The notes under the pieces: model-generated
The model's database searches: none
Told to the model about the DNA's origin: nothing
Seen by the model: the letters and a program-made list of their open reading frames with translations, nothing else
Shown here: one piece after another, positions 1 through 64,000 of the stretch
Numbering within the stretch: position 1 is the stretch's first letter
How the letters are laid out: every line of letters begins with the position of its first letter
Source: Candidatus Taylorbacteria bacterium RIFCSPHIGHO2_01_FULL_51_15
GTDB taxonomy: Bacteria; Patescibacteriota; Minisyncoccia; Phycocordibacterales; UBA10002
DNA: 64,000 nt
Reading direction: 5' to 3'
NCBI GenBank assembly: GCA_001820935.1
Contig: MHRI01000030.1
Span: forward strand, 2,734 to 66,733
Translations under genes and position numbers: made by a program

Positions 1-25
1 AAAGCGAGCCGCTGAGGAACTAGGT

Positions 26-220
26 ATGCCGCTCGGCACCATTATCAATGCTTTTTTACGCCAACTCGGACGCGATAAGGAAATTGCATTTTCAGTGCCG
101 TATAAACCCACCAAGTACTTGGAGCGGATTATCGACGAAGCAGAACGCGAGTGGAAAGCGGGGAAAGCGGCTGGGCCCTTTGCGACCGTGGCGGATTTGC
201 GAAAGAGTCTGGAATCGTAG
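26..220 (+). CDS. Type II antitoxin, RelB/DinJ-like. The reading frame is open back to nt 2, so the gene may be 5'-partial at the window edge.
   Basis: Small ORF directly upstream of and nearly abutting a RelE/YafQ-like toxin ORF. Size and helical, charged C-terminus fit DinJ/RelB antitoxins. Confidence 0.5.
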   Translation: MPLGTIINAFLRQLGRDKEIAFSVPYKPTKYLERIIDEAEREWKAGKAAGPFATVADLRKSLES

Positions 221-223
221 GCC

Positions 224-478
224 ATGCTGTACTACTCCGCTCGGTTTCGAAAGCAGTGGAAACGCCTGCCATTAAAGGTCAGGGACGAAGCCGCTTTACG
301 TCTGGAGACTTTGCAAGTACATGAGTTTGACTCTCTTCTCAACAATCACAAGCTCTCTGGCAAGTACGCTGAGTACCGAAGCATAAACGTAACCGGAGAC
401 ATCCGCATCGCTTACAAGCGGGGGCCGGACGGTTTTTACTTGTTTGCCATCGGGACGCACAGCGAGTTGTATAAATAA
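224..478 (+). CDS. Type II toxin, RelE/ParE/YafQ family mRNA interferase
   Basis: 84 aa. C-terminal 'IRIAYKRGPDGFYLFAIGTHSELY' matches the RelE/YafQ fold signature. Starts 3 nt after the antitoxin stop. Confidence 0.7.
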   Translation: MLYYSARFRKQWKRLPLKVRDEAALRLETLQVHEFDSLLNNHKLSGKYAEYRSINVTGDIRIAYKRGPDGFYLFAIGTHSELYK

Positions 479-549
479 CTCTCAACCTTACCTATTCGAA
501 AAATGGTTCAAGAATGAGTATGATAGGGGAGCGCAGTTTGTGAAAGTAG

Positions 550-1185
550 TTGGAAACTTGTAGAAATATGAACCTAAAGCAGATCAGAGATAATTCGCTG
601 AAAAAAGCTTGGGAAATTGGTGTAGAAATCCCTCCGACCTTGCCTTTGCTTGATGCGAATTTGAAGATGAAGAATACAGAGGAGGTGATTTCCCAAATGT
701 TAGTCGTTCATACAATGGCTGCTGTTGCGTATGGTTTTGAAACAGAGAAAGCCATTGAGTGGTTAAGAAATGAGGGAATATCTTCCCGCCTAACAGCTCG
801 TGAATCCTTGTTTTTACAATCAGGTAAGGATTCCGAACGGTTCAAGCAACAGATTGAGGGGTTGTGGGCATTGGCTTGGGTAATGCGGATTTTTGAGGGG
901 AGTTTTGACTTCACGAAAGATTGCGATAGTAACTTTGTAAGACTTCTGCCGAATCTTAAAACAGAAAATGCGGCAAACTTTCGCAAGAAGATAAGTCCCC
1001 GACCGTTATTGGAAGTACTGGGTGTACTTGATCTATCTTATTGTTTGCATTGGGCAATTCGGCAATCAAAGTTATCAGGACAGTTGATACTCAAGTTAAA
1101 AGAAAGTGTTGTCCTGGAGCGAAGAAGGGCTTTAGAGTGGTTATTCAGCGCAGAAGGTTGGGACGAGATAACATTGGATACTTAA
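550..1185 (+). CDS. Hypothetical protein (DUF4272-like)
   Basis: 211-aa ORF with no catalytic motif recognised. Overall pattern recalls DUF4272 family proteins. Confidence 0.4.
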   Translation: METCRNMNLKQIRDNSLKKAWEIGVEIPPTLPLLDANLKMKNTEEVISQMLVVHTMAAVAYGFETEKAIEWLRNEGISSRLTARESLFLQSGKDSERFKQQIEGLWALAWVMRIFEGSFDFTKDCDSNFVRLLPNLKTENAANFRKKISPRPLLEVLGVLDLSYCLHWAIRQSKLSGQLILKLKESVVLERRRALEWLFSAEGWDEITLDT

Positions 1186-1187
1186 AA

Positions 1188-2600
1188 ATGGTGGATTTCT
1201 CAAAAACAAATACAGTGCATTTTGTAGGCGTAGGGGGTATAGGGACGTCCGCTATCGCGCGGATGTTTGTGCTGGAAGGGAAGCGAGTGAGCGGCTCCGA
1301 CATGGCGGAGGGCGAAGTGACCAAAGCACTACAAGAGGTTGGAGTTGTGGTATACGTTGGAGATGCGAAGAGTAACCTTCCGGCAGATTGCGATCTCGTG
1401 ATTTACACGATTGCCATCCCGAAAGACCATCCTGAATTAGTTGAAGCGAAAAAGCGAAGGATTCCAATACTTTCGTACCCCGAAGCGCTTGGCATCATTT
1501 CGAAAGAGAAATACACTATTGCCATCACCGGCACACACGGCAAGACCACGACGACCGCGATGGTCGCGAAGATTTTGATTGATGCTGGGATGGATCCGAC
1601 GGTGATTGTGGGGAGTTTTTTGTTGGATGTTCCACCCCTCCTTTCTAAGGAGGGGCAGGGGGCGGTAACTACCCCCTCGGAGTCTCCCCCTTGGAAAGGG
1701 GGAGAGGCAAGACGGACTAACTTTGTCGCGGGTAAAAGCAAGTACTTGGTAGTTGAGGGCTGTGAATACTGCCGGTCATTCCTCAATCTGCATCCGAATA
1801 TTTTAGTTATTACGAACATAGATGCCGACCACCTCGACTATTATAAAGATATGGAAGACATCGTCTCCGCGTTCGTCGAACTCTCCCGTAAACTCCCCAA
1901 CGACGGATACCTCATTCTTGATTCACACGCGCCAAATGTGCAGGCGGTCGTGAAGCAATCACACACACAAAATGGCGACTTCGCCGCTCTCAAGTTACCC
2001 GAAGGGTTCAAACTGCACATCCCGGGGGCGCACAATCTCCTCAACGCGAAGGCGGCACTGGCTGTCGCAAAGGTACTCGACATTCCGGATAAACAAGCGC
2101 TCCGGTCACTTTCCGCATTCCGAGGGACATGGCGGCGGTTCGAATATCGAGGTAAGGCGAAGAACGGGGCGCTCGTGTACGATGACTATGGACATCACCC
2201 GACCGAGATCGAAGCGACACTACGAGGAACCCGGGAGTTATTCCCTCTAAATAAAGTGAGCGCTTCTGGGGGGTTGTCGCCTAAAATCGTCGTTGTATTC
2301 CAACCCCACCTTTATTCGCGCACGAAGCAGCATCTCCAAGGATTCGGCGTAGCGTTCAAAGGGGCGACGAACGTGATACTCCTTCCTATCTATCCTGCGA
2401 GGGAAGAAGATCCTGGCGGCATCAATTCACAGATGGTAGTGGATGAAGTGAAAAAAAACGGCAAAAACGCGCATCTCGTTAAGACTTTCGACGAGGCGGC
2501 AAAACTTGCCGTAGAGCTCTGCGGAGCCGGGGATGTAATCGTTACCCTTGGAGCGGGGGAGACAAACAAAGTTGCGGACATACTCGTTAGTAATAAGTAG
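1188..2600 (+). CDS. murC: UDP-N-acetylmuramate--L-alanine ligase MurC, carrying a ~29-aa in-frame insertion
   Basis: 'HFVGVGGIGTSAIARMF' N-terminal Rossmann motif. Mur ligase P-loop 'ITGTHGKTTTTAM'. 'NIDADHLDYY' motif. The 1041 ORF extension is rejected because the internal ATG at 1188 matches the MurC N-terminus. Confidence 0.9.
   Translation: MVDFSKTNTVHFVGVGGIGTSAIARMFVLEGKRVSGSDMAEGEVTKALQEVGVVVYVGDAKSNLPADCDLVIYTIAIPKDHPELVEAKKRRIPILSYPEALGIISKEKYTIAITGTHGKTTTTAMVAKILIDAGMDPTVIVGSFLLDVPPLLSKEGQGAVTTPSESPPWKGGEARRTNFVAGKSKYLVVEGCEYCRSFLNLHPNILVITNIDADHLDYYKDMEDIVSAFVELSRKLPNDGYLILDSHAPNVQAVVKQSHTQNGDFAALKLPEGFKLHIPGAHNLLNAKAALAVAKVLDIPDKQALRSLSAFRGTWRRFEYRGKAKNGALVYDDYGHHPTEIEATLRGTRELFPLNKVSASGGLSPKIVVVFQPHLYSRTKQHLQGFGVAFKGATNVILLPIYPAREEDPGGINSQMVVDEVKKNGKNAHLVKTFDEAAKLAVELCGAGDVIVTLGAGETNKVADILVSNK
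1632..1712. repeat. GC-rich palindromic element inserted in frame into murC
   Basis: Hairpins 'CCCCTCC-TTTCTAA-GGAGGGG' (1635-1655) and 'CTCCCCC-TTGGAAA-GGGGGAG' (1684-1704). They encode the extra loop 'PPLLSKEGQGAVTTPSESPPWKGGEARRT', which is absent from canonical MurC between the 'TVIVG' and 'YLVVEGCEY' segments. Confidence 0.7.
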
Positions 2601-2620
2601 CTAGTAGTTAGTAGAGAGAC

Positions 2621-3295
2621 ATGGCCACACTTTACATCGTCGGAACACCGATAGGGAACCTGGAAGACGTGACGCTAAGAGCGTTACGGATCTTAAAAGA
2701 AGCTGACGTTATCTTGTGTGAAGATAAGCGTGTCACTAAGCGACTTCTGGATAAATACGAAATAGCTGGGAGGGAGCTCGCGACTTACAATGAACAGCAA
2801 AGTGGAGTGGCGTCAGGAAAGATCATCGGCTGGCTGGAAGAAGGGAAGAACGTCGCGCTCGTCACGGACGCGGGCACGCCGGGAATTTCCGACCCGGGCT
2901 CAATGCTGGTCCAAAAAGTCCGTGAGGTACTACCGGACGCGAAAATAGAATCGGTGCCGGGGCCGAGCGCACTCACCGGTGCGCTCTCCATCGCAGGCGT
3001 GCCGGTGCATGACTTCGTATTCTTAGGATTCCTCCCGCACAAAAAAGGGAGGGAAACACTCTTTAAAGAGATCGCAATGTCAGAGCGTACGGTCGTGTTC
3101 TATGAATCTCCCCATCGGATATTGAAAACGCTTGAATCACTTGAGAAATTCGCGCCCGCAAAGAATATCACGATTGCCCGGGAGCTTACGAAAATACACG
3201 AAGAGGTAAAAAGCGGCTCCGCCGAGGAGCTTCTTAAGTTTTTCAAAGAAAATCCGGACAAAGTCAGAGGCGAATTCGTGGTGATTGTTTTCTAG
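2621..3295 (+). CDS. rsmI: 16S rRNA (cytidine1402-2'-O)-methyltransferase RsmI
   Basis: 'LYIVGTPIGNLEDVTLRALRILKEADVILCEDKR' is the tetrapyrrole-methylase-fold RsmI signature. Length 224 aa. Confidence 0.85.
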   Translation: MATLYIVGTPIGNLEDVTLRALRILKEADVILCEDKRVTKRLLDKYEIAGRELATYNEQQSGVASGKIIGWLEEGKNVALVTDAGTPGISDPGSMLVQKVREVLPDAKIESVPGPSALTGALSIAGVPVHDFVFLGFLPHKKGRETLFKEIAMSERTVVFYESPHRILKTLESLEKFAPAKNITIARELTKIHEEVKSGSAEELLKFFKENPDKVRGEFVVIVF

Positions 3296-3312
3296 TCGAA
3301 TTTACAAAAGAG

Positions 3313-3368
3313 AAATCCCTCCTTCGATAAGAATCGAAGTGCTCCCTTTGGGAAAGGGAGAATTAAGA
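3313..3368. repeat. Intergenic copy of the palindromic element family, placed as a bidirectional terminator between convergent genes
   Basis: 'AAATCCCTCC-CTTCGATAAGAATCGAAG-TGCTCCCTTTGGGAAAGGGAGAATTAAGA'. Nearly identical to the in-frame copy at 14468-14524. Two hairpins of 7 and 8 bp. Overlaps the stop codon of the minus-strand gene. Confidence 0.7.
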
Positions 3369-3716
3369 CAAAAGTGTGTCGATCTTTGCGGCCAGAATAA
3401 AATCATTTTCGGAAAGGCCGTCTATGGCGTGAGTAAATGACGTAATCTCCGCGTAGCCCCAGCCAAAAGTGATATCCGGGTGGTGACTCTCCGATTCGGC
3501 GAGGGATCCCACTTTGGTCACGAAAACGAGCGCTTCGGCGAAATTTTTGAAAGTGAATCGGCGCTTCAAATGATGATAGTCCACGATCTCCCAGTGCTCA
3601 ACTTGTTTATAAAGCTCCTCTATTTCGTTGGCCATGAGGTGAGCCCCGCTCGCCCCGGGACCGACTTCACAAGGCACGCATTTTTTGTTGGATAGATTTT
3701 GCATGTGATTCTTCAT
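3363..3716 (-). CDS. Pterin-4-alpha-carbinolamine dehydratase (PCD/DCoH family)
   Basis: 'ESHHPDITFGWGYAEI' matches the PCD signature [E-x-H-H-P-x5-6-(W/Y)]. 117 aa. Confidence 0.8.
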   Translation of the reverse strand: MKNHMQNLSNKKCVPCEVGPGASGAHLMANEIEELYKQVEHWEIVDYHHLKRRFTFKNFAEALVFVTKVGSLAESESHHPDITFGWGYAEITSFTHAIDGLSENDFILAAKIDTLLS

Positions 3717-3740
3717 GACAGTCTAATTAGTGAAACAGTA

Positions 3741-3776
3741 TAGCAAAAAAGCGCGCCATCCGATATGACGCGCTTT
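3741..3776 (-). terminator. Rho-independent terminator for minus-strand gene 3792..4301
   Basis: Hairpin AGCGCG-n13-CGCGCT followed on the minus strand by a T-run (plus-strand 'aaaaaa'). Confidence 0.5.
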
Positions 3777-3791
3777 GCGTTAAAGGAGAAT

Positions 3792-4301
3792 CTACAATTT
3801 CTCCAGAAGATCTGAGACTTCTTCTACGGAATCGAGAAGTATAGCCTCGAGTGAAAGCGGTGGGGTGTCTGTTGCTCCCGATTCAAGATTTTCATGTTTG
3901 CTTCCCAGGTAGAGCCTCCGTAATTTTCGGTGCGTGGCTTCAATAAGTTCCGGCTCCGATAGGTAGTACTGCTCTGGATGGAAGCGTCTTACCCATCGTG
4001 CATGCCAGACTGATGTGGGGTCAGTGTCGATTTTTACGAGCTCAATCCATTTGCATTTACATCTTGCAAACGTGAGTTTAATTGGACGTCGTATAAACCA
4101 ACGCCATTTACCCTCGGGACTTTTGTATGAGATTACCTCATCGAGTGGAAGCAATATCTTGTGGATCCGAGTAACGAACGTGCAGCCACATTCCTTTCTT
4201 CGGCAACGACGTGAAATGCGTTTTGATAGGCGGTAGGAGAACCAAAGGAGCGCAAAGAAGCAACACGCTGAAAGCGCACCGAGGAAGAAATCAGTCTTCA
4301 T
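3792..4301 (-). CDS. Hypothetical basic, Cys-rich protein with an N-terminal membrane anchor
   Basis: 169-aa ORF with an N-terminal hydrophobic segment 'FLGALSACCFFALLWF'. No recognisable domain. Confidence 0.4.
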   Translation of the reverse strand: MKTDFFLGALSACCFFALLWFSYRLSKRISRRCRRKECGCTFVTRIHKILLPLDEVISYKSPEGKWRWFIRRPIKLTFARCKCKWIELVKIDTDPTSVWHARWVRRFHPEQYYLSEPELIEATHRKLRRLYLGSKHENLESGATDTPPLSLEAILLDSVEEVSDLLEKL

Positions 4302-4388
4302 ATCTGGGCATAGTATACATAAAAAAGAACAAAATAGTTATGGTCTATTTTTTAGCATGTTTAGTGGAGCTGTACTATACTAGAGGGC

Positions 4389-4619
4389 ATGCGTAAATAT
4401 AGCGTGCACGTTTGGCTTGTGGTGTTTCTCCTCCTTCTCCCATTCTTAGGGATTCCTACAGGTTGGAAGAAGACACTTGCGATACTGACGCTTCTTTTTA
4501 TCGCCGTTCGCGTACTTCTCTCGCACTCTCGGCATTACCTTGAGAAAGATGAGATGTTTTCTGAAGCAGAGCACAAGGTCGAAGGTGCTTCCCAAGAACA
4601 GTCGATCTCCCATGACTAG
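4389..4619 (+). CDS. Hypothetical small membrane protein
   Basis: 76 aa with two hydrophobic helices. No homology recognised. Confidence 0.3.
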   Translation: MRKYSVHVWLVVFLLLLPFLGIPTGWKKTLAILTLLFIAVRVLLSHSRHYLEKDEMFSEAEHKVEGASQEQSISHD

Positions 4620-4644
4620 ATTTTCTTCGTTGCGCTAGAACATC

Positions 4645-5946
4645 ATGCCCGCCTTTCCACGTCGGCGAAAGACTCCTTACATTGGTGTCTTCAGAAAAAC
4701 ACCTTTCCTTTGCGCGATCATCGCCATCTTCTCGGTCGGACTCTATTTCGGGTTACCACTCGTGCTGAAGAAGAGTTATCAGCCTTTACTCCCCGCCGCC
4801 GCGGGCGAAGCGGTTCTCGAAGCGGCAATGACCCCCGCCGTCATCCACCTCAAAACGCCGATGCCGCAAAAGGCCATTTATATGACAAGTTGTGTCGTTG
4901 GCACACCCTCTTTTCGTCATGATCTCGTGAGCCTTGTCGAAGAAACGGAAATAAACAGCCTTGTGATTGATATCAAAGATTACTCGGGCATGCTCTCATT
5001 CACCCCAAAGGGGGAAGCACTAAAGGAGTTTATATCGACGAGGTGTATGGCTCCGGACATGCAAGAGTTTATACAAACGCTCCACGAAAAAGGGATTTAT
5101 GTCATTGGACGTATCACCGTGTTTCAAGATCCATTTCTCGCGAAACGGCGGCCTGATCTTGCCGTAAAGAAGGCGAGTAATGGCACGACGTGGCAGGATT
5201 ATAAAGGCATTAGCTTTACCGATCCCGGTGCAGAGGAGGTGTGGAAGCATATTGTCGACATCTCAAAGGAAGCTTACGCGATCGGCTTTGACGAACTCAA
5301 TTTTGATTACATCCGGTTTCCTTCTGACGGGCCTATGTCGGACATTGCCTTCCCCTGGAGCGAGAGTCGCAAAAAGGCTGACGTGCTGGAAGATTTCTTC
5401 GCCTACCTTTCAAAGGAGCTTCGGCCCATGGGGATCGTACTCTCCGCTGACCTATTCGGCATGACCACGACGAACACTGACGATCTCAACATCGGCCAGG
5501 TGCTTGAGAGAGCCGCGCCGCACTTCGACTATATCGCGCCGATGGTCTACCCTTCGCATTACCCTCCGAGGTTTAATGGCTGGGCGAATCCGAACGAGTA
5601 CCCCTATGATGTCGTTAAGTTCTCCATGGGAAGCGCCGTGAAGCGTTTTCTCGCCACCTCCACGCCTGTCGCGCTTCGCGGGGTAGAGCCGATTGCTTCT
5701 ACGACGCTCCCGCAAAGCTCTGTCGCGGGGCAAGCTCCGCTACTCTATCCTAAAGAATCATGGAATCCGGAGAAGCTCCGGCCCTGGCTTCAGGATTTTG
5801 ACTATGGCGGCAACTACGATATCGCGGAAGTTAAAGCCCAGATTACGGCGGTGTATGACGCGGGACTCACAAGTTGGATGCTCTGGGCTCCGTCGAATCG
5901 ATACACAAAGGGGGCCTTGGAAGGCGAGCAAGTATTGACGGATTAG
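4645..5946 (+). CDS. Membrane-anchored putative glycoside-hydrolase-like TIM-barrel protein (GHL/DUF4015-type)
   Basis: N-terminal TM helix, then 'AIYMTSCVVGTPSFRHDLVSLVEETEINSLVIDIKDY' and 'GFDELNFDYIRFP' segments typical of the 'putative glycoside hydrolase' family found in polysaccharide loci. Confidence 0.5.
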   Translation: MPAFPRRRKTPYIGVFRKTPFLCAIIAIFSVGLYFGLPLVLKKSYQPLLPAAAGEAVLEAAMTPAVIHLKTPMPQKAIYMTSCVVGTPSFRHDLVSLVEETEINSLVIDIKDYSGMLSFTPKGEALKEFISTRCMAPDMQEFIQTLHEKGIYVIGRITVFQDPFLAKRRPDLAVKKASNGTTWQDYKGISFTDPGAEEVWKHIVDISKEAYAIGFDELNFDYIRFPSDGPMSDIAFPWSESRKKADVLEDFFAYLSKELRPMGIVLSADLFGMTTTNTDDLNIGQVLERAAPHFDYIAPMVYPSHYPPRFNGWANPNEYPYDVVKFSMGSAVKRFLATSTPVALRGVEPIASTTLPQSSVAGQAPLLYPKESWNPEKLRPWLQDFDYGGNYDIAEVKAQITAVYDAGLTSWMLWAPSNRYTKGALEGEQVLTD

Positions 5947-6090
5947 ACTTCCTGTACTGTATAGATTTGCGCACATTGAGGGATTTTGGGCCATAGTGTA
6001 GCCTTGCTATAGTGCTCGCAACACCTCGGTTCGCTGATCTGCCAGCGGTCCGAGAAGGGATCACCCACAACCAAACCTCATACTAAACGT

Positions 6091-6459
6091 ATGCAAAAAC
6101 CCACCGGTGACGCAGAAGTGGATGCGTCGGTTGGACAGGCGCCTCTCTTTGAGGCGGTCGAGGAGTACAAGCGCGGACGGCAATTGGAGCCAGGGGATCG
6201 GCTGCGCCTACTCAAGGTAATCAACCCGACGCTAGGCCTCGAGCGTGCTGTGCTCGCGGTCAAGGCGTTTAGCCAGGGTACATTCACGAAGGCCGTGGTC
6301 GAAGCATGGCTCTTCTTCGGGAATCACTGGTTCCAAACACTACGAAGTTGGTTTCTCATGCAGGTCCGCCGAATTCGTCTTTCGACGGCAGATCTGCTTT
6401 TGCCGGAGCGCAAGAGCCACTTCATCGTCCTCACGCGCCATCACGTGTTTTGCGCGTAG
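6091..6459 (+). CDS. Hypothetical protein (orphan gene in a GC-rich segment)
   Basis: 122-aa ORF followed by its own terminator at 6510-6543. No homology recognised. Confidence 0.35.
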   Translation: MQKPTGDAEVDASVGQAPLFEAVEEYKRGRQLEPGDRLRLLKVINPTLGLERAVLAVKAFSQGTFTKAVVEAWLFFGNHWFQTLRSWFLMQVRRIRLSTADLLLPERKSHFIVLTRHHVFCA

Positions 6460-6509
6460 GTGGAATCAGCAGTTTAGAGTTCAGTCGCGCTAGGAAATGC
6501 GACCCACAG

Positions 6510-6543
6510 CCTCTCTCGTCGTTTCGCGAGAGAGGTTCTTTTA
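6510..6543 (+). terminator. Rho-independent terminator
   Basis: 'CCTCTCTCG-tcgtttcg-CGAGAGAGG' 9-bp stem followed by 'TTCTTTTA'. Confidence 0.55.
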
Positions 6544-6719
6544 TGCACGTTCTCTAGACACACATTCTTTTCTATAGTAAGCTACGAATCCAGTAGCGTC
6601 TTTACTCCGGTCTTCATGTGCGCGCCGACAGCGTTTGCCGGCTACCAAAGCACGGGAGTCTGGGGACGCGAAGCTCTTGCGGGTATCCAATGTATGGACC
6701 CCGCGAACAATAAAAAGTT

Positions 6720-7034
6720 ATGGCAGCACGACTGGATCGTTTGGAACGTTTGTTTACACAATCCGACACAGACGCCGAGGCCAACAATTACTTAACGTGG
6801 GACCATCTGCGTGAGGCGGTGAAAAAACCGAGCCGCGAGCAAATTTTAGCTCTGCCGCTACACGAACGGACGAATGTGCCCATCGCCTTCGTTGAGGCGG
6901 CGAAGATTGACTATGTCCCCGGGCCACCTGGCTTGCCCCAATTTGTCGGCTCTGCGGACGAGGTCGCGCAGTATCGAGCAGGTTTGGCTGACCTCAGTGT
7001 GGGCACGGGGAATCGTAGCCGATGGAGGTCCTAA
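6720..7034 (+). CDS. Hypothetical protein
   Basis: 104-aa ORF ending 30 nt before a strong terminator. No homology recognised. Confidence 0.4.
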   Translation: MAARLDRLERLFTQSDTDAEANNYLTWDHLREAVKKPSREQILALPLHERTNVPIAFVEAAKIDYVPGPPGLPQFVGSADEVAQYRAGLADLSVGTGNRSRWRS

Positions 7035-7062
7035 TCTCGCCATTCTCTCGTCGGTATTTTCG

Positions 7063-7098
7063 GGTGCGGCTAAGAATTGGCCGCACCTTTTCATTTTT
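7063..7098 (+). terminator. Rho-independent terminator
   Basis: 'GGTGCGGC-taagaattg-GCCGCACC' followed by 'TTTTCATTTTT'. Confidence 0.65.
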
Positions 7099-7128
7099 CT
7101 GCCCACAAAAGGTATACTATTGGAGTAT

Positions 7129-9072
7129 ATGGCCCTCCATTCTCAAAGCAAGCCCGAACCTATTACCTACTTTGGGCAGACCGACTCTCGAGGAAAGCGC
7201 GTCCCCTTCGGTATCAAGGAGCGGGACCGATCGCGGCACATGTACGTGATCGGGAAGACCGGCATGGGCAAGTCCACCTTGCTTGAAAACATGGCGATTC
7301 AGGATATCCGCAATAACCACGGGGTATGCTTTATCGACCCTCACGGAAAGACCGCGGACCTCCTCCTTGACTACGTTCCCGAGCACCGCTTGAAGGATGT
7401 CCTCTATTTCGCGCCTTTCGACATGGACTTTCCGGTGGCCTTCAACATCATGGAGGATGTGGGTCCTGACAAGCGGCATCTTGTGGTCAACGGTCTCATG
7501 GCCACTTTCGAAAAAATCTGGGTGGACGCGTGGAGCGCGCGCATGGCCTACATCTTACAAAACACACTCCTCGCTCTTCTTGAATATCCTGACTCGACAC
7601 TCCTTGGCGTGAACCGGATGCTCGTCGATAAAGAATATCGAAAACTCGTGGTGAATAATGTTTCCGACCCGTCGGTCAAATCCTTTTGGGTTGATGAATT
7701 CGCGAAGTACACCGATCGCTACACTCAAGAAGCAACACCTGCGATCCAAAACAAAGTAGGTCAATTTACCTCGAATCCGCTCATCCGCAATATCGTGGGA
7801 CAGTCGAAATCCACCTTCGATCTTCGAAAGCTCATGGACGAGCACAAGATCATTATCGTGAACCTCTCAAAGGGAAAGGTGGGCGAGGGGAACGCGAACC
7901 TCCTCGGGAGCATGTTTATCACGAAGGTCTATCTTGCCGCGATGTCTCGCGCGGACGTCACGGAACAGGAACTTCAGAAACTTCCGAATTTTTATCTCTA
8001 CGTCGACGAGTTTCAATCATTCGCCAATAAAAGTTTTGCCGATATTCTCTCCGAGGCTCGAAAGTACAAACTTAATCTCACGCTCGCGCATCAATACATC
8101 GAGCAGATGGAGGAAGAGGTGCGTGCGGCAGTCTTTGGGAACGTCGGCACCATGGCGGTCTTTCGGGTAGGCGCGTTTGACGCGGAATTTTTAGAAAAAG
8201 AATTCGCGCCCGCGCTTCTCGCGGAGGACCTCGTGAACTTAGGCATCTATCAGATCTACCTTAAGCTCATGATCGACGGCGTAACCTCGCCTCCATTCTC
8301 GGCAGTCACTATTCCTCCGATTGAGAGACAGCCAAAGTCTTATCGTGAAGAAGTGCTCGCGCATTCTCGGACGACTTTCGCGCGCCCGCGCGAAATCGTG
8401 GAGAATGAGATAAAGGAATGGCACGCGCCGATACTGCCACCTCCTAAGGAGCGTAAGGAACCCTCACTTCGTGCAGGAGAGACCCCTCGAGAACCTGAAC
8501 GAAATCCGCCTGTGGCTGCGGCTTCGCCTTCACCGCAAGAACCGCCCCGAGCGCCCCTGTCCGCAAGGCCACTCTCGCCGCCTCCACGCGCGCCCGAGAG
8601 ACGTTCCGCTGTTCCCCCAGAGGCTCGGACTCACCCTCGAACCCCACCTTCACCTACGCCTCCGATTTCGCTCTCGAATCTTCGGCGAGGGGCCAAAAAA
8701 GAACACACGTCCCAAGGACCTCGTTCTCTCGGAGGTGAGGATGCGCGCCGATCCGAACTTCGTAAAGCGCTTTTGGCGGTTCTCGAGTCACCCTCAAAGA
8801 CTCTTGGAGAAGTAAAGAGTTCCGGCCCGCCAGAACTTACCCCAGAGCGTTCTTCGCCCCTCACGTTGCAGACTTCTCCCGAGAGCCTTTCACCGAAAGG
8901 CAAAGAGCAAAGGGAAGCGAGCACCTCCGTCCGAAAAGCTTCCGTGTCGCCGCAAGGAGGGGAGAGAAGTGAGATTCCCGAAGACTTGCTTCGCCAGCTT
9001 CTTACGGTAGAGGTCCCTCCCCAAAGACCTAAAACGCCGCCTCACGCTCCTCCACCGCGCACGCAACCTTAG
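7129..9072 (+). CDS. TraD/VirD4/TraG-like P-loop NTPase (type IV secretion coupling-protein-like) with a long Pro/Ser/Arg-rich disordered C-terminal tail
   Basis: Walker A 'YVIGKTGMGKST'. Walker B 'FYLYVDEFQSF'. 'KLNLTLAHQYIEQ' segment. No N-terminal TM. Residues from about nt 8400 onward are low-complexity P/S/R/E-rich. The start is moved to ATG 7129 because upstream codons run through a terminator. Confidence 0.65.
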   Translation: MALHSQSKPEPITYFGQTDSRGKRVPFGIKERDRSRHMYVIGKTGMGKSTLLENMAIQDIRNNHGVCFIDPHGKTADLLLDYVPEHRLKDVLYFAPFDMDFPVAFNIMEDVGPDKRHLVVNGLMATFEKIWVDAWSARMAYILQNTLLALLEYPDSTLLGVNRMLVDKEYRKLVVNNVSDPSVKSFWVDEFAKYTDRYTQEATPAIQNKVGQFTSNPLIRNIVGQSKSTFDLRKLMDEHKIIIVNLSKGKVGEGNANLLGSMFITKVYLAAMSRADVTEQELQKLPNFYLYVDEFQSFANKSFADILSEARKYKLNLTLAHQYIEQMEEEVRAAVFGNVGTMAVFRVGAFDAEFLEKEFAPALLAEDLVNLGIYQIYLKLMIDGVTSPPFSAVTIPPIERQPKSYREEVLAHSRTTFARPREIVENEIKEWHAPILPPPKERKEPSLRAGETPREPERNPPVAAASPSPQEPPRAPLSARPLSPPPRAPERRSAVPPEARTHPRTPPSPTPPISLSNLRRGAKKEHTSQGPRSLGGEDARRSELRKALLAVLESPSKTLGEVKSSGPPELTPERSSPLTLQTSPESLSPKGKEQREASTSVRKASVSPQGGERSEIPEDLLRQLLTVEVPPQRPKTPPHAPPPRTQP

Positions 9073-9090
9073 CCGCTAGCTCGCTTTCCC

Positions 9091-10659
9091 GTGACATTTC
9101 GCGCTCGGACAAGTTTACCTCCACACTTTTTGTCCCAGAGTATGCCCATTAGGCGGTGCCCCCGTCTTCTCTGTTCACGTGCCAGTTTACCTGCGTGCGT
9201 TGCGCCAATCTTTAATTTTTTGTTTCTTGTCGGGATCTTACTTTCAATTCCGCATCCGACGCTACTCCGCGCTGAGGTACAGAAATTTGTTTTTGTATCG
9301 CCTCCCCAGACTGTTCCCCCCGGCGCCGTATCGGAGAAGATAACGTTGCAGTCGCAGGACGGAGCCGGAAATGAGTTCAAGGTCTCCGGCACGACGTGCG
9401 TGGCGCTCTCTTCCACGCCTTCCGGAGGAGAGTTTTCTTCGAGTGACGCCAATTGGTCTTTAGTGTCGGTGCTTACCATGGCCAAGAATTCCGCGAACCG
9501 GAATTTCCATTACAAAAATCCCGCGGCCGGTACCTACACGATCAAGGCAACTGTAGCTCTAAGGCCGGAAGGCGAAGAACGCTCTTGCCCAAGTTGGCCG
9601 CTCGCGGAATGGTCCTCCGGCTTCGAAGCGACACAGAGCATCACGATCGGCGGAACTGTAGAGAATGCGTCGAGTACTCCACCATCTGGAAATGCGGCGG
9701 AAGAGGGGGGCAGTGAAGCGGCTCCTCCTTCGCCACCGGCCACGCAAGGCAGCAACACGGTGAGTTACAAACCGCAGATCTCTGTGAGCGCTCTTGTGCC
9801 CTCTAGGGGGATCGTTGGTGCCCCCGTGCTGTTTGACGCGACCGCGATCGGGCTGAAGAAAGAACCTCTCATGAGTGCCCGCTACACATGGAGCTTTGGC
9901 GATGGCGGCTTTGGCGAGGGAAAGAAGATAGTGCACACCTATCACTATCCAGCCGTCTATGTGGTTATGGTTGATGCCTCCTCCGGAGAGTGGAGCGCGT
10001 CAGACCGAAAAGAAATTGTGATTGCACAGCCGGAACTTCGTATCTCGACCGTAAAGGAAGGAGGCGACGGATTCATCGAACTCCGGAATGGCGGCGCGGA
10101 TGAGGTTGATCTCTCGAATTGGCAACTTCGAAGCGGCACGCGCACCTTCTCTATTCCGGAAGGAACACGCATCGGAGCGCAAAAGGCCGTTCCTTTCCCA
10201 GCCCTGATTACGAACATCTCGGCCGATTCCCGAAGTACCACGCTTCTTTATCCGAACGGAGATACAGTTACAAAGTACGAAGAAAGGCCGGCGGCGCCCC
10301 CACCGGCACCTGTCAAAAAGGCGGAGGAGCAAGCGACGCAGACGGGAGCGGCAAAAAAAGAAACGTTGCGTAAAGAGACGATACCTCCTTCGCCACCGGT
10401 TCCACCCGCTGATGAAGACGCTCGTTCTCTTCCGCCCGAGCTTTCTCCTACAGCTTCGAGCACACCCCTTTCACAGGTACGTGAGCTTATCGGAGCCGCA
10501 GGAGCAAGCCAAACCGTTGGCGCAATGCCGTGGCTGCTCGCGCTAGGACTTTTCCTCGCGGTCTCGATCGGCGGGTACATCATGATGCTTCGGCCGAAGA
10601 AAGAAGAAAGCGCGGCAGAGAAACTGCAGAAAGAAGCGGCGGAATTTGAAATTGAATAG
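9091..10659 (+). CDS. Cell-surface protein with a PKD domain and lamin-tail domain (LTD), Pro/Ala-rich stalk and C-terminal TM anchor
   Basis: PKD-like 'YTWSFGDGGFGEGKKIVHTYHYPAVYVVMV'. LTD-like 'ELRISTVKEGGDGFIELRNGGADEVDLSNWQLRSG'. C-terminal 'PWLLALGLFLAVSIGGYIMML'. The true start may be ATG 9142. Confidence 0.6.
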   Translation: MTFRARTSLPPHFLSQSMPIRRCPRLLCSRASLPACVAPIFNFLFLVGILLSIPHPTLLRAEVQKFVFVSPPQTVPPGAVSEKITLQSQDGAGNEFKVSGTTCVALSSTPSGGEFSSSDANWSLVSVLTMAKNSANRNFHYKNPAAGTYTIKATVALRPEGEERSCPSWPLAEWSSGFEATQSITIGGTVENASSTPPSGNAAEEGGSEAAPPSPPATQGSNTVSYKPQISVSALVPSRGIVGAPVLFDATAIGLKKEPLMSARYTWSFGDGGFGEGKKIVHTYHYPAVYVVMVDASSGEWSASDRKEIVIAQPELRISTVKEGGDGFIELRNGGADEVDLSNWQLRSGTRTFSIPEGTRIGAQKAVPFPALITNISADSRSTTLLYPNGDTVTKYEERPAAPPPAPVKKAEEQATQTGAAKKETLRKETIPPSPPVPPADEDARSLPPELSPTASSTPLSQVRELIGAAGASQTVGAMPWLLALGLFLAVSIGGYIMMLRPKKEESAAEKLQKEAAEFEIE

Positions 10660-10755
10660 TAATTCATAGTCAGGAGTTTTTAAAACGCATCAAGCAGAGG
10701 TAAAAAAGATCCTGACTTTATAAGACCTTACGGACTTTATAGACTTTACAAACTT

Positions 10756-11979
10756 ATGAAGGTTTTAATTTTCAGCACCGCCTATCTGCCGTTTGTTGGC
10801 GGAGCGGAGCTTGCGATCAAAGAAATCACCGACCGCCTTGGTTCTCCTTTCCCCCTCTTTAGAGGGGGGATTCTGGGGGGTGCTTCCTTCGACCTCATCA
10901 CACTTAATCTTGATGGAAAACAAAAACCGGAGGAGCGAATCGGGAATGTGAACGTTATCCGCCTATCGTGCTCCAAACTCTTCTTTCCTATTCTTGCGCG
11001 CGAACGCGCCACAAAACTTCACTCCCGGAGATCATATACTCACGTCTGGTCAATCATGGCGTCCTATGGAGGTTTTGCGGGTCTCTTTTTCAAACGGCGG
11101 TTTCGGGGTGTCCCCTTTATTTTAACCCTTCAAGAAGGCGACTCTCTTTCTCATATTTACAGGCGAGCATTTCTTGCGTGGCCTCTTTTCAGACAGATCT
11201 TTACACGCGCCGATCGCATTACCGCGATTTCAAACTATTTGGCCGATTGGGCGAGAAAAATGGGAGCGAAGGGCGACATTCGTATCATATCGAATGGAGT
11301 GAATATAAAGAATTTCGAATTTCGAATTTCGAATATCGAAAAAGAAGAAATAAGAAAGAAATTAGGAATACAAAAGGAAGATAAAGTTGTGATTACGACA
11401 TCCAGACTCGTGGAGAAAAACGGAGTCGGCCACCTTATTGAATCTCTGCGGTATCTCCCGGAAAATGTGAAATTACTCATCCTCGGAACAGGCTCTCTTG
11501 AACCTGATTTAAAGCTAAAAGCTAAAAGCTATCAGCTAGAAGCTCGCGTGAAATTTGTCGGTTTCGTGCCGCACAATGAACTTCCACCCTTTCTTCATGC
11601 TGCCGATGTCTTCGTCCGACCGTCCCGTTCGGAAGGAATGGGGAGTTCATTTATAGAAGCTATGGCCGCCGGTCTTCCTGTCGTTGCGACACCGGTCGGC
11701 GGCATTCCGGACTTTCTCGCCGCGCCCCTTCCGGGCTCCGAAGAGGAAACGCATCTATTCTCTAATTCTCACGAATTAGAGAATAGATGGGGAGGGAATA
11801 TGACGGGGGTGTTTGTGAAAGTAGGGGATCCGAGAGATATCGCGGAAAAGATTAAATGCTTGTTGTCGAATGACGAACTCCGAAATAGGATCATCGCAAA
11901 CGCCTCGAAGATGGTGAAAGAAAAGTATGAGTGGGATGGGATTGTAGAGAGGATGAAAGAGGTATTTGACAAAATATAG
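10756..11979 (+). CDS. Glycosyltransferase family 4, with an in-frame palindromic insertion and a heptamer repeat
   Basis: 'MKVLIFSTAYLPFVGGAELAIKEITDRL' GT4 N-terminus. C-terminal 'RPSRSEGMGSSFIEAMAAGLPVVATPVGGIPDFL' EX7E-type motif. Confidence 0.8.
   Translation: MKVLIFSTAYLPFVGGAELAIKEITDRLGSPFPLFRGGILGGASFDLITLNLDGKQKPEERIGNVNVIRLSCSKLFFPILARERATKLHSRRSYTHVWSIMASYGGFAGLFFKRRFRGVPFILTLQEGDSLSHIYRRAFLAWPLFRQIFTRADRITAISNYLADWARKMGAKGDIRIISNGVNIKNFEFRISNIEKEEIRKKLGIQKEDKVVITTSRLVEKNGVGHLIESLRYLPENVKLLILGTGSLEPDLKLKAKSYQLEARVKFVGFVPHNELPPFLHAADVFVRPSRSEGMGSSFIEAMAAGLPVVATPVGGIPDFLAAPLPGSEEETHLFSNSHELENRWGGNMTGVFVKVGDPRDIAEKIKCLLSNDELRNRIIANASKMVKEKYEWDGIVERMKEVFDKI
10840..10885. repeat. GC-rich palindromic element inserted in frame into the GT4 gene
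   Basis: 'CCCCCTC-TTTA-GAGGGGG' hairpin (10851-10869). Encodes the extra 'GSPFPLFRGGILGGAS' between conserved GT4 N-terminal segments. Confidence 0.6.
11310..11337. repeat. Heptanucleotide tandem repeat (GAATTTC)x3 plus GAATATC inside the GT4 ORF
   Basis: Direct reading of 'gaatttcgaatttcgaatttcgaatatc'. Encodes 'NFEFRISNIE' in the inter-domain linker. Confidence 0.8.
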
Positions 11980-12086
11980 ACAGACTGTAGCATAGCACTA
12001 TGCAGAAGCAGAACGTGATGAGTGTTGTACCGCCCACGGCCGCCCTTTGATCGGGTTGGTCCTTTCTTCGTAACTCTACACTTAGA

Positions 12087-12118
12087 AAACCGCCCCGATC
12101 ACGGGGGCGGTTTTATGT
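12087..12118 (+). terminator. Rho-independent terminator
   Basis: 'AAAACCGCCCC-gatcac-GGGGGCGGTTTTAT'. Confidence 0.75.
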
Positions 12119-12245
12119 TGCAAAGCAACATAAAACAATCAAAAGTTCGTGCTTGCTTTGTTGTCGGTTTGAGAAGAAATTCGCAAATCGACTTCAGAAC
12201 GAGTGTTCTGAATCCGTTCTTTTTGGCTCTTTTCCAACTGAATAT

Positions 12246-13010
12246 ATGTCTACACCACGAACCGTCGTCATCAAAGTTGGCACCGACGTCCTCAAGGACC
12301 TCTTCGCGTTCAGTCTCATCGCTCGCCAGATCGCAGAGCTCAAACGCACCGGGGTCGGTGCCATACTTGTTTCTTCAGGTGGCGTCATCGCGGGAAGTGA
12401 TTACCTCACTTTTATTGGAGGTGATCCCTATGCTTACCAGAAACGCGTGCTCGCGAGCATCGGCGCTCGGTCATTACTCAATCGTTGGGGGGAGGCCTTT
12501 GCCCTTGATCGTCTTGCCGTAGCCCAGTTTTATATCACGTACGGAAACCTGCGCTTTCGCGGGGAGAGGGAAAGCATCCGCTCTGCCTTACGCAAACTCG
12601 CATTCGATACTCTCGTTGTCCCGCTTGTGAATGAAAACGACATCGTCTCGGGAGTGGAGATCAGTAAGATGGCTCAGGGACTTGGCGACAATGATCGGCT
12701 CGCTCGCATTATCGCCAATCTTGTGCGAGCAACAGGCATTGCGTTCGTTACCGTGCGGGGTGGAGTCTATACTGCGAATCCCGATTCCGACGCTTCCGCA
12801 ACACTCCTTCCGTACATAGATGCGAGTCGGCAGTTTCGCGGAGGACGCCACAATGCGGGCACTTCTCGAAATGGCGTAGGAGGGATGGGGTCGAAAGTGC
12901 GCCAAGCATCCATTTGCGCTCGAAAGGGGATGGAAGCGGGAATTATTGGCCCTTCCGATATTATCCAGTTCTTTGATGGCAGGGGTGTGGGAACGAAGGT
13001 CGCCGTCTGA
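12246..13010 (+). CDS. Amino-acid-kinase-fold protein (glutamate-5-kinase/UMP-kinase-like)
   Basis: 'TVVIKVGTDVL' N-terminal nucleotide-binding motif. 'LVVPLVNENDIVS' segment. Start taken at ATG 12246, after the terminator and intergenic region. Confidence 0.5.
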   Translation: MSTPRTVVIKVGTDVLKDLFAFSLIARQIAELKRTGVGAILVSSGGVIAGSDYLTFIGGDPYAYQKRVLASIGARSLLNRWGEAFALDRLAVAQFYITYGNLRFRGERESIRSALRKLAFDTLVVPLVNENDIVSGVEISKMAQGLGDNDRLARIIANLVRATGIAFVTVRGGVYTANPDSDASATLLPYIDASRQFRGGRHNAGTSRNGVGGMGSKVRQASICARKGMEAGIIGPSDIIQFFDGRGVGTKVAV

Positions 13011-13024
13011 TTCTTTCGACTCTG

Positions 13025-13055
13025 CGGGCCGTCCTAACGGACGGCCCTTTTATTT
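13025..13055 (+). terminator. Rho-independent terminator
   Basis: 'GGGCCGTCC-taac-GGACGGCCC' followed by 'TTTTATTTT'. Confidence 0.75.
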
Positions 13056-13171
13056 TAGACACAACTTGTCTCAAATCTATTCATATGAACAGATTTGAGA
13101 CATGACATGGTCAGTATGATGGTCCGTATGGCTGCTAACAGACCGATACTTTTCTCTGTTATCATAGGACT

Positions 13172-14206
13172 ATGCGGATTTTGATAGCAACAGGCATTTA
13201 TCCACCTGACATTGGTGGACCGGCGCAATACGCGCTCGGGGTGGAAGAGGTGTGGCAAAAAGCGGGTCACGAGGTGAAGGTGCTTAGCTTTAGATTCGAG
13301 AGAAGACTTCCGACCGGGATTCGACATGTGTATTATTTTCTTCGCGTCCTTTTCTCGCTTCCCGGAGTGGATTTTGTGTTTTCGCCCGACACCTTCAGCG
13401 CCGCTCTTCCGGCTCTTCTCGCGAGTACACTTTTGGGAAAGAAACTCATCATTCGTACCGGCGGAGATTTCCTGTGGGAATGGTATGTGGAGCGGACGGG
13501 AGATCTCGTTCTCCTTAGAGATTTTTATTCGACACGACTCTTGAGGTTAAATAGAAAAGAGCGAATTATTTTTTCCTTGCTCCGATTTCTGTTTCGTCAC
13601 GCCGACGCTATCATCTTCAGCACTGCTTGGCAGAGAGATATTTTCACAAAACCGTACGGTCTCAACGCGGCGCGCTGTCACATTGTTGAAAATTACTACG
13701 GCCCAGAGGAACGAAAAGTGTATTCCAATGTTCCACAACACATTGGAATACACAAAAAAATCTTTGTCGGCGGGACGCGCCCGCTGAAGTGGAAAAATAT
13801 CCCTCGTGTTGAAGAAGCATTCAAAACGCTACAAAGTAAGGGGTTACCGGTTTCCCTGGCGCTCCAGATCGGAAGTCGAGGGCAGTTTCTACTCGATATC
13901 CAGTCGAGCTATGCCGTCATCATCGCTTCACTTGGAGATATTTCTCCGAACACTATTCTTGAGGCGATTCAGTTTGGAAAGCCTTTTATCCTCACTTTAG
14001 AAACCGGACTCTACCCGAAGCTCAAAGACATCGGCGTGTGGGTTGACCCAGAAGATGTGGGTGATATAGCCGCCAAGGTTGCGTGGCTTGCGGATGATCA
14101 AAACTATGAAGCGCAATGTAAAAAAATAGCGGCGTTTGCGTTTACGCACAGCTGGGAAGATATTGCCAATGAGATCTTAACTATCCATGCGAATCTTAAA
14201 TCTTAG
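13172..14206 (+). CDS. Glycosyltransferase family 4
   Basis: 'MRILIATGIYPPDIGGPAQYA' GT4 N-terminus. 344 aa. Confidence 0.75.
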   Translation: MRILIATGIYPPDIGGPAQYALGVEEVWQKAGHEVKVLSFRFERRLPTGIRHVYYFLRVLFSLPGVDFVFSPDTFSAALPALLASTLLGKKLIIRTGGDFLWEWYVERTGDLVLLRDFYSTRLLRLNRKERIIFSLLRFLFRHADAIIFSTAWQRDIFTKPYGLNAARCHIVENYYGPEERKVYSNVPQHIGIHKKIFVGGTRPLKWKNIPRVEEAFKTLQSKGLPVSLALQIGSRGQFLLDIQSSYAVIIASLGDISPNTILEAIQFGKPFILTLETGLYPKLKDIGVWVDPEDVGDIAAKVAWLADDQNYEAQCKKIAAFAFTHSWEDIANEILTIHANLKS

Positions 14207-15362
14207 TCTGGACAGGGAAATAATTGAAAAGGGTTCCGCCGTGCGACAGCGGCTCATTTTGCTTGCGGAGAAAGTTGGGGAAATAGTGGTGTTTGTTCCG
14301 GGAGAACGAGACGAGAAAGAAGAAGTCTCGACCCATCTTACCGTGTATTCGTTTGCCGGACCGAGAGTGGCGCAACTCTGGAAGATGTGGAAGAAGGGAA
14401 AGGAGCCCCTGTCTGGAAGTTCCTCCTTTCCTAAAGGAGGCGGCGAGTTTTCGAGCCGGAGGATTTTAAATCCCTCCTCCGACTCGGAAGTCGGAGTGCT
14501 CCCTTTAGGAAAGGGAGAATTAAGAGTATTCGAATTGATCACCGTGCAAGATCCGCATTTTCTCGGACTCTTTGGCGTCCTCCTCGCAAAGAAATATCGC
14601 GTGCCGCTTGAAGTACAAGTGCATGGGTTTGAAAAGTCTTCGGGTCTTCGGAAAAGACTTGCGAGGTTTGTATTGGAAAGGGCCGATACAGTCCGCGCTG
14701 TCAGCAATCGACTGAAAGAGCATCTTCACTCCATATTCCATATTCCATATTCCATACTCTATACTTTGCCAGTGTACGCGCAAACCGCCCCTCCACAAAA
14801 AGTAATCAAACGGAAAACGGTCCCGTATCCGTTCACCTTTCTTACCGTCGGGAGACTTGTTCCCGTAAAAAATATTGACCTACAGATTCGGGCGTTCGCG
14901 CGCTTGGTAAAGGAGGTACCGCACATCCGGCTTAGGATTGTAGGAGAAGGACCTCTCGCCGACAGTCTAAAGTCCAAGGTCGAAAGTCTAACGTTGGAGA
15001 AAAGCATCATCTTTGAGGGGTATAGGCGTGATCTCCGAAGATATTATGAAGAAGCGGATGCCTTTCTTCTCACGTCCGACTGCGAAGGGTGGGGGCGGGT
15101 CGTGCTTGAAGCCGCCGCGTATCGCCTCCCCATCATTATGACCGATGTCGGACTCGCGCGGGAAGTCATCAAGAATGAAGAAAGCGGATTCATCATTCCC
15201 GTCGGCGATGAGCGAGAGCTCATGCTCGCGATGAAGGAACTTCTTGATAAGCCACAGCTTCGGGAACGGCTTGGCGAGGGAGCCTTTCGAGCGTTCAAAG
15301 CGCTCCCAAGTAGAGAAGCATATATAGAGAAACAAGTTGAGGAGTGGAGGAGTTTGATATAA
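14187..15362 (+). CDS. Glycosyltransferase family 4, with a ~39-aa in-frame palindromic insertion and a heptamer repeat
   Basis: C-terminal 'LTSDCEGWGRVVLEAAAYRLPIIMTDVGLAREVI' GT4 motif. Overlaps the upstream gene by 20 nt. Confidence 0.8.
   Translation: MRILNLSLDREIIEKGSAVRQRLILLAEKVGEIVVFVPGERDEKEEVSTHLTVYSFAGPRVAQLWKMWKKGKEPLSGSSSFPKGGGEFSSRRILNPSSDSEVGVLPLGKGELRVFELITVQDPHFLGLFGVLLAKKYRVPLEVQVHGFEKSSGLRKRLARFVLERADTVRAVSNRLKEHLHSIFHIPYSILYTLPVYAQTAPPQKVIKRKTVPYPFTFLTVGRLVPVKNIDLQIRAFARLVKEVPHIRLRIVGEGPLADSLKSKVESLTLEKSIIFEGYRRDLRRYYEEADAFLLTSDCEGWGRVVLEAAAYRLPIIMTDVGLAREVIKNEESGFIIPVGDERELMLAMKELLDKPQLRERLGEGAFRAFKALPSREAYIEKQVEEWRSLI
14420..14525. repeat. GC-rich multi-hairpin palindromic element inserted in frame into the GT4 gene
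   Basis: Hairpins at 14422-14440 (CCTCCTTT/AAAGGAGG), 14477-14496 (CTCCGAC/GTCGGAG) and 14499-14517 (CTCCCTTT/AAAGGGAG). The 3' half is near-identical to the intergenic copy at 3313-3368. Confidence 0.75.
14732..14759. repeat. Heptanucleotide tandem repeat (CATATTC)x3 plus CATACTC inside the GT4 ORF
   Basis: Direct reading of 'catattccatattccatattccatactc'. Encodes 'HSIFHIPYSILY' in the inter-domain linker. Confidence 0.8.
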
Positions 15363-15363
15363 G

Positions 15364-16335
15364 ATGAACGGCATTATGAAAAGAAAGCACGGGGGAATTA
15401 AATCCCCTTTCGCCACTCCCACCACCCCGCCTGGAAGACTCGGCACCCCTCCTCAGGCAGGAGGGGAGACTGACAAACCCCTTATCGGATTCATTGGGCA
15501 GGGGTTCATCGGGAAGCATTACGCCGATGACTTTGAGCGGCGCGGCTACAATGTAGTTCGGTACGCCCGCGGCCGGAAGTTTGCAGAGAATAAAAACAAA
15601 CTCAAGCTGTGCGATATTGTTTTTATTGCGGTTCCCACGCCCTCAACCCCAAAAGGGTTTGACTACTCCGTCGTGAAGTCAGTGCTTCCGCTTGTCGGAA
15701 AGGGAAAGATTGCCGTGATTAAATCCACAATTCTCCCCGGTACAACGGAAGCTCTGCAGAAATTCTATCCCGACATATATCTATTCCATTCACCTGAATT
15801 TCTGCGCGAAGCAACGGCCGCACATGATGCGGCACATCCCGACCGTAATATCATCGGCATGACTAAGGGGACGCCGGAGTATGCAGAGCGGGCGGAGCGT
15901 GTGCTTTCTGTGCTTCCGAAAGCGCCGTTTGAGCGCATTATGCACGTGCGAGATGCGGAGCTTGTGAAGTATGGAGGAAATTGTTTTTTGTACACAAAAG
16001 TGCTTTTTTCCAATCTTTTTTATGATGTTGCGAAACGGTGTGGACATGACTGGGAAGCAGTCAAGGAAGCAGTCGCCGCAGATCCACGTATCGGACCCTC
16101 TCATATGGAGCCGCTGCATACAAGTGGGCACGGGGGGAAGCCTGGGCGGGGCGCGGGAGGGCACTGCTTTATCAAGGATTTTGCCGCTTTCACGCGCCTC
16201 TACGCAAAAGTAGCGCATGATGCATCCGGACTTAGTCTACTTCGAGCACTTGAATCCCATAACAACAAACTCCTTTTGGGGAGTGGCAAAGACCTCGAAC
16301 TTCTTCTGGGAGTGTATGGCAAGAGAAGTCTGTAA
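15364..16335 (+). CDS. Nucleotide-sugar dehydrogenase family protein (UDP-glucose/GDP-mannose dehydrogenase-like, short form) with an in-frame N-terminal palindromic insertion
   Basis: Rossmann 'IGFIGQGFIGKHYA'. Catalytic-Cys context 'GGHCFIKD' (compare 'GGSCFPKD'). Only ~323 aa, so it appears to lack most of the C-terminal UDP-binding domain. Confidence 0.55.
   Translation: MNGIMKRKHGGIKSPFATPTTPPGRLGTPPQAGGETDKPLIGFIGQGFIGKHYADDFERRGYNVVRYARGRKFAENKNKLKLCDIVFIAVPTPSTPKGFDYSVVKSVLPLVGKGKIAVIKSTILPGTTEALQKFYPDIYLFHSPEFLREATAAHDAAHPDRNIIGMTKGTPEYAERAERVLSVLPKAPFERIMHVRDAELVKYGGNCFLYTKVLFSNLFYDVAKRCGHDWEAVKEAVAADPRIGPSHMEPLHTSGHGGKPGRGAGGHCFIKDFAAFTRLYAKVAHDASGLSLLRALESHNNKLLLGSGKDLELLLGVYGKRSL
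15388..15470. repeat. GC-rich palindromic element inserted in frame near the 5' end of the dehydrogenase-like gene
   Basis: 'GGGGA-attaaa-TCCCC' and 'CCCCTCC-TCAGGCA-GGAGGGG' (15446-15466). Encodes 'KSPFATPTTPPGRLGTPPQAGGETD', which precedes the Rossmann motif. Confidence 0.6.
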
Positions 16336-16338
16336 TCT

Positions 16339-16824
16339 ATGCTTCGTTCTTTGCAACAATGGGAAGAAACATTCGTCAGTTTCGCTGAAAAGCATGTTCC
16401 TTGGTGCGCACCTCACGCGCGCAAGTATCAGCGCCTGTTTCGATACCTCGCCTCGGGAGGCACCGCAGCCGCGGTTGACCTCCTGGCACTCTACATAGGC
16501 ACCGATCTTTTACACATTCACTACCTTATCTCGGCGGCACTCGCCTTCATCGTCGCATTCTTCGTGAGCTTCATGCTCCAGAAGTTCTGGACCTTTCAAG
16601 ACCACTCGATTGAAAGAGTGCGTCTGCAAATGACGCTGTATTTCCTCGTTGCGGGGGGGAACCTCGCTCTCAACACGCTTCTCATGTATTTTTTTGTCGA
16701 AAAACTGCATCTCTGGTACCTCCTCGCGCAGGTGGTTGCCTCCGGCCTTATCGCGTTTGAGAGTTTTTTCATCTCTCGGTATCTTTTTAGAGGCAACAAA
16801 GACACATCGGGCATCTTGCTATGA
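16339..16824 (+). CDS. GtrA family membrane protein (polysaccharide synthesis/flippase-associated)
   Basis: 'LFRYLASGGTAAAVDLLALYIGTDLL' followed by 'FMLQKFWTF', typical of GtrA-like proteins. 4 TM helices. Confidence 0.7.
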   Translation: MLRSLQQWEETFVSFAEKHVPWCAPHARKYQRLFRYLASGGTAAAVDLLALYIGTDLLHIHYLISAALAFIVAFFVSFMLQKFWTFQDHSIERVRLQMTLYFLVAGGNLALNTLLMYFFVEKLHLWYLLAQVVASGLIAFESFFISRYLFRGNKDTSGILL

Positions 16825-17867
16825 AACTACTCATCGTTACGCAAAAAGTAGATGCCGCCGACAGCAACTTAGGCTTTTTCATCCAGTGGATAAGAATGTT
16901 TGCAAAGTACGCGGAGCAGGTGACGGTCATTTGTCTCGAAAAGGGGGTCTATGAGCTTCCGCCTAACGTCAGCGTGTTTTCACTCGGAAAAGAGATAAGA
17001 AAAAGAGGCCGCTCTCTCTACGCGTTTCGCTTTCTAAGATACGCGTTTTCCTTGCGGCACACGTATGAGAGCGTATTTATTCACATGAATCCGGAGTACG
17101 CGATATTGGGGGGTCTCCTGTGGAAGCTTCTTAACAAAAGAGTTGCTCTCTGGTATGTACACAAAAAAGTTGATGCCAAACTGCGTCTCGCGGAAAAGTA
17201 TGTTGATCGGATTTTTACCGCCTCGAAAGAAAGCCTCCGGCTTCCGAGCAAGAAGTGCTCCGTCATAGGGCATGGCATCGATATGGAGCTTTTTTCCGGG
17301 AGGAGGAAGGATGCGGCGATGGGGGCGAAACTTCGATTGCTTACGGTTGGGCGCATCGCTCCGGTGAAAGATCTTCGCACACTTATACTTGGTTACGCGC
17401 TCCTCAAGCGTACAGGAGAAGCAGCGGAACTTTCCATAGTGGGCGAACCGATCACCGACATTGACCTTCGCTACAAACAGGAGCTTGCGCATTTCATCGA
17501 AGAACAACATGTGTCCGCGCACGTCCATTTCTTAGGGTCAGTCCCTTTTTCGTCCTTACCTACCGTGTATAATGAGCATTCAGCTTTCATACACGCGAGT
17601 CGTACCGGAAGCATCGACAAAACAGTGCTTGAAGCACTCGCGTCAGGTCTCACGGTGTTTACCTCCAGCGAAGCATTTTCGGGAGGCATCCCAGGCGTTT
17701 TTACATTCACCGCCGGTGATTCCTCGGATTTGGCGACTCAGCTTGAATTAGCCTTTCTAAAAGGGAAGATATCTTATAATAGCGCTGGTAGAGAGTGGGT
17801 GAGGGAGCATCATGACCTTGGCAACTGTATTGAGAAAGTAGCTAACTTTTTAAGCACACTCCCATGA
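16821..17867 (+). CDS. Glycosyltransferase family 4
   Basis: 'MKLLIVTQKVDAADSNLGFFIQWI' N-terminus. C-terminal 'HASRTGSIDKTVLEALASGLTVFTS' motif. ATGA overlap with the GtrA gene. Confidence 0.7.
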   Translation: MKLLIVTQKVDAADSNLGFFIQWIRMFAKYAEQVTVICLEKGVYELPPNVSVFSLGKEIRKRGRSLYAFRFLRYAFSLRHTYESVFIHMNPEYAILGGLLWKLLNKRVALWYVHKKVDAKLRLAEKYVDRIFTASKESLRLPSKKCSVIGHGIDMELFSGRRKDAAMGAKLRLLTVGRIAPVKDLRTLILGYALLKRTGEAAELSIVGEPITDIDLRYKQELAHFIEEQHVSAHVHFLGSVPFSSLPTVYNEHSAFIHASRTGSIDKTVLEALASGLTVFTSSEAFSGGIPGVFTFTAGDSSDLATQLELAFLKGKISYNSAGREWVREHHDLGNCIEKVANFLSTLP

Positions 17868-18538
17868 CACATGTTTCTCTTAGTGAAGTGCTTTTTGAGG
17901 TGGTGCGGGGAAAGGCTATCAGTCGGACACTCACCAATGTATTTTGGAAAGGACGTGCTGTATGTTCCGGGCGCATCCTCGATGTCGGGGGAGGTGGCCA
18001 TGCCAGTCACTACCGTTTTTTGGATGTTGATAAAAATGCTTCGATTAAAGTCGTTGACGTCATCCCTCGAGTGGGGACAGATTTCGTCCTTGATATCACA
18101 AGTGAGCGTGTTCCGCTTCCGGATGGTTCACAAGATTTCATATTCATGTTCAATATTCTGGAACACATTTTCGAGCACAAAGAGGTGCTCACCGAAGCTC
18201 ACCGCTTGCTCGCCCCCCGAGGCACACTTCTTGGCACTATCCCATTTTTAATTAATGTGCATCCCGACCCACACGACTATGTCCGTTTTACGAAGGAGGC
18301 GCTTTCGCGCATCTTTGAAGAAAGCGGTTTTTCCGTGGAAATTATCGAGCCGATAGGCAGAGGCCCCTTTCTCGCCGGCTACGAACAGCTCGATATGCTC
18401 ATCTGGAACCCGCTCCATCTTCTGTTTCTACCCATTGTCTGGTGCTTAGACGGCCTTCTTGCGTTTCTTCGTCCGAAGCGAGATTTCCGGGCGCAATTTC
18501 CGCTCGCGTACAACTTCATCGTCAAAAGAATCGTTTAA
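17864..18538 (+). CDS. Class I SAM-dependent methyltransferase
   Basis: 'ILDVGGGG' motif I. 'FIFMFNILEHIFEHKEVLTEAHRLLAPRGTL' Methyltransf_11-like motif. Confidence 0.65.
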   Translation: MTHVSLSEVLFEVVRGKAISRTLTNVFWKGRAVCSGRILDVGGGGHASHYRFLDVDKNASIKVVDVIPRVGTDFVLDITSERVPLPDGSQDFIFMFNILEHIFEHKEVLTEAHRLLAPRGTLLGTIPFLINVHPDPHDYVRFTKEALSRIFEESGFSVEIIEPIGRGPFLAGYEQLDMLIWNPLHLLFLPIVWCLDGLLAFLRPKRDFRAQFPLAYNFIVKRIV

Positions 18539-18543
18539 ATGGT

Positions 18544-20370
18544 ATGTGCTCCATTAACGGATTCACCTGGCAGGAGAGAGAACTGATTGCGCGTATGAAT
18601 AAAGAGACCTCGCATCGGGGACCTGATGGAACGGGTATTTTCGTAGCGACCGGCATTTCACTTGGGCACAACCGGCTTGCCATCATTGACCTCTCCGAAT
18701 CTGGGGCTCAGCCCATGCAGGGGAGCGGTGGACGGTTCGTGCTTATCTTTAACGGGGAGATTTACAACTACCGTGAACTTAAAAAGGAACTTGTTTCCTA
18801 CCCATTCAAGGGCGAGAGCGATACTGAAGTAGTCCTCGCGGCGTATGAAGCGTGGGGCGAGAAGGCTTTCGCGCGTTTGCAGGGTATGTTCGCCTTGGCG
18901 CTCTGGGACAGGGAAAAGCAAGAACTTCTACTCGCGCGGGATCCTATGGGCATCAAACCGCTTTATTATCATTTCACGGGTGGTAGACTCATTTTTTCCT
19001 CGGAGATCAAGGCAATTCTCGAACACGACATTCCGCGCCGCATTGACCCGCAGGCGCTCGACCTGTACCTTCGAGTACTCTATGTTCCTGCTCCGATGAC
19101 GATGTTTGAGAACGTGAAGAAGCTCTCACCAGGCCACGTACTCTCATGGAAGGGGGGATCTTGTTCGATCAAGCCATTTGCGCGCAGGAAATCACCTGTG
19201 CTTTCTTCAAAATCATTCGTCGAACTTAAAACCGAGGCTCGGGCGAGAGTACATGAGAGCGTCCGTAAGGAGCTTGTCTCTGACCGACCCTTAGGGCTGT
19301 ACCTTTCTGGAGGTATTGATTCAAGCGCGGTGCTCGAATCTATGAGTGTGGCACAAGGACGGGTGGAAACCTTTTCTGTCGGCTTCGAGCTTCGGGTGGG
19401 AGAGCAGCGAGAAAAGTTCAACGCGGACTTCGAACTCGCTCGTCGTACCGCAGCCCATTTCGGCGCGAGGCACCACGAAGTACTTGTTTCTCCAAGCGAA
19501 ATTGTCTCACTTTTTGAGGAGGCGATCTTCCACCTCGATGAGCCGAGCGCGAACGCTACGATCATTCCACAGCTCGCGCTCGCGCGCTTTGCCAAAGCCC
19601 ACGTGGCGGTAGTACTTGGCGGGGACGGGGGAGATGAGCTGCTGGGAGGCTATGAGCGGTATCGACTCTCCCGTATCTCCTCTCTGTATCGGCGGTTCCC
19701 GAAGATTCTGCGGAAAATCGGGCGACTGGTCGTCCCCTCGCTTTCGAAGCTTGATACGGCACCCGGCATAGAGCGATTCGCGCAATTCCATTTTATAAAA
19801 GAACCCACACTCTCGAGGCTTCTCAAAGAGGGAGCTTATCATCCTCGGGTTGCACACGATTTCTTCGTCGAACATTTCTTTAGGGAGGTGCAAGAGCCGT
19901 TCGAAACGCAGTTTATGGAGACGGATCGTCAAAGTTGGCTTGTTGACGAGTCGCTCCTTCGAAGTGACAAACTCTCGATGGCCGCGGGGCTTGAAGCACG
20001 AGTGCCGCTTCTCGATCTTCCACTCATTCAGTTTGCCGATACCATCTCACTTCACCATAAAGTTTCGCTTACCAATACCAAGATCATTCTCAAAGAAGCA
20101 TTTCGAGACGTACTCCCGAAGGAACTCCTCCATCAACCTAAACGTGGGTGGTTCTCGCCGGGAGCCAAGTGGCTCCGCTACCCCCATTTTTCCGCATATG
20201 CACGGGAGGTTCTTTCTCCCAACTATACGCAAGCAACGAGACATCTTTTCAACTGGGACGAGGTTCAGAGGCGCCTCGAAGGGCACCTCCGCGGCGAGTA
20301 TCATGCCACGATTTTATTTGCGCTTCTTGGGTTGCAAATCTGGGCGAAAGAGTTTGACGTATCGGGCTGA
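18544..20370 (+). CDS. asnB: Asparagine synthase (glutamine-hydrolysing) family amidotransferase
   Basis: N-terminal 'MCSINGF' with the Cys2 nucleophile. 'LGHNRLAIIDL' and 'SGGIDSSAV' PP-loop motifs. The 18442 extension is rejected because it overlaps the upstream gene. Confidence 0.8.
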   Translation: MCSINGFTWQERELIARMNKETSHRGPDGTGIFVATGISLGHNRLAIIDLSESGAQPMQGSGGRFVLIFNGEIYNYRELKKELVSYPFKGESDTEVVLAAYEAWGEKAFARLQGMFALALWDREKQELLLARDPMGIKPLYYHFTGGRLIFSSEIKAILEHDIPRRIDPQALDLYLRVLYVPAPMTMFENVKKLSPGHVLSWKGGSCSIKPFARRKSPVLSSKSFVELKTEARARVHESVRKELVSDRPLGLYLSGGIDSSAVLESMSVAQGRVETFSVGFELRVGEQREKFNADFELARRTAAHFGARHHEVLVSPSEIVSLFEEAIFHLDEPSANATIIPQLALARFAKAHVAVVLGGDGGDELLGGYERYRLSRISSLYRRFPKILRKIGRLVVPSLSKLDTAPGIERFAQFHFIKEPTLSRLLKEGAYHPRVAHDFFVEHFFREVQEPFETQFMETDRQSWLVDESLLRSDKLSMAAGLEARVPLLDLPLIQFADTISLHHKVSLTNTKIILKEAFRDVLPKELLHQPKRGWFSPGAKWLRYPHFSAYAREVLSPNYTQATRHLFNWDEVQRRLEGHLRGEYHATILFALLGLQIWAKEFDVSG

Positions 20371-20396
20371 GCACCCCATGAAGGCGGGAGAAATTC

Positions 20397-20425
20397 TTGA
20401 CTCGTGACCACATCTGTAGTATACT
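20397..20425 (+). promoter_or_regulatory. Sigma70-like promoter candidate (TTGACT-17-TATACT)
   Basis: Read directly: 'TTGACTcgtgaccacatctgtagTATACT', upstream of the orphan gene 20584..21222. Confidence 0.4.
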
Positions 20426-20583
20426 TTTTATCAGTTCTTTGATAGTTCGCCATGGCCAAGAAGGACTTGAAATTAGGTACTTTTTGGCTGTGGCGGAACA
20501 ACTTCGCTACACATCTAACCAATGTCTGCTTTCGGTGGCGATATATTCGTCGCTTCGAGTGGGCACAACGAAAGGAGAAAGTT

Positions 20584-21222
20584 ATGGGTAACATACTACC
20601 TGTGACCAGTAATCAAGGTGATGCCATTCGTGATATGGCCAATGAAAAAGGTGTCGGCCGCACAAAGTGGCAAAGGGCGCATGATGACAAGAGGTGGTCT
20701 AAGTTTCTGGACAGCCTCAAAGAGCCTGTCCCACCTGAAGGCGCTCGAATCTTCATTCTTCGCGCTACGGTCAAACTCGATCAGCCCTGGCCGGAAGCGG
20801 TTACTGCCGCCGGGCCCAACACACCAGGTCACTACAATGTCCATAAAGTCAGCGGCCTTTACGTCCCGACCGGATCTGGACGAGAGGAACGTGAGTACGT
20901 TCTATTGAACCATCCAAACGGTGATGGCGATTGGAATAAGGCACTCCTGTGGGCAAAGGAGGAAGAATTGGTGCAGACCGTCCCGCGCGAGGCGTTCGTC
21001 ATCGGCGCAGAGCATCCCACACTTCACAATACGCTCGGAATGAATCACATGCGTGTGGTCGCAACCACGGAGTGTACCTTTGGGGGCGGTCGGCAGGCGT
21101 GCTGTGTGTGGTGGAACGGCGCGAGGCGCGAGGCGCGCCTCTTCTACGTGTCCTACTTCGTCGACGCCTTTGGCTGGTTTCTCTTCCGCAAGAAGTCCTC
21201 GGTTTTAGACACTAAGTCCTAG
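20584..21222 (+). CDS. Hypothetical protein (orphan; own promoter and terminator)
   Basis: RBS 'AAAGGAGAAAGTT' precedes the ATG. Protein is Trp/Gly/Arg-rich with no motif recognised. ORF-track start 20452 trimmed to this internal ATG. Confidence 0.4.
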   Translation: MGNILPVTSNQGDAIRDMANEKGVGRTKWQRAHDDKRWSKFLDSLKEPVPPEGARIFILRATVKLDQPWPEAVTAAGPNTPGHYNVHKVSGLYVPTGSGREEREYVLLNHPNGDGDWNKALLWAKEEELVQTVPREAFVIGAEHPTLHNTLGMNHMRVVATTECTFGGGRQACCVWWNGARREARLFYVSYFVDAFGWFLFRKKSSVLDTKS

Positions 21223-21255
21223 CCCTCGGTCTCTTGGCTTTGACTTTCTTCGCAG

Positions 21256-21287
21256 AACCCCGATTAACACCCGGGGTTTCTTTTTAT
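21256..21287 (+). terminator. Rho-independent terminator
   Basis: 'AACCCCG-attaacac-CCGGGGTT' followed by 'TCTTTTTAT'. Confidence 0.7.
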
Positions 21288-21373
21288 ATGTCGTATCTTG
21301 GATTGTTAAGACACGGAAATACTTTCAAGCTACAAAAGCTGGTTGAAGCGAGTTATAGTTAGCGCTCATACCT

Positions 21374-22447
21374 ATGGTCAACGTTTACATCGAAACAAAG
21401 GACGCGCCAGAGCTCACTCCCATGCTCGTGTTCTGGCCGAACTATCGCTTCGCGTTTAAAGAAAAAGCCGTTTTTTCTCCCGAAATTATGGCGTCCTATA
21501 CGACTCCCTTCTTCACGATCGTGCCCGGGCTGGAGGCGGCTGATTTTATAGCTGTTCCATATCACTATTTCGATGTGCTCGACTACGCTCCCAAATACTT
21601 AGCGTATGTGTATGCTCTCGGAAAGACGACTCAAAAGAAGGTACTTCTTTTCGACTACACTGATTATGTTGAACGGGAGATACACGTTCCTTCGCACGCC
21701 ATCCTATTTCGCGTTTCTGCTTACCGTCACCACAAGAAAGAAAACGAAATCATTATGCCGTACTTTGTCGAAGACATCGGTCGGAATTATTCCTTTGAGC
21801 AGAAGCCGAAAGGGGAGAAACCAACGGTAGGGTATTGCGGACAGTCTCGCTTTGGAGGCACCACTCGAAAGTGGAAGGCGGGTGTGAAGTGGCTTCTCTC
21901 ACTCTTTCTCTTATACTTGCGCCTTGATGTAAAGCCACACGTCCACATGCGCGGAATCTTCTGGCGGAGGAGAGCGCTCCAAGTCCTCTCCAAGAGTAAA
22001 AGCATCGTTTCTCGCATCATCGAACGGGACTTTTATTCCCTCTATCGCGCAATCCCTTTCGATGCAAAGACAATACGAAGGGAGTATGTGGAGAATCTAA
22101 GGGAAAATGTACTAGCACTCTCGGTGCGTGGTGATGCCAACGCTTCCCAGAGGTTTTATGAGGCACTCTCTGCTGGAAGGATCCCGCTTTTTCTTGACAC
22201 CGATTGCGTCTTACCCCTTGAAGAAATCATTGACTATAGCCGCATTATACTTCGCGTACCCGCACAGGAGGTCGATGCTATTTCAAGGCGAGTCACTGTC
22301 TGGCACGCTTTAGTATCGGAAGGCGATGTACTCCAGGCAGGCAGGGAGGCAAGAGAGGTGTATGAACGGTACTTGCGCCTAGAGAAGTTTTTCTCCATTG
22401 TCTTTGATCGAGAAAAGAGTCCGTATAAAAAATTGTTATTCCGATGA
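21374..22447 (+). CDS. Exostosin-like (GT47-type) glycosyltransferase family protein
   Basis: 'RFYEALSAGRIPLFLDTDCVLPLEEIIDYSRIILRV' resembles the exostosin C-terminal motif. Confidence 0.5.
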   Translation: MVNVYIETKDAPELTPMLVFWPNYRFAFKEKAVFSPEIMASYTTPFFTIVPGLEAADFIAVPYHYFDVLDYAPKYLAYVYALGKTTQKKVLLFDYTDYVEREIHVPSHAILFRVSAYRHHKKENEIIMPYFVEDIGRNYSFEQKPKGEKPTVGYCGQSRFGGTTRKWKAGVKWLLSLFLLYLRLDVKPHVHMRGIFWRRRALQVLSKSKSIVSRIIERDFYSLYRAIPFDAKTIRREYVENLRENVLALSVRGDANASQRFYEALSAGRIPLFLDTDCVLPLEEIIDYSRIILRVPAQEVDAISRRVTVWHALVSEGDVLQAGREAREVYERYLRLEKFFSIVFDREKSPYKKLLFR

Positions 22448-23544
22448 GCGCATTTTTTTACATCGCTAATATCCGATTTCCCACTGAACGCGCGCATGGA
22501 ATTCAGGTCGCGAAAATGTGCGAAGCGCTCGGAGAGAATGGCGCCAAGGTCACCTTACTGGTTCCAGACAGAAAGACCTTCGCTGGTGATCCATTTTCCT
22601 ATTATGGGACTCGGCATAATTTTCAGGTCGAGAAAATATCGGTACCGGATGTGGTATCTCTCGGGAGGATAGGGTTTCTCTTTGAGTCGGTCCTGTTCGC
22701 GTATCGTGCCGCAAAAAGGCTTCGAACTCAAAATGAAGCGCTCATCTATACGCGCGAGGAACTACCGCTTCTTTTTTTACCCAAAAAGAGTGCCTTTTAT
22801 GAAATGCATCAACTTCGCGGAAGCTTCCTCGCCAGGCTTTTACTCAAAAGAGCCAAGCGTATCATCGTAATCTCGAACGGGCTTAAAGAGGCTCTTTTTT
22901 ACATCGGCTACCCTCGCGAACGGGTAGCGGTGGCACATGACGGTTTCGATGAAAGAGAGTTCGGGGTGCGGCTTTCAAAAGGGGAGGCGCGAGCGCGTCT
23001 TACACTTCCCAAAGAAGCGAAACTCGCTATGTATATCGGAGGCTTTGAGGTATGGAAGGGGCTTCGCACACTCCTCGATGCCGCAAGGTTGCTCAAGGAA
23101 AGGGGCATCAATGTCGCGGTTATCGGAGGCACTGAATTCGAAAATAACTCTCTTTCGATCAAATATCCCGAGGTGCGCTTTTTAGGCTATCGTCCATACA
23201 CGGAACTTGCCTTCAATCAACAAGCGGCCGATGTACTCGTAATCCCCAATTCAGGGCGAGAGAGAATCTCTCGCGAGTTCACTTCTCCGCTCAAACTTTT
23301 TGCCCACATGGCATCGGGACGCCCTATCGTTGCTTCTCGTCTGCCCTCCTTATGCGAAGTTCTTTCAGATGAGAGTGCCTATCTTGTCCCCCCTAATGAT
23401 CCCACAGCTCTCGCCGAAGGCATCCGCACCGCGTGTGAACGAGAGGAAGAGAGTGAGAGAAAAGCGGCGGTGGCAAATAGCAGAGTACGGGAGTTTACCT
23501 GGGTCAAGCGGGCCAAAGACATACTCGCTTTCATCGAAGATTAA
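22444..23544 (+). CDS. Glycosyltransferase family 4
   Basis: GT4 C-terminal 'FTSPLKLFAHMASGRPIVASRLPSLCEVL'. ATGA overlap with the upstream gene. Confidence 0.75.
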   Translation: MSAFFYIANIRFPTERAHGIQVAKMCEALGENGAKVTLLVPDRKTFAGDPFSYYGTRHNFQVEKISVPDVVSLGRIGFLFESVLFAYRAAKRLRTQNEALIYTREELPLLFLPKKSAFYEMHQLRGSFLARLLLKRAKRIIVISNGLKEALFYIGYPRERVAVAHDGFDEREFGVRLSKGEARARLTLPKEAKLAMYIGGFEVWKGLRTLLDAARLLKERGINVAVIGGTEFENNSLSIKYPEVRFLGYRPYTELAFNQQAADVLVIPNSGRERISREFTSPLKLFAHMASGRPIVASRLPSLCEVLSDESAYLVPPNDPTALAEGIRTACEREEESERKAAVANSRVREFTWVKRAKDILAFIED

Positions 23545-23564
23545 GCCTATAATTTCTTACGCGC

Positions 23565-24566
23565 ATGCATCCATACTCGAACATTCTCGTGACTGGCGGA
23601 GCCGGATTTATCGGCAGTCATTTTATAAGGTTTCTCCTTTCCACGTATCCTCACATTACGGTGGTCAATGTTGATCTGCTCACGTATTGCGGGAATCTTG
23701 AGAATGTGAAAGACGTCTCGAACGACCCTCGGTACCATTTCCGCAAAGCCGACATCGGAGATCTTGAAGCAATGGAGAAAATACTTACAGAGTTTTGTAT
23801 CGATTGCATCGTCAATTTTGCCGCGGAGTCTGATAACAATAAGGCCGTTCTCTCGCCGCTCGACTTCGTGAAGACCAACGTTCTTGGCACCGCAACCCTT
23901 CTTTCGGCGGCACGGAAGACCTCGGTAAAACGTTTTCACCACATCTCAACCTGTGAGGTGTTTGGAGAACTCCCCCTTACCAGCCCTGAACGTTTCGTCG
24001 AGGAATCTCCTTATCGGCCGCGCACTCCCTACAACGCATCGAAGGCGTCGAGCGATCTTTTCGTCAAAAGCTACTACCACACCTTTGGCTTACCCGTCAC
24101 GATAAGCTATTCGGCAAATAATTATGGAACGCACCAGTTCCCGGAAAAAGTAATACCGGTATTCACGCTTAAAGCGCTTAAGAATGAGCCGCTTCCACTC
24201 TTTGCATCAACGGGACACAAGCGAGAATGGATACACGTGCTCGACCACTCTAAGGCAATCGATCTTATCTTGCAAAAGGGCGTCATCGGAGAGAGCTACA
24301 ACATTGGTACGGGTTTTGAGAAAACGATCAGTGAAATTGCGGCAGACATCTTAGGTATATTGCATAAACCTAAAAGCATGACGACCATCGTTCCGGACCG
24401 GCTCGGGCACGACTCTCGCTATCTTCTCGATTCAAGCAAAGTTCGGGCACTTGGTTGGAAGCCGGAAATTGTCTGGGAGAAAGGTCTTGCCGAAACAGTG
24501 GAGTGGTATGCGAAGAATGCACAGTGGTGGGAGCCGCTCCTCGCGAGGTCCCACTCCTGGAAATGA
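23565..24566 (+). CDS. rfbB: dTDP-glucose 4,6-dehydratase
   Basis: 'ILVTGGAGFIGSHF'. 'YNASKASSDLFVKSYYHTFGLPV' YxxxK active site. 333 aa. Confidence 0.9.
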   Translation: MHPYSNILVTGGAGFIGSHFIRFLLSTYPHITVVNVDLLTYCGNLENVKDVSNDPRYHFRKADIGDLEAMEKILTEFCIDCIVNFAAESDNNKAVLSPLDFVKTNVLGTATLLSAARKTSVKRFHHISTCEVFGELPLTSPERFVEESPYRPRTPYNASKASSDLFVKSYYHTFGLPVTISYSANNYGTHQFPEKVIPVFTLKALKNEPLPLFASTGHKREWIHVLDHSKAIDLILQKGVIGESYNIGTGFEKTISEIAADILGILHKPKSMTTIVPDRLGHDSRYLLDSSKVRALGWKPEIVWEKGLAETVEWYAKNAQWWEPLLARSHSWK

Positions 24567-26041
24567 ATGAAACTATGGACGACACAGCTCCAAACGCACA
24601 AAGGTTCAACTGGGAGAGAGTGGCGGTGAGCGCGATAGTACTCTTTGCGTTACTATTTTCTCTTCGAGGCCTCACTTCCTACCCCGCGTTTTGGTTTGAC
24701 GAAGCACTCAATATTCAGGCGGGGCGGAATCTTTCGGAATACGGCTTCCTCAACCTCGAGGTCGCGCCCGGCGTTCCCTATGAGAAGCCATATCACTTAA
24801 CTACGGGGTATCCTGTCATCGCGCCGCTTGCCGCTCTTTTCTCGATGGTTGGATTTGACTTCGCGTACGCGCGGCTGTACATGATCGGCTGGTTGCTCCT
24901 CTTTCTATATTCAGCGTACCTTCTTGCTCGAGCGCATTTCGGGCCGACGATGGCACTCTTATCCTTGCTTCTTCTCGCGACTTTCGCGCCGGTGTATGGC
25001 AATGGTGAAACTGTTATCGCGGAAGTTCCCGCCATGGCGCTCTTTTTTCTCGGGCTGTTTTCCCTCAAGAAAGCTTCCTATCGGCCTCCCTTCATCTTTC
25101 TTGCGGGTCTCCTACTTGGTCTTGCCGCCGCGATAAAACCTATCTATTTTTTGATCGCTCCGGCTCTTTTACTCTCCGCGATTCTGAAGAGAAACGAATT
25201 ATCTTTCCGGAGCGAATGGTTGCTTTGGGTAGGGTTCCTTCTTCCGGTTCTGTTGTATGTCTTCACGATCATTCCTCCTAGCGACGCGCTAGAAGAGAGT
25301 GGGTCGATACTTTCTTTTTGGCAGAGTCGCACGGCGCAGGGACATCTATTAGAAAATATCAGCGCAAATGTGATACGGATGTTCAAGGAGAGTTCTCTCT
25401 TATACACGCTCCTCTTAAGCATACTTGTCTCGTGTACTATCCCCTGGAGAAAAATAATGAAGGGAGAAGTATCACGGTCGCTTCTAATACTTGGGACCTA
25501 CGGTATGCTCATCTTACTTTTCTTTCTCCAAAGTATCGGCTGGAATCGATATCTTCTCTTTTTTCAGGCCATCGTACTTTTGAGTGTACCACCCTCTCTC
25601 CTTAGGCTTCGGTTACATTTCCCCGCACTTAGCTCCTTCTTCTCGGAGAGAGCGCGACAACTTCTGCTTTGCAGTCTCATTGTCATGCAAACGGTACATC
25701 TTTTCTTCTTTGCCACAATCTTTAAAGGTACTGGCGCGGACGATTTCTCCTCCCTTCTTAGCAAAGCTCCTTTTGGGAGTATCTATGTCGTCAACTCCGC
25801 GGAAGGAGCAGCTTTCGTCCCGCCCTCGCGGCTCTACCACTATTTTGATTTCTTTGAATCAAATCCTCCCATGGAAAATCGTCTCTCGAACCTTGAGAGA
25901 GAACGTTTTGCGCATCTCCTTTTCGATCTTGATGATAAAAATGTGTTGCCGTATCTCTCCACAATTGAGAGACTCTACGAGCGAGTGGGGGAGGCACAAG
26001 GCGTGACACTTTTTAGTTTAAAGGTTGCTCAAAATCTGTAG
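24563..26041 (+). CDS. Polytopic membrane protein, putative GT-C-type glycosyltransferase/polymerase-like
   Basis: About 12 predicted TM helices. No soluble catalytic domain. Sits in the glycan locus. Start at 24563 gives an ATGA overlap with rfbB. Confidence 0.45.
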   Translation: MNETMDDTAPNAQRFNWERVAVSAIVLFALLFSLRGLTSYPAFWFDEALNIQAGRNLSEYGFLNLEVAPGVPYEKPYHLTTGYPVIAPLAALFSMVGFDFAYARLYMIGWLLLFLYSAYLLARAHFGPTMALLSLLLLATFAPVYGNGETVIAEVPAMALFFLGLFSLKKASYRPPFIFLAGLLLGLAAAIKPIYFLIAPALLLSAILKRNELSFRSEWLLWVGFLLPVLLYVFTIIPPSDALEESGSILSFWQSRTAQGHLLENISANVIRMFKESSLLYTLLLSILVSCTIPWRKIMKGEVSRSLLILGTYGMLILLFFLQSIGWNRYLLFFQAIVLLSVPPSLLRLRLHFPALSSFFSERARQLLLCSLIVMQTVHLFFFATIFKGTGADDFSSLLSKAPFGSIYVVNSAEGAAFVPPSRLYHYFDFFESNPPMENRLSNLERERFAHLLFDLDDKNVLPYLSTIERLYERVGEAQGVTLFSLKVAQNL

Positions 26042-26043
26042 AC

Positions 26044-26751
26044 CTAGAGCATCTTCCATGGAGCGAGGACCCCTTCACTAATGATGTTAAGCGACATCTT
26101 TGAGGTGCCGGCAGTCCGATTTTTGAAAACGATTGGGATTTCTCTCACGCGCGCGCCGGCTTTGTACAGGAGGTACTTTAGATGGATAATGAACGCGTAT
26201 CCAGAAAGGTTGATCGTATCGAAGTTTACGGTGGAGAGTATCTTCGCACTGATCGCATTGTACCCGGTAGTGCAGTCCTTGAAAGGAGCGCCAATAATTG
26301 TACGAGCATAAAGATTCGCGAAACGAGACAGGAGTCGCCGCCACAGCTCCCAGCCTATTGTCGCGCCGCCGGGTATGTAGCGCGATCCGATGACGAGATC
26401 ATACTCTGATCGAAGAGCCAGCATTTCTTTAAGGTGCTTCGGATCATGCGAAAGATCGGCATCCATCATGATAAGCGTGGATATTTGAGGATCCTTTAGT
26501 GCTTCCTCGAACCCCTGTACGTACGCTTTTCCGAGCCCTTCTTTCCTCCGTCGCGATAGGAGACGTAGTCCCGAGTACGTCTTCTTAAGTTTCTGTATCG
26601 CTTCCGCGGTGCCGTCCGGAGAGTTATCATCCACGACGAGAACGTGAATCTCTGGAACAAGACTAAAAATTGCGGGAATGAGATTCTCCACATTTTCTTT
26701 CTCATTATAAGTTGGAATCACCACGATTGCCCCGCGTTCACCATCATTCAT
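26044..26751 (-). CDS. GT2 polyprenol-phosphate mannosyl/glycosyl-transferase (Dpm1-like)
   Basis: 'VVIPTYNEKENV' and 'VVDDNSPDGT' motifs. 'MMDADLSHDP' DXD region. 235 aa. Confidence 0.8.
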   Translation of the reverse strand: MNDGERGAIVVIPTYNEKENVENLIPAIFSLVPEIHVLVVDDNSPDGTAEAIQKLKKTYSGLRLLSRRRKEGLGKAYVQGFEEALKDPQISTLIMMDADLSHDPKHLKEMLALRSEYDLVIGSRYIPGGATIGWELWRRLLSRFANLYARTIIGAPFKDCTTGYNAISAKILSTVNFDTINLSGYAFIIHLKYLLYKAGARVREIPIVFKNRTAGTSKMSLNIISEGVLAPWKML

Positions 26752-27818
26752 CGTTTTTTTGCCGCCATGGCACGAACTTCATCGCGGTCATGCTCAAGCA
26801 TGATGCGCACTAACTCCTCAAAGCTCGTCTTCGGCTTCCATCCGAGCTCTTTATACGCTTTTGAGGCATCTCCTAAGAGACTGTCAACTTCAGCCTTTCG
26901 GTAATATTTCGGGTCAATCTTCAGAATGATTTTTCCCTTCTCATCCTTCGCCACCTCATCTTGTCCCTTGCCCTCGAATCGAATCTTAAATCCGATGAGG
27001 CGCGCCGCCGTTTCGAAAAATTCGCGCACCGTCCGACTCTCGCCCGTGGCAATTACGAAATCCTCCGGTTGATCCTTTTGGAGCATAAGCCACATAGCCT
27101 CAACATAATCTTGCGCAAATCCCCAGTCACGTTTTGCCTCAAGGTTGCCAAGAAGGAGCGTTTCCTGAAGACCTGCTTCGATCTTGGCGAGAGAGTGAGT
27201 GATCTTACGGGTCACAAAATGTTTTCCGCGTCGTGGCGATTCATGGTTAAACAGGATACCCGAACAGATAAACAAATGATGTCTATTTCGATAGCCTACG
27301 ACATAGTCATCATGAGCCTTCTGTTTAGCTTCTCCATAGGGAGAAACGGGATGGAATGGCGAGGATTCACTCTGGGGAGGTTTCGTCTTACCAAACATCT
27401 CGCTCGTGGATGCTTGGTAGATGCGTACTGAAGGATTCTCCTTCATGGCCGCGTTGACGAGCCGGCCGACACCGTAGTAGTTGATCTCAAAAGTCTCTTC
27501 CGGGCAAAGGAACGAGATACCGACGTCAGACTGCGCCGCAAGATTGTAAATCTCGTCGGGCTTGGCTTCGGCGATGACGCGCTCAAGTGCGCATGCGTCG
27601 CGCATATTACCACTCAGGAGTGTAATTTTTCTCTCCTCGTAGAGGTTTACAATACGCATGAGCGGGTCGGTACTGGTGCGGCGGAGCATTCCAAAGACTT
27701 CGTAGCCTTTTGCGACAAGGAAATCCGCCAAGTAGGAACCATCCTGGCCGGTAATGCCGGTTATGAGGGCACGTTTTTTCATATCGAACAGTATAGCGTG
27801 TGTATTTCTTTTCTTCAA
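26748..27818 (-). CDS. gmd: GDP-mannose 4,6-dehydratase
   Basis: 'ALITGITGQDGSYLADFLVAKGYEVFGMLRR'. 'YGEAKQKAHDDYVVGYRNRHHLF' motif. Confidence 0.9.
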   Translation of the reverse strand: MKKRNTHAILFDMKKRALITGITGQDGSYLADFLVAKGYEVFGMLRRTSTDPLMRIVNLYEERKITLLSGNMRDACALERVIAEAKPDEIYNLAAQSDVGISFLCPEETFEINYYGVGRLVNAAMKENPSVRIYQASTSEMFGKTKPPQSESSPFHPVSPYGEAKQKAHDDYVVGYRNRHHLFICSGILFNHESPRRGKHFVTRKITHSLAKIEAGLQETLLLGNLEAKRDWGFAQDYVEAMWLMLQKDQPEDFVIATGESRTVREFFETAARLIGFKIRFEGKGQDEVAKDEKGKIILKIDPKYYRKAEVDSLLGDASKAYKELGWKPKTSFEELVRIMLEHDRDEVRAMAAKKR

Positions 27819-27916
27819 TTCGGGGAGAGATAAGTTGCATTATCCCTCGACCCAGCTTACAGTAGATGCGCAAGAAGTTTCGATATAATTCTTTTGGAAT
27901 TTTTAACATACCATAG

Positions 27917-28651
27917 ATGAAAGGAGTCATTTTAGCGGGTGGCGATGCCACAAGACTTCGTCCACTTACCCTCGTGACGAATAAGCATTTGCTTCCGGTA
28001 TACAATAAGCCGCTCATTTACTACGGGATCGAAACGCTCGTGAACGCGGGAATTGACCGTATTATGGTCGTCACCTCTCCTCGCCACGTCGAGAACTTCG
28101 TGGGGCTCCTCGGTTCCGGCCAGCACTTCATTTCGAAAAGGGACGGCAAACAAATTCAGATCGTGTATGGCATCCAGAACGGGCCGTCGGGAATCGCGGA
28201 CGGTCTCTATATCGCCAAGGACTATATCGGGAGCGAGAGCTGTGCGCTCTACCTTGGAGACAATATCTTCGAAGATGATCTTCGGGTTCCCATTTCTGAT
28301 TTCAAGCGCGGGGCGATGGTTTTCCTGAAGGAGGTGACGGATCCAAAACGATTTGGCGTGGCGAACGTGGACGCGAAGGGAAACGTCCTTGGTATCGAAG
28401 AGAAACCAAAGGAGCCAAAATCCAATCTTGCAGTGACCGGCCTGTATCTCTACGATCATTCGGTATTTGAGAAAATGATCGGGCAACCTATGTCCGAGCG
28501 GGGAGAGTACGAGATCACCTACCTCAACAACAAATACATCGAAGAGGGAACACTAAGATCAGTACGCCTTCGCAAAGAATGGTTCGACGCCGGCACGACC
28601 GATAGCTTGCTCGAGGCAGGGAACTTTATGAGGAATAAAAAGCAGGCGTGA
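27917..28651 (+). CDS. Sugar-phosphate nucleotidyltransferase, RmlA-like short form (glucose-1-phosphate thymidylyltransferase family)
   Basis: 'MKGVILAGGDATRLRPLTLVTNKHLLPVYNKPLIYY' is the RmlA/GalU signature. Confidence 0.75.
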   Translation: MKGVILAGGDATRLRPLTLVTNKHLLPVYNKPLIYYGIETLVNAGIDRIMVVTSPRHVENFVGLLGSGQHFISKRDGKQIQIVYGIQNGPSGIADGLYIAKDYIGSESCALYLGDNIFEDDLRVPISDFKRGAMVFLKEVTDPKRFGVANVDAKGNVLGIEEKPKEPKSNLAVTGLYLYDHSVFEKMIGQPMSERGEYEITYLNNKYIEEGTLRSVRLRKEWFDAGTTDSLLEAGNFMRNKKQA

Positions 28652-29397
28652 GCTTTATGGCAACGACACACCCACACTCACTCTCCATTTTCTTCCCCTG
28701 CTACAACGACAAGGGAACGATAGGAACACTCGTGCTTGAAGCCGTCCGGGTCGCGAAGACTTTAACGAGCGACTTCGAGGTGATCGTGATCGAAGACGGT
28801 TCAACCGACGGTAGCCGCGAGTTCCTCCTCGATCTTAAGCTGAAAAACGAGATTCCCGAATTCAAACTCGTCCTCCATGAACAGAATAAAGGGTATGGAG
28901 CGGTGCTCCAGAGCGGCTTCAAAACCGCCCGCAAGGAGCTTGTCTTTTATACCGACGGTGACGGGCAGTACGATGTGCGGGAACTCCCTCGCCTCTGGGA
29001 AAAAATGACGCCCGATATGGACGTCGTCAATGGGTACAAAATCAAGCGCCATGACCCGTTCCACCGCATCATCATCGGCCTTCTGTATCAATATGTGATG
29101 AAGTTTGCGTTCGGGCTCGCCATCAAGGACGTTGACTGCGACTTTCGACTCATTCGCCGGAAGGTATTCGATGTGGTTGAGCTAAAAAGCACAACCGGTA
29201 CCGTCACCATCGAGCTTGTAAAGAGGATACAGCAGGCCGGGTTTCGCTTTACTGAGGTGGGCGTTTCGCACCATTTCCGCACGTACGGCACGTCGCAATT
29301 TTTCAATTTCAGGCGCGTGTTCAAAACGCTGTGGAAGCTCATTTTCCTGTGGGTGGATCTTATGGTTATTCATCGAACCGCGAAACAATCAGCATGA
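28648..29397 (+). CDS. Glycosyltransferase family 2
   Basis: 'LSIFFPCYNDKGTI' and 'VIVIEDGSTDGS' motifs. 'FYTDGDGQYD' DXD motif. Confidence 0.8.
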   Translation: MSFMATTHPHSLSIFFPCYNDKGTIGTLVLEAVRVAKTLTSDFEVIVIEDGSTDGSREFLLDLKLKNEIPEFKLVLHEQNKGYGAVLQSGFKTARKELVFYTDGDGQYDVRELPRLWEKMTPDMDVVNGYKIKRHDPFHRIIIGLLYQYVMKFAFGLAIKDVDCDFRLIRRKVFDVVELKSTTGTVTIELVKRIQQAGFRFTEVGVSHHFRTYGTSQFFNFRRVFKTLWKLIFLWVDLMVIHRTAKQSA

Positions 29398-29987
29398 AAA
29401 GCGCTCTCCTCGCATGGCTTGGCAGGAAGCCCGCTCTCGCGATCATTCTTCGAAGGGCAGTGGAGCTTAACTTTCGGAAAGAGAAAGCGGCCATCCACCG
29501 CTTCCTTCTCCCTCTCAAAGAAGGCGCGCAAGTGCTTGATATTGGCTCCGGCACGGGTGAGTTTGCCCCGCTTTTCCCCGTCTTACAGTACACAGGCATT
29601 GATCTTGATCCGAAGAATATCGCCTACGCGAAACGGCACTACCCGCATCGCTTCGACGTTGCGGACGCGACGGCTCTCCCGTTCTCGCCCCAGAGTTTCA
29701 GCGCGGCGCTCATCGTCGGCGTCCTGCATCATCTTTCAAAGGAGGACGCCGCACAAGCGCTTCGAGAGCTCCGGCGCGTGCTCCTGCCAGGCGGGCGCGC
29801 ACTTATCATGGAAGATACGCACTCACCTCGCTTTTATGTCCGCTCCATGCAGAAGATAGATCAGGGAGCTCACATCAGGAGTTTCGAGGAGTGGCAATCT
29901 CTCATCGGGAGCGCCTTCACCCTGGAAGAGGCGGGCAGATTCCACAATGGCCTTGCCCATTACTCATATTTTGTCTGTCGGAGTTGA
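29394..29987 (+). CDS. Class I SAM-dependent methyltransferase
   Basis: 'VLDIGSGTGEF' motif I. 'LLPGGRALIMED'. Start at ATG 29394 (ATGA overlap). Confidence 0.65.
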   Translation: MKSALLAWLGRKPALAIILRRAVELNFRKEKAAIHRFLLPLKEGAQVLDIGSGTGEFAPLFPVLQYTGIDLDPKNIAYAKRHYPHRFDVADATALPFSPQSFSAALIVGVLHHLSKEDAAQALRELRRVLLPGGRALIMEDTHSPRFYVRSMQKIDQGAHIRSFEEWQSLIGSAFTLEEAGRFHNGLAHYSYFVCRS

Positions 29988-30022
29988 CCAAGCGCGTCAA
30001 ACTAGCGATACTACAGTGCGTT

Positions 30023-31288
30023 ATGAAGACTAGTCCCACACATGATGTGCCTCCGGGCAAGCTCGAGAGATGCCAGATCACCGGCTCGAAGAATCTCTTT
30101 GAGGTTATTGATCTTGGTCATCAACCACCCTGCGACTCGCTTCTTTCCAAGGAGATGCTCGACCAGCCTGAAGTTCACTACCCGCTTCGCCTCATGATCT
30201 GTCCCGATTCCGGCCTCGCACAGCTTGACCACATCGTTGATGGCAAGGTCATCTATCCTGCGAGCTATCCCTATCGGGCCGGCATCTCGGAGCCACTGCG
30301 CGTCTATCAGAAGGCATTTGCCGACGGTATCGTCAAAGATTTCGGCGTACCCAAAGACTCGCTGTGTGTTGATGTCGGTTCAAACGATGGGACACTGCTT
30401 ACCGGTTTTCGCCGGAACGGGATGCGCACACTTGGGGTGGAGCCGACCGATATCGCTAAGATCGCGAGGAAAGAGAACAAGATCGATACCCTCCAGGAAT
30501 TCTTTACGGAAGAAGTGGCCAAGGGAATCGTCAAAAAACATGGTGAGGCGAAGGTCATCACCATGACCAACGTCTTTGCCCACATGGCTCCACTCGGCGA
30601 GGTGATGCGTGGCCTTAAAACTTTACTCGATATGAGTGGTGTCTTCATTACCGAGAGCCAGTACTTACTCGATGTCCTCGAAGGCAATCAGTTCGACGGT
30701 ATCTATCACGAGCATATCCGAACGTATAGTCTAAGATCTCTCGTCACGCTTGCTCCTTACTACGACCTTGAGGTGTTCGACGTCACTCGCGCGTCGCGAT
30801 ACGGGGGCAATATTCGCGCCTACTTCGCCCGTAAAGGAGTACGCAAGGTGCACACACGAGTTAAGGAACTTCTCGCACTTGAAGAGAAGGCAGGCCTTTT
30901 CAAACCGGAAACCTGGGCGGCATGGAGAGCGCGCGTCGCGGAAAATCGGCGGCGCCTCATGGAGCTTGCGTATGCAGCGAAGCGAAAAGGGCTGCGCTTC
31001 GTGGCAGATTCGTGTCCCGGCCGCGGCGCGGTGCTCGTCAACTACTACGGGCTCGATGAGACGCTTATGCCATACATCGCGCAACTTCCCGGCTCTGAGA
31101 AGATAGGGAAGTTTCTCCCGGGGACGCATATTCCTATCGTTGACAACAAGATCATCCTAAAGGAACAACCGGACTATATCGTTATACTGGCCTGGCACTA
31201 TGGCGACTACATTATCAAAGAATGGCGGGCGAAAGGAGTTACCTCTACGTTCGTCCTTCCGCTCCCAGAGTTTAAGATAGTAAAATGA
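30023..31288 (+). CDS. Sugar C-methyltransferase (TylC3/NovU-like; zinc-ribbon plus Methyltransf_13/14 architecture)
   Basis: N-terminal '[22 protein letters not shown]' zinc-binding domain. '[12 protein letters not shown]' SAM motif. Long C-terminal domain typical of NDP-hexose C-methyltransferases. Confidence 0.7.
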
Positions 31289-32391
31289 TGATCCCGTTCT
31301 ATGATCTGAAGAAGATACACGCTCGTTACAAAGAGGAGCTTACAGATGCGGCCGCGCGCGTCATAGAGGGAGGTCAGTACATTCTCGGGCAGGAAGTGGA
31401 GGCTTTCGAAAAAGCCTTTGCGCTCTACTGCGGCGTACCGTACACAATCGGCACGGGCAACGGACTCGACGCACTCACTCTCATTATCCGCGGATACAAA
31501 GAACTCGGCGTGCTAAAGGAAGGTGACGAGGTGCTCGTGCCGGCGAATACCTACATCGCGACCATTATCTCCATTACCGAAAACCGCCTGAAACCGGTGC
31601 TCGTGGAACCGGATAGACATACTTACAACCTCGACGCGGCACTTCTCGAAAAGCATATTACCTCAAAGACAAAGGCGATACTCATCGTGCATCTCTACGG
31701 AAGGGTCGGCTACTTTGAAGCGCTACACCTCCTTGCAAAGAAACATCATCTCAAGATTATTGAGGATGCCGCCCAAGCGCACGGGGCGGAATATAAAGGG
31801 ATAAAAACCGGCGCACTCGGAGACGCTGCCGGGTTCAGTTTTTATCCGTCTAAACCCCTCGGTGCGCTCGGAGATGCGGGCGGGGTCACTACAAGTGATT
31901 CGAAACTGGCTGGAGTCGTACGAGCCCTCCGCAATTACGGAAGTCACGAAAAATATCACAACCTCTTTCAGGGAGTGAATAGCCGTCTTGATGAACTGCA
32001 GGCGGCATTGCTTCGAGTAAAGCTCACCCATCTTGATACAGAAAATGAAGAAAGGCGCACTATCGCGCAAAGGTACCTTCGGGAGATACGGAATGAGAAG
32101 CTCATACTGCCCGAGGAACCAGCTTCTTCAAAGGAGCATGTCTGGCACCTGTTTGTCGTCCGCACCAGAAAGCGGGACGCATTTCAAGCATATCTTGCAC
32201 GGAAGGGTATTGAGACTCTGATCCATTACCCAATTCCCCCTCACAAACAGCCTGCATTTAAAACATGGAGCACTATGAGCTACCCCGTGAGCGAGGAGAT
32301 ACACAAAACGGCACTCTCGCTTCCGCTTAGCTCCGCGATGAGTGAAGAGGAGGTGGGGGAGGTCATCAATGCGTGTAATGAGTTTGAATAA
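31285..32391 (+). CDS. DegT/DnrJ/EryC1/StrS family PLP-dependent sugar aminotransferase
   Basis: '[17 protein letters not shown]...[22 protein letters not shown]'. PLP-lysine context '[16 protein letters not shown]'. Confidence 0.85.
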
Positions 32392-32402
32392 CACTAAGTC
32401 AC

Positions 32403-34235
32403 ATGATCCCTTTTGAGTCACTGCGAAAGCGCGTATTCATGGGGTGCAGGAAACACCAGGTCGCTCTTTACGGCGCCCTTCTTGTAGGCGCGATCTACAT
32501 CGCCCCGCACCTTTTCTTCATGGCCTCCCTTGGCGAGGCGTATCGCGGGATTCCGATGATGCGTACTTCCAATGAAGATTTTTATCTCGCGCGTGTTCAA
32601 GAAATACTGGATGGACACCCCGGAGTCGGCTCTCCGGCATTTTGGGAATATAAAGAGGGGCCGCCGCTTTCACCTCCGGTGGGGGAGTTTCTGTACGCGC
32701 TTCCCAGTCTCATCTTTGGTATTTCACCGACCAGCACACTTCTTTCGAGCAGGTTTTTTCTACCCGCGCTTCTCTTCTTTCTTGTCTACCTGTTGGTACG
32801 GAGATTGAATGAAGATGAAGATACCTTTGCGAGCACCCTAAGTGCCATTGCGGGTGGACTACTCGTAACCCTTGGCTACGATCTTGTTGACTACCGAGCG
32901 GTTTGGAGTTTTTTAAATCAAACAGCTTCCCCAGTCCATTTCCTTGTTTGGTCGAGGCCGATCAATCCCGTGCTTGGGGCTATACTACTTTTTTCTTTTT
33001 TCCTTTCGCTCACATCGCTTGTGCAAGGAAGTCCTTACCGGAAATGGACAATAGCTAGTGCTTCCGCATGTTTCGCCCTTATGATAGGAAGCTACTTTTT
33101 CAGCTGGGGCATCGCCCTTTCGGTTATCACTTTTCTCGCGCTCACCTACCTGTTTCTTCGGAAATACCGCATTGTCGGCGATCTCTCGCTCATTGTTCTT
33201 TTTACCGCGATTCTTTCTTCCCCGTATTGGTACGCAACATGGCGAGCGGCACAGAGCCCCTGGTACGAAGCATCGGTGTTCCGAAACGGTCTCTTTTACA
33301 CCCACTACCCGTTGCTTAACAAGTTCCTCCTTGCCGCGCTCCTCGTCTTTCTGCTCCTCGCGCTCCTTGAGTTTTTACAAAAACGACGCATCGGTATGCC
33401 ATGGGGTATCAAAACATGGCATACCTTTTCTCTCGCTTTTCTCCTCGGGGGCTTGTGGGTTTACAGTCAACAGATGGTTACCGGGCGCACCGTGTGGCCC
33501 TATCATTTTGTACAGTACACCATCCCTCTCTCTATGGTGGTTATCACGGTAAGCCTTTTTCACACGCGGAAATTTCTTTTCTACGGATGGCATACTTTCG
33601 TTTCCGCGGCTCTGCTGGGGTCACTTTTATTCGCGATCTTGCTACAGGGGAGTGTGTATGAGCAGTCTCTTTCGTACTACACTAGGCTCCAATCAAAAGC
33701 TTCACTTTTCGATTTTTTGAATAGAAGAGAAAGAGATTGCGTCGTGCTCGTCGCGGACCGGGCCGCGGAGAGCTACACCCTTCATGGTCTCATTCCCGCT
33801 TTCACACATTGCAACACCTATAATTCAAACTGGGGGTATTCACTGATGCCCGACGAGCGAATACAACATAATTATCTTGTATATCTCCTTATGCGGGGTG
33901 TTACCGCGGAGGGAGTGGAAGCATATGTTCACAATAATGAAGGAGACGCGCGCGGCTACCTTTTTTCCAACTGGAAGGGGCTTTACGGCATCAGAGATTT
34001 TCCGGATTTTTCAGATACCGTAACGGAAGAACGGCTCGCAAAAATTCCAGAAATCTACCGGGCGTTTCTCGAAAAGGACATCACACAGGAACTTAGAAAG
34101 TACCGCCTCGACTATCTTCTATTTGAAGGTAAGCCGACTGCAGAACTGCTCCAGAGGTTAGACATCTCTTCCTCCGCTCCTATTTTCGAAGAGGGGGGAG
34201 TCTTTGTGTATGCGTTTTCTCGTTCATCCCCCTAA
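32403..34235 (+). CDS. Large polytopic membrane protein (possible glycan polymerase or transferase, GT-C-like)
   Basis: About 12 TM helices then a ~180-aa C-terminal soluble domain. No motif recognised. Confidence 0.45.
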   Translation: MIPFESLRKRVFMGCRKHQVALYGALLVGAIYIAPHLFFMASLGEAYRGIPMMRTSNEDFYLARVQEILDGHPGVGSPAFWEYKEGPPLSPPVGEFLYALPSLIFGISPTSTLLSSRFFLPALLFFLVYLLVRRLNEDEDTFASTLSAIAGGLLVTLGYDLVDYRAVWSFLNQTASPVHFLVWSRPINPVLGAILLFSFFLSLTSLVQGSPYRKWTIASASACFALMIGSYFFSWGIALSVITFLALTYLFLRKYRIVGDLSLIVLFTAILSSPYWYATWRAAQSPWYEASVFRNGLFYTHYPLLNKFLLAALLVFLLLALLEFLQKRRIGMPWGIKTWHTFSLAFLLGGLWVYSQQMVTGRTVWPYHFVQYTIPLSMVVITVSLFHTRKFLFYGWHTFVSAALLGSLLFAILLQGSVYEQSLSYYTRLQSKASLFDFLNRRERDCVVLVADRAAESYTLHGLIPAFTHCNTYNSNWGYSLMPDERIQHNYLVYLLMRGVTAEGVEAYVHNNEGDARGYLFSNWKGLYGIRDFPDFSDTVTEERLAKIPEIYRAFLEKDITQELRKYRLDYLLFEGKPTAELLQRLDISSSAPIFEEGGVFVYAFSRSSP

Positions 34236-34373
34236 CTCGTGCCTATTCTCGGAATATCCGCGGTTCACCGCGATAGCGCCGCAGTGCCTGTTGTAGCTTC
34301 GGGAAATCTAAGAACTTGAAGGAGAAGGAGCATTACACTCCTTCGAAATACCCGAGGATCGCTACACCACTTT

Positions 34374-36020
34374 TTGAACCAGAAGCGTTTTTTGATTTTT
34401 ACATTCGGGCGGGCTATAGTTATCCACGCTTCCATGGAACAAGAGAGCCCTCAAGCCGTACCTACCTTTGCGCGAAAGTTCGACAAACTGGCCTTATTTC
34501 ATCCAGTGTTCTTGGCCGTGTATCTTATGCTGTTTCTCTTTTCATACAACAAGGAGCAGTTGCAGTTTGGAAACATTATCCTACCTCTCCTTCTCACCCT
34601 ACTCTTTGTAGGTGGGGTATATCTTGTCACCTTCGCTTTTATCAAGCATAAGCAGACATCGGCGCTTATCGCATCTCTTAGTCTCATTTTCTTTTTCGCC
34701 TATGGCACGGCGTACGCCCCGATCGAGTACCTTAAAATCGGAGATGTCATCGTCGGACGGTTTCGGTACTTCTTTCCCGCGTGGTCGCTCCTCTTCCTTC
34801 TTATCGCGTACGGGATTGTGAGGATGCGCAGCTATACCAAGATCGCAACAAAGTTCATCGCCGTCGTTGGACTGACCCTCTTACTTTTCCCCGTGATTGA
34901 TATTGCCGCCTTCACTTTGCGAAACAACGATGAGGTCTCTCACACTTTCACAGGCCTCAAATCGGGCGAGGAAACTATCGCAGAAAGTCCTGACATTTAT
35001 TACCTCATTCTTGATCAGTACGCTCATGCAGAAACGCTTAAAGCGGCAGGCTTCGACAATACGTCTTTCATAAACGCACTTGAAGACAGAGGCTTTATGG
35101 TCAGGAAGAGAAGTGCGACCAATTATCCACTCACCAGCACTTCGCTCACCTCGTCACTCAACATGAGATACATAGAGGGGGAAAGGGAACTCGAAGACGC
35201 GGGAAGACAAGCATTTCGTGCCATACGCGATAACGCCGCTCAACGGTTCCTAAAGAACCGTGGGTATACCACCATTCACTTCGATACAGGAGTAAGCATT
35301 ACCGAGTATAATGAGTTTGCGGACGTCAACATCTCCTGCGGACGAGTGAGCGAACTTTGGGCGCTCATTATACGGATGACGCCGCTCAAGATCCTGGATC
35401 GCCGCTATCGGATTGTTGACGGTGATCATCGAGGAAGAATCCTCTGTCAGTTTGAGCGACTTGCCGAGGTTCCTTTCATGGAAGGAGAGATTCCCAAATT
35501 TGTTTTTGCGCATATCGTTTCTCCGCATGCACCCTTTGTGTTCGGCCCAAACGGCGAAAATGTAGATACATCTTTTCTCGGTGTTGACGTTGAACAACCA
35601 GGCGGAGAGAAGCTGTATCTTGAACAACTTCAGTATCTTAATACACTTGTTCTCGACACGGTGACCAAGATACAGGAACGCTCGAAGCGTCCGCCCGTTA
35701 TCATTATCCATTCAGACCACGGGTCAAGCTCGCGCCCGAGGGAGGTGTGGGATAATCCAACAGACGAGTTTTTGAACGAGAGAATGCGAAACTTCATGGC
35801 GCTCTACGCTCCCACCGTAGATCGAGAGATTTTCGCGAAAAAGGTAACGACTCCAGTGAACATCTTCCGCTTCATCTTCAATGAGTATTTCGACGCCAAC
35901 TTTCCGTTACTTGAGGAACGTAGCTACTTCGCGTCGATCAAGAAACCTTTCATTTTTACCGATGTCACCGATCGTTTAGAGTTCGCCTCCCCTGACGTGT
36001 TTCCGCCTTCGAAGCGGTAG
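34374..36020 (+). CDS. Membrane-anchored sulfatase/alkaline-phosphatase-superfamily protein (LTA-synthase or phosphoglycerol/phospho-substituent transferase-like)
   Basis: 5 N-terminal TM helices, then 'YYLILDQYAH' and 'HIVSPHAPFVFGP' sulfatase-fold motifs. Confidence 0.55.
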   Translation: MNQKRFLIFTFGRAIVIHASMEQESPQAVPTFARKFDKLALFHPVFLAVYLMLFLFSYNKEQLQFGNIILPLLLTLLFVGGVYLVTFAFIKHKQTSALIASLSLIFFFAYGTAYAPIEYLKIGDVIVGRFRYFFPAWSLLFLLIAYGIVRMRSYTKIATKFIAVVGLTLLLFPVIDIAAFTLRNNDEVSHTFTGLKSGEETIAESPDIYYLILDQYAHAETLKAAGFDNTSFINALEDRGFMVRKRSATNYPLTSTSLTSSLNMRYIEGERELEDAGRQAFRAIRDNAAQRFLKNRGYTTIHFDTGVSITEYNEFADVNISCGRVSELWALIIRMTPLKILDRRYRIVDGDHRGRILCQFERLAEVPFMEGEIPKFVFAHIVSPHAPFVFGPNGENVDTSFLGVDVEQPGGEKLYLEQLQYLNTLVLDTVTKIQERSKRPPVIIIHSDHGSSSRPREVWDNPTDEFLNERMRNFMALYAPTVDREIFAKKVTTPVNIFRFIFNEYFDANFPLLEERSYFASIKKPFIFTDVTDRLEFASPDVFPPSKR

Positions 36021-36026
36021 GGACTT

Positions 36027-36353
36027 TTGAGTTTTCGAGTGCGACATTATCAATTAATCAGCATATATATGAGACACACCACACATCGGCGGCAGCATAT
36101 TCTCGGCATGGTCGGCTTACTCGCCGTGCTTTCACTTATTGTACCGCGATCGGCGAGCGCCTATCTTGATCCCGGAACGGGGAGCTTCATCATTCAGGTC
36201 CTTCTTGCCGCAGTTGCGGGTGTGGGCTACTTGGTTAAGGTGTTTTGGAATGGTATCAAGAACTTTTTCTCCTCGCTTTTCTCGAGTAAGCGAAAGACGC
36301 CGCCTGAGGGTATGAGCACTAACCATGACCAAGATCAAAAAGGAACTTCGTGA
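36027..36353 (+). CDS. Hypothetical small membrane protein
   Basis: 108 aa. Signal-like segment then TM 'FIIQVLLAAVAGVGYLV'. Confidence 0.3.
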   Translation: MSFRVRHYQLISIYMRHTTHRRQHILGMVGLLAVLSLIVPRSASAYLDPGTGSFIIQVLLAAVAGVGYLVKVFWNGIKNFFSSLFSSKRKTPPEGMSTNHDQDQKGTS

Positions 36354-37458
36354 TTGTTTTCGATTCTTTTTCCGGACGACTGCAGAAGAAAAACGAATCG
36401 TCTTTTACTCCGAATACCGAAGCTATTATTCGTATTTTGAAGGTGCAATACGGGAGCTCTTAGAGACGCATAAAGCTCCTCTCTGCTATGTCACTTCTGA
36501 CTTTTCGGATCCGATCTTGCAAAGCCCTCTCCCCATTCGGACATTCTACGTACATCGGTTGCTCCCTCTGTTCATGTTATTTCTTGACGCGCGTGTGTGC
36601 GTTATGACGCTCACCGATCTCAATAAATTTCACCTCCGCCGCTCGATGCGGAACGTACACTACGTCTACATCTTCCATTCACTCATCAGCACGCACATGC
36701 AGTATCGGGAAGGAGCCTTCGACCATTACGATACGATTCTCTGTGCCGGCCCGCACCATATGAGGGAAATCCGCCAACGGGAGGAGATGATAAATTTGCC
36801 GAAGAAGAATCTTGTACCGGCCGGCTACTACCGCGTGGAGCGCGTAAAAGAGGCCTTCCTATCGGCGCCTTTAAAACTCTCATCAGAACCGAAAGTCGTT
36901 CTGGTAGCGCCTTCGTGGGGGAAGCAGAACATTCTTGAAGTCTGCGGAGCTTCGCTCGTGCGGCTACTAATTGCTGCGGGACATCATGTCACCGTGCGTC
37001 CTCACCCCGAAACGATGCGACGCTCTCCGGAACTTATCGCCAATCTTGAAGACGAATTCGGTAGGATGAAAGGATTCATACTCGAAAAATCAGTGGCGGG
37101 CTTTTCTTCACTCGTTGCGGCAGATGTTCTTATCACCGACTGGTCGGGAGTGGCGTTCGAATACGCCTTCGGGACCGAACGTCCGGTCCTGTTCCTGGAT
37201 GTTCCAAAAAAGGTTAATAACCCCTCATTCGAGACGTTGCACCTCCAGCCTCTAGAGGTGGTGGCGCGCGAGAAGATCGGCATTGTCATCTCTCCTACGC
37301 GCCTCGAAGAAGTAATCCCGGCTATCACCAAGCTCGTGGAGAAGCGAGAAGAGTACCACACATGCATCAGGACTTTGCGCAGTGAGACGGTGTATGAGCT
37401 CGGCTCATCGTCTAGGGCAATGGGAGAAAGTATTATGAGTCTTGCCCGCTCTCTATGA
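36325..37458 (+). CDS. CDP-glycerol glycerophosphotransferase family protein (TagB/TagF-like)
   Basis: 'VVLVAPSWGKQN' and 'RPHPE' segments. 'LITDWSGVAFEYAFGTERPVLFLD' matches the TagB/F C-terminal catalytic region. Confidence 0.65.
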   Translation: MTKIKKELRDCFRFFFRTTAEEKRIVFYSEYRSYYSYFEGAIRELLETHKAPLCYVTSDFSDPILQSPLPIRTFYVHRLLPLFMLFLDARVCVMTLTDLNKFHLRRSMRNVHYVYIFHSLISTHMQYREGAFDHYDTILCAGPHHMREIRQREEMINLPKKNLVPAGYYRVERVKEAFLSAPLKLSSEPKVVLVAPSWGKQNILEVCGASLVRLLIAAGHHVTVRPHPETMRRSPELIANLEDEFGRMKGFILEKSVAGFSSLVAADVLITDWSGVAFEYAFGTERPVLFLDVPKKVNNPSFETLHLQPLEVVAREKIGIVISPTRLEEVIPAITKLVEKREEYHTCIRTLRSETVYELGSSSRAMGESIMSLARSL

Positions 37459-37907
37459 TTGCACCCACCCCTTCCTCGGCACTCGTCACCAAAGTTCTGC
37501 GTGAACTTCCTCCTTTCGAGACGGAGCAGGAGGGACAGATCTACACAGCCCTCATCGCAGAGAGACTTCTTCGTGCCTGGCCGCAGAACCTTTCCAAAGA
37601 TGACCTCGAATTTCTGAATATACTTTGCCGCAAGATCGAGGTCACGAAGAAACTTCTCTTGTCGTATGAGCTTCAGTGGAAACAGCCGAAGATACCGGTA
37701 GCACTGCCTCCTTCTTTTTTCCCTTTGATACTCTCTGTGCTCCTATTTCTTCCTGCTTTTCCCGGAGGAGACAAAGGACAGGCATTAAAACAGCTTAGCG
37801 CCGCATTCACGCTTATTGACCGCGCGGGAGATGGGGGAGGTGTGAGTGTACTAGACGAACTTCGCCGCTACGCGGAGGAGAGATTAACTCTGCTCACGAA
37901 AGACTGA
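37455..37907 (+). CDS. Hypothetical protein
   Basis: 150-aa ORF translationally coupled to flanking genes. Confidence 0.35.
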   Translation: MIAPTPSSALVTKVLRELPPFETEQEGQIYTALIAERLLRAWPQNLSKDDLEFLNILCRKIEVTKKLLLSYELQWKQPKIPVALPPSFFPLILSVLLFLPAFPGGDKGQALKQLSAAFTLIDRAGDGGGVSVLDELRRYAEERLTLLTKD

Positions 37908-37908
37908 T

Positions 37909-38796
37909 ATGCACACCCTACCCCTCACCGTGCTTGTTCATGAAGGACCCAATGCTCGCGCGTATCTCATGCGACTAAGGCGCCTTGGCCTGCGACCCTC
38001 TGCTATCGTGCTCTTGGTATCAAGGGAGTACCCCGGCACCAAGAAAGAAATTCCCGGTTGGCTTCCGTCGTCTCTCAAAATGAGTTACGCACAGCGCGTA
38101 CAGGAATCGGCAGAGCATTATTGGCCGCGGCATATCAGGAAAGCCTTTCCCGCACTTTTCGAAGCGATGCGCATTCCGCTTGAAGCGGCGTATGGAGAAA
38201 TCGATTGGGACGAAATGCTTCCCTCACAACCTTACGAATCGTATGCCGACAGCGTCGAGAGAGTCTTCATTCGAGATTTTCGCGACCCCGCCTTGTACCA
38301 GGCACTCCTACGCCTCAAGTATAAAACACTCCTCTTTACCGGTGGGGGGCTTGTTCCCGCCGCACTCCTTTCCATACCCGGTATCCGTTTTCTTCACGTA
38401 CATCCAGGCACACTCCCATTCGTGAGGGGCGCTGATGGTCTTCTTTGGTCCATACTTACCCGCGGTTTCCCCGGGGCAAGTTGCTTTTATATGCAGCCTG
38501 GACTTGATATGGGCGATGTTATCGAAACGAAAGATCTTCCGAATATCGTTTTTCCTCTTCGGGGGATAAAGCGCCCTCCTGATCCAACCCTCTACAGGGC
38601 CCTCTTTTCCTACTACGATCCGCTGTTGCGCGCGGACTTCTTAGCGGCTATACTGGCGAAGTCTAAGGACATGGATCTAGCCAATCTGTCAAGTTCGGTA
38701 CAAGAGTTGTCGGTGGGCATCACGTATCATTTTATGCACGAAAAGCTTCGACATCGCGCGCTCCAAAAATTATTTCCTTCATACACCTCGGTTTAA
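37909..38796 (+). CDS. Formyltransferase-like protein (Formyl_trans_N fold)
   Basis: 'FLHVHPGTLPFVRGADGLLWSIL' resembles the formyltransferase 'HPSLLPRYRG...W.I' core. Confidence 0.4.
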   Translation: MHTLPLTVLVHEGPNARAYLMRLRRLGLRPSAIVLLVSREYPGTKKEIPGWLPSSLKMSYAQRVQESAEHYWPRHIRKAFPALFEAMRIPLEAAYGEIDWDEMLPSQPYESYADSVERVFIRDFRDPALYQALLRLKYKTLLFTGGGLVPAALLSIPGIRFLHVHPGTLPFVRGADGLLWSILTRGFPGASCFYMQPGLDMGDVIETKDLPNIVFPLRGIKRPPDPTLYRALFSYYDPLLRADFLAAILAKSKDMDLANLSSSVQELSVGITYHFMHEKLRHRALQKLFPSYTSV

Positions 38797-38813
38797 TTTT
38801 ATCCAAAACCTTC

Positions 38814-39605
38814 ATGATGCATGACTATCGCCCATATTATAATACCTATTCCATGTGTGCGCCGATGGTGTTCGCGAAGGATGCTCTTTTCTCACGCGGT
38901 TCGACAAAACGGATTTCACTCATCAACCGTCTTCGTGATTATGTCGGGCTTCGAGATGCTCCCACTTTATTCTCCCTTCATCGAAAGATGAGTGAGCGTT
39001 TGTTCTTTGACCGCACTTGGCAAAGTCATGACTATGGAGAGGGTTATTTCTATCAGAGCTTTGATCGGATCGGCGTAAGGGGCCTCCGAGATACGAAGGC
39101 TCGCGTCGAAGCCATGGGTCTTCGGGATCTTCTGCGCGGAAAACATGTTATCGATATCGGTTCCAACGCGGGGTTTCTCTCACTTTCTCTCGCGGATGTT
39201 GCAAAAGAAGTTGTCGGCTTGGAGAATAACCCTGACCTTGTCGCTGTGGGTAATCTCGCTCGTGACTATTTGAGAGTACATAATGTCACTTTCGTCACTT
39301 CTTCTTTCGAGGACTTCACTACTTCGAAGGTTGCCGACGTCATACTTTCCTTCGCGAACCATTCCACGTATGATGGAAATACAAAGCAATCGGTCGAGGA
39401 ATATTTCGAGAAATGTAAGCGCCTCCTTCATCCCGGAGGTCTCCTCATTTTCGAATCCCACCACCCGACCTACGAATCTCCTGAAGCGCTTCAGCATGTC
39501 GTTTTGGTGATTGAGCGCCTCTTTCATATTCGCGAACGAAAGGTGCTTATGGCAGGGACATTTTTCGATCGGGGACGAACGTATATCGTGGCAGAACGTA
39601 GCTAA
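38814..39605 (+). CDS. SAM-dependent methyltransferase-like protein
   Basis: 'HVIDIGSNAGFLSLSLA' motif I. 'LLHPGGLLIFESH' segment. Confidence 0.5.
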   Translation: MMHDYRPYYNTYSMCAPMVFAKDALFSRGSTKRISLINRLRDYVGLRDAPTLFSLHRKMSERLFFDRTWQSHDYGEGYFYQSFDRIGVRGLRDTKARVEAMGLRDLLRGKHVIDIGSNAGFLSLSLADVAKEVVGLENNPDLVAVGNLARDYLRVHNVTFVTSSFEDFTTSKVADVILSFANHSTYDGNTKQSVEEYFEKCKRLLHPGGLLIFESHHPTYESPEALQHVVLVIERLFHIRERKVLMAGTFFDRGRTYIVAERS

Positions 39606-39659
39606 CTAAGAAGGGCGCATTTCAGTTTTATGTGGTAACCTCACTTTCGCTCCACTTTC

Positions 39660-42566
39660 ATGGTCTCAGAAAAGAAAATTAGGAAAGTAGTCTATACTCC
39701 AGTTGTCGGGGATCTTTTCAATTTCGGACATCTCCAGTTCTTGCGTTACGTACGCCTTCTCGGGGATCACCTCATCTGCGGCGTGATGACCGACGACGCG
39801 GTGGCGTCCTTTAGGCAGAGGCCTATTGCGAACCTCGATGAACGAAAAGCTATATTTGAAAATCTCGCCTTTGTTGACCAGGTAATGGTTCAAGATAGCA
39901 AGGACCCGGAAGGGAACCTACGGAGTATCCGGGGAAAATGGAAGGATGCCGAGATCACACTCGTCTATGGTAGCAACTGGAAAACACTCCCGAGAGGAGA
40001 GTTCCTAAAATCGATCAAGGCACGGGTCGTGCACCATCCGCATTTTTATAACAAGTTCGCAGACTCCGAAATCGTCCGGCACCTTCTTACGAGCTACCGG
40101 CAAGAGTTTCAAAACCCGAGCGAATTTTTCCAGTATTTCAAACTTCACGACTTCATGCCGGACACGCAAAGCAAGGCCGAGCAATTTTCGCTCGGCACAA
40201 AAGGAGATACACTCCAAGCAATTCGCCCGCTTCTCACAAAATCGGTCATTGAGGACCTGCTCATCTTTACGGAGGAGGAGTGGAAGAGACATTCTTCCGT
40301 GATTGGCAAGAACATTCGGGACACGTTTTCTCCCGACACCATCGTTGTGCGAAGTTCCGCGCAGCGTGAAGACACCTCCACCTCATCTATGGCAGGGGTT
40401 TTCCAGAGCGTCCTTGGCGTCGATTCCAAGAGTCAGTCTGATGTGGCCGCGGCTGTGATGAGCGTCATCCGTTCATATCATGCGGAAAGAGAGACAATCT
40501 CCAATAATCAAATACTTGTGCAGAGGCAGACGAAGGACATCAAGATAAGTGGAGTCATCTTCACGCGGGTCATGGAAACTAACGCACCCTACTACGTCAT
40601 CGACTATGACGACACGACCGGGATGAGCGATCGCGTGACCAAAGGACAGGGACACGCCTCCATGAAGATGTATCGCTTCACCGATCCAAAATTGTATCCA
40701 AAGGAGTTTCGACCGCTGCTCGCGGCAGTGAAAGAGATAGAAGAACTGATTCCAAAGATAAGCTTGGATATCGAATTCGCCATAACCAAGAAAGGAAAGG
40801 TAGTTATCTTTCAAGTGCGTCCGCTTTCGGTGAACGCGGGCCATAACTACCTCGACAATATCCGAACTAAGAAGATAATCGAACGATTTAAGGAGGAATT
40901 TGCTTCGCTCCAAAGGGCGAAAAGTCATCTTGCAGGCAACACAACCTATCTCGCTGATATGCCCGACTGGAATCCAGCCGAGATTATCGGGGATCGCCCA
41001 AATCATCTCGATCAATCTTTGTACGCGTACATTATCACGAATCATGCGTGGCACAGGGCACGGACCTCCCAAGGATACGCTAACGTGGATCCGGCACAGC
41101 TTGTGGTGATGTTTGGCGGTAAGCCATACGTAGATGTGCGAAGCTCTTTCAATTCGTTCGTTCCGGCCGATCTTCCCCAAAAGCTTAGGGAAAAGCTCGT
41201 TCTGTTTTACCTTCACAAGTTGAAGACCCACCCTGAACTTCAGGACAAAGTCGAATTCGATATTGTCTTTACCTGTTTTGATCTCACTTTTTCCCAGCGT
41301 TCAAAAGAGCTTCGGAAACACGGATTCAGTGAGAAAGAAATACAGACCTTCAAGATCTCTCTCCTTTCCCTGACAAACAAACTTTTGGAGAACTACACCG
41401 AGGAAGTGAAAAAAGATCTTGCGGCGGCGGTGGCCCTCCGTCCCAAGCGATCCGTAATCGGGCAACTCGCCAAGGAGAAGGCGCACGATCCCCGAGAGCT
41501 CCTCTCTTTGGCGAGAGAACTTCTCGATCATGCCGTGAGCTCCGGTACGATCCAATTTTCTCGCCTCGCGCGCCTCGCTTTTATCGGCAAAATCCTGCTT
41601 CGGAGTTTGGTGTCACGAAAAATCATTGATACTGCAATCTATCATGAGTTTCTTTCGTCCATCTCGACCGTCGCGACGAAAATGGATGAGGATTTCCTTG
41701 CGTACACGCGAGGAGAGCTCCACCCCCGCGAATTTCTCGCGCGATACGGGCATCTCCGTCCCGGGACGTACGATATCACGAGTCTTCGCTACGATGCCGA
41801 CCCGGCACTTCTTGTCGCTACGGCACCTCCATCAACGGGGCACCCGAAAAAAGAATCCTTTGTGCTTCCCGGAAAAACGGCTCAAAAGATCACCGCCGTG
41901 TTTAGAAAAGAAGGATTAGCATTTGATGCGTCGTATTTTTTTGAATTTCTCAAAACCGCGATAGAAGCTCGCGAATTTTCTAAGTTTGAATTTACCAAAA
42001 ACCTGAGCGATGCAATCGAATGTATCGCAAAAGCCGGAGCACTCCTCGGATTCTCAAGGGAAGAGATGTCTTCCCTTGATACGGAGAACCTCTTTGACCT
42101 ACTTGAAGTGGAGGATGTAAGGGACATGCAAAGAGCGTGGAAAGATCTCATCCGTTACCGCATGGAGGAAAAGGAAGAGCACAAAAAGGTGCTTCTCCCG
42201 CCAATTATATATTCTCCGCAAGATCTTGAGATCATTGCTCCGTACGTCGCAAAGCCTAACTTTATTACCGAGAAGAAGGTAGAGGGGAAAATCGTGAATC
42301 TACGTATGACAAATAAGAGCACACTCGCTATCAAGGGAAATATTGTGCTGCTCGAGAACGGGGATCCGGGATACGATTGGATTTTTACAAGAAAGCCTCT
42401 CGGTCTTATCACGAAGTATGGCGGTGTGGCTTCTCATATGGCGATACGATGCGCCGAATTCGGCCTTCCTGCCGCTATCGGCTGCGGAGAAGTTATCTTT
42501 TCGGAGTTAGCACAAGCGAAAGGCGCCCTGCTTGATTGTGGGAAGAAGAAAATCATAGTACGTTAG
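39660..42566 (+). CDS. Fusion protein: N-terminal TagD-like cytidylyltransferase domain (~140 aa) joined to a PEP-utilising-enzyme/pyruvate-phosphate-dikinase-family phosphotransferase (ATP-grasp region plus phosphohistidine swivel domain). Candidate L-glutamine-kinase (Cj1418)-like enzyme.
   Basis: N-terminal 'VVYTPVVGDLFNFGHLQFL' HxGH cytidylyltransferase motif aligns with B. subtilis TagD. C-terminal 'VLLENGDPGYDWIFTRKPLGLITKYGGVASHMAIRCAEFGLPAAIGCGE' is the PEP-utilising mobile domain with the catalytic-His context. Central 'QREDTSTSSMAGVFQSV' resembles the PPDK N-terminal nucleotide-binding region. Confidence 0.7.
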   Translation: MVSEKKIRKVVYTPVVGDLFNFGHLQFLRYVRLLGDHLICGVMTDDAVASFRQRPIANLDERKAIFENLAFVDQVMVQDSKDPEGNLRSIRGKWKDAEITLVYGSNWKTLPRGEFLKSIKARVVHHPHFYNKFADSEIVRHLLTSYRQEFQNPSEFFQYFKLHDFMPDTQSKAEQFSLGTKGDTLQAIRPLLTKSVIEDLLIFTEEEWKRHSSVIGKNIRDTFSPDTIVVRSSAQREDTSTSSMAGVFQSVLGVDSKSQSDVAAAVMSVIRSYHAERETISNNQILVQRQTKDIKISGVIFTRVMETNAPYYVIDYDDTTGMSDRVTKGQGHASMKMYRFTDPKLYPKEFRPLLAAVKEIEELIPKISLDIEFAITKKGKVVIFQVRPLSVNAGHNYLDNIRTKKIIERFKEEFASLQRAKSHLAGNTTYLADMPDWNPAEIIGDRPNHLDQSLYAYIITNHAWHRARTSQGYANVDPAQLVVMFGGKPYVDVRSSFNSFVPADLPQKLREKLVLFYLHKLKTHPELQDKVEFDIVFTCFDLTFSQRSKELRKHGFSEKEIQTFKISLLSLTNKLLENYTEEVKKDLAAAVALRPKRSVIGQLAKEKAHDPRELLSLARELLDHAVSSGTIQFSRLARLAFIGKILLRSLVSRKIIDTAIYHEFLSSISTVATKMDEDFLAYTRGELHPREFLARYGHLRPGTYDITSLRYDADPALLVATAPPSTGHPKKESFVLPGKTAQKITAVFRKEGLAFDASYFFEFLKTAIEAREFSKFEFTKNLSDAIECIAKAGALLGFSREEMSSLDTENLFDLLEVEDVRDMQRAWKDLIRYRMEEKEEHKKVLLPPIIYSPQDLEIIAPYVAKPNFITEKKVEGKIVNLRMTNKSTLAIKGNIVLLENGDPGYDWIFTRKPLGLITKYGGVASHMAIRCAEFGLPAAIGCGEVIFSELAQAKGALLDCGKKKIIVR

Positions 42567-42570
42567 AGAC

Positions 42571-43260
42571 ATGCAGATTCTCATTTCACAACGCGTGGTA
42601 AGGCGGGAAGGACGAGGAGATATGGACGCGCTCGAGACGAACTATGTGGAGTTCTTCCGAGGATTTGGGGTGAAGGTTTTGCCGGTCTCAAATACACTCC
42701 GCGACATTGAAGGCTACGTGTCGGGGTTGTCCGTAGACGGGGTGATTCTTTCTGGCGGCAACGACGTGAATCCAAGGTTATATGGAGAAACAGCTACTCC
42801 CGACAGCGATTATTCCGAGGCTAGGGATACTACGGAGCGTTTACTTCTTGAGTTTGCCATAAAAGGAAAATTACCGGTACTCGGTATCTGCAGGGGCACG
42901 CAGTTTATCAACGTCTTTTTCGGAGGGAAGCTCGTGCAGGATATCTCCAACGCAACCGGGGGAGATCATCTTCATCCGCATGAGGCAGAGATATCCGACG
43001 CAGAGGCGCGCGCGTACCTCGGCAAAAGCAGTATGCAGGTCAATTCGTATCACCGGCAGGGCATCACGCCCGGGGAGCTTTCGCTGAACCTTCGCCCGTT
43101 TGCCATCGGGAAGGACGGAAGCATCGAGGGGATATATCACGCTACTCGCCCGATCGCGGGCCTCATGTGGCATCCGGAACGGCAGGGCTCTGACAAGGAA
43201 ACGGATGCGAAGCTCATTGCCGCCTTTGCAAAAGGAGAATTATTTTGGAAAAAGGCATGA
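42571..43260 (+). CDS. Class I glutamine amidotransferase-like / peptidase C26 hydrolase. Candidate gamma-glutamyl-CDP-amidate hydrolase (Cj1417)-like enzyme.
   Basis: 'LPVLGICRGTQFINVFFGG' nucleophile-elbow Cys motif. 'GLMWHPE' His motif. Confidence 0.7.
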   Translation: MQILISQRVVRREGRGDMDALETNYVEFFRGFGVKVLPVSNTLRDIEGYVSGLSVDGVILSGGNDVNPRLYGETATPDSDYSEARDTTERLLLEFAIKGKLPVLGICRGTQFINVFFGGKLVQDISNATGGDHLHPHEAEISDAEARAYLGKSSMQVNSYHRQGITPGELSLNLRPFAIGKDGSIEGIYHATRPIAGLMWHPERQGSDKETDAKLIAAFAKGELFWKKA

Positions 43261-44003
43261 AAGCAATCATTTTAGCGGCAGGCCGCGGTACGAGGCTTAG
43301 CAAATACACCAAAGACCTGCCAAAGTGCATGCTTGAGTTTGGAGGAAAGACGCTTATTCTGCGCCAGGTGGAAACGCTTCGAAAGGCCGGTATTTCCGAC
43401 ATCACTTTGATTAAGGGGTATCTTGCCGAGAAGATACAAATTCCGGGCGTGAAGTACTTGGTGAACGAACGCTATGCCGAGACGAACATGGTCGGCACGC
43501 TTATGTGCGCTAAAGAGGAGCTGGGGGGAGATACTCTTATTTGTTACGGGGACATCATCTACGAAGAAAAAGTACTCCGCGCGGTGCTTGCGGACAAAAG
43601 CGACATCGGGGTCGTTGTGGATGAAGATTGGCGGCCGTATTGGGAGGCGCGTCACGGAGATTCGTTGATCGATACCGAGAGTCTTGTCGTAGGGAAAGGG
43701 GGGAATATCATTGAGCTCGGAAAAGCCGATCCGCCTCCGGAAAAAGCGAAGTTGCGTTATGTCGGTCTCATCAAGCTTTCGAGAAAGGGAGTGGAACAGT
43801 TGAAGCGGGTCTATGAGGGGAATCCCGTGCTCTTCGATACATCCTACATGACCGATCTCTTGCGGGCGATAATTGACGCAGGATTTCGCGTAGATCCTAT
43901 TGTGGTGCGGCACGGCTGGCTTGAGTTCGACACGAGCGAGGATTATGAAAAGATGACCGTGCTTCTTGAAAGTAACAAGCTCGCCCCGCTTTTTAGGATA
44001 TAA
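43245..44003 (+). CDS. LicC-like NTP-transferase (sugar/phospho-substituent cytidylyltransferase). Candidate Cj1416-like enzyme.
   Basis: 'MKAIILAAGRGTRLSKYTKDLPKCMLEFGGKTLI...ITLIKGYLAEKI' matches the LicC/MobA-like nucleotidyltransferase signature. Confidence 0.7.
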   Translation: MEKGMKAIILAAGRGTRLSKYTKDLPKCMLEFGGKTLILRQVETLRKAGISDITLIKGYLAEKIQIPGVKYLVNERYAETNMVGTLMCAKEELGGDTLICYGDIIYEEKVLRAVLADKSDIGVVVDEDWRPYWEARHGDSLIDTESLVVGKGGNIIELGKADPPPEKAKLRYVGLIKLSRKGVEQLKRVYEGNPVLFDTSYMTDLLRAIIDAGFRVDPIVVRHGWLEFDTSEDYEKMTVLLESNKLAPLFRI

Positions 44004-44094
44004 GCTTCGATGCAGACGATCCAACGCAAAGGACGGAAGTCTCTTACGGTTTTTCTGCATTTGTAGTATCTTAGAGAAGTTTAGGGTTATACCT

Positions 44095-45054
44095 ATGATG
44101 GAAAAAACCGCAAAAATATATGTCGCAGGACATCGCGGACTTGTAGGATCGGCCCTCGTTCGCCGCCTCACCGCGCTTGGCTATTCCAATCTCCTCACGC
44201 GGACTCGCGCAGAACTCGACCTCTTGGATTCGAAAGCAGTTGCGGATTTCTTTCTGAAGGAGAAACCTAATTACGTCTTTCTGGCTGCCGCGCGCGTTGG
44301 AGGCATTCTCGCGAATAAGACCTATCCGGCAGATTTCATCTACGAGAATCTCCTTGTACAAACGAACGTCATTCATGAGGCCCATCTGCACGATGTTAAG
44401 AAGCTCCTCTTTTTAGGAAGTTCATGTATCTATCCTCGCCTCGCACCTCAACCGATGAAGGAATCTTATCTCCTTTCAGGTGAGCTCGAGGAAACGAACA
44501 GGGCCTATGCTATCGCCAAAATTGCCGGTATCATCACGTGTGAGTCATACCGCGACCAGTATGGGCTTCAATCGGTTTCGGTGATGCCGACGAACCTTTA
44601 TGGCCCAAATGATAACTTCGATCTTGAGCGTTCCCACGCGTTCCCCGGTCTCATCCGTAAGTTTCATGAGGCGAAGGTGCAGGGTAGGGAAGAGGTCGTG
44701 CTTTGGGGCACGGGCACTACCAAGAGAGAATTTTTGCACGCTGACGATCTTGCCGATGCCTGCATCTTTCTCATGAACACTTACGCGGGTAAGAAAATCG
44801 TCAATATCGGAACTGGGGAAGATATTTTCATAAAGGATTTCGCGCAGATGGTCAAAGAGGTCGTCGGTTTTCAGGGCCGCATTTTATGGGATGCGACAAA
44901 GCCCGATGGAACACCGCGTAAGCTTCTCGACGTAAGCCACCTTCACGATCTTGGCTGGCATCACCGGGTAGGTTTACGGGAAGGCCTCGAGGAAACCTAT
45001 AAATGGTTCCTTGTCCATGTCGCGCCATCCCTGCCCATTTCAGAAAAGAAATAA
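44095..45054 (+). CDS. fcl: GDP-L-fucose synthase (GDP-4-keto-6-deoxymannose 3,5-epimerase/4-reductase)
   Basis: 'IYVAGHRGLVGSALVRRL'. 'YAIAKIAGIITCESYRDQYG' YxxxK motif. Start at ATG 44095 (MMEKT). The upstream extension is rejected. Confidence 0.85.
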   Translation: MMEKTAKIYVAGHRGLVGSALVRRLTALGYSNLLTRTRAELDLLDSKAVADFFLKEKPNYVFLAAARVGGILANKTYPADFIYENLLVQTNVIHEAHLHDVKKLLFLGSSCIYPRLAPQPMKESYLLSGELEETNRAYAIAKIAGIITCESYRDQYGLQSVSVMPTNLYGPNDNFDLERSHAFPGLIRKFHEAKVQGREEVVLWGTGTTKREFLHADDLADACIFLMNTYAGKKIVNIGTGEDIFIKDFAQMVKEVVGFQGRILWDATKPDGTPRKLLDVSHLHDLGWHHRVGLREGLEETYKWFLVHVAPSLPISEKK

Positions 45055-45058
45055 AGAT

Positions 45059-46249
45059 ATGCGGATCTTTTACATAACTACAAAACTGAACTTCAATCAG
45101 GGCGGGTCGAATATTGAGAACGATCTTATCATGCGGACGCTCCAAGGAATGGGGAATGAAGTGACTATGGTAACTGTCTTTTCGCGCTTTAATCATATCC
45201 CCGAACCTCTGCCGTACGGCCATATCAAAGAGGAGCTTACTACTGCGAGGCAGCTCGGCATTCAGTGGGGTGTTTTCCGTCTGCTCCGAAAGTACGCAAA
45301 GTCTGCCGATTTCTTCTTTGTTGATGGGCAGACATTTCTCTATGGCGCGGGACTGTATCGAACGCTTGGAGGCAAGGTTCCGGTGTTCGCCTATTTCGTG
45401 CGCGAGCTCATGGCATGGCCGGAAAATGTTTCAACACTTATTACCAGTAGGCAAGCGAGCATTCCTCTTTGGTATCGTACCAAACGGAAAACGCGCTTCC
45501 TCATCGAGCGATATCTTTGCATACCATTTGCAAACTGGATCGACTTTTTTGCCTTCGGCTCGCCACAACTTCAAAAAGAGTATGAAGATTTCGGTCTGCG
45601 CGCCGAGAACAAAAGTATCATTATCGGGGACCCCTATCCTTGGAGAGAGGTGATGCAAAAGAGCGGCATTACCGAAGATTCATACGCCTTGCGTAACAAG
45701 AAGAGTGGCAAGGTGCGACTCTTCTATTCCAACCGCATGGCACCGGGGAAAGGATTCGACCTTTTGGTGCGTGCGTTTTCTCTTGTTCCAAACAAAGAAC
45801 GCTTCACCCTCGTTCTTGGCGGGGCTGGGCCAGAGGAGCCGCTCATTCGGCAGATGGTCAGCGACCTCAATCTGGAGACCCATGTTGAGTTTTCCGGCTG
45901 GATACCCAAAGAGGACTATTATGTCGCTCTCAAGCAGGCAGATATCTTCATTCATCCAAGATGGCGCGAGGCCCAACCCTCCATTGGACTTATGGAGGCG
46001 ATGGTGTTTGGCCTCCCCTGCATCGTCCCGAAGGGGACCGGACTTCACTGGGTGGCGGGAAAAGGCGCCCTGCCGTTCCGATTCGACGATGCGGAGGATC
46101 TTGCGACCATGATTGAGAAATTAGGAGGTGACAGTACGCTTCGAGCAAAGCTGTCAGAGAACTGTTACCTTCGACTCAAGGAGGGGGATGTCAACTACGA
46201 GAAAACAATCCCCGCAGTCCTCGAAATTATGAAGCGTCTACGAGGGTAG
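45059..46249 (+). CDS. Glycosyltransferase family 4
   Basis: C-terminal 'HPRWREAQPSIGLMEAMVFGLPCIVPKGTGLHWV' GT4 motif. Confidence 0.7.
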   Translation: MRIFYITTKLNFNQGGSNIENDLIMRTLQGMGNEVTMVTVFSRFNHIPEPLPYGHIKEELTTARQLGIQWGVFRLLRKYAKSADFFFVDGQTFLYGAGLYRTLGGKVPVFAYFVRELMAWPENVSTLITSRQASIPLWYRTKRKTRFLIERYLCIPFANWIDFFAFGSPQLQKEYEDFGLRAENKSIIIGDPYPWREVMQKSGITEDSYALRNKKSGKVRLFYSNRMAPGKGFDLLVRAFSLVPNKERFTLVLGGAGPEEPLIRQMVSDLNLETHVEFSGWIPKEDYYVALKQADIFIHPRWREAQPSIGLMEAMVFGLPCIVPKGTGLHWVAGKGALPFRFDDAEDLATMIEKLGGDSTLRAKLSENCYLRLKEGDVNYEKTIPAVLEIMKRLRG

Positions 46250-47077
46250 ATCTTGTTTCATACAAAAGAGGTTTACAAAATCTGTTTCCCGCAAAAGCTC
46301 CGCGGGAAGATTCTTTGAGTTCGGGTCTACGGGAAGTAATGTATCTTTTTGGATCGCGAATATCTTAAATCCAAGCGAGGAGAGCTCACGGAAGAGTGCA
46401 TCCTGTGAAAATCCCGCCTGTGTTTGGCAGGACGGATTCCACTCTACAACGAGGCAAATGGAAGGCGCACTAAGCGTCTTACGCGCTCCGCGAATCGCCC
46501 CCATCTCTCCGCCTTCAATATCCATTTTTATAAGATCAACGCGCGTCTCACCTTTTTCCACGAGAAAAGCGTCAAGTTCCACCGATTCTACAGAAATAAC
46601 CTCTCTTTGTCGTGCCTCGTCCGGCACGAGACTGTGACACCCAGTCTTTTCGCTTCGATAGAAATTCATTGGTTTTTTGGCGTCGGAAACTGCCACTTTG
46701 CATGTAGTCACGTTTTTGAGGCGCCTCGTATTTTTCTCAAGTAACCCGAAGTTTTCAGGATCTGGCTCGAATGCATATATTTTCCCTCTGTTGCCCACGA
46801 GCTTCGAAAACAGGCGTGTAAAGTATCCAATATGCGCGCCCACGTCCACCACGACCATGCCCGGCTTAATTATTCTCTTGAAGAGATCATATGTTTCTTT
46901 TTCATAGATGCCCCAGAGCATATTAAGCTTCCACCGCCGTATGTAGTTATCCGGAAAAGAAAAGCCGTAGAACTTCGCGAGGAGAGCGGTAAGCGAATCA
47001 AGGATGGTATAAATAGCCCGATCAAGAGCCGGAGAGTGAATGTGAGTTCGATAGAATTTTCGTAATGTTCCGATCAT
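46238..47077 (-). CDS. FkbM-family SAM-dependent methyltransferase
   Basis: 'VVDVGAHIGYFTRLF' and 'IYAFEPDPENF' segments. 'VDLIKMDIEGGEMGAIRGA' is the FkbM signature. Confidence 0.75.
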   Translation of the reverse strand: MIGTLRKFYRTHIHSPALDRAIYTILDSLTALLAKFYGFSFPDNYIRRWKLNMLWGIYEKETYDLFKRIIKPGMVVVDVGAHIGYFTRLFSKLVGNRGKIYAFEPDPENFGLLEKNTRRLKNVTTCKVAVSDAKKPMNFYRSEKTGCHSLVPDEARQREVISVESVELDAFLVEKGETRVDLIKMDIEGGEMGAIRGARKTLSAPSICLVVEWNPSCQTQAGFSQDALFRELSSLGFKIFAIQKDTLLPVDPNSKNLPAELLRETDFVNLFCMKQDLPS

Positions 47078-48591
47078 AACTGCTTATCTTGAGCGAGGCC
47101 GGACTTCTTCGCAATAAGGTCGGCAAGGGGCTCGAGTCCTTGCTTTTTCTTCACTTCGTCGGTCTCATGTTCCCAGATATGTATAAAGGGAAGTGAAGCT
47201 GAATCTTCAAGTATGGCGGCAGTAAATGAGATAAGCTCCTTCTCATCGTAGTGGAAACCTTCAAGTTGCTCTTTAACGAGATAGGGAAGGGTTTCCAAGT
47301 CACGACACTTCTTGACCATCGAGAGATTATTGTAAAACTGATTACCGAACACGATAACAGGCTTTTTTAAGAGTAATCCTTCCCATCCGGCCGATCCGGT
47401 AACGGTAAAAATGAGCTTCGCCCCCGCGATCACCGTCAGTCCCTCGATCGCGGGACTAATGAGTTTTACGTTCGGTATTTTTCTAAGTTCTTTGTAATAG
47501 CTTCTCGGACGGTAGGCAACCATTTCCGGATGTTCTTTGACATAGAGGCTGTAACCTACCGGCAGAGATTTTGCCGCCTGCTTGATAAGGTGTATCTGGT
47601 CCTGTGCGAACGGAGCAAGGAGTAGCAGGCTCTGCTCCGGCTCAAAGTGCAGGGCAAAAAAAGCGTATGGCAAACGTGGGTCAAACGTATCGTAGAGATC
47701 TGACACGCCGTAGAGATTTCGGAGCTTCCGCTTCGTGCGATCCTTGAGAAAGTTCCACGGACTAAGAACGGTGTAATCCCCCCGATGCTTCGAGTACTCG
47801 ACTACGAGTTCCACAAAACAAGAAATCGAGTGAAGCGCGCGAGCGGGCAAGAGGAACCTGAATTGCTTCGTCCGGCTCACCTGCTGGCGCTTCGGCGAAG
47901 AATATTCATTGTACGGATGCGGAGAGAGTCTGAAATCTTCAATTATTTTTTTTGCTTCCTCTACGTACTCTTTCCTTGCCTCGCCACTTGCGGGATGCTT
48001 GAAAAGTGCATCGGCTCCCGTGAAGGTGTCAAAGGTTTCGCTGACGGCGAATCTATCCTTGAGGGGAGTGGTGAGAATATGCAGAATCTTTATTCCTCGC
48101 TTTTTCGCTATATGGTACATGAGGAGGCTCGATACGGCTCCGATTGACGAGAACACAATCGCGTCAGGCTTTTCTTTGTCAAGAAAGGCGATCACCGCTT
48201 TTGCAGCGACCTGTAGGATACGAAGCATCTCTTCGTGCGAAAGTACGGGCGTGTTGTAGGGATACTCCCGTGCCGCTTGATTAAACATAATCGTCCGGTC
48301 TACGGTAAGGTACGGCCAGAGATTCGGAATCCCGAATTCTTTCTCAAGTTTTTTGAGGTAGGGCAGGTCGAGTGCTTCGTTGTGGTAGCGCGCGTAAACA
48401 TCCTCGTCCAAAACCATATCACCATAGTTGATCTCTTTTTGTGTAGAGAGAAATGTGTAAATACGCCGGAGTCCCACGTAGGCGCAGAAATTCTTGAGCC
48501 CATACTTTTCTTGAAGCCACAGCGCGAGGAGATGGCCAGTGTAAGCGTAATTTCTCTGAAGGTAAAAGCAGATTTTGGGATTGGAATTCAT
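47074..48591 (-). CDS. Capsule-polysaccharide biosynthesis protein-like (KpsC/KpsS / TagB-related transferase)
   Basis: 'LYVKEHPEMVAYRPRSYY' and 'LKKPVIVFGNQFY' resemble Capsule_synth-family C-terminal motifs. ATGA overlap with the downstream FkbM gene. Confidence 0.45.
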   Translation of the reverse strand: MNSNPKICFYLQRNYAYTGHLLALWLQEKYGLKNFCAYVGLRRIYTFLSTQKEINYGDMVLDEDVYARYHNEALDLPYLKKLEKEFGIPNLWPYLTVDRTIMFNQAAREYPYNTPVLSHEEMLRILQVAAKAVIAFLDKEKPDAIVFSSIGAVSSLLMYHIAKKRGIKILHILTTPLKDRFAVSETFDTFTGADALFKHPASGEARKEYVEEAKKIIEDFRLSPHPYNEYSSPKRQQVSRTKQFRFLLPARALHSISCFVELVVEYSKHRGDYTVLSPWNFLKDRTKRKLRNLYGVSDLYDTFDPRLPYAFFALHFEPEQSLLLLAPFAQDQIHLIKQAAKSLPVGYSLYVKEHPEMVAYRPRSYYKELRKIPNVKLISPAIEGLTVIAGAKLIFTVTGSAGWEGLLLKKPVIVFGNQFYNNLSMVKKCRDLETLPYLVKEQLEGFHYDEKELISFTAAILEDSASLPFIHIWEHETDEVKKKQGLEPLADLIAKKSGLAQDKQL

Positions 48592-48648
48592 GTGAACTAT
48601 AACTACGGGGCGTCAAGGGTAGTTAGTATATACTATAGAGTATGGCCT

Positions 48649-49386
48649 ATGAAAGAAGATGCATATATCTACGATAAAGGAGACAGGGAATACACGGTCG
48701 CAGTGACGAAACGCTACGCCGAAAAGAAATATGAGCTCGACAAAATGCTCGAGAAGCTCATCGCACCTATCATCAAAAGTAAGGAGCTTCGCATTCTCGA
48801 TGCCGGGTGCGGTATTGGTCACCTCATGGCAATTCTCAAGGAACAGAGTCCCGCATCAATGTTCACGGGGGTAGATCAAACCGCATTCATTATTAATGAA
48901 GCTAAGAAGTTGTACGGGAAGGAAACCGGTTTCCATTTTGAGCTCGGAGATATCGAAGATCTCCCCCAAAGGTATAGAGCGGCGTTTGATGTCACCATTT
49001 CACGGGCAGTCCTCTCATGGCTCCCGTATTACGAAGCACATCTCCAAGCGCTTATTGCGGTCACGAAAAAGCACCTCTTCATCGCTTCGCTGTTTTACGA
49101 TGGCGATATCGATTTCATCACACAGGTTCGTGAATTCAAATTGGAAGCAGGCAAAAAAGAGTTCAGCGCCTACCAAAATGTCTACAGTCTTCCGCGATTT
49201 ACTGACTTCCTTAAGAAAAATGGAGCAAAAAAAGTATCGGTGCATCCATTCGAAATAGGTATCGATATCCCGAGGGGGGACGAGAATCTTATGGGGACGT
49301 ATACCGAGAAGACAATTGATGGTCGCCACCTCCAGATAAGCGGCGCAATCCTTATGAGCTGGAAATGGATTCATATTGAACTCTAA
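48649..49386 (+). CDS. Class I SAM-dependent methyltransferase
   Basis: 'ILDAGCGIGHLMAIL' motif I. The ORF-track N-terminal extension (48235) is rejected because it overlaps the divergent minus-strand gene. Confidence 0.6.
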   Translation: MKEDAYIYDKGDREYTVAVTKRYAEKKYELDKMLEKLIAPIIKSKELRILDAGCGIGHLMAILKEQSPASMFTGVDQTAFIINEAKKLYGKETGFHFELGDIEDLPQRYRAAFDVTISRAVLSWLPYYEAHLQALIAVTKKHLFIASLFYDGDIDFITQVREFKLEAGKKEFSAYQNVYSLPRFTDFLKKNGAKKVSVHPFEIGIDIPRGDENLMGTYTEKTIDGRHLQISGAILMSWKWIHIEL

Positions 49387-49399
49387 ATTATTCTAATTT

Positions 49400-49424
49400 C
49401 TAATCGCCCTAATTATTCTAAGGA
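49400..49424. repeat. Partial copy (left TIR only) of the AT-rich TIR element family
   Basis: 'CTAATCGCCCTAATTATTCTAAGGA', compared with 'CTAATTGCCCTAATTATTCTAAGGA' at 50290-50314. Confidence 0.6.
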
Positions 49425-49502
49425 AGCCCAAAGACTTCAAGTTCAGCATTATTTATTGGGATTTGAGATTTTGAGTATTGTTTGGTTATTGTTTCTTGGT
49501 GA

Positions 49503-50288
49503 TTGGTTATTCATTTTATGAAGAACATCCGCATTATCCCAACCCTCCATATCAAAGGATCGAACGTGGTAAAGCCGGTACACACCGAAGCCCTTCGTGT
49601 TGTGGGCCATCCAAAGGAGCTTGCCCTCCGTTACTACCGCGAGGGAGCTGATGAACTTATCTATCTCGATATTGTCGCGAGCCTGTACCAGCGCAATTTT
49701 GATTTTGAGTTACTCAAATCCGTTTCCGAAGAAATCTTCATCCCGATTACGGTTGGAGGAGGCATCCGCTCGCTCTCCGATATCAAAAATGCTCTGCGTG
49801 TCGGAGCCGACAAAGTCGCCATCAATACGTATGCCGTGCATCACCCCGAGTTCTTGAAAGCCGCCGCAGAAGAGTTCGGCTCGCAGTGTATCGTGCTCTA
49901 CATTGAGGCCAAGGAAAAAGGGGACGGGAGGTGGGAGGTCTATACAGATGGCGGGCGGGAGAGCACCGGTGTTGATGCCGTGGAATGGGCGAAAAGGACA
50001 ATAGACCTTGGTGTAGGCGAAATCCTCCTCACTTCCATTGATCGCGATGGAACACGGAAGGGATATGACCTCGAGCTTACCTCTGCCATCGCTTCAACGT
50101 CTCCCATTCCCGTCATAGCCCATGGAGGCGCGGGGAATGCCGCTCACCTGGAAGAGATTATCAAGAAGGGAAAGGCGGACGCCGTGGGAGTGTCATCCAT
50201 TTTTCACTACGCGGAGACGGATATTGGAGCCGTGAAGAAAAATTTGAGTGGACGGGAAATCAATGTGAGAGCAAATTATTCTAATTAG
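49503..50288 (+). CDS. hisF: Imidazole-glycerol-phosphate synthase cyclase subunit HisF homolog (glycan-locus paralog, WbuZ-like)
   Basis: '[15 protein letters not shown]' and 'DELIYLDI' segments. '[10 protein letters not shown]' and '[11 protein letters not shown]' are HisF signatures. Confidence 0.8.
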
Positions 50289-50400
50289 TCTAATTGCCCT
50301 AATTATTCTAAGGAATATCAAAAAACCAATTTCCAAGTTAAACATTCGCAGTTAGGATTTCATTAGGTCAATTAGAATAATTAGGGTACTTAGGTCAATT
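50289..50400. mobile_element. MITE-like 112-bp element with terminal inverted repeats (no cargo)
   Basis: Left 'TCTAATTGCCCTAATTATTCTAAGGA'. Right 'GTCAATTAGAATAATTAGGGTAC', which is the reverse complement of CCCTAATTATTCTAATTGAC. Fills the hisF-hisH spacer. Confidence 0.6.
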
Positions 50401-50410
50401 TTTCATTCTT

Positions 50411-51058
50411 ATGAAATCTATCGTTATCATCGATTATGGAGTTGGTAACCTGCAAAGCTTGCGGAAGGCTTTCGCCCACTTCGGCGTTGAAGCGGTTGTG
50501 TCCGAAGACGCAAAGGAAATTGAGGTGGCAGATGCAGTGGTACTCCCCGGAGTGGGCTCATTCGAAGCGGGCATGCGAGGGCTGCGCCTTCGTGGACTCG
50601 TGGAGACCGTGCAGAAGCGCGCAAAAGAAAACCAACCTATGCTGGGCATCTGCCTTGGGGCACAGCTCCTGCTTTCCAAGGGTTATGAGTTCGGCGAGCA
50701 CGATGGGCTTAACATCATCCCGGGTGAAGTGGTTCGATTCGATGAGCGAGAGATGAAGGAGAAAATACCGCAGGTCGGATGGAACAGGGTGTATCCGAGC
50801 GGAGATGTTTCTTGGAAAGGAAGTATCCTCGAATCGAATGGGCCTAAGTCTGTTATGTATTTTACCCATTCATACATCTTTGCGCCGAAGCAAAAAGAGC
50901 ATATGTTTGGCGTAACTGTGTATGGCGGCAAGGAATTTTGCTCGGTCATTCGGAAAGGTAACATCTATGGCTGTCAATTCCATCCGGAAAAAAGCGGAGA
51001 AGCCGGACTTCGGCTTATCAGGAACTTCATTTCACTCGCATCAGCACCTCGTGCATAG
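50411..51058 (+). CDS. hisH: Glutamine amidotransferase subunit HisH homolog (WbuY-like)
   Basis: 'IVIIDYGVGNLQSL' and 'VVLPGVGSF' segments. 'MLGICLGAQLL' Cys nucleophile. 'GCQFHPEKS' His motif. Confidence 0.8.
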   Translation: MKSIVIIDYGVGNLQSLRKAFAHFGVEAVVSEDAKEIEVADAVVLPGVGSFEAGMRGLRLRGLVETVQKRAKENQPMLGICLGAQLLLSKGYEFGEHDGLNIIPGEVVRFDEREMKEKIPQVGWNRVYPSGDVSWKGSILESNGPKSVMYFTHSYIFAPKQKEHMFGVTVYGGKEFCSVIRKGNIYGCQFHPEKSGEAGLRLIRNFISLASAPRA

Positions 51059-51061
51059 CTT

Positions 51062-51137
51062 TTCTTTTCTACTATACTACGTAGCATAGTAGAAAAGAAA
51101 AACCCGCTTCGATCCGCGTGAGCGAATCGAAGCGGGT
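51062..51137. terminator. Twin-hairpin bidirectional terminator region between the convergent hisH and transporter genes
   Basis: Hairpin 1: 14-bp AT-rich stem 'TTCTTTTCTACTAT/ATAGTAGAAAAGAA'. Hairpin 2: 12-bp stem 'ACCCGCTTCGAT/ATCGAAGCGGGT', with a T-run on the minus strand. Confidence 0.55.
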
Positions 51138-51144
51138 AGAGATC

Positions 51145-52113
51145 CTACTCCTGGCTGAAATTCAGGGCGATAAGCAAACTGCCCGTAAGTGCAGCGGCGA
51201 ACAGTATCCATTCTGTTGTGTCATAGTGCTTATTCTCCTTGAAGATGAACAGCCCCATAACGATAGGGCAGATGACCGATGCCACAAGTATTATCGGAGA
51301 CATGACAGCAAGCGGTGCAAGATGCAGGGTCCAAAAGGTGACAAGTACGCTCAAGATGGTCGTGATCGCAAGCAAGGCAACGAACACCGTATTCATGCTT
51401 AACGTCTTCTCCGCCGTTCCGTCCTCTCTTGTTCTCATTCGTAAGACAAGCGTTATGAGGAGTGAGGAGAAGAATGTTCCTGCATACCATGCGCCGATAA
51501 AGACCTCTGTCGGAAGACTTCGGAGCGCAAAGACCCGAACCAGAAAGTTGCTGATACCGAAGCAGACGGCAAAAGTCCCTGCGTATAGAAAAAAAGAAGG
51601 GGGAAGTCTTTCCTTCGGTTCTCCTTTCCGCTTTTTCTTTCCATACCGCTGATACAGTGCGAAGACTCCGATAGCTCCGACTGAAAGCAGTATTCCCGAA
51701 AGCATCAATCCGGAAAGCCGAGCGTGTTCGCGAAGCCATATCTGTTCGAAGATGAGCGGAAGAATGGAGTTGATGATAAGAAAAAGGCTCGTGGCACTCA
51801 AATTCATTCGTGTCGCTTGCCAGAATGCATAGTTGCCCAAGGCGACGATTGTCCCTATCAGGAAGGGTGCGACGAGGGCGGAGGATATCGGCATTTTTCC
51901 AAGAGCGAAGAGCGGCAGTGTGGTCAGTCCAAAGCAAACGACGTAGAAGAGCATGAACCGCTGTTTGGTGTTTCGGGTAGCCACTTTTCCTTTAAGAAGG
52001 AGTGGCACCGCAATGTTTGAGAGGGCTATCTGTAAGATAAGAGGAAGGTACCATTTCATATCATTTGGTGTAACACCTATCATTTCATCCTGTGCCAGCC
52101 TATCCTTTTCCAA
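51145..52113 (-). CDS. DMT/EamA-like polytopic membrane transporter
   Basis: About 10 TM helices in two similar halves. No soluble domain. Confidence 0.45.
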   Translation of the reverse strand: MEKDRLAQDEMIGVTPNDMKWYLPLILQIALSNIAVPLLLKGKVATRNTKQRFMLFYVVCFGLTTLPLFALGKMPISSALVAPFLIGTIVALGNYAFWQATRMNLSATSLFLIINSILPLIFEQIWLREHARLSGLMLSGILLSVGAIGVFALYQRYGKKKRKGEPKERLPPSFFLYAGTFAVCFGISNFLVRVFALRSLPTEVFIGAWYAGTFFSSLLITLVLRMRTREDGTAEKTLSMNTVFVALLAITTILSVLVTFWTLHLAPLAVMSPIILVASVICPIVMGLFIFKENKHYDTTEWILFAAALTGSLLIALNFSQE

Positions 52114-52240
52114 GACTTTTTCAAGTGCCCTATAGTTGTATATACTGTAGCCAAATCTTTTAATGTATAGACATTCTTTTGGATTTTTAGAAGTTAGGTA
52201 AATTCGAAATTAGAAATTCAATTTTGTCTTCAAAATTTTT

Positions 52241-53473
52241 ATGCCTCCCTACGGACTTCCCGAAAAAATAAGGTTCTGCGAACGCTGTCTTGCTTCGAAC
52301 GCACAGCCGATTTCGTGCAACGAGTACAAGCATACGCCAGAGATGAAGCACGAGTACATCAAGTTTGACGACGAGGGTATTTGCGCCGCGTGCCGTTTTT
52401 TCGAAGCTCGCAAGAACGGGGTTATTGATTGGGAAGCTCGCGAGAAAGAACTCCTCGCACTTCTCGACCAGTATCGTTCAAGTGATGGATCCTACGACTG
52501 CCTCGTGCCGGGAAGCGGCGGTAAGGATAGTGCATACGCGTCTCACGTCTTGAAATACAAATACCGTATGCACCCTCTTACCGTTACATGGACGCCGCAC
52601 CTCTACACCGACATCGGTCGGAAGAATTTTGATAATTGGATTAACATGGGGGGATTCGATAATTACCTGTTCTCTCCCAACGGCAAAGTACATCGACTGC
52701 TCACACGAAATGCTTTCCTCAATCTCCTCCATCCATTTCAACCGTTCATTCTCGGACAAAAAACCTTTGCCCCAAAAATGGCCGCGCGGTTTGGTATCAA
52801 ACTTATTTTCTACGGAGAGAATCAGGGGGAGTATGGCGACAAAACTTCCGTAAATCAGAGAAAGTTTATTATGGGGGGTTCGAAGGACGAGAAAGATAAA
52901 GGATTCCGGCTCGACTACGCGAAGCCGAGCGATCCACCCGAAGAGGTATTTTTGGGAGGAAAGTCGCTTGCGGAGTATTTCAAAGAGGGACTTTCCTACG
53001 CCGACCTCGCTCCGTTCCTGCCCGCAGACCCTGCCATCATCGCAAAGAACGAGATAGAGTTCCACTACCTTGGCTACTACCTGAAGTGGGTGCCGCAAGA
53101 CTGCTACTATTACGCGGTCAAATATACCGGCTTTGAAGCGAATCCGGTGCGCACTGAAGGGACCTACTCGAAGTACAACTCTATCGACGACAAGACAGAC
53201 GGCTTCTTCTACTACACCACCTTCATCAAGTTTGGGTTCGGACGCGCTCGCTACGATGCTTCACAGGAGATTCGGAACGGACATATCACCAAAGAAGAAG
53301 GTGCCGCGCTCATCAAACGATTCGACGGCGAATTCCCCAAACGCTATTTCCCCGAGTTCCTCGACTACATCGGTCTTACCGAAAAAGAATTCGAGGGTAC
53401 CATCGATTCTTTCCGTACCCCGCATTTGTGGAAGAAGGAGGGCGGAGAGTGGAAACTGAAGCAGAGAGAATAA
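52241..53473 (+). CDS. N-acetyl-sugar amidotransferase (PP-loop ATPase; WbuX/LfnA/PtmG-type)
   Basis: 'CERCLASNAQPIS' and 'CAACRFFE' zinc ribbon. 'CLVPGSGGKDSAYASHV' PP-loop (SGGKDS). Confidence 0.8.
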   Translation: MPPYGLPEKIRFCERCLASNAQPISCNEYKHTPEMKHEYIKFDDEGICAACRFFEARKNGVIDWEAREKELLALLDQYRSSDGSYDCLVPGSGGKDSAYASHVLKYKYRMHPLTVTWTPHLYTDIGRKNFDNWINMGGFDNYLFSPNGKVHRLLTRNAFLNLLHPFQPFILGQKTFAPKMAARFGIKLIFYGENQGEYGDKTSVNQRKFIMGGSKDEKDKGFRLDYAKPSDPPEEVFLGGKSLAEYFKEGLSYADLAPFLPADPAIIAKNEIEFHYLGYYLKWVPQDCYYYAVKYTGFEANPVRTEGTYSKYNSIDDKTDGFFYYTTFIKFGFGRARYDASQEIRNGHITKEEGAALIKRFDGEFPKRYFPEFLDYIGLTEKEFEGTIDSFRTPHLWKKEGGEWKLKQRE

Positions 53474-53957
53474 ATTAGTCTAATTAACCTAATTATTCTA
53501 ATTGACCTAAGGAAATCGCAATGACAGAGAAAAACCCAAAATATGATCTGGAAGAGCGTACTGCAAAATTCGGGGAAGCAGTCGTGTTGTTTGCGAAGAA
53601 AATACCCGTCACGCCGGTAACTCAACGTATCATTCCGCAATTGGTCGCTTCCGGTACTTCGATCGGCAGTAATTATTGTGAGGCTGATGACGCCGAATCC
53701 GGAAGAGATTTTGTCCATAAACTCGGCATCTGTAAAAAGGAAGCGCGGGAAACCAAACACTGGCTTCGAATAATATCTGTCGCTGTTCCGGAGTTACGGG
53801 ATGATGCACGAGTCTTATGGAAAGAAGCAAATGAGCTCAACCTGATTTTCAATGCTATCGTAAGGAAGGTTCGAAATAAGGGGAAAGTTGTTGTGGACAT
53901 TGGTATTTAGGATTTCTTTAGAATAATTAGGTTAATTAGAGCAATTAGAATAATTCC
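53474..53957. mobile_element. IVS-like insertion element: perfect 22-bp terminal inverted repeats flanking a four-helix-bundle protein gene
   Basis: Left TIR 'CTAATTAACCTAATTATTCTAA' (53479-53500). Right TIR is the exact reverse complement (53918-53939). Same TIR family as the elements at 49400, 50289 and 55263. Confidence 0.65.
53521..53910 (+). CDS. Four-helix-bundle protein (TIGR02436 / 23S rRNA intervening-sequence protein family)
   Basis: 129 aa. 'ERTAKFGEAVVLFAKKIPVTP...QLVASGTSIGSNYCEA...ETKHWL' is a typical signature. Confidence 0.75.
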   Translation: MTEKNPKYDLEERTAKFGEAVVLFAKKIPVTPVTQRIIPQLVASGTSIGSNYCEADDAESGRDFVHKLGICKKEARETKHWLRIISVAVPELRDDARVLWKEANELNLIFNAIVRKVRNKGKVVVDIGI

Positions 53958-53960
53958 CCC

Positions 53961-55262
53961 ATGCTAAAAACAGGAAGCAAAAAGTACAGAAAGTCCTTAG
54001 CGCACTACGAAGTTGCAAAGCAGCTTCTTCCCAATCAGACCCAGACCTTGAGTAAAGGGCCGGGGCAGTTCGTCCCGGGAGAGATGCCGCTTTTCAACAA
54101 ACGAGCAAAAGGCTGCTACGTATGGGACGTCGACGGCAACAAGTATCTTGATTTTATCGGGGCGCGTTGGCCCATTATCCTCGGGTACGCCTATCCGTCC
54201 GTGGATAGAGCGATCAAGCGCCAACTGAAGGACGGCATCACCTTTCCACAGCCCCATCCCCTCGAGGTGGAGGTGGCGGAACTACTTACCGAAGTCATTC
54301 CTTCCGCCGAGATGGTGCGATTTGCCAAAAACGGTTCGGATGCGACGAGCGGTGCCGTCCGTATCGCGAGGGCCTTTACAGGACGTGAGATCATACTCCA
54401 ATGCGGCTATCATGGCGCGCAAGATTGGTTCCTTATTACCACAGCGCGAAATGCCGGTGTACCGAGGTGTCTAAAAGAAATCATACACTCATTCAATTAC
54501 AACGACCTTCCCTCGCTTGAAGCGCTTTTTAAGCGCTTCAAGGGCAAGGTCGCGGCGGTCATTATGGAGCCAATGTACGCGAAGGAGCCGAAGGACAATT
54601 TTCTTCAAAAAGCAAAAGATCTCGCGCATAAAGAAGGGGCGCTCCTTATCTTCGATGAGATCATTACCGGATTTCGATGGAGTATCGGCGGCGCGCAGAA
54701 ATATTTTGGCGTAACTCCCGACCTGTCTTGTTTTGGCAAGGCGATGTCGAATGGTATGCCGCTTTCGGCTATTGTGGGACGAAGGGATGTTATGCAAGGC
54801 ACCGAACATATTTTCCTTTCTATGACCTATGGTGGCGAGTGTCTCTCGCTTGCGGCGGCGAAAGCAACCATTACAGAGCTTAGGAAACCCGCAGTGCTCG
54901 CCCATATCTGGAAGATGGGTGGACTGGTTAAAAAGGGAGTGCAAGCCCTCATCAACAAACACGGTCTTATCGATGTTGTCGAATGTATCGGTGTGCCCCC
55001 GACTCCGGTCATGACATTTAAAAACGCGCGGGGGGAAAGTGAAAGCGCGCTCAAAACTCTGTTCCAGAAGTATCTCTTTGACCAGCACATTATGTACGCG
55101 GGCTATTTCAACATGACTTACAGTCATACACGGAAGGACGTAGAAACCGCGCTTACGGCAGTTGACCGCGCATTCGGCTCCCTGTCAAAAGACCTCGAAG
55201 CGAAGTCGGTGGGGAAGAAAATGTCGCACCCCCCCGAACCGGTTTTTAAGCATGCAAACTAG
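53961..55262 (+). CDS. Class III PLP-dependent aminotransferase (glutamate-1-semialdehyde aminomutase-like)
   Basis: 'YVWDVDGNKYLDFIGARWPIILGYAYP' and 'LIFDEIITGFR' segments. 'FGKAMSNGMP' carries the PLP-lysine. Confidence 0.8.
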   Translation: MLKTGSKKYRKSLAHYEVAKQLLPNQTQTLSKGPGQFVPGEMPLFNKRAKGCYVWDVDGNKYLDFIGARWPIILGYAYPSVDRAIKRQLKDGITFPQPHPLEVEVAELLTEVIPSAEMVRFAKNGSDATSGAVRIARAFTGREIILQCGYHGAQDWFLITTARNAGVPRCLKEIIHSFNYNDLPSLEALFKRFKGKVAAVIMEPMYAKEPKDNFLQKAKDLAHKEGALLIFDEIITGFRWSIGGAQKYFGVTPDLSCFGKAMSNGMPLSAIVGRRDVMQGTEHIFLSMTYGGECLSLAAAKATITELRKPAVLAHIWKMGGLVKKGVQALINKHGLIDVVECIGVPPTPVMTFKNARGESESALKTLFQKYLFDQHIMYAGYFNMTYSHTRKDVETALTAVDRAFGSLSKDLEAKSVGKKMSHPPEPVFKHAN

Positions 55263-55391
55263 AAAATTATCCTAATTGACTTAATTGCTCTAATTATTCT
55301 AAATAAATCTCAATGTCTAATTCTCAACGAAGATTTTGATATTTCAGGCTTTCCTCAGGTCAATTAGAATACTTAGGTGAATTAGAAATTC
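55263..55391. repeat. Degenerate copy of the AT-rich TIR element (129 bp). Its right end supplies the RBS for neuA.
   Basis: Left 'CTAATTGCTCTAATTATTCTAA'. Right 'CAATTAGAATACTTAGG', which is the reverse complement of CCTAAGTATTCTAATTG (2 mismatches). Confidence 0.5.
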
Positions 55392-56117
55392 ATGTCTCTC
55401 ACATTTCTCGGTATCATTCCCGCCCGCGGGGGAAGCAAAGGCATCCGGAACAAAAATATCCGCGCCTTTGCCGGCAAGCCGCTTATCGCATACGCCATAG
55501 ACGCGGCAAAAAAATCACGATATCTTTCGCGAACCGTCGTCTCGACAGAGTCGGAAGAGATAGCGCGCGTGGCGAAGGAGTATGGCGCGGAGGTCCCGTT
55601 TCTTCGCCCAAAAGAACTTGCCGAGGATACAAGCAAAGTGTTTGACGCGATAGCCCATCTACTCGAGAAATTGAAGACGGACGAAGGATATGCACCCGAT
55701 TATATCGTGCTCCTTCAGCCAACCTCTCCGCTCCGAACGGCAAAGGACATTGATGCGACCATAGCTCTGCTTTTGAAGCACAGCGCCGATTCGGCCATCA
55801 CCGTTTCGGTGGTAGAGCCACGAGTCTTTGTCAAGGCCGCGGACGGTGTACTCACGCTCGCGAGCGATGAGAAATTCCTGCGCTCGACCAACCGACAGGC
55901 GCTCGAGCATACCGTGAGCGAGAACGGCTCAATGGTCTACGTAAACCGCGTCAGCACGCTACTTTCCACGGGAAACTTTTTGGGCGGCAAACTGGTTGGA
56001 ATAGAGACTCCGAAATGGCGCTCGATTGACCTAGATTCTCCTGAGGATTTCGTACTCGGGGAACTTATCGCCAAGCATCGGGCGGAGATGGAAGAGAGCA
56101 TCACCAATTTTAAATAA
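55392..56117 (+). CDS. neuA: Acylneuraminate (nonulosonic acid) cytidylyltransferase
   Basis: 'IIPARGGSKGIRNKNIRAFAGKPLIAYAI' and 'LQPTSPLR' are CMP-NeuAc synthetase family signatures. Confidence 0.8.
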   Translation: MSLTFLGIIPARGGSKGIRNKNIRAFAGKPLIAYAIDAAKKSRYLSRTVVSTESEEIARVAKEYGAEVPFLRPKELAEDTSKVFDAIAHLLEKLKTDEGYAPDYIVLLQPTSPLRTAKDIDATIALLLKHSADSAITVSVVEPRVFVKAADGVLTLASDEKFLRSTNRQALEHTVSENGSMVYVNRVSTLLSTGNFLGGKLVGIETPKWRSIDLDSPEDFVLGELIAKHRAEMEESITNFK

Positions 56118-56118
56118 T

Positions 56119-56952
56119 ATGCACAACCTTAAGGAATTATTTTCCCTCAAAGGCCGGATCGCCGTCGTGACGGGAGGTCAGGGCGATTTGGGTAGCGAGT
56201 ACGTAAAGACTTTGGCATCGGCCGGAGCAAAAGTAGTCGTGCTGGACATCAAGAAAGAGATACACCCCAAAATCCGGGAACTATGCGATGCGGGTGCAGA
56301 GATTGTAACTTTCACGGTTGACCTCACGGAAAAAGGGGAAGTGCGAAAAGCATTCGGAGAAATCAGAAGCACATTAAGAGATACTCCAAGCATCCTTATC
56401 AACAACGCAGGTCGCGCCACGCATCCAAATGCGCCGAAAGAAGAGAGCGGGCCGTTTGAAGACTATCCGGAGGAAGTATGGGAAGGCATGCTCGATTCGC
56501 ACCTTAAGGCCGCCTTGCTTGCGTCGCAAGAATTTATACGTTCCTACAAAAGTGCGAAGAAGACACAGGGCAGTATCATCAATGTGTCCTCAACATACGG
56601 ATTGGTATCGCCGGAGCAGGGTATGTACGAATTTAGGAGAAAAAGCAAAGGAGCCTACTACAAACCTATTGGGTACAGCGTCGCCAAATCCGGTATGCTC
56701 GGCTTCACCAAATGGCTCGCGGAGTACTGTGCGTTTGAGAAGACGGGTATTCGCGTGAATACGCTCGTGCCGGGCGGAGTTGAAGCAGGTCAGGATCCTA
56801 CATTTATACGTGAATACGAGAAGCGCACCATGCTCGGGCGCATGGCGAACAATAGCGATTACAACGGCGCGATACTCTTTCTCGCTTCCAACGCCTCGGC
56901 CTACATGACCGGCGCGGAACTTGTCGTTGATGGGGGATGGACAGCGAGATGA
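56119..56952 (+). CDS. SDR-family oxidoreductase
   Basis: 'GRIAVVTGGQGDLGSE' Rossmann motif. 'YSVAKSGMLGFTKWLA' YxxxK motif. Confidence 0.8.
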   Translation: MHNLKELFSLKGRIAVVTGGQGDLGSEYVKTLASAGAKVVVLDIKKEIHPKIRELCDAGAEIVTFTVDLTEKGEVRKAFGEIRSTLRDTPSILINNAGRATHPNAPKEESGPFEDYPEEVWEGMLDSHLKAALLASQEFIRSYKSAKKTQGSIINVSSTYGLVSPEQGMYEFRRKSKGAYYKPIGYSVAKSGMLGFTKWLAEYCAFEKTGIRVNTLVPGGVEAGQDPTFIREYEKRTMLGRMANNSDYNGAILFLASNASAYMTGAELVVDGGWTAR

Positions 56953-56975
56953 GCGGAATGACACATAACTGAAGA

Positions 56976-57000
56976 CCGGAGCGCTCCGGATTTTTTAGGT
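56976..57000 (+). terminator. Weak rho-independent terminator candidate
   Basis: Palindrome 'CCGGAGCGCTCCGG' followed by 'ATTTTTT'. Confidence 0.45.
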
Positions 57001-57050
57001 TATTCAGTCATTCAGTTATACGTTATCAGTTATTCAGTGACATTGAGCAA

Positions 57051-58103
57051 ATGAAATATCCCTACATCCAAATAGGCAACCGCAGGATAGGAAGAAACTA
57101 TCCGCCGTTTGTCGTTCCCGAAGTCGGCATCAATCACGAGGGCAGTTTGGCGAAAGCAAAACGCATGGTAAAAGATGCGAAGAAGGCCGGGGCCGAGTGC
57201 GTCAAGTTCCAATGCCACGTGATTGAGGATGAAATGACTCCCGCGGCAAAGACAGTCATTCCGGGGAATGCAAAAGAATCAATCTGGGACATCATGGAGC
57301 GGTGCGCTCTGTCGGAATCGCAGGACAGGGAACTCAAAAAGTATGTTGAGGATTTAGGCATGATGTACCTCTCCACCCCATTCTCACGCGCCGCGGCAAA
57401 CAGACTTGAACGGCTCGGCGTTCTCGCGTACAAAATCGGCTCCGGCGAGTGCAACAACTACCCACTCGTACGACATATCGCTTCATTCGGAAAACCGGTG
57501 ATTCTTTCTACGGGTATGAATGACATCGCCTCGATCAAGGAGAGTGTCGCTATTCTTCGGAAGAAGAAAATTCCATACGCGCTTCTCCACTGTACCTCTA
57601 TGTATCCGACGCCCTATGAGAAGGTGCGTCTTGGCGCTCTGCAGGAACTTTCGAGAATATTTCCCGACGCGGTAATAGGGCTCTCTGATCATTCAATGGG
57701 GAACTATACCTGCTTTGCCGCAACGGCGCTTGGCGGCTCGATACTTGAGAAACATTTCACCTCCGACAAACGCTGGCCCGGTCCCGATGTCCCGATATCC
57801 ATTGATCCGTCCGGACTTGCCGATCTCATCGAAGGATCAACCGCTATTTATTCGGCCCTTGGCGGAGAGAAGACAGTCCTAAAGGAAGAACAGCCGACAA
57901 TCAACTTCGCATATGCTACAGTGGTGGCGATACAGGATATACCGAAAGGGGAAAGACTTACTTTAGAAAATATCTGGGTAAAGCGTCCAGGCACCGGAAA
58001 AATCCAAGCCGCAAGGTTCGATGAACTTCTCGGATCGGTGGCGACAAGGCATATACGCATACACGAAGCGATTTCATGGGAAAAAATACAAAAAAGAAAG
58101 TAG
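57051..58103 (+). CDS. neuB: N-acetylneuraminate / legionaminate-type nonulosonic acid synthase (NeuB family)
   Basis: 'PFVVPEVGINHEGSLAKAKRMV', 'KIGSGECNNYPL' and 'GLSDHS' are NeuB TIM-barrel signatures. C-terminal SAF/AFP-like domain. Confidence 0.85.
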   Translation: MKYPYIQIGNRRIGRNYPPFVVPEVGINHEGSLAKAKRMVKDAKKAGAECVKFQCHVIEDEMTPAAKTVIPGNAKESIWDIMERCALSESQDRELKKYVEDLGMMYLSTPFSRAAANRLERLGVLAYKIGSGECNNYPLVRHIASFGKPVILSTGMNDIASIKESVAILRKKKIPYALLHCTSMYPTPYEKVRLGALQELSRIFPDAVIGLSDHSMGNYTCFAATALGGSILEKHFTSDKRWPGPDVPISIDPSGLADLIEGSTAIYSALGGEKTVLKEEQPTINFAYATVVAIQDIPKGERLTLENIWVKRPGTGKIQAARFDELLGSVATRHIRIHEAISWEKIQKRK

Positions 58104-59233
58104 CCTTCCTTACCGGCACGCGCGCGGACTTCGGAAAGATCAAGCCTCTCATTGGGAGAGTCGTTGCCGATGGAAATTTCGATGTGCACATCTTTGCTAC
58201 CGGGATGCATATGGATAGTAAGTACGGCAGTACCGTCGAAGAAATCGAAAAGACAGGATTCCCCAATATCTATAAATTCATTAATTACACTGGCTCATCG
58301 ACTCTTGATGCGATCATGGGGAACACTGTGCTTGGCTTTGGGAACTTCGTGCGGCAAGTGGAGCCTGATCTTATCGTCGTGCACGGCGATCGGAGCGAAG
58401 CCATGGCGGGCGCGCTTGTCGGGGCACTAAGTAACATCCACGTGAGCCATATCGAAGGAGGTGAAGTTTCGGGAACCGTTGACGAAATCATTAGGCACGC
58501 CGTGAGCAAACTCTCACATACCCATTTTGTCGCGAATGCGGAAGCGAAAAGGCGACTCGTGCAGATGGGCGAACGAGAGACTTCGGTGTTTGTGATCGGT
58601 TCGCCCGATCTTGATATCATGAAGTCAGACGAACTCCCGGACTTTAAAACGGTGCAAAAGAATTACGCCATTCCGTTTAGCCGTTACGGCATCGTTATCT
58701 TTCATCCAGTTACGACCGAGGTAGGCGGACTGCTGAAGGAAACAAAGCAGCTCGTGGAAGCGCTTCAAGCATCCAAGTTCAACTATGTGGTGATCTACCC
58801 GAACAATGATCCGGGCACCGATGTCATCTTAAGTGTCTATGAGGAAAAGCTCCGACGGGATAAACACTTCGCGCTTTACCCCTCCATGCGCTTCGAATAT
58901 TTTCTTAGTTTGCTCAAACACGCTCACTTTATTATTGGCAATTCAAGCTCGGGTGTGCGCGAAGCTCCTTTCTATGGAGTCCCGGTCATCAATGTCGGGA
59001 GCCGACAGAAAAACCGCGTGAAAGCAAAAGAAGGGGGAGGCATCTTTGATGTCGGTCATGCGAGCGCCGAAATCCTCTCACACATTTTGAAGTTTTCCAA
59101 AAAGCGGGTTCGTTTCGAATCGACGAACGGATTCGGCAGCGGAGGGAGCGCCGATAACTTTATGAAGATCTTGAAGGATGGAAGACTCTGGAACATCGGT
59201 ATACAAAAACAGTTTTTAGACATTACCTTCTAA
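58076..59233 (+). CDS. neuC: UDP-N-acetylglucosamine 2-epimerase (hydrolysing), NeuC family
   Basis: 'KKVAFLTGTRADFGKIKPL' and 'VHGDRSEAMAGALVGAL' segments. 'HIEGGEVSGTVDE' catalytic region. Confidence 0.85.
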   Translation: MGKNTKKKVAFLTGTRADFGKIKPLIGRVVADGNFDVHIFATGMHMDSKYGSTVEEIEKTGFPNIYKFINYTGSSTLDAIMGNTVLGFGNFVRQVEPDLIVVHGDRSEAMAGALVGALSNIHVSHIEGGEVSGTVDEIIRHAVSKLSHTHFVANAEAKRRLVQMGERETSVFVIGSPDLDIMKSDELPDFKTVQKNYAIPFSRYGIVIFHPVTTEVGGLLKETKQLVEALQASKFNYVVIYPNNDPGTDVILSVYEEKLRRDKHFALYPSMRFEYFLSLLKHAHFIIGNSSSGVREAPFYGVPVINVGSRQKNRVKAKEGGGIFDVGHASAEILSHILKFSKKRVRFESTNGFGSGGSADNFMKILKDGRLWNIGIQKQFLDITF

Positions 59234-59241
59234 TTCCTTCC

Positions 59242-59904
59242 ATGATCGCCGAACCCGATTTTAACAAGGCCTTTGATCATGAGAACAATTTCTATTGGAC
59301 CTCACCTCCCGAGCGGTTGGGGAAATGCATCGCGCATTATGAACTCTTTAAGATCGCGAACGAGCTTTCCGGAGATATCGTCGAATGCGGTGTTTTTAAA
59401 GGCGCATCACTGCTTCGGTTCGCTTCTTTCCAGGAGGTCTTCGGGAAGAAAAAGCGGAAGGTGGTCGGTTTTGACACGTTTGGCACATTTCCCGAAACGC
59501 GCTTCGAAGCTGATAAGTCGCATCGAAAAGAGTTTATCGACGATGCCGGCGCGGAAAGCATATCCAAGGAGGAGCTTCTTTCTGTGGTCAGGAAAAAGGG
59601 TATCAAAACAGAAGTAGAACTTATCGAGGGGGACGTAGTGGAAACAGTTCCCGCCTATGTAAAAGCGCACCCCAATCTTACCATCGCGCTTCTTAATCTC
59701 GATACGGATATCTACGAGCCGGCCGTTGCCATACTCCATAATCTCTATCCGTGTATTGTGGAAGGGGGAGTGCTCATTTCTGACGATTATCGCGTCTTTC
59801 CCGGAGAGACCAAAGCGATCGATGACTTCTTCAGAGGAAAGAATGTAACGATACAAAATTTCCCCAATTTGAAGACTCCGCATTTTATTATCAAGAAAGG
59901 ATAA
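59242..59904 (+). CDS. TylF/MycF-type SAM-dependent O-methyltransferase
   Basis: 'DIVECGVFKGASL' motif. 'LLNLDTDIYEPAVAILHNLYPCIVEGGVLISDDY' matches macrocin-O-MTase-like proteins. Confidence 0.65.
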   Translation: MIAEPDFNKAFDHENNFYWTSPPERLGKCIAHYELFKIANELSGDIVECGVFKGASLLRFASFQEVFGKKKRKVVGFDTFGTFPETRFEADKSHRKEFIDDAGAESISKEELLSVVRKKGIKTEVELIEGDVVETVPAYVKAHPNLTIALLNLDTDIYEPAVAILHNLYPCIVEGGVLISDDYRVFPGETKAIDDFFRGKNVTIQNFPNLKTPHFIIKKG

Positions 59905-59930
59905 CGGTTCACCGCATTTAAGAAAGAGCC

Positions 59931-60044
59931 CAAAACACAGTGACCAAAAATTCAGACAAAACACAGTGTGCCAAACTGCCAAACGAGTCGGTTTGTGTTC
60001 TGGAGATTTGTGCAGTTTGTTTGGACTTTGTGTACTGTGTTTTG
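59931..60044. repeat. Intergenic direct plus inverted repeat cluster (CAAAACACAGTG x2 direct; inverted copy TACTGTGTTTTG)
   Basis: Read directly at 59931-59942, 59957-59968 and 60033-60044. A degenerate TIR-family fragment 'TTAGAATATATTTAGG' lies at 60049-60064. Confidence 0.5.
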
Positions 60045-60078
60045 TAAGGTTTAGAATATATTTAGGTAATTCATTTTT

Positions 60079-61029
60079 ATGAAAAATCCCGTATGCATGC
60101 TCTGCAGCTCCACCACAAACACTGTCATCCGTAAGACGTTACGCTACGAGATTAAGCGAGATGTTTTACAGTGCACTCGTTGTTCACTCGTTTTTCTTGC
60201 TCCGCAAAGCGGTGCAACCGCGTACTACACGGGGAAAGCGTATCGCAAACGCCACGGTCCGACCTTACATAAAGCTTCATCAATGCGCGAGATATTTGAT
60301 GCTTATTTTCCGCACCAAGGACCGATCGTGGAAGCCGTGCGTACCCATCTTCGTCCCTCGATGAAGATACTTGATGTCGGCTGTTCCACTGGGCATTTTC
60401 TTGCCGCGCTAAAGGGAAAAGCGAAGGAGCGTATCGGGCTTGAACTTGGAAAAGATGAAGCTTCATTCATCCGAAAGAATCTTGATTTCAAGGTATATAC
60501 TAACCCAATCGAATCCGCCCACATTGCCGAAGGACCTTTCGATCTTATTACCGCCCTCCAGGTACTCGAGCATGTGCCTGAACCTAAATCTTTCCTCCAT
60601 GGCATTTCGAGACATCTCAAACCAAATGGGCTTTTGTATCTTGAGCTTCCCAATATCGACGATGTCCTTCTCTCGGTCTTTGGCGTGAAAGGGTACGCGG
60701 ATTTCTATTTTCGCGAACCTCATGTGTGTTACTACTCAAAAAAGACGCTCAAAACTCTTCTTTCCAAGGCAGGATTTGTAGGGGAGTTTGGAACGGTTCA
60801 GCGATACAGCTTCTACAATCACCTGCATTGGATTCAGACGGGGCGGCCCCAGGCAAGCTTTGCGGACGGCAACACGATACCGGAGGTAGCGAAGGGGGCC
60901 GGAGCGCCATTTCGTGCAAAGAAGGAAATAACCGCGTTTCTCCACGACGCGAATCTCCAATACCAGAAACTCGTCGAGAAGCATATGCTCGGCGAGAGCC
61001 TAACCTTTTGGGGGCGAAAAATGTTCTAA
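60079..61029 (+). CDS. Class I SAM-dependent methyltransferase with an N-terminal Cys4 zinc ribbon
   Basis: 'CMLC...CTRC'. 'ILDVGCSTGHFL' motif I. 'LKPNGLLYLELPN' segment. Confidence 0.65.
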   Translation: MKNPVCMLCSSTTNTVIRKTLRYEIKRDVLQCTRCSLVFLAPQSGATAYYTGKAYRKRHGPTLHKASSMREIFDAYFPHQGPIVEAVRTHLRPSMKILDVGCSTGHFLAALKGKAKERIGLELGKDEASFIRKNLDFKVYTNPIESAHIAEGPFDLITALQVLEHVPEPKSFLHGISRHLKPNGLLYLELPNIDDVLLSVFGVKGYADFYFREPHVCYYSKKTLKTLLSKAGFVGEFGTVQRYSFYNHLHWIQTGRPQASFADGNTIPEVAKGAGAPFRAKKEITAFLHDANLQYQKLVEKHMLGESLTFWGRKMF

Positions 61030-61036
61030 TTACGCT

Positions 61037-62815
61037 ATGTCCATACGCAGGATTTTTCACGCGCTACGGCTCTTCCGCCTGGCGTTTGCCGCATACAGAT
61101 GGAGGATCGTCTGCATGGCAACGTTAAGTTTTATAAGCGGGGCGCTTGAAGGTATTGGTATCACCGCGATCATCCCGCTGTTCTCCTTTATTGGTGGCGG
61201 GGGAAAGGCGTCGGATAACATCTCTATCGCGATTGCGAAGTTCTTCGAATACCTGCACCTCCCCTACACGGCGAAGTTTCTGCTCATCTTTATGATCGGC
61301 CTTTTTCTCGCTAAGGCGCTGTTTCTCCTATTTTCCCAGCAGATTTCGGCGAGGGTAATAGCTGATTTCGAGAAAAAGACACGAGCGTCCCTCATCAAGT
61401 GCACATTTGATGCCACATGGCCGTTTCTTTCTTCGCAGAAAGTGGGACATCTTGATCAAATGCTCTCAACGGAGGTGGCAAACAGTTCCGCCATCCTCCT
61501 CTACATCAGCAACGCGACGCTGGTCGTCATCAATCTCTTCATTTACAGCATGCTCGTCTTCAACATCTCTCCAACGATCGCCGTGCTCACCGTTCTCTCG
61601 GGTGCAACCATATTTCTCATTTTTCTTCCATTCCTGCAAAAGACGAGGGTGCTTTCAGAAAAAATGGTACGGGAGAACAAGGAGCTCGCGCATTTCGCAA
61701 GTGAGCATCTCATCGGCGCGAAGACCATCAAATCCATGCACCTGGAAGGCCCTACCTTCGTACGAGGTCAGGCACTCATAGAGAGAATGCGGCACCTCTA
61801 TCTCAAGCTGTCGTTCCTGAAAAACAGCACGGCAGCGCTTCTTCAGCTCGCCGGAGTCTTTTTTGTCGTTGGCCTGTTTGTATTTCTGTATAAAACTTCC
61901 GCGTTTGAGTTCGCCTCGTTTGCGGTCGTGGTATACGCCCTGAACAAAGTATTCACCAATATCCAGTTCGCTCAATCGAGCGCTCACGCGATAAGCATGC
62001 AGATACCCTATCTTTCAAGTCTACTTTCCTATGAGAAGGAAGCCAGAGGGTATGAGGAGATCGAAGGTGGAGACGAGGCGTTTTCGTTCACGAAAGAACT
62101 TTCGTTCAGAGATGTGGAGTTCGAATACAGGAAAGACGATCCGGCACTTCGCAAGATCAGCTTTTCGATTAAGAAAGGCGAGGTCATTGGCCTTGTCGGA
62201 CCCTCGGGGGCGGGGAAGACCACGATAGTAGATCTCCTTCTCCGTCTTATCGAACCTACTGCGGGGGCTATTTTGCTTGACGGAAGAAATATTCGTTCGG
62301 TGAGTCTGAAGGAATGGAGAAAAAGTATTGGATATGTGTCTCAAGAGGTTTTTCTGCTCAACGATACAATCGAAAACAACATTCGCTTTTACGGCGATTC
62401 CGTCACGAATGAAGATGTGCATGAAGCGGCACGCATGGCCAATATCTACGACTTCATCATGTCGCTTCCGGAGAAGTGGCAGACCGTTGTCGGTGAACGC
62501 GGGGTCCTCCTTTCCGGAGGACAGCGTCAGAGGATCATGCTCGCGCGCGTACTCGCCCGGAAATCCGAGATACTCCTCCTCGATGAGGCGACGAGCGCCC
62601 TTGATACGGAGTCAGAGATGTTGATACAGAAGGCAATAATGGGCCTCAAGGGCAAAGTCACGGTGCTTGCGATTGCCCACCGGTTGTCCACGGTAAGGGT
62701 TTCCGATAAGCTTATGGTGCTTCAGGATGGACAGATAGTGGAGGAGGGTACGCCGAGTGCGTTACTCCAGGATGAGCGGTCGAGATTCTTTAAGATGTAC
62801 CATACACATACATGA
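61037..62815 (+). CDS. ABC transporter, fused permease/ATPase, exporter type (MsbA-like)
   Basis: 6 TM helices. Walker A 'GPSGAGKTT'. ABC signature 'LSGGQRQRIMLARVL'. Walker B 'ILLLDEATSALD'. Confidence 0.85.
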   Translation: MSIRRIFHALRLFRLAFAAYRWRIVCMATLSFISGALEGIGITAIIPLFSFIGGGGKASDNISIAIAKFFEYLHLPYTAKFLLIFMIGLFLAKALFLLFSQQISARVIADFEKKTRASLIKCTFDATWPFLSSQKVGHLDQMLSTEVANSSAILLYISNATLVVINLFIYSMLVFNISPTIAVLTVLSGATIFLIFLPFLQKTRVLSEKMVRENKELAHFASEHLIGAKTIKSMHLEGPTFVRGQALIERMRHLYLKLSFLKNSTAALLQLAGVFFVVGLFVFLYKTSAFEFASFAVVVYALNKVFTNIQFAQSSAHAISMQIPYLSSLLSYEKEARGYEEIEGGDEAFSFTKELSFRDVEFEYRKDDPALRKISFSIKKGEVIGLVGPSGAGKTTIVDLLLRLIEPTAGAILLDGRNIRSVSLKEWRKSIGYVSQEVFLLNDTIENNIRFYGDSVTNEDVHEAARMANIYDFIMSLPEKWQTVVGERGVLLSGGQRQRIMLARVLARKSEILLLDEATSALDTESEMLIQKAIMGLKGKVTVLAIAHRLSTVRVSDKLMVLQDGQIVEEGTPSALLQDERSRFFKMYHTHT

Positions 62816-63606
62816 GTGCGTTATATGAAAGGACAATAGATGAGGTCTACAAAGCACTTGGCGCATTTTCGAAACCTTACGAAATTGACAAAAAACGCTT
62901 TGCGTCTTCGCTTCGACTCCTGAATGAGCGAGAACTCATACGAGGCAAGAAAATACTCGATCTCGGGAGCGGCGTTTGCATCTTTCCGATCGCGCTTAAA
63001 AGACTTGGTGCAGAAGTCGTCGGGTTCGATAAGTTTATCTTTCCTAGCGCGTTTGATAATCCCTATCGGATTGCTGATTTTAAGGCTCTCCAGACTATCT
63101 GGGACAAGGAGGGCATTACGGTGCGAGAGGGAGACCTTCTCAAAAGACTGCCGTTCGAAGAGGGCGAGTTCGATCTTGTAAACTCTGATTGCACGATTGA
63201 GCATCTACTCGACTCACCGAAATCACTCTTTGCAGAGGTGAGGCGTGTCCTCCGGCCTGGCGGAACATTTCTTCTCACTACTCCCAATCTCGCGAATCTG
63301 TCACGCCGTATACGATTCCTTCTTGGCCGGAGTCCCTATTGGGATCTTCGGGAATACTTTGATGGAGAGGCGCACTTCACTGGTCATCGGCGGGAGTTTA
63401 CGCTATCTGAACTTTGTGAGCTTCTTTCTTGGTCGGGATTTTCTGTGACACTCCAAAAGACGCAGAATTCATTTTTCAGCGTGAACCGACTTCTGCACCC
63501 ACGTAAATGGATGGCCCATGTTGCCAGTGCGCTCTCCTTTCCGTTCCCCAGAATGCGGGAAATCTTATTCGTACTTTGCCAGAAGCCGGTCCGGAAAGAG
63601 CTATGA
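62812..63606 (+). CDS. Class I SAM-dependent methyltransferase
   Basis: 'ILDLGSGVCIFPIAL' motif I. 'VLRPGGTFLLTTPN' segment. ATGA overlap with the ABC gene. Confidence 0.65.
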   Translation: MSALYERTIDEVYKALGAFSKPYEIDKKRFASSLRLLNERELIRGKKILDLGSGVCIFPIALKRLGAEVVGFDKFIFPSAFDNPYRIADFKALQTIWDKEGITVREGDLLKRLPFEEGEFDLVNSDCTIEHLLDSPKSLFAEVRRVLRPGGTFLLTTPNLANLSRRIRFLLGRSPYWDLREYFDGEAHFTGHRREFTLSELCELLSWSGFSVTLQKTQNSFFSVNRLLHPRKWMAHVASALSFPFPRMREILFVLCQKPVRKEL

Positions 63607-64000
63607 GACTATTTTTAGTACAGTGGGGTGGAGAGGAGAAGGAGCTCTTCGATGTAGCAAAAGAGCTACAGAAATCGCACGAGATAGTCTATTGGATGCA
63701 GAGTCGGGAGCATTTCTCCCTCCTGCGCAAGGACTTCCCCAATGCCGTCTTTCACGACGTACGCGATGCACTGAATGGTATCCCGGCGAGCGGAGTCGAT
63801 ACATCGAACTTCGTAAAGGTCGACAGTAATCTTCTCAAAAGACTCCTGTGGGCGGAGTCGTTTATAATGGGGATGATTACGAAGCACCATAGTGATTTTA
63901 CTGAAGCACAAAAACTGGAGTTCTATCATGAACTACTCAACTACTGGAAAGGGATGTTCGATGTGTTGAAGCCCGAAGCAATCATCTTTCCGATGACGCC
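63603..64000 (+). CDS. Hypothetical protein, 3'-truncated by the window end
   Basis: Open frame from ATG 63603 (ATGA overlap with the upstream stop) to the window end. Not in the ORF track because no stop is reached. Confidence 0.35.
   Translation, partial: MRLFLVQWGGEEKELFDVAKELQKSHEIVYWMQSREHFSLLRKDFPNAVFHDVRDALNGIPASGVDTSNFVKVDSNLLKRLLWAESFIMGMITKHHSDFTEAQKLEFYHELLNYWKGMFDVLKPEAIIFPMT

Follow-up and report, generated by a model that had tools for sequence, protein, structure and literature searches.

Short, GC-rich palindromic elements are dispersed through the 64,000-nucleotide stretch of the Candidatus Taylorbacteria genome analysed here (the window), where they lie between genes and, in frame, inside them. 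They are quite probably non-autonomous mobile elements comparable to the Rickettsia palindromic elements (RPE) and to REPINs, tolerated in coding sequence when they sit in frame in surface loops, and it seems to us similarly probable that they are members of a superfamily found widely among Patescibacteria, in those Parcubacteria/Paceibacteria lineages to which Taylorbacteria are related. All five sites listed in the initial annotation are present, one of them intergenic and the others in murC, in two GT4 genes and in a UGDH-like gene; the list was nevertheless an undercount, as murC holds a further, decayed copy at 2247-2282 and the first GT4 gene has an AT-rich hairpin inserted in frame at 11752-11789. 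The window contains eight perfect hairpins in which the 5' arm is all pyrimidine and the 3' arm all purine (Y/R hairpins; stem of at least 7, loop of 3-9). In 40 first-order Markov shuffles the mean was 0.47 and no shuffle had more than 2, an excess of about 17-fold over expectation, and seven of the eight fall within the five loci. The 30-mer GTGCTCCCTTTRGGAAAGGGAGAATTAAGA occurs twice in the window, with 0 occurrences expected. The five copies had been taken for one family, and this holds insofar as they are dispersed palindromic repeats; the covariance model and the relatives in other genomes, however, divide them into several module families of common design. None of the families in Rfam 15 matches the window at E<=1 or at gathering thresholds, nor did Rfam give a match over the elements in 10 loci of other genomes, and we found no published description of these repeats in the literature.

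The best-defined family, family 1, is built from a half-unit consisting of AAATCCCTCC, a variable covarying hairpin and TGCTCCCTTTnnnAAAGGGAGAA, the 3' part of which has the motif form TGCTCCCTTT-nnn-AAAGGGAGAA; the fixity of these motifs is in part a consequence of searching for exact matches. With the 3313-type unit as its basis, a covariance model (model R1) finds three members in the window, at 3313-3366, at 14468-14523 and, on the other strand, at 14416-14466. The single half-unit at 3313-3368 (plus strand) comprises AAATCCCTCC, the variable hairpin, GTGCTCCCTTTGGGAAAGGGAGAA and TTAAGA, scores 69.3 bits (E 7e-18) and lies between the convergent genes rsmI (2621-3295, plus strand) and that for pterin-4a dehydratase (3363-3716, minus strand), the stop codon of which overlaps its 3' end. 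Because its sequence is identical in nine independent assemblies, it is not an assembly artefact, and an orthologous copy is present in L042. The full doublet at 14416-14525 (plus strand) is carried in frame by the second GT4 gene (14187-15362), where it encodes SSFPKGGGEFSSRRILNPSSDSEVGVLPLGKGELR; its inverted half-units, 14416-14466 on the minus strand and 14468-14523 on the plus strand, score 28.7 and 70.7 bits. Two such half-units make a doublet of about 105 nt that folds as one long hairpin, here at -55.6 kcal/mol (z -4.3, equalled by none of 200 shuffles), and the ends of the doublet, TTCCTCCTTTcctAAAGGAGG and CTCCCTTTaggAAAGGGAGAA, are near reverse complements, that is, terminal inverted repeats.

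The near-identity of 3313-3368 and 14468-14525 described earlier is real, and their first hairpins do differ by two compensatory changes (CTTCGAT/ATCGAAG against CTCCGAC/GTCGGAG). Across family members, all seven pairs of the variable helix are altered on both sides, and the number of double-change cells in this helix is 83; shuffles give 38, none of 500 shuffles reaches 83, and values in slid controls are lower. The covariation had been read as selection on structure. This applies across the family but not locus by locus, as orthologous genic copies decay; structure is presumably selected across the family for propagation. Half-units leave 3.73 of six frames open against 2.77 of six in shuffles, a modest stop-free bias that is not significant for individual window copies.

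The copies at 1632-1712, 10840-10885 and 15388-15470 are seen by the 3313-type model only as generic short hairpins; the murC, first GT4 and UGDH-like copies are hairpin modules in their own right, and relatives of each occur in other genomes. The murC element (1632-1712, plus strand; gene 1188-2600) is a composite of three GC-rich hairpins (1635-1655, 1658-1678 and 1683-1705) that is in frame and encodes VPPLLSKEGQGAVTTPSESPPWKGGEA, and both its halves have relatives in L034, L101, L051, L040 and L016. The proposal that this loop is an insertion in MurC is borne out by its absence from solved MurC structures and from 17 of 44 close orthologs; the other 27 carry inserts of about ten types at the same site. 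At the DNA level the site occurs empty (GSFLFDADGKRTNFV in P0019), with the same element, with the same element plus a 48-nt insertion nested in a hairpin loop (P0007), and with an unrelated doublet. In the murC copy of P0003 hairpins 1 and 3 are broken. The second murC site holds the decayed 36-nt hairpin element 2247-2282 (plus strand), which encodes LNKVSASGGLSP in frame and folds no better than shuffles; its intact form, CCCCCTTAATAAAGGGGG..GGGGGGTTGTCCCC, occupies the same site in P0003 and P0005. Eight of 44 orthologs have an insert here, and P0019 and P0007 are without it (FP|xQKIVVVF).

Three further insertions lie in the two GT4 and UGDH-like host genes other than the doublet. Near the N-terminus of the first GT4 gene (10756-11979), a short GC-rich hairpin module at 10846-10881 (plus strand; CCCCCTC TTTA GAGGGGG plus a G-run, with the hairpin at 10851-10868) contributes about 12 residues (PFPLFRGGILGG) in frame. 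It folds no better than shuffles, yet its exact 10851-10868 hairpin recurs in L099, L090, L124, L051 and L021; 27 of 30 aligned representatives are without residues at the site, and P0367 and P0400 have other KGG-type inserts there. The same gene carries, in frame at 11752-11789 (plus strand), a perfect hairpin with an AT-rich 17-bp stem within an insert of about 24 residues (..EETHLFSNSHELENRWGG..). This is a different sequence family and a related phenomenon; of 29 other aligned representatives, P0362 is the one that has the insert too, and the rest read GGIPDFLxDG-ETG. Many GT4 matches broke at residue 322, beside this insert. In the UGDH-like gene (15364-16335), an E-type module with a small hairpin (15388-15470, plus strand) lies in frame in the N-terminal extension and encodes KSPFATPTTPPGRLGTPPQAGGE; the small hairpin (15392-15407) precedes the E-type core, CTCCCACCACCCCGCC-loop-GGCACCCCTCCTCAGGCAGGAGGGGA, at about 15416-15467. 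In most UGDH-like orthologs the N-terminus is short and rich in Lys/Arg, and distant orthologs begin with MKIGFIGQG; P0268 has the same peptide as the window. A near-identical core occurs in L040 and in the P0134 ortholog of the second GT4 gene, with compensatory changes in the small hairpin. At the doublet site of that GT4 gene, P0137 and many other orthologs are empty, P0127, P0146 and P0154 have the 3' half-unit only, P0126 has the full doublet, and P0132 and P0134 have a different element.

As had been noted from the sequence, the four listed genic copies keep the reading frame, all within uninterrupted ORFs, and alignment with orthologs confirms that in murC, both GT4 genes and the UGDH-like gene the loops are extra relative to homologs. 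Since they are absent from close orthologs, the genic copies are not ancestral. Insertion polymorphism at identical sites is seen among orthologs 60-80% identical, and the murC and GT4 sites are insertion hot spots with multiple element types per site. Insert lengths are multiples of three (81-84, 36, 36 and 105 nt; 48 nt for the nested insertion), and every insert examined, namely the listed genic copies, 2247-2282, 11752-11789 and the orthologous ones, is in frame and free of stop codons. Judging from this continuity of the ORFs, the inserts are likely to be translated. In the AlphaFold model of MurC, residues 148-174 (insert 1) and 356-362 (insert 2) are the only segments with pLDDT below 50, both modelled as coil between regular elements; in the predicted structure the two MurC inserts are thus most likely floppy surface loops compatible with the protein fold.

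Further copies beyond the window are many in related genomes, so the refuting case named in the initial annotation, that no additional copies exist, does not arise. The 23-base core is present at at least 117 loci in at least 27 assemblies, nearly all Patescibacteria among the matches listed; the housekeeping proteins of these assemblies are only about 50-60% identical. Individual genomes have many core loci, GW2011_GWA2_49_9 at least 20, and model R1 recognises at least 195 units in 720 kb of the core loci listed. Most copies follow genes, many fall between a stop codon and the next gene, and with respect to adjacent genes either orientation of the unit is seen. Among the matches listed, 21 of 124 exact-core copies (about 17%) lie in ORFs open for at least 50 codons on both sides, compared with 58% of random positions, where "genic" requires an open frame and frame-breaking copies are thereby counted as intergenic. 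In other genomes, family-1 units are found in genes that by eye, without a domain search, show AlaRS-like, tRNA-binding-domain-like and RuvC-like motifs. In L089 a doublet lies inside an insertion of about 180 nt in the 23S rRNA gene. The insertion site, LSU model position 583/584, belongs to a variable hairpin loop in domain I, and we take it to be in the helix-25 region.

We propose that the elements spread by a DNA-level, hairpin-dependent mechanism involving a putative enzyme; stems would covary while the flanking motifs stay fixed because spread depends on the hairpins. Insertion could occur anywhere, and most persisting copies would be intergenic; a minority would persist in genes if in frame, stop-free and in permissive surface loops, where they would be translated as disordered loops rich in Pro/Ser/Leu/Phe and then Lys/Gly/Glu/Arg and would afterwards decay neutrally. 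Permissive loops or pre-existing copies may become hot spots for successive and nested insertions, and rRNA variable loops may be colonised likewise. Clustering of the 218 ORFs within 400 bp of copies gave housekeeping genes only, with neither a transposase nor any other protein family recurring beside the elements; a crude screen of 2,338 ORFs from 8-kb pieces per genome yielded no HUH/Y1 motif, and no parental insertion sequence was found. Because no transposase or recurrent protein adjoins the elements, it is from presence/absence patterns only that we infer mobility. Comparison of filled and empty forms of murC site 2 defines no clear target-site duplication, with an ambiguous CCC(C) at both ends, and the host sequence at the other sites is too diverged for such a comparison.

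Other readings of the same data deserve consideration. Were the units functional host signals, such as DNA-uptake sequences or binding sites of a host protein, kept by selection and tolerated in ORFs, one could understand why AAATCCCTCC and TGCTCCCTTT..AAAGGGAGAA are invariant across assemblies so diverged in their proteins, why most copies follow genes and why no transposase is found nearby; DUS/USS elements, too, are found as inverted pairs behind genes and within ORFs. The invariance is partly a product of the exact-match search, however, and the density of three half-units in 64 kb is low beside that of uptake sequences, roughly one per kb. Uptake signals are not known to carry a variable, covarying hairpin flanked by fixed motifs. 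A given site may be filled in one close relative and empty in another, and genic copies decay, which argues against function at individual loci, so that we regard this explanation as improbable. The same applies, with a little more force, to action at the RNA level, in which the units would be transcript-stabilising 3' hairpins, attenuators or terminators and the genic copies by-products. Many copies do lie between a stop codon and the next gene, the hairpins are stable and the covariation fits RNA structure equally. The copy at 3313-3368, which had been described as a bidirectional terminator, nonetheless lacks a T tract (a U tract in the transcript) on either strand and is not called by a scan that detects canonical terminators in the window at 13026, 7062, 6508 and 3776, so that its proposed terminator role is without support; in L020, L058, L039 and L078 a separate canonical terminator follows the unit. 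The lack of an Rfam match and the occurrence of units in both orientations speak against an RNA role, and donation of a Shine-Dalgarno sequence to the downstream gene was not enriched, at 28% against 27% in the control, a weak control that also counts internal in-frame starts.

Two explanations concern the genic copies in particular. These might go untranslated, being removed from the mRNA, bypassed by the ribosome (by hopping of the gene-60 type or as at mitochondrial 'byp' elements) or excised in the manner of rRNA intervening sequences. The presence of the same family in a 23S rRNA variable loop, where other bacteria are known to excise intervening sequences, and hairpins strong enough to impede ribosomes would accord with this, but removal or bypass would not need every insert examined to be in frame, stop-free and a multiple of three in length, and the frame is kept even by decayed copies that have lost their fold; we hold this to be very improbable. 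Still less credence can be given to lineage-specific expansion of low-complexity loops by replication slippage, with a resemblance among inserts that is merely compositional. The short, low-complexity copies at 10846-10881 and 2247-2282, neither of which folds better than shuffles, are what slippage might produce, yet identical sequences of 50-105 nt with the same motif order recur in unrelated genes, intergenic DNA and different genomes, and the excess of Y/R hairpins is not expected under it. A slippage origin is contradicted for the 3313, 14416, 15388 and 1632 copies and is conceivable only for the 10846 copy.

Dispersed mobile palindromes, the reading we prefer, have precedents. RPE comprise several short palindromic families that lie between genes and, unusually often, in frame in unrelated housekeeping genes, forming translational fusions that the protein fold is believed to accommodate (PMC10969869). 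The likeness to RPE drawn in the initial annotation is apt: murC, both GT4 genes and the UGDH-like gene carry copies in frame, and the MurC inserts are modelled as disordered. The hosts, however, are Patescibacteria rather than Alphaproteobacteria, the units are about 36-55 nt and the doublet about 105 nt compared with about 150 bp for RPE, and the design is one of modular Y-arm/R-arm hairpins, as singlet or inverted doublet, with a covarying variable hairpin; the genic share of exact-core copies, about 17%, compares with nearly half in some RPE families. REPINs are non-autonomous, with REP singlets regarded as remnants (PMC3337134), and the singlet at 3313-3368, the inverted doublet at 14416-14525 folding as one long hairpin and the adjacent opposite-strand model matches at many loci in other genomes recall this organisation. 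REPIN-RAYT systems are reported to be vertically inherited and to persist in this way (bioRxiv 10.1101/2022.05.22.493013), and the present family likewise persists across a deep lineage. In contrast to REPs, which are extragenic by definition, copies here are also found in rRNA and in protein genes, where they are putatively translated (of the five window copies first listed, four are genic). Neither the 218 ORFs within 400 bp of copies nor the crude motif screen of 2,338 ORFs yielded a RAYT-like gene, and the GTAG/CGTC 5' tag of large REP superfamilies (PMC3733652) is absent at the unit ends. Intragenic MITEs (ERIC/RU in enterobacteria, QMITE1 in Coxiella, Nezha and others) are small and non-autonomous, with terminal inverted repeats and occasional in-frame fusions (PMC10969869; PMC2759123, PMC5896051). 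The doublet shares the terminal inverted repeats and the occasional in-frame fusions; unlike MITEs, the present elements have yielded neither a parental insertion sequence nor a clear target-site duplication, and they are much shorter and built from reusable hairpin modules. The L089 copy resembles the intervening sequences of 23S helix 25 in lying in an insertion of about 180 nt in an rRNA variable loop, but its sequence belongs to a dispersed family that is also found in proteins and spacers.

We further speculate that this could be an ancient repeat system, conserved in a deep branch of the Patescibacteria (possibly class-wide), kept by an unrecognised dedicated enzyme and surviving largely through its translatability; we consider this unlikely as a whole. 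If it were true, the system would repeatedly generate new surface loops in essential proteins as well as expansion segments in rRNA, its enzyme would be no recognisable RAYT/IS200 protein or else the core would double as a host signal (e.g. a DNA-uptake sequence), and self-targeted, nested integration, rather than selection alone, would account for the hot spots in murC and GT4.

Patescibacteria have tiny, gene-dense genomes that are usually described as poor in mobile DNA. Inserts such as these lower homology scores and split alignments, as in the GT4 example at residue 322, which is a warning for annotation, and they would explain part of the length variation and of the low-complexity loops in Patescibacteria proteins, besides providing a marker for strain-level population genetics. 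The fixed motifs with their covarying hairpin point to a putative hairpin-recognising enzyme. The repeats are shared by dozens of Patescibacteria genomes, and a family that resides in 23S rRNA and in essential genes, murC and apparently, by eye, also AlaRS and RuvC, would be a second, independent case of the RPE type.

The five stretches that the initial annotation had singled out between murC and a UDP-glucose-dehydrogenase-like (UGDH-like) gene are all in the sequence as described, and their building blocks are perfect short hairpins in which the 5' arm is all pyrimidine and the 3' arm all purine. Two of these hairpins, CCCCTCCTT/AAGGAGGGG and TCTCCCCCTT/AAGGGGGAGA, lie within 1632-1712 of murC (1188..2600). 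CCCCCTC/GAGGGGG at 10851 belongs to the 10840 copy in a GT4 glycosyltransferase gene (10756..11979), CCTCCTTT/AAAGGAGG at 14422 to the 14416-14525 copy in a second GT4 gene (14187..15362), and CCCCTCCT/AGGAGGGG at 15446 to the 15388-15470 copy in the UGDH-like gene (15364..16335). CTCCCTTT/AAAGGGAG occurs both at 14499-14517 and in 3313-3368, a copy located between the convergent genes rsmI (2621..3295) and pterin-4a dehydratase (3363..3716, minus strand). The window holds eight hairpins of this type (stem of at least 7, loop of 3-9), against a mean of 0.47 and a maximum of 2 in first-order Markov shuffles, and seven of the eight fall in the five loci; likewise, the 30-base 3' part common to 3313-3368 and 14468-14525 occurs twice where 0 occurrences are expected. 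The resemblance of CCTCCTTT-nnn-AAAGGAGG to an anti-SD/SD duplex is probably compositional. Along the window, the GC-rich hairpins are all in the first 16 kb, among cell-wall and glycan genes, and the 48 kb from 16000 to 64000 have a single, AT-rich one at 22779. Within 6 kb of that part, arrays of a 9-nt periodic AT-rich repeat (CTAATTnnn / complement TTAGnnnAA) recur four times, at 49380-49421, 50270-50400, 53460-53957 and 55252-55385, with both orientations represented and apparently gene-flanking; these arrays (families D1-D3) are unrelated to the GC-rich hairpins.

Contrary to what had been proposed, the copies do not make up a single family. Those at 3313-3368 and 14416-14525 are built from a half-unit (family 1) whose aligned copies consist of AAATCCCTCC, a variable hairpin, (G)TGCTCCCTTT-nnn-AAAGGGAGAA and usually TAA(G) or TTAA(G); the variable hairpin differs in sequence and length, with stems of 4-12 bp and loops that are often AAGA or GAAGAC. 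Very frequently this half-unit is preceded, immediately upstream and on the opposite strand, by a more diverged partner composed of TTCCTCCTTT-nnn-AAAGGAGG, a hairpin and GGAGGATTT, and the two together form a doublet of ~105 nt. With a covariance model built on the half-unit (R1), the window yields two units on the plus strand, 3313-3366 (69 bits) and 14468-14523 (71 bits), and a third on the minus strand, 14416-14466 (29 bits); therefore the 3313 copy is a singlet and 14416-14525 an inverted doublet, which folds as a single long hairpin (-55.6 kcal/mol, z -4.3). A weak R1 match at 626-678 (E 0.06) is without hairpins and so was left uncounted; it starts with AAATCCCTCC within a DUF4272 gene and represents a heavily decayed half-unit or a chance match. 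R1 matches the copies at 1632, 10840 and 15388 only as a generic hairpin; these copies are separate modules with relatives of their own in other genomic loci (L handles). For the murC element, L034 and L101 hold sequences with 92% identity to its 3' 41 nt, and its 5' hairpin is found again in L051, L107, L040 and L016. Over 52 nt, L040 also matches the UGDH element at 88% identity, with compensatory changes in the small hairpin of this element, and the exact 10851 hairpin is present again in five or more loci. What had been taken for one family thus comprises several module families with a common design.

The two compensatory changes claimed between the 3313 and 14468 half-units belong to a family-wide covariation of the variable helix. 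Over 720 kb of related loci R1 finds 195 units, many as adjoining opposite-strand pairs, and each of the seven base pairs in the variable helix shows two-sided changes across a set of 51 distinct half-units. Double-change cells number 83, against 38 in shuffles (0 of 500 shuffles as high), and sliding of the partners drops pairing from 87% to about 50-60%. The second helix of the half-unit is invariant because this was imposed by the search. Selection on secondary structure is thus upheld across the propagating family but not at every resident copy: in the murC copy of the ortholog P0003 hairpins 1 and 3 are broken, and a second insert in the window's murC (2247-2282) no longer folds better than shuffles. 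Orthologous genic copies decay, and the structural constraint therefore applies to the propagating element lineage, not to each resident copy.

The repeat is dispersed well beyond the window. A scan of the genome collection with the 23-base core TGCTCCCTTTNNNAAAGGGAGAA gave at least 117 loci, confirming that more copies exist among related genomes. The matches listed are spread over 27 assemblies; almost all of them bear the label Patescibacteria, Parcubacteria, Taylorbacteria, Nomurabacteria, Gracilibacteria or 'Saccharibacteria', and individual genomes account for many loci (at least 20 in GW2011_GWA2_49_9). The same matches include four loci with complete or partial half-units in SAR324, Elusimicrobiota (two contigs) and Syntrophaceae bins (L030, L074, L115, L112), which could reflect either horizontal spread beyond Patescibacteria or mis-binned contigs. 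A reading frame that stays open for 50 codons or more on each side surrounds 21 of the 124 exact-core copies among the matches listed (17%), compared with 58% of random positions of the same loci; the elements are thus depleted from genes, yet far from excluded. By eye, motifs of AlaRS flank the element at the same site in L012 and L069, those of a tRNA-binding-domain protein in L070 and L082, and those of RuvC in L036 and L121 (GW2011_GWA2_49_9), where the RuvC-like ORF carries a family-1-derived insert (..PSSDSEVGVLPLL..SAPFKKGRIR..) just ahead of the conserved DDEYDAIAV motif. Even ribosomal RNA is a host: domain I of the 23S rRNA in Taylorbacteria CH-Oct18-75 (L089, CALRAJ010000003.1) has one hairpin loop enlarged by an insertion of ~180 nt at LSU model position 583/584, and this insertion contains a family-1 doublet (6431-6539 of the locus).

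That the genic copies are in-frame insertions is borne out by their host proteins, as the frame is kept in all of them, orthologs with empty sites exist for murC and the GT4 genes, and in alignments with insertion-free orthologs the window elements are extra sequence. Solved MurC structures have no counterpart of query residues about 148-177. GSF and TNFV are joined by the 8-residue turn LFDKDGKR in 17 of 44 MurC orthologs (59-82% identical); in the remaining 27 this turn is longer by 5-42 residues, and the additions are of about ten kinds. At the DNA level, this site is empty in the ortholog P0019, holds the window's element in P0003 and an unrelated family-1-like doublet in opposite orientation in P0005, and in P0007 the window's element is itself interrupted by a 48-nt hairpin-rich insertion within the loop of the first hairpin. 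No target duplication could be defined from the murC DNA of these four orthologs. The second, shorter insert (LNKVSASGGLSP, 2247-2282), overlooked in the initial annotation, is intact in P0003 and P0005 (CCCCCTTAATAAAGGGGG..GGGGGGTTGTCCCC), missing from P0019 and P0007, and present in 8 of the 44 orthologs. In the AlphaFold model of the window's MurC (mean pLDDT 83), only residues 148-174 and 356-362 fall below 50, coinciding exactly with the two inserts; both are modelled as coil, the first connecting two strands of a hairpin and the second coming after a helix, so that the elements sit in loops predicted to be disordered. Other MurC orthologs (alignment A1) have short Pro/Ser/Gly-rich inserts at four or more further positions, such as NPSTGLRA after FxLE, ERMGIFPQSAAGRCPSS, QGAPLSDKGAPCSD and PARPDDASGRSGG, which suggests that many permissive loops are in use.

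The GT4 and UGDH-like genes repeat this pattern of presence and absence at identical sites. The insert site of GT4 14187..15362 is empty in many orthologs, holds only the 3' half-unit in P0127, P0146 and P0154 (with a variable hairpin as in the window), a full doublet in P0126, a doublet with additional inserted residues in P0122 and, in P0132 and P0134, the E-type module, whose core also lies in the UGDH-like gene; one module thus occurs in unrelated genes. In the UGDH-like gene itself the element is part of an N-terminal extension that varies: in most relatives the N-terminus is short and basic, distant ones start straight at the Rossmann motif, and P0268 has a peptide identical to that of the window insert. 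The site in GT4 10756..11979 is unoccupied in 27 of 30 representatives, and two hold different KGG-type inserts. This gene also carries an in-frame, AT-rich hairpin with a perfect 17-bp stem at 11752-11789 (CATCTATTCTCTAATTC tcac GAATTAGAGAATAGATG), within an insert of ~24 residues that only P0362 shares among 29 other aligned representatives; this points to in-frame hairpin insertions of a second class, rich in AT. A 14-bp-stem hairpin at 13718-13753 in ORF 13172..14206 (GTGTATTCCAATGT ... ACATTGGAATACAC, encoding ..KVYSNVPQHIGIHK..) may be a further in-frame hairpin insertion. Tandem heptamers at 14733-14760 of GT4 14187..15362 (CATATTC three times, then CATACTC) encode HSIFHIPYSILY, and orthologs vary there.

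The proposal that 3313-3368 serves as a bidirectional terminator fails a simple test, for the copy is without a T tract and is not called by a scan that detects clear terminators of this genome; several intergenic copies in other genomes are followed by a separate canonical terminator. Donation of a Shine-Dalgarno sequence by the purine arm received no support, with a start within 40 nt in 28% of copies and 27% of random positions, a weak control that also counts internal in-frame starts. Half-units have 3.73 of six frames open compared with 2.77 in shuffles, a modest lowering of stop codon number by the pyrimidine-arm/purine-arm design that is not significant for single window copies. Rfam has no family for the elements (region, whole window and 10 related loci searched). 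A viral-contig scan for the core gave 0 matches and thus no hint of a phage vector. Clustering of 218 ORFs beside copies gave only small housekeeping-protein clusters and no partner transposase, and a regular-expression search for HUH/Y1 motifs found none in 2,338 ORFs, a weak negative that covers 8-kb pieces of each genome.

Except for the claims of a single family and of a terminator, the interpretation as palindromic elements of the Rickettsia kind was in large part correct, and the observation is real, well above chance and wider than first reported. The several families of Rickettsia palindromic elements occupy intergenic DNA as well as unrelated housekeeping genes, where they keep the frame and give fusions thought to be fold-compatible (PMC10969869); the window elements behave alike. 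In REP/REPIN sequences, which RAYT mobilises, two inverted units make up a hairpin and singlets are remnants (PMC3337134). The architecture of the Patescibacteria elements, with inverted doublets and singlets, is similar, but REPs are extragenic, whereas genic copies occur here, and no RAYT was found beside the copies in the 8-kb genome pieces. The Patescibacteria elements are probably non-autonomous mobile DNA whose hairpins and fixed flanking motifs would be needed for propagation, possibly by a hairpin-recognising enzyme acting on single-stranded DNA, as do the RAYT and IS200/IS605 enzymes. Within genes, only in-frame, stop-free copies in permissive loops would survive and then be translated, the pyrimidine-arm/purine-arm design giving Pro/Ser/Leu/Phe and then Lys/Gly/Glu/Arg. 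Hot spots may arise from selection for permissive loops or from insertion of elements into copies already in place, as the nesting in P0007 would suggest. In the literature searched, we came across no account of such elements from Patescibacteria or the candidate phyla radiation, which does not exclude publication. In-frame palindromic insertion is already established in Rickettsia and is found here in an unrelated phylum; new with respect to that case are the modular hairpins, the REPIN-like doublet organisation, the wide conservation and the colonisation of rRNA.

Follow-up and report, generated by a model that had tools for sequence, protein, structure and literature searches.

Does a short segment of a contig from a groundwater Candidatus Taylorbacteria genome, which encodes a coupling-protein-like ATPase next to two small ORFs and a surface protein, derive from an integrated DNA-transfer element, or is it a resident locus of the chromosome, and with which partner would such an ATPase work? 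The first-pass annotation of this segment (5947-10659 of the 64,000-nucleotide stretch of DNA analysed, here called the window) had read it as accessory cargo or as the remnant of a transfer apparatus. The features found are summarized in Table 1.

Table 1. Features of the ATPase locus and its conserved neighbours (window coordinates).
Feature	Position	Strand	Basis or remark
DUF4015 putative glycoside hydrolase, N-terminal TM	4645..5946	+	Pfam DUF4015, E 1.9e-95; conserved neighbour upstream
ORF1, 122 aa (A2849_01015)	6091..6459	+	small lineage-restricted family, AWLFFG..WF motif
Intrinsic-terminator-like hairpin 3' of ORF1	6508..6537	+	12-bp stem, then T-run
Sigma-70-like promoter, conserved	6555..6583	+	-35 TAGACA 6555-6560, 17-nt spacer, -10 TAAGCT 6578-6583
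Conserved structured RNA (leader or small RNA), ~120 nt, four helices	6583..6712	+	alignment A5 and RNAalifold, 36 pairs
ORF2, 104 aa (A2849_01020), doubtful as a gene	6720..7034	+	starts at conserved ATG ending the RNA element
Intrinsic-terminator-like hairpin just 5' of ATPase gene	7062..7088	+	12-bp stem, then TTTTCATTTTT
ATPase core, VirD4/TraD/TrwB-clade nucleotide-binding domain without TM	7129..8424	+	all-helical insertion
Walker A, GKTGMGKST	7252..7278		aa 42-50
Walker B, YLYVDEF	7990..8013		aa 288-295
Disordered Pro/Ser/Arg-rich tail and stop codon	8425..9072	+	composition, pLDDT, conservation
Tail motif 1	8665..8685	+	aa 513-519
Tail motif 2	8752..8784	+	aa 542-552
Tail motif 3	8968..9012	+	aa 614-628
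Single-pass PKD/LTD surface protein	9091..10659	+	Pfam PKD and LTD, homologue alignment, hydropathy; alternative start ATG 9142
PKD domain	9805..10017		aa 239-309, above Pfam cut-off
LTD domain	10024..10272		aa 312-394, above Pfam cut-off
C-terminal TM of PKD/LTD protein	10531..10590		aa 481-500, then 22-aa tail
End EFEIE of cytoplasmic tail	10642..10656
GT4 glycosyltransferase	10756..11979	+	Pfam Glycos_transf_1, E 4e-40; conserved neighbour downstream

Gene order and base composition

The segment was found between peptidoglycan genes (mur) and a large cluster for the biosynthesis of surface glycans, which extends over ~50 kb and begins with the GT4 gene. Most of the 86 related loci kept the gene order DUF4015, ATPase, (PKD/LTD), GT4. 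In 64 of 69 loci a DUF4015 gene preceded the ATPase gene in the same orientation, and in 67 of 75 a GT4 gene was located downstream of it, often starting -14 to +60 nt from the ATPase stop codon; mur ligases adjoined this set in most loci. The PKD/LTD gene was present in only about one third. Comparing the related loci, the ATPase was the most conserved gene, with a median identity of 75.7% versus 50.1%, 42.7%, and 37.4% for its neighbours.

The part 5947-7128, described before as GC-richer, did show a GC content of 0.542 versus 0.502 for the window; the excess was only marginal (z 1.7), with 7% of the same-size windows equally high. For 5947-10659 as a whole, a GC content of 0.551 and a tetranucleotide distance of z 4.0 were obtained. 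This deviation, the conjugation-type family of the ATPase and the orphan small ORFs would favour an integrated conjugative element, of which the segment would be cargo or a decayed remnant. However, GC3 was not raised, with values of 0.48 for the ATPase tail and 0.56 for the PKD/LTD gene versus a genome mean of 0.56. The first and second codon positions of segments rich in Pro, Ala, Ser, and Arg carried the excess, which thus reflects amino-acid composition. No VirB4 or other T4SS, relaxase, pilin or integrase genes were detected in the window and ~13 kb beyond it (~80 kb), and a search for tRNA genes and flanking repeats yielded none. Moreover, the synteny extends across dozens of species, and the motifs of the ATPase are intact and invariant. 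An origin as cargo or remnant of a mobile element is therefore contradicted, and we give it almost no credence.

The spacer upstream of the ATPase gene

The 1.2-kb spacer 5' of the ATPase gene is a lineage-variable region. Here it consists of an ORF1 unit with its own terminator and a second unit of promoter, structured RNA, weakly supported ORF and terminator. The two small ORFs were present as first annotated, and a strong terminator-like hairpin lies behind each of them. ORF1 is a small real gene. Its codon score of 0.162 lies inside the range of genes, and its family comprised only two other members among 1.84 billion representatives, P0123 (42% identity, E 4e-12) and P0124 (E 6e-6), plus a further copy at 7614-7925 of related locus L002. 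In the two relatives whose contexts were examined, P0123 and the L002 copy are located between the DUF4015 and ATPase genes, as is ORF1. No Pfam, NCBIfam, PADLOC or PHROG match was obtained for ORF1. The hairpin behind it reached -19.6 kcal/mol (z -3.6 vs shuffles), and L086 carries a hairpin at the equivalent position 3' of its ORF1 homologue. For the hairpin in front of the ATPase gene, -20.4 kcal/mol was calculated (z -4.2 vs shuffles), with equivalents in L009, L086, and L087.

Between these hairpins, the layout of the promoter recurred in the alignment with L001, L009, L086, and L087 (TGGACA, N17, then TAATCT, TATAAT or TAGCCT). In the RNA element the paired cells amounted to 84%, compared to 33-51% in slid controls. 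Changes on both sides were seen for 14 pairs versus a shuffle mean of 6.3. Its covariance model matched only five loci among 87 sources, namely the close relatives of the alignment, and there was no Rfam match. ORF2 is doubtful as a gene because of its low codon score (0.049 vs 0.205 +/- 0.049 for the genes of the window), the lack of homologues (a self-match only among 5.8 billion proteins, no tblastn match in related loci) and its omission from the public gene call of L088, a locus from the same population. The ORFs at this position in relatives were unrelated in sequence, except for L009 versus L087.

A soluble ATPase of the coupling protein clade

The N-termini of the orthologues place the true start of the ATPase gene at ATG 7129 and not at the ORF start 6874, yielding a protein of 647 aa up to the stop codon ending at 9072. 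A coupling-protein-like ATPase lacking N-terminal TM helices had been proposed for this gene, and this held true. No TM helix was found, the maximal 19-residue hydropathy being 1.12, and a TM domain was likewise absent in all 86 orthologues (528-794 aa; maximal hydropathy <=1.45). More than 8000 homologues were retrieved, among them a Candidatus Taylorbacteria RIFCSPHIGHO2_01_FULL protein with 100% identity. At least 594 species genomes encode the ATPase, with a core identity of 72-92%.

The Pfam models T4SS-DNA_transf, TrwB_AAD_bind, and TraG-D_C all matched above their cut-offs. Using the structure model, in which residues 333-391 are of low confidence, Foldseek gave Cag-beta, DotL, and TrwB as top matches, and TrwB was the only match of a profile search against PDB sequences. 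A coupling protein of a Bacillus MPF-FATA-type plasmid (pPMO031_2, WP_238810573.1) aligned to 94% of the core with 27% identity, and its gene adjoins relaxase-like, PrgI/VirB3, and VirB4-like genes. On the strength of the Pfam coupling protein models and this homologue beside transfer genes, the ATPase belongs by sequence to the VirD4/TraD/TrwB (T4CP) clade of FtsK-HerA-type ATPases, not with HerA or FtsK.

Within this clade clear differences became visible. Compared to TrwB (R388), TraD (F), VirD4, DotL, and Cag-beta, with which it shares only 12-17% identity, the ATPase lacks the N-terminal TM domain and has no relaxase or T4SS genes nearby; it stays far under the cut-offs of the NCBIfam TraD models (e.g., 49.8 vs 366 bits). 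The Bacillus protein, unlike the ATPase, has 942 aa and two N-terminal TM helices and is plasmid-borne within a transfer operon. TM-less stand-alone homologues were found on non-mobilizable plasmids, i.e., Sulfitobacter WP_259956255.1 (40% identical, same N-terminus, no T4SS nearby) and Bradyrhizobium WP_247904195.1, and another relative is phrog_5156, which matches the core with E 1e-60. However, in these proteins the disordered tail with its motifs is missing, or an additional N-terminal domain is present in its place, and the plasmid genes sit among transposases or CHAT/TPR genes, while the position of the ATPase gene is conserved and chromosomal. A role as translocase in defence or DNA surveillance, comparable to that of DndH or of the mad8 ATPase of PADLOC, was also considered. 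The DndH C-terminal domain and mad8 belong to multi-gene defence systems, and their partner genes are missing at this locus. Furthermore, genes for defence tend to be patchily distributed and to evolve fast, in contrast to a strongly conserved, syntenic gene in that many species. This makes a defence function highly improbable.

The ATPase counts among the orphan T4CP homologues previously described throughout Patescibacteria, which are likewise chromosomal, mostly far from virB4 and without relaxase (Quinonero-Coronel et al., 2025, Microb Genom, PMC12102498). That survey counted 5,713 VirD4-like homologues in 2,918 genomes; of these homologues, no more than 148 were encoded close to virB4. 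For Southlakia epibionticum the T4SS was reported as essential and a T4CP homologue, not necessarily the orthologue of this ATPase, as non-essential (PMC12102498), which counts against a T4SS as its partner. The parts of that account considered here mention neither a missing TM domain nor the 72-92% conservation within this orthologue group, and likewise neither the synteny with DUF4015 and GT4 nor the tail motifs nor the PKD/LTD partner (PMC12102498).

The tail of the ATPase and the PKD/LTD protein

The long Pro/Ser-rich tail noted in the first-pass annotation was recovered as ~215 aa (aa ~433-647, nt ~8425-9069) with 21% Pro, 13% Ser, and 11% Arg; in agreement with that description, Tandem Repeats Finder detected no tandem repeats. 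In this otherwise variable region three short helical motifs are conserved. The predicted structure has a pLDDT <50 except for short helices at these motifs, and column conservation reached 96%, 91%, and 95% for L544, A547, and L548 and 93%, 96%, and 98% for E615, L621, and L625.

The downstream ORF begins 18 nt past the stop codon of the ATPase gene (19 nt to GTG 9091), with no terminator-like site between the two genes in the scan. The spacing is operon-like (-29 to +32 nt) in most loci with a PKD/LTD gene, and co-transcription with the ATPase gene is predicted for ~28 loci. The assignment as PKD and LTD protein with a C-terminal anchor proved correct. The protein comprises a signal/anchor segment (hydrophobic at aa 37-53), an Ig-like domain, PKD, LTD, a Pro-rich stalk, the TM and a cytoplasmic tail, whose end follows a pattern conserved among the homologues, (F/Y)(E/D)I(I/V)E.

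A minimal device for DNA uptake or transfer had also been suggested in the first-pass annotation; in such a device the surface protein would bind DNA and the ATPase would pull it in or push it out. Some extracellular nucleases and DNA-binding proteins carry LTD domains, the ATPase is of a DNA-translocase clade, and the predicted co-transcription and the conserved cytoplasmic end point in the same direction. However, a single-pass protein alone is no DNA conduit, and a channel protein, pilin, ComEC, relaxase, and VirB4 are all absent nearby. Where the PKD/LTD gene is missing (~2/3 of loci), neither the ATPase nor its tail motifs show a change. We consider such a device improbable.

Possible role of the ATPase

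Conjugative coupling proteins seldom show a conservation of ~76% across a class; taken together with a position that stays fixed between genes for the envelope, this suggests a housekeeping role. The ATPase might be an exapted motor for the envelope or for division that no longer serves a secretion system. It would then work with the DUF4015 hydrolase, GT4, the mur cluster or the divisome, for instance by pumping DNA like FtsK or by serving as an assembly ATPase, tethered by its conserved C-terminal peptide. The layout of the ATPase, with a folded NTPase, a variable disordered linker and a short conserved terminal peptide E(I/V)PE(D/E)xL(R/K), resembles that of FtsZ with its own C-terminal peptide. 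In favour of such a motor are the top conservation of the ATPase within the locus, its locked position between DUF4015 and GT4 beside the mur ligases, and the short distance to the GT4 start. The survey authors themselves stated that exaptation of the VirD4-like homologues of Patescibacteria "cannot be ruled out" (PMC12102498). We regard exaptation as an unlikely, nevertheless serious, possibility.

With somewhat better than even confidence, we favour a vertically inherited chromosomal locus of Candidatus Taylorbacteria (Paceibacteria, Patescibacteria/CPR) encoding a soluble orphan ATPase of the T4CP clade, whose likeliest partner is a T4SS encoded elsewhere. The ATPase may assemble into an ATP-driven ring in the cytoplasm, which would recognise or push DNA or protein as its substrate. 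Since it has no anchor of its own, we propose recruitment in trans to a membrane partner via the tail motifs. The C-terminal tails of TraD and DotL bind adaptor proteins, which offers a precedent for tail-mediated recruitment. The coupling protein TraJ of pIP501 is not known to carry a TM domain either. As a precedent for anchoring in trans, TraI was proposed as the anchor of this TraJ (PMC12857230). In the Taylorbacteria-like subclade, the PKD/LTD protein with its cytoplasmic end motif may be a second candidate partner; its restriction to ~1/3 of the loci counts against it. The likeliest partner would be the chromosomal, relaxase-less T4SS of Patescibacteria, a coupling drawn from homology only, as T4SS genes are absent within the ~80 kb.

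Gene Order and Base Composition of the ATPase Locus

When one genome per species was scanned, the 647-residue ATPase, which resembles VirD4, TraD and TrwB, was found encoded in at least 594 genomes, and its core was 72-92% identical in the best 80 of these at least 594. As these 80 loci are those of the closest relatives, the locus statistics describe Paceibacteria near the query and not all CPR. Five relatives whose gene tables were examined, the fifth of them found later, had the order mur ... RsmI ... DUF4015 - ATPase - (PKD/LTD) - GT4 - glycosyltransferase in common, with DUF4015 being a putative glycoside hydrolase gene, PKD/LTD a surface protein gene and GT4 a glycosyltransferase gene. 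A total of 86 loci was examined. In 64 of the 69 loci with enough sequence DUF4015 preceded the ATPase gene on the same strand, and in 67 of 75 GT4 lay downstream of it. Median identities to the window were 75.7% for the ATPase, 50.1% for DUF4015, 42.7% for GT4 and 37.4% for the PKD/LTD protein. Coordinates are compiled in the table.

Features of the ATPase locus and of related loci (L001, L002, L009, L086, L087: loci fetched for comparison; P0124: homologous protein of ORF1)
Feature	Position	Strand	Remark
DUF4015 hydrolase	window 4645-5946	+	Pfam
Spacer	window 5947-7128	+	1182 bp, between DUF4015 and ATPase
ORF1 family	window 6091-6459; L086 3587-3940; L002 7614-7925; P0124		~105-122 aa
Hairpin after ORF1	window 6508-6537		12 bp
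Promoter and RNA	window 6555-6712; L001 ~7514-7674; L009 ~5518-5684; L086 ~4004-4164; L087 ~6704-6871	+ (window)	
Hairpin after ORF2	window 7062-7088		12 bp
ATPase	window 7129-9072	+	100% identical to A2849_01025
Tail motif 1	aa 513-519		(I/V)SLxxL
Tail motif 2	aa 541-552		N(L/I/V)SxL(K/R)xALxxVL; L544 96%, A547 91%, L548 95%
Tail motif 3	aa 614-628 (nt 8968-9012)		(K)E(I/V)PE(D/E)xL(R/K)xhLxV(D/E); E615 93%, L621 96%, L625 98%
Gap ATPase to PKD/LTD		+	18 nt
PKD/LTD protein	window 9091 or 9142 to 10659	+	Pfam domains
GT4 glycosyltransferase	window 10756-11979	+	

The first-pass annotation had taken the block at 5947-10659 for accessory DNA, either cargo or a remnant or minimal DNA-transfer or uptake apparatus. 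The reading as accessory, cargo or remnant DNA had to be given up. VirB4, relaxase and pilin genes, for which a search of the flanks had been proposed, were absent, as was any integrase, from the Pfam survey of the whole 64-kb window and from the sequence outside both ends. No T4SS channel or relaxase genes were present in the gene tables of six related loci (L001-L005 and L086), no tRNA was found in the window and no repeats were found flanking the block. Base composition did deviate, with a GC content of 0.551 (z 3.1) and a tetranucleotide distance of z 4.0 for the block. The excess was located in the ATPase tail (0.606) and the PKD/LTD gene (0.558), while the spacer, originally described as GC-richer, was only marginally so (z 1.7). 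GC3 amounted to 0.48 in the tail and 0.56 in the PKD/LTD gene versus a gene mean of 0.561 +/- 0.042. Being at or below the genome mean, it indicates that the deviation mirrors protein segments rich in Pro, Ala, Ser and Arg rather than foreign DNA. Synteny, GC3 and the absence of integrase, relaxase, tRNA and repeats thus rule against a genomic island or integrative element, and a mobile-element role of the ATPase is less likely. In practice, the outcome of the genome scan was negative: the block is not a mobile element. The annotated features were all found in the sequence, yet the ATPase locus belongs to the core, has ordinary genome architecture and is vertically inherited.

Among the genes of the window, Pfam identified a peptidoglycan ligase and RsmI, along with about 50 kb devoted to surface glycans and nonulosonic acid. 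The glycan genes extend nearly uninterrupted from 10756 to 63606 and comprise several GT4 and GT2 enzymes, a GT47 exostosin-like protein, PMT_2, GtrA, UDP-glucose dehydrogenase, GDP-mannose dehydratases, NeuB with a 2-epimerase and a CMP-transferase (nonulosonic acid), C- and O-methyltransferases and an ABC exporter; for a genome that is small, such an investment is large. Most genes of the window have no Shine-Dalgarno sequence; in its place a TATAAT-like box stands 6-12 nt ahead of the start codon (for example starts 7129, 10756, 13172, 20452, 21374 and 23565, likewise for the ATPase genes of L009, L086 and L087). This suggests mRNAs with no leader or a very short one. In a locus of the same population (L088, 2563-3090), about 2 kb ahead of where the window begins, a small gene of the YafQ toxin family lies between the two mur ligase genes. 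It is preceded by an ORF of 89 aa, and the two look like a toxin-antitoxin pair.

Family Placement of the ATPase

The nucleotide-binding domain of the ATPase is RecA-like and of the VirD4 clade, and its Walker A (GKTGMGKST, aa 42-50) and Walker B (aa 288-295) motifs are both intact. The start of the ATPase was assigned to ATG 7129 and not to the upstream ORF start at 6874, as shown by the N-termini of 86 orthologues, which begin about 10 aa ahead of the conserved core. The annotated lack of TM helices was borne out for the whole group: a TM segment was found in 0 of the 86 orthologues, none of which contained a 19-residue window at hydropathy 1.6 that could represent an N-terminal TM domain.

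The coupling-protein profiles T4SS-DNA_transf, TrwB_AAD_bind (aligned over positions 10-308 of 387) and TraG-D_C each scored above cut-off, as the first-pass annotation had anticipated. The cut-offs of NCBIfam were missed for SXT_TraD (49.8 versus 366 bits), conj_TOL_TraD (41.9 versus 647) and conju_CD1115 (32 versus 250). Sequence profiles group the ATPase weakly but consistently with the coupling proteins. TrwB was the sole match of the family profile among PDB sequences. The AF2 model, with a pLDDT mostly of 80-95 in the core and poor values for aa 333-391 and the tail, predicted that aa 116-237, flanked by strands 91-94 and 241-245, form an insertion made up of helices only (pLDDT 82-95). 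Its top Foldseek matches were Cag-beta, DotL and TrwB, with HerA (13.8), FtsK (10.6) and TcpA (10.6) clearly below. A HerA or FtsK DNA translocase as nearest kin was rejected, since structure and sequence relatives are coupling proteins. A defence role was considered as well. The best single profile hit was mad8 of PADLOC (E 2.6e-14), which otherwise gave only weak HerA profiles on the ATPase. PADLOC found nothing on the proteins adjoining the ATPase; partner genes of a Dnd- or MADS-type translocase are absent, and the Pfam survey of the window showed only glycan-synthesis genes, which makes such a role less likely.

The ATPase is thus a soluble member of the type IV coupling protein (T4CP) clade. 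Two classical attributes of T4CPs, the TM domain and the linkage to a T4SS or relaxase, are lacking. It represents a TM-less, tailed and very strongly conserved variant of a known family, whose occurrence in Patescibacteria is already published. PMC12102498 gives 5,713 VirD4-like homologues in 2,918 Patescibacteria genomes with just 148 near virB4, describes the T4CP homologue of S. epibionticum as non-essential, and considers exaptation of these homologues possible.

Relatives were also found outside CPR. A Bacillus plasmid protein of 942 aa, 27% identical to the ATPase, differs by two N-terminal TM helices. It adjoins relaxase-like, PrgI/VirB3 and VirB4-like genes and is therefore a bona fide coupling protein, whereas the ATPase has no such neighbours. 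TM-less kin of the CPR ATPase occur on two further plasmids. Sulfitobacter plasmid NZ_CP081110.1 (L090, 7989-9176) encodes a stand-alone protein of 395 aa, 40% identical to the CPR ATPase, which likewise has no T4SS nearby and lies next to transposases. A Bradyrhizobium plasmid (L091, 7095-9221) encodes a fusion protein of 708 aa among CHAT and TPR genes. The profile phrog_5156 matched the ATPase with E 1e-60.

The C-Terminal Tail

The tail (aa ~433-647) consists of 21% Pro, 13% Ser and 11% Arg, and no tandem repeats were detected in it, in agreement with the annotated low-complexity tail without a periodic unit. Among 82 orthologues the mean frequency of the top residue was 0.82 in the core and 0.23 in the tail, and orthologue length varied from 528 to 794 aa. 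Three short motifs are conserved in the tail. Short helices predicted by the AF2 model coincide exactly with these motifs, and the remaining tail chain is modelled as disordered. Motifs and helices together are the signature of docking-type peptides, and the tail would accordingly be a flexible linker bearing them. The motifs are kept with or without an adjacent PKD/LTD gene, hence their partner should be something group-wide. Motif 3, E(I/V)PE(D/E)xL(R/K), which lies near the terminus behind a disordered linker, bears a resemblance to the C-terminal peptide of FtsZ, D-I-P-x-F-L-R-K. A tblastn search prompted by this idea gave no match for FtsZ or FtsA in any fetched locus.

The Downstream PKD/LTD Protein

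The annotated surface protein with PKD and LTD domains and a C-terminal anchor was confirmed. Pfam scores exceeded the cut-offs for PKD_4 (36.3 versus 27 bits), LTD (36.5 versus 34.3) and PKD (33.4 versus 23.5), and the protein is hydrophobic in a segment near its N-terminus and in a C-terminal TM helix, behind which 22 residues remain. A single-pass protein is encoded directly after the ATPase in about 28 loci, in most with an operon-like spacing of -29 to +32 nt. Loci without this gene have GT4 directly after the ATPase gene. The usual architecture is LTD-PKD-LTD, with an Ig-like domain in place of the first LTD in the window.

Identity among the ectodomains is as low as 27%, yet in 20 of the 28 proteins, as scored by a permissive pattern, the cytoplasmic stretch beyond the C-terminal TM helix closes with (F/Y)(E/D)I(I/V)E. 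The peptide, (F/Y)(E/D)I(I/V)E(D), was seen in the region 10591-10656 of the window and in about 20 loci with otherwise divergent surface proteins, and the proteins of L013 and L042 carry it behind ectodomains not recognisably PKD/LTD. Because the cytoplasmic end is conserved despite the divergent ectodomains, the PKD/LTD protein may be a membrane tether for the anchor-less ATPase. Such tethering would parallel the anchoring of pIP501 TraJ by TraI, as proposed in PMC12857230.

The Spacer Between the DUF4015 and ATPase Genes

The spacer is between 23 nt and 1.2 kb long in the relatives, and what it contains is specific to the lineage. Nothing in common with the window's spacer was found in those of seven loci (L002, L005, L006, L008, L014, L016, L018). 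The two small ORFs each followed by a strong terminator were recovered as annotated, with hairpin energies of -19.6 kcal/mol (z -3.6) after ORF1 and -20.4 kcal/mol (z -4.2) after ORF2. ORF1 (122 aa) and ORF2 (104 aa) are 100% identical to A2849_01015 and A2849_01020, which like A2849_01025 are proteins of Candidatus Taylorbacteria bacterium RIFCSPHIGHO2_01_FULL (Parcubacteria/Paceibacteria, CPR), to a contig of which the window corresponds. With a codon score of 0.162 versus 0.205 +/- 0.049 for genes, ORF1 looks coding. Both ORFs yielded only self-hits in a word-indexed set of 5.8 billion proteins, and an exhaustive search recovered two ORF1 relatives missed there, which brought the detectable relatives to just three. 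The family shows a conserved AWLFFG..WF..L..W motif and no known domain. In all three members with context examined (window, L086, L002) its gene is placed after DUF4015 and before the ATPase gene, and the L086 relative has its own RBS and terminator. ORF2 had a codon score of 0.049 and no homologue in the protein-set and locus searches.

Upstream of ORF2, the window and four close loci (L001, L009, L086, L087) have a promoter in common, composed of a -35 box T(A/G)GACA, 17 nt and a -10 box TAAGCT, TAATCT, TATAAT or TAGCCT. It is followed by an RNA of about 120 nt with four helices and compensatory changes. Paired cells made up 84% in the fold and 33-51% in slid controls; among the 36 pairs, 14 were altered on both sides versus a shuffle mean of 6.3. 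The energy of the single-sequence fold was no better than that of shuffles (z -0.37), therefore the support for the structure comes entirely from covariation, which from five sequences is suggestive and not conclusive. A conserved ATG, the start of ORF2, closes the element, the sequence downstream of it is unconserved, and a terminator stands just ahead of the ATPase gene in each of the five loci.

Rfam gave nothing over the window at gathering thresholds, and at E <= 10 over 5900-7200 only a Bacilli-1 fragment on the opposite strand, at chance level. A covariance model run on 87 sources found no copies past the five training loci, so the RNA is narrowly distributed; a single metagenome scan with the promoter-plus-RNA pattern had added one locus only, L087. 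A complementarity of 15 nt between the RNA (6657-6671) and the PKD/LTD gene (9298-9312) was discarded as chance level, as by our own estimate about 0.7 pairs are expected per 5.7 kb. A perfect DnaA-box-like TTATCCACA was observed just upstream of the -35 box in L001 (~7500-7510) and L009 (~5505-5515). The site is degenerate in the window (6541-6549, TTATGCACG) and in L086.

Possible Function and Significance

We infer that the ATPase would work as a cytoplasmic ATP-driven ring, recruited in trans via its tail peptides, and would serve a membrane machine. Coupling to a chromosomal, relaxase-less Patescibacterial T4SS is placed first among the candidate roles, since the nearest relatives whose function is anchored are coupling proteins. 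An exapted role in envelope or division is a close rival, in favour of which speak the extreme conservation of the ATPase, the fixed context of envelope genes and the T4CP homologue reported in PMC12102498 as non-essential where the T4SS is essential. DNA uptake is less likely. Going further, the ATPase might be an indispensable housekeeping motor of Paceibacteria that abandoned conjugation, a soluble ring drawn by its tail peptides to a partner in the membrane or divisome (possibly, within the Taylorbacteria-like clade, the (F/Y)(E/D)I(I/V)E end of the PKD/LTD protein) within an undescribed trans-envelope machine, with the lineage-specific structured RNA as regulator; we regard this full picture as improbable.

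A large part of bacterial diversity belongs to the Patescibacteria, their T4SS genes are essential in the sole species tested, and VirD4-like genes by the thousand sit apart from the T4SS of Patescibacteria. To this the present analysis adds the tail motifs, the candidate tether, the synteny and the small RNA and ORF units of the spacer. Four traits define the ATPase group, namely no membrane anchor, a conservation far above that of the locus neighbours, a fixed place between cell-envelope genes and three docking-type tail peptides, and they therefore offer concrete handles for a search for its partner.

What the first reader, a model, noticed from the sequence alone, without database searches (positions are those of the whole stretch)
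38814..44003. Candidate phosphoramidate (MeOPN-like) biosynthesis module: glutamine-kinase-like dikinase, C26 hydrolase and LicC-like cytidylyltransferase
Three consecutive, translationally coupled genes match the established core of Campylobacter jejuni O-methyl-phosphoramidate synthesis (Taylor and Raushel work on Cj1415-Cj1418). In that pathway a PEP-utilising-family L-glutamine kinase (Cj1418) makes phospho-glutamine. A nucleotidyltransferase (Cj1416) makes CDP-glutamyl-amidate. A class-I glutamine-amidotransferase-like hydrolase (Cj1417) releases CDP-phosphoramidate.

Here ORF 39660..42566 has the PEP-utilising architecture, including the swivel domain 'GGVASHMAIRCAEFGLPAAIGCGE'. ORF 42571..43260 is a C26/GATase-1-like protein ('LGICRGTQFINVFFGG'). 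ORF 43245..44003 is a LicC-like nucleotidyltransferase. Upstream SAM methyltransferases (38814..39605 and others) could supply the O-methylation step. The sulfatase-superfamily membrane protein (34374..36020) and the TagB/F-like gene (36325..37458) could be the transferases.

MeOPN is known essentially only from Campylobacter capsules. Finding the same gene logic in an apparently unrelated small-genome bacterium would be new. The CysC-like kinase (Cj1415) is not in this window, so the pathway may differ, or may end at a CDP-linked phospho-substituent.
Basis: partly seen in the sequence, partly recalled or inferred. Interest (0 to 1): 0.9.

Follow-up and report, generated by a model that had tools for sequence, protein, structure and literature searches.

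The report
Phosphoramidate-donor gene cassette, CPR bacterium
A groundwater ultra-small bacterium (Candidatus Taylorbacteria) carries the three-enzyme cassette that Campylobacter uses to make the activated phosphorus-nitrogen donor for its capsule. The cassette is real, but it is not a rarity: it is one copy of a module found in hundreds of bacterial and archaeal species, here in a little-described variant with an extra fused cytidylyltransferase domain and no Cj1415-type kinase.

Summary
ORFs 39660-42566, 42571-43260 and 43257-44003 are tightly coupled genes (4-nt gap, then an ATGA overlap).

They encode:
- a Cj1418-type dikinase-like protein: NCBIfam NF004508 scores 853.7 bits against a cut-off of 501, and the swivel His926 is present;
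- a Cys-His-Glu C26 hydrolase whose best curated family is gamma-glutamyl-CDP-amidate hydrolase, though below that family's cut-off;
- a LicC-like cytidylyltransferase.

The window comes from Candidatus Taylorbacteria RIFCSPHIGHO2_01_FULL_51_15, where the public records name these proteins only generically or wrongly.

The triad is strongly syntenic. At least 522 species-level genomes encode the kinase. In the 85 loci examined, the C26 gene lies within 1 kb in 78 of 82 and the cytidylyltransferase within 3 kb in 74 of 79. Fusion proteins (kinase-C26, NTase-kinase, APS-kinase-CTP-transferase-kinase) tie the steps together.

No Cj1415-like kinase lies in or near the window. Long-form loci, mostly those with this fusion, usually lack that kinase. 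Some loci of either form instead carry TagF-like or CDP-alcohol-phosphotransferase genes.

Most likely the cassette makes cytidine diphosphoramidate for a glycan decoration. The methylation and transfer steps are inferred. I rate it a new variant of a known kind, of moderate interest.

The parts
34374..36020 (+). Membrane protein of 548 aa. It has 5 N-terminal hydrophobic segments followed by a sulfatase/alkaline-phosphatase-superfamily domain (LtaS/EptA-like layout). Candidate extracytoplasmic phospho-group transferase.
   Evidence: Pfam Sulfatase is weak here. The orthologue in L001 scores 295 bits and has a firm Sulfatase hit. Hydropathy. Sulfatase-family genes co-occur with TagF-like genes in 9 of 12 loci.
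36105..36353 (+). Small two-segment membrane protein with the motif AYLDPGTGSFIIQ, immediately upstream of the TagF-like gene.
   Evidence: 37% identical to the 79-aa ORF in the same position in L001. Hydropathy.
36325..37458 (+). TagB/TagF-family (CDP-glycerol glycerophosphotransferase-like) protein. Candidate CDP-dependent transferase of the phosphoramidate group.
   Evidence: Pfam Glyphos_transf 41.3 bits against cut-off 22.1. The orthologue in L001 scores 421 bits. The family is found in 12 related loci. Vibrio alfacsensis pYa108 has a PF04464 protein directly after the triad.
37455..37907 (+). 150-aa protein of unknown function with one hydrophobic segment; partner of the formyltransferase-like gene.
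   Evidence: No Pfam hit. Orthologue in L001. Weak match to the 'unk19' family (14.9 bits), which co-occurs with the Fmt-like family in 21 of 27 loci (p = 1.4e-12).
37909..38796 (+). Formyltransferase-fold protein of 295 aa belonging to a divergent subfamily: H-x-H in place of N-x-H, with an invariant His165 and Asp200. Role unexplained.
   Evidence: Pfam Formyl_trans_N is weak. Best PDB match is PseJ, E = 8e-5. The family is in 27 of 85 loci, within 3 kb of the kinase in 23. Residue conservation.
38814..39605 (+). Class I SAM-dependent methyltransferase of 263 aa. Candidate O-methylase of the phosphoramidate.
   Evidence: Pfam Methyltransf_31 and relatives. The orthologue in L001 scores 333 bits in the same position. 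The family is in 10 loci.
39660..40154 (+). N-terminal cytidylyltransferase-like domain (TagD/ECT/Fom1-CyTase fold, about residues 1-165) of the 968-aa fusion protein. Its motif is NFGH where relatives have HxGH.
   Evidence: Pfam CTP_transf_like 29.5 bits. PDB matches 5x3d, 3elb and 1coz with alignments. Foldseek TM-score 0.81-0.84 normalised to the target. The motif census found HxGH in 49 of the 51 CTP_transf_like-type long-form kinases in which the search pattern matched.
40167..42566 (+). Cj1418-type (L-glutamine-kinase-like) dikinase, about residues 170-968: an ATP-grasp domain, a helical acceptor domain and a swivel domain whose phosphocarrier is His926 (codon 42435-42437).
   Evidence: NF004508 853.7 bits against cut-off 501. 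Pfam PPDK_N and PEP-utilizers. AF2 model pLDDT 86.9. Best fold match is rifampin phosphotransferase at 15% identity. 81 positions are at least 97% conserved over 80 family members.
42571..43260 (+). Class-I glutamine-amidotransferase/C26 hydrolase, the counterpart of gamma-glutamyl-CDP-amidate hydrolase (Cj1417). Catalytic Cys107, His201 and Glu203.
   Evidence: Pfam Peptidase_C26 131 bits. NF045546 is the best family at 99.6 bits but below its cut-off of 250. The triad is invariant in 75 relatives, and all 75 match NF045546.
43257..44003 (+). LicC-like cytidylyltransferase of 248 aa (signature AAGRGTRL), the counterpart of phosphoglutamine cytidylyltransferase (Cj1416).
   Evidence: Pfam NTP_transf_3. 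Best PDB match is LicC 1jyk, E = 4.6e-18. ATGA overlap with the C26 gene. JGI names relatives of 52-56% identity 'L-glutamine-phosphate cytidylyltransferase'. The gene is within 3 kb of the kinase in 74 of 79 loci.

Best explanation
This is a cytidine-diphosphoramidate (activated P-N donor) cassette embedded in a large surface-glycan island of a CPR bacterium.

Steps supported by homology and gene linkage:
1. [quoted passage not shown]
2. A cytidylyltransferase condenses phosphoglutamine with CTP to give CDP-L-glutamine. I assign this step to the universally linked stand-alone LicC-like enzyme (43257-44003).
3. The Cys-His-Glu C26 hydrolase removes glutamate and leaves cytidine diphosphoramidate.

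Inferred steps:
4. No Cj1415-type kinase is present. I propose the CDP-amidate is used directly, without 3'-phosphorylation, by the adjacent TagF-like CDP-dependent phosphotransferase (36325-37458). That enzyme would place the phosphoramidate on a hydroxyl of a glycan or lipid-linked intermediate and release CMP.
5. The LtaS/EptA-like membrane protein (34374-36020) would act at the outer face.
6. The methyltransferase 38814-39605 may O-methylate the group.

Unresolved: the fused N-terminal TagD-like domain is a second cytidylyltransferase. It may channel the labile phosphoglutamine or activate a second substrate. The role of the conserved formyltransferase-like/150-aa pair is also unexplained.
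For: Identity of the three proteins:
- Kinase: NF004508 853.7 bits against cut-off 501 over residues 170-966. The next-best kinase-region models, PEP synthase and rifampin phosphotransferase, reach only 32-46 bits against cut-offs of 850-999.
- There is no PEP/pyruvate-binding domain. The fold resembles rifampin phosphotransferase: ATP-grasp, helical acceptor domain and swivel His.
- C26 protein: best curated family is gamma-glutamyl-CDP-amidate hydrolase, E = 2.3e-28 against 1.6e-12 for the next family. All 75 relatives match it, and Cys107/His201/Glu203 are invariant.
- Cytidylyltransferase: LicC-like.
- JGI names relatives 'glutamine kinase' and 'L-glutamine-phosphate cytidylyltransferase'.

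Linkage:
- Coupled genes: 4-nt gap and ATGA overlap.
- The triad is conserved in 4 of 4 metagenome contigs. In the 85 loci it is conserved in 78 of 82 (C26) and 74 of 79 (NTase), on the same strand.
- Fusion proteins: kinase-C26 (L085); LicC-like-kinase (L076, L080, L082, L086); APS-kinase-CTP_transf-kinase (P0083/L003).
- 81 residues are at least 97% conserved between the loci with and without APS kinase, including charged residues of the acceptor domain.

Transfer step:
- An APS-kinase-like gene was found in 6 of 54 long-form loci against 12 of 26 unfused loci (p = 0.001).
- TagF-like and CDP-alcohol-phosphotransferase-like genes never co-occur across the 12 and 19 loci that carry them, but the test is not significant (p = 0.06). 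Each has its own partner gene.
- Cultured examples: Vibrio alfacsensis pYa108 has the triad plus a TagF-like gene without an APS-kinase gene annotated within 8 kb. Agrobacterium vitis has the triad plus a CDP-alcohol phosphatidyltransferase. Azospirillum lipoferum has an APS-kinase domain, the triad and two sulfotransferase-domain proteins.
- The whole 8-gene block is conserved in L001, in a different order.
Against: - I could not obtain the C. jejuni Cj1415-Cj1418 sequences, so there is no direct alignment or tree with the characterised enzymes. NF004508 is itself labelled 'hypothetical protein', and its link to Cj1418 rests on my memory plus JGI's names.
- The C26 protein is below the NF045546 equivalog cut-off (99.6 against 250). 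No relative tested reached an E-value better than 8.7e-50, which I read as below the cut-off; the per-member bit scores were not shown.
- Two cytidylyltransferases are present, and which one acts on phosphoglutamine is undecided.
- The fused domain here has NFGH instead of HxGH, with unknown consequence.
- Use of CDP-amidate by a TagF-like enzyme has no precedent known to me.
- The sulfatase-like domain is predicted to lie outside the membrane, where it cannot use a cytoplasmic nucleotide donor directly.
- A Cj1415-like gene could lie elsewhere in the MAG.
- The depletion of APS kinase in long-form loci may partly reflect phylogeny.
- No chemistry exists for any non-Campylobacter carrier.
Confidence: 0.65

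Rival explanations
1. The chemistry up to cytidine diphosphoramidate is the same, but the end product is not an O-methyl phosphoramidate on a polysaccharide. It could be an unmethylated phosphoramidate, a phosphoramidate on a lipid or on an S-layer or pilus glycoprotein, or a small molecule. The neighbouring methyltransferase, TagF-like and sulfatase-like genes would then serve other decorations of the glycan island.
For: The triad sits in very different contexts. In Agrobacterium vitis it lies beside LysE exporters, a TauD dioxygenase and an aaRS-related gene, which looks like a small-molecule cluster. Only 10-12 of 85 loci have the window's methyltransferase or TagF-like families. The window contains many other methyltransferases and transferases. 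In C. jejuni the phosphoramidate occurs with and without the methyl group (PMC9561416).
Against: The 8-gene block, including the methyltransferase, TagF-like and sulfatase-like genes, is conserved as a unit but reordered in L001. That argues for one function. The surrounding genes are glycan-biosynthesis genes.
Confidence: 0.2
2. The cluster is mainly a teichoic-acid-like phospho-alcohol system. The N-terminal TagD-like domain would make CDP-glycerol or another CDP-alcohol for the TagF-like enzyme. The kinase would phosphorylate some acceptor other than glutamine, so no P-N bond is made.
For: The N-terminal domain aligns with glycerol-3-phosphate, ethanolamine-phosphate and hydroxyethylphosphonate cytidylyltransferases. 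A TagF-family gene is adjacent. Substrate specificity of the kinase has not been tested.
Against: The C26 gamma-glutamyl-type hydrolase is next to the kinase in 78 of 82 loci and is even fused to it in L085. This is hard to explain without a glutamine-derived intermediate. The TagF-like gene is present in only 12 loci, whereas the TagD-like fusion is in 52. The window's own TagD-like domain has an atypical NFGH motif. Acceptor-domain residues are conserved with the APS-kinase-linked loci.
Confidence: 0.08
3. The large protein is what the databases call it, a PEP synthase or pyruvate phosphate dikinase, or else a rifampin-type antibiotic phosphotransferase. Under this reading the neighbouring genes are coincidental.
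For: UniRef labels it 'Phosphoenolpyruvate synthase'. RefSeq labels relatives 'PEP-utilizing enzyme' or 'pyruvate phosphate dikinase'. The closest solved fold is rifampin phosphotransferase.
Against: There is no PEP-utilizers_C/TIM-barrel domain. PEP-synthase, PPDK and RPH models score 16-46 bits against cut-offs of 456-1700. Identity to RPH is only 15%. The gene linkage is near-universal.
Confidence: 0.02

Closest known systems
Campylobacter jejuni O-methyl phosphoramidate (MeOPN) pathway, Cj1415-Cj1422 (Taylor, Raushel and co-workers 2017-2019; McNally et al. 2007)
   Same: The same three-enzyme core: a PEP-utilising-type kinase with a swivel His, a class-I amidotransferase-like hydrolase with a Cys-His-Glu triad, and a LicC-like cytidylyltransferase. 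The genes are adjacent, sit in a surface-polysaccharide locus, and have SAM methyltransferases nearby.
   Different: The kinase carries an extra N-terminal TagD-like cytidylyltransferase domain. No Cj1415 (APS-kinase-like) gene is in or near the window. The candidate transferases are TagF-like and LtaS/EptA-like. I could not test for Cj1421/Cj1422 homologues. A formyltransferase-like gene and a small partner belong to the block. The C26 protein is below the Cj1417 equivalog cut-off. The host is a CPR bacterium and the nearest relatives are DPANN archaea.
MeOPN-like four-gene cluster of the Cobalt Borg (bioRxiv 10.1101/2024.11.05.622173)
   Same: A computational assignment of Cj1418/1417/1416-like proteins outside Campylobacter, in a glycoconjugate region, with two cytidylyltransferase-type proteins.
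   Different: In the Borg the extra cytidylyltransferase is fused to a PEP mutase (phosphonate link), not to the kinase. It is an archaeal extrachromosomal element. That assignment was structure-based only.
Wall teichoic acid logic: TagD (CTP:glycerol-3-phosphate cytidylyltransferase) plus TagB/TagF (CDP-glycerol glycerophosphotransferases)
   Same: A TagD-fold domain and a TagB/F-family gene lie in one block. The proposed transfer, in which the acceptor hydroxyl attacks the beta-phosphorus of a CDP-linked donor and CMP leaves, is the TagF reaction type.
   Different: The donor proposed here is CDP-NH2, not CDP-glycerol. The TagD-like domain is fused to a kinase and has NFGH in place of HxGH. 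No polymerisation is implied.
Sulfate activation (APS kinase, PAPS, sulfotransferases)
   Same: In part of the family (Azospirillum plasmid, several unfused loci, C. jejuni Cj1415) an APS-kinase-like enzyme accompanies the triad. Sulfotransferase-domain proteins also accompany it in Azospirillum, which fits a PAPS-like 3'-phospho-CDP-amidate donor.
   Different: The window has neither an APS-kinase-like gene nor a sulfotransferase-like gene found with these tools.
Rifampin phosphotransferase (RPH) and PEP synthase/PPDK
   Same: An ATP-grasp domain plus a swivel phosphohistidine domain. The overall three-domain layout matches RPH.
   Different: 15% identity to RPH. There is no PEP/pyruvate TIM-barrel domain. 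All curated models score far below their cut-offs.
Phosphonate cytidylyltransferases (Fom1 CyTase domain; PntC)
   Same: The N-terminal domain's closest solved relatives include the Fom1 CyTase domain 5x3d. The LicC-like protein's second-best PDB match is the PntC fusion 6pd1. Both act on small phospho or phosphono substrates.
   Different: No PEP mutase was found among the window genes scanned. The association here is with a kinase and a glutamine-type hydrolase.

Membership tests
L-glutamine kinase family (Cj1418, EC 2.7.3.13) | ATP-grasp (PPDK_N) nucleotide-binding domain | tested here: met
   Pfam PF01326, 46 bits against cut-off 27. ATP-grasp fold matches in Foldseek.
L-glutamine kinase family (Cj1418, EC 2.7.3.13) | C-terminal swivel domain with the phosphocarrier histidine | tested here: met
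   PF00391, 39.3 bits. His926 in GGVASHM is invariant in 49 homologues and at least 97% conserved in 80 family members.
L-glutamine kinase family (Cj1418, EC 2.7.3.13) | No PEP/pyruvate-binding TIM-barrel domain; a helical acceptor domain instead | tested here: met
   No PF02896 hit. Residues about 500-850 are all-helical in the model. Best fold match is rifampin phosphotransferase.
L-glutamine kinase family (Cj1418, EC 2.7.3.13) | Passes the curated family model | tested here: met
   NCBIfam NF004508 (PRK05849) 853.7 bits against cut-off 501, covering 786 of 789 model positions. The model is labelled 'hypothetical protein'. That Cj1418 belongs to it is my recollection, supported by JGI naming full-length homologues of 42-49% identity 'glutamine kinase'.
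L-glutamine kinase family (Cj1418, EC 2.7.3.13) | Direct sequence or phylogenetic grouping with C. jejuni Cj1418 | not tested
   The Cj1418 sequence could not be obtained. The Taylor/Raushel and McNally papers are not held. The afdb50 library was unavailable. No Campylobacter protein appeared among the top-120 lists.
L-glutamine kinase family (Cj1418, EC 2.7.3.13) | ATP + L-Gln gives AMP + Pi + N5-phospho-L-glutamine | not testable with these tools
   Needs an enzyme assay.
gamma-Glutamyl-CDP-amidate hydrolase (Cj1417) | Class-I glutamine-amidotransferase/C26 fold with a Cys-His-Glu triad | tested here: met
   PF07722, 131 bits. Cys107, His201 and Glu203 are invariant in 75 relatives.
gamma-Glutamyl-CDP-amidate hydrolase (Cj1417) | Reaches the NCBIfam equivalog cut-off (NF045546, 250 bits) | tested here: not met
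   99.6 bits. It is nonetheless the best family by 16 orders of magnitude in E-value. All 75 kinase-linked relatives match it; the best E-value among them is 8.7e-50.
gamma-Glutamyl-CDP-amidate hydrolase (Cj1417) | Encoded next to the kinase and the cytidylyltransferase | tested here: met
   Within 1 kb of the kinase in 78 of 82 loci and on the same strand in 81 of 82. A kinase-C26 fusion exists in L085.
CTP:phosphoglutamine cytidylyltransferase (Cj1416) | LicC/NTP_transf_3-type nucleotidyltransferase with a G-x-G-T-R-L signature | tested here: met
   PF12804, 59.9 bits. LicC 1jyk E = 4.6e-18. The sequence 'LAAGRGTRL' is present.
CTP:phosphoglutamine cytidylyltransferase (Cj1416) | Specific assignment to the phosphoglutamine enzyme rather than other LicC-like enzymes | tested here: inconclusive
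   No dedicated NCBIfam model appeared. JGI names two relatives of 52-56% identity 'L-glutamine-phosphate cytidylyltransferase', but others 'choline kinase' or 'phosphoenolpyruvate phosphomutase'. NCBI uses 'phosphocholine cytidylyltransferase family'. Linkage to the kinase is strong.
Cytidine diphosphoramidate kinase (Cj1415, APS-kinase-like) | A PF01583-type kinase gene in the cluster | tested here: not met
   tblastn with the APS-kinase domain of P0083 finds nothing credible in the window. None was called in the flanks. The rest of the MAG was not searched.
MeOPN transferases and methyltransferases (Cj1421/Cj1422, Cj1419/Cj1420) | Homologues of the Campylobacter transferases and methyltransferases | not tested
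Generic class-I SAM methyltransferases are present.
TagD-type cytidylyltransferases (N-terminal domain) | HxGH nucleotide-binding/catalytic motif | tested here: not met
   The window has NFGH where ECT, Fom1 and TagD have HxGH. Of the 51 CTP_transf_like-type long-form kinases in which the search pattern matched, 49 have HxGH. The Pfam family cut-off is met (29.5 against 21).
PEP synthase / pyruvate phosphate dikinase | PEP/pyruvate-binding C-terminal domain and passing the family models | tested here: not met
   No such domain. Models score 19-46 bits against cut-offs of 456-1063.
Rifampin phosphotransferase | Passing the RPH models | tested here: not met
   NF041857 31.7 bits against 999; NF000283 15.8 against 1700. 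15-16% identity in the structural alignment.
TagB/TagF glycerophosphotransferases (36325-37458) | Pfam PF04464 membership | tested here: met
   41.3 bits against cut-off 22.1. Catalytic residues were not examined, because no PDB sequence match was found.

The most novel reading that the evidence does not exclude
The window represents a widespread, undescribed second route of biological phosphoramidate transfer. A kinase fused to a second cytidylyltransferase makes cytidine diphosphoramidate. That donor is used directly, without the PAPS-like 3'-phosphorylation step of Campylobacter, by CDP-dependent phosphotransferases of the TagF or CDP-alcohol-phosphatidyltransferase families. A formyltransferase-fold enzyme and its small partner would add a further, unknown modification. 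If so, P-N-bonded surface decorations would be common on DPANN archaea and present in some CPR bacteria, gut anaerobes and marine and soil bacteria, rather than a Campylobacter peculiarity.
Probability: 0.3. Interest if true: 0.75.

Novelty: new variant of a known kind. Interest (0 to 1): 0.55.

Why it matters
Natural P-N bonds are rare. [quoted passage not shown] The data here show that the kinase/hydrolase/cytidylyltransferase cassette is a mobile, modular unit. It occurs in at least 522 species-level genomes from many phyla of both prokaryotic domains. Carriers include cultured organisms such as Parabacteroides goldsteinii, Vibrio alfacsensis, Azospirillum lipoferum, Agrobacterium vitis, Leptospira ilyithenensis and Cohnella species, in which the chemistry can be tested directly.

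The cassette appears to be plugged into at least three kinds of downstream transferase. For CPR and DPANN organisms, which depend on cell-cell contact, an unusual zwitterionic or neutral phosphorus decoration of the surface could matter for host attachment or phage evasion.

The finding also exposes systematic mis-annotation of these genes as 'PEP synthase', 'pyruvate phosphate dikinase', 'choline kinase' and 'gamma-glutamyl-GABA hydrolase family'.

Tried and rejected
- Obtaining the Cj1415-Cj1418 sequences failed. The Taylor/Raushel and McNally papers are not held. The afdb50 fold library was not installed. The genome scan kept only the 80 best loci, none from Campylobacterota. A second homologue search seeded with a Desulfovibrio kinase also listed no Campylobacter protein.
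- PDB sequence searches found no solved member of the kinase or hydrolase family and nothing for the TagF-like protein.
- tRNA and Rfam scans of the window were empty, so the organism was identified by exact protein look-up instead.
- Promoter and terminator scans gave no more sites than shuffled sequence and did not define operon limits.
- The 79-aa ORFs next to the module in L005 and L006 are unrelated to the window's small membrane protein. Only L001's is related.
- Conserved antisense ORFs inside the kinase and cytidylyltransferase genes (clusters 3, 9, 13, 15 and 21) are shadow frames, not genes.
- I considered that the TagD-like fusion replaces Cj1415 functionally. I rejected this as a strict rule, because a triple APS-kinase-TagD-like-kinase fusion exists (P0083/L003) and several long-form loci carry an APS-kinase-like gene (6 of 54).
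- NJ trees of the kinase and the cytidylyltransferase are not fully congruent. They lack support values, so I drew no conclusion about functional divergence from them.
- The Capsule_synth-like gene 47074-48591 was considered as a Cj1421/22-like transferase. A second such gene downstream lies beside a CMP-sugar synthetase and NeuB, so a nonulosonate/Kdo-type transferase role is as likely.

Full report
**1. The observation**

The large gene ends at TAG 42564-42566 and the next gene starts at ATG 42571. The third gene most likely starts at ATG 43257, overlapping the stop TGA 43258-43260 of the second as ATGA. This gives the 248-aa product that NCBI calls, rather than the TTG at 43245.

Pfam assigns the following:
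- Second protein: Peptidase_C26 (7.1e-38).
- Third protein: NTP_transf_3 (4.5e-16).
- 38814-39605: class-I methyltransferase families.
- 36325-37458: Glyphos_transf (41.3 bits, cut-off 22.1).
- 34374-36020: only a weak Sulfatase hit.

**2. The organism**

Exact-sequence look-up identifies the window as Candidatus Taylorbacteria bacterium RIFCSPHIGHO2_01_FULL_51_15, a CPR/Patescibacteria genome assembled from a metagenome. The three proteins are OHA20372-OHA20374. They are labelled 'hypothetical protein', 'Phosphoenolpyruvate synthase' (UniRef) or 'MobA-like NTP transferase domain-containing protein'.

The window as a whole is a surface-glycan island. It holds GT4 and GT2 glycosyltransferases, dTDP- and GDP-sugar enzymes, a sugar aminotransferase and C-methyltransferase, a nonulosonic-acid set and an ABC exporter.

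**3. What the three proteins are**

The kinase:
- In NCBIfam, residues 170-966 match NF004508 (PRK05849) at 853.7 bits against a cut-off of 501.
- Every PEP-synthase, PPDK and rifampin-phosphotransferase model scores 16-46 bits against cut-offs of 456-1700.
- There is no PEP/pyruvate-binding domain.
- An AlphaFold2 model (pLDDT 86.9) resembles rifampin phosphotransferase in layout at 15% identity: an ATP-grasp domain, a helical acceptor domain and a swivel His domain.
- The N-terminal 130 residues superpose on the Fom1 cytidylyltransferase domain and on TagD.
- That NF004508 is the Cj1418 family is my recollection. It is supported by JGI naming full-length homologues of 42-49% identity 'glutamine kinase'.

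The C26 protein:
- Its best curated family is NF045546, gamma-glutamyl-CDP-amidate hydrolase, which is the Cj1417 function. E = 2.3e-28 against 1.6e-12 for the next family, but 99.6 bits is below the 250-bit equivalog cut-off.
- All 75 kinase-linked relatives match the same model; the best E-value among them is 8.7e-50.
- Cys107, His201 and Glu203 are invariant.

The third protein:
- It is closest to LicC (1jyk, 4.6e-18).
- Relatives of 52-56% identity are named 'L-glutamine-phosphate cytidylyltransferase' by JGI. Other relatives carry inconsistent names.

I could not obtain the Campylobacter sequences themselves, so a direct alignment is missing.

**4. Linkage**

The fusion-C26-cytidylyltransferase order recurs in four independent metagenome contigs. 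They include:
- DPANN archaea and Nitrosopumilus;
- Omnitrophota and Planctomycetota;
- Leptospira ilyithenensis and Cohnella species;
- Parabacteroides goldsteinii and Halanaerobium polyolivorans;
- Lachnospiraceae, Desulfovibrio and others.

In the 85 loci I examined, the C26 gene lies within 1 kb of the kinase in 78 of 82 loci (same strand in 81 of 82). The cytidylyltransferase lies within 3 kb in 74 of 79.

Several fusion proteins tie the activities together:
- kinase-C26 in L085;
- a LicC-like domain fused to the kinase in L076, L080, L082 and L086, each with a further stand-alone cytidylyltransferase;
- APS-kinase-CTP_transf_like-kinase in P0083/L003.

Eighty-one kinase residues are at least 97% conserved across family members with and without the fusion or an APS kinase. 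They include His926 and charged residues of the helical acceptor domain: D529, K530, E532, R638, H698, R700, R771, E772 and K775. This argues for a common substrate.

**5. How this copy differs from Campylobacter**

(a) The extra domain. The kinase carries an N-terminal TagD/ECT/Fom1-like cytidylyltransferase domain, so the cluster has two cytidylyltransferases. This long form is the commonest architecture, in 52 of 85 loci. The catalytic-site motif is HxGH in 49 of the 51 long-form kinases in which the search pattern matched. In the window and one other locus it is NFGH. The consequence is unknown.

(b) No Cj1415-type kinase. No APS-kinase-like gene is in the window, in the 2.6 kb to the contig end upstream, or in 10 kb downstream. 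Across loci, an APS-kinase-like gene accompanies 6 of 54 long-form kinases against 12 of 26 unfused ones (Fisher p = 0.001).

(c) Recurrent accessory genes:
- A formyltransferase-fold protein (window 37909-38796) and a small partner (37455-37907) co-occur in 21 of 27 loci (p = 1.4e-12). They lie within 3 kb of the kinase in 23 of 27.
- That family has an invariant His165 and Asp200, but His where canonical enzymes have Asn.
- TagF-like genes co-occur with sulfatase-family genes (9 of 12 loci, p = 8e-4).
- CDP-alcohol-phosphatidyltransferase-like genes co-occur with an unknown 430-aa family (10 of 19).
- The TagF-like and CDP-alcohol types were never found together across the 12 and 19 loci that carry them, but the test is not significant (p = 0.06).

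(d) A conserved block. The window's eight genes from 34374 to 44003 are all conserved in the 55%-identity locus L001, with the transferase sub-block moved from upstream to downstream.

**6. Annotated examples in cultured bacteria show the same modularity**

| Replicon | Genes with the triad |
|---|---|
| Azospirillum lipoferum 4B plasmid AZO_p6 | A protein with an APS-kinase domain, a methyltransferase, and two sulfotransferase-domain proteins (a PAPS-like route) |
| Vibrio alfacsensis pYa108 | A long kinase with a LicC-like N-terminal domain and, directly after the triad, a CDP-glycerol glycerophosphotransferase-family gene; no APS-kinase gene annotated within 8 kb (the sulfate adenylyltransferase genes cysN/cysD lie just upstream) |
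| Agrobacterium vitis plasmid | A CDP-alcohol phosphatidyltransferase |

**7. Mechanism**

I conclude with fair confidence that the three genes make cytidine diphosphoramidate, as established for Cj1418, Cj1416 and Cj1417. That pathway is summarised in PMC6429109 and in the Borg preprint.

The further steps are inference:
- direct use of CDP-amidate by the TagF-like enzyme, with CMP as the leaving group;
- a role for the LtaS/EptA-like membrane protein, which has five N-terminal hydrophobic segments, at the outer face;
- O-methylation by the 263-aa methyltransferase.

Which cytidylyltransferase acts on phosphoglutamine is open. So are the role of the second one and the role of the formyltransferase-like pair.

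**8. Novelty**

MeOPN chemistry is documented only in Campylobacter (PMC3907429). [quoted passage not shown] The only paper I found that links glutamine kinase to archaea is a 2024 preprint. It assigns a Cj1416-1418-like cluster to a Borg element from structure predictions. No paper in the library links methyl phosphoramidate to CPR or DPANN organisms.

The window is one member of a very widespread cassette, in an architectural variant that has not, to my knowledge, been described or tested. The nearest relatives of the window's kinase, apart from L001, are DPANN archaeal proteins at about 50% identity. This suggests exchange between CPR bacteria and DPANN archaea, which is an inference.

Noticed in passing
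window 39660-40154: The N-terminal TagD/Fom1-like cytidylyltransferase domain fused to the kinase has NFGH where 49 of the 51 related long-form kinases with a matched motif, and all solved relatives, have HxGH. Only one other locus (L044, Desulfuromonadales) shares this change.
   Followed up: partly
window 37455-38796; also L007, L008, L010, L028, L050, L070 and others: A divergent formyltransferase-fold protein (H-x-H...D instead of N-x-H...D) and a small partner protein form a tightly co-occurring pair next to the cassette in about a third of loci from many phyla. No known step of the MeOPN pathway needs a formyltransferase.
   Followed up: partly
L085; L076, L080, L082, L086; L003/L004 (P0083); L090: Alternative fusion architectures of the kinase: kinase-C26; a LicC-like domain fused to the kinase (always with a second stand-alone LicC-like gene); and APS-kinase-CTP_transf_like-kinase. 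Two cytidylyltransferases per locus is a recurrent, unexplained theme.
   Followed up: partly
L089 (Azospirillum lipoferum 4B plasmid AZO_p6, NC_016588.1 27861-40465): The cassette is flanked by an 846-aa protein whose last 190 residues are an APS-kinase domain. Its first 650 residues match no Pfam family and nothing in the other loci examined. Two sulfotransferase-domain proteins are also present. These are candidates for a PAPS-like phosphoramidate transfer system in a cultured bacterium.
   Followed up: partly
L092 (Agrobacterium vitis plasmid pRvVAT039a 352963-360278): The triad sits with LysE exporters, a CDP-alcohol phosphatidyltransferase, a TauD dioxygenase, an asparaginase and an aaRS-related protein. 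This context looks like small-molecule biosynthesis rather than polysaccharide biosynthesis.
   Followed up: no
phage record MT837632.1 (9.5 kb, human faecal sample): An unannotated 'Bacteriophage sp.' contig encodes a 37.5%-identical full-length homologue of the kinase (E = 2e-151). I did not check whether the contig is truly viral.
   Followed up: no
window 12153-13010: An amino-acid-kinase-family (PF00696) gene sits between glycosyltransferase genes of the glycan island. That is an unusual place for this family.
   Followed up: no
window 46238-48591 (minus strand); L088 12567-13994: A Capsule_synth (PF05159)-like 505-aa gene is paired with an FkbM methyltransferase and converges on the module. 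A second Capsule_synth gene, with a CMP-sugar synthetase and a second NeuB, lies just beyond the window's end. Homologues of both occur in a few related loci (L007, L038, L072; L023, L039, L077).
   Followed up: partly
window 49503-59233: A nonulosonic-acid (legionaminic/pseudaminic-type) biosynthesis set: a HisF/HisH-like pair, an aminotransferase, a CMP-sugar synthetase, a short-chain dehydrogenase, NeuB and a UDP-GlcNAc 2-epimerase. An ABC exporter follows at 61037-62815.
   Followed up: no
window 6874-10659: A type-IV-secretion coupling-protein-like ATPase (TraG/VirD4/HerA-type hits) is followed by a PKD plus lamin-tail-domain protein, next to the glycan island.
   Followed up: no
database records of relatives: Systematic mis-annotation. 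The kinase family is labelled 'Phosphoenolpyruvate synthase', 'pyruvate phosphate dikinase' or 'PEP-utilizing enzyme'. The hydrolase is labelled 'gamma-glutamyl-gamma-aminobutyrate hydrolase family'. The cytidylyltransferase is labelled 'choline kinase', 'phosphoenolpyruvate phosphomutase' or 'phosphocholine cytidylyltransferase family'.
   Followed up: yes
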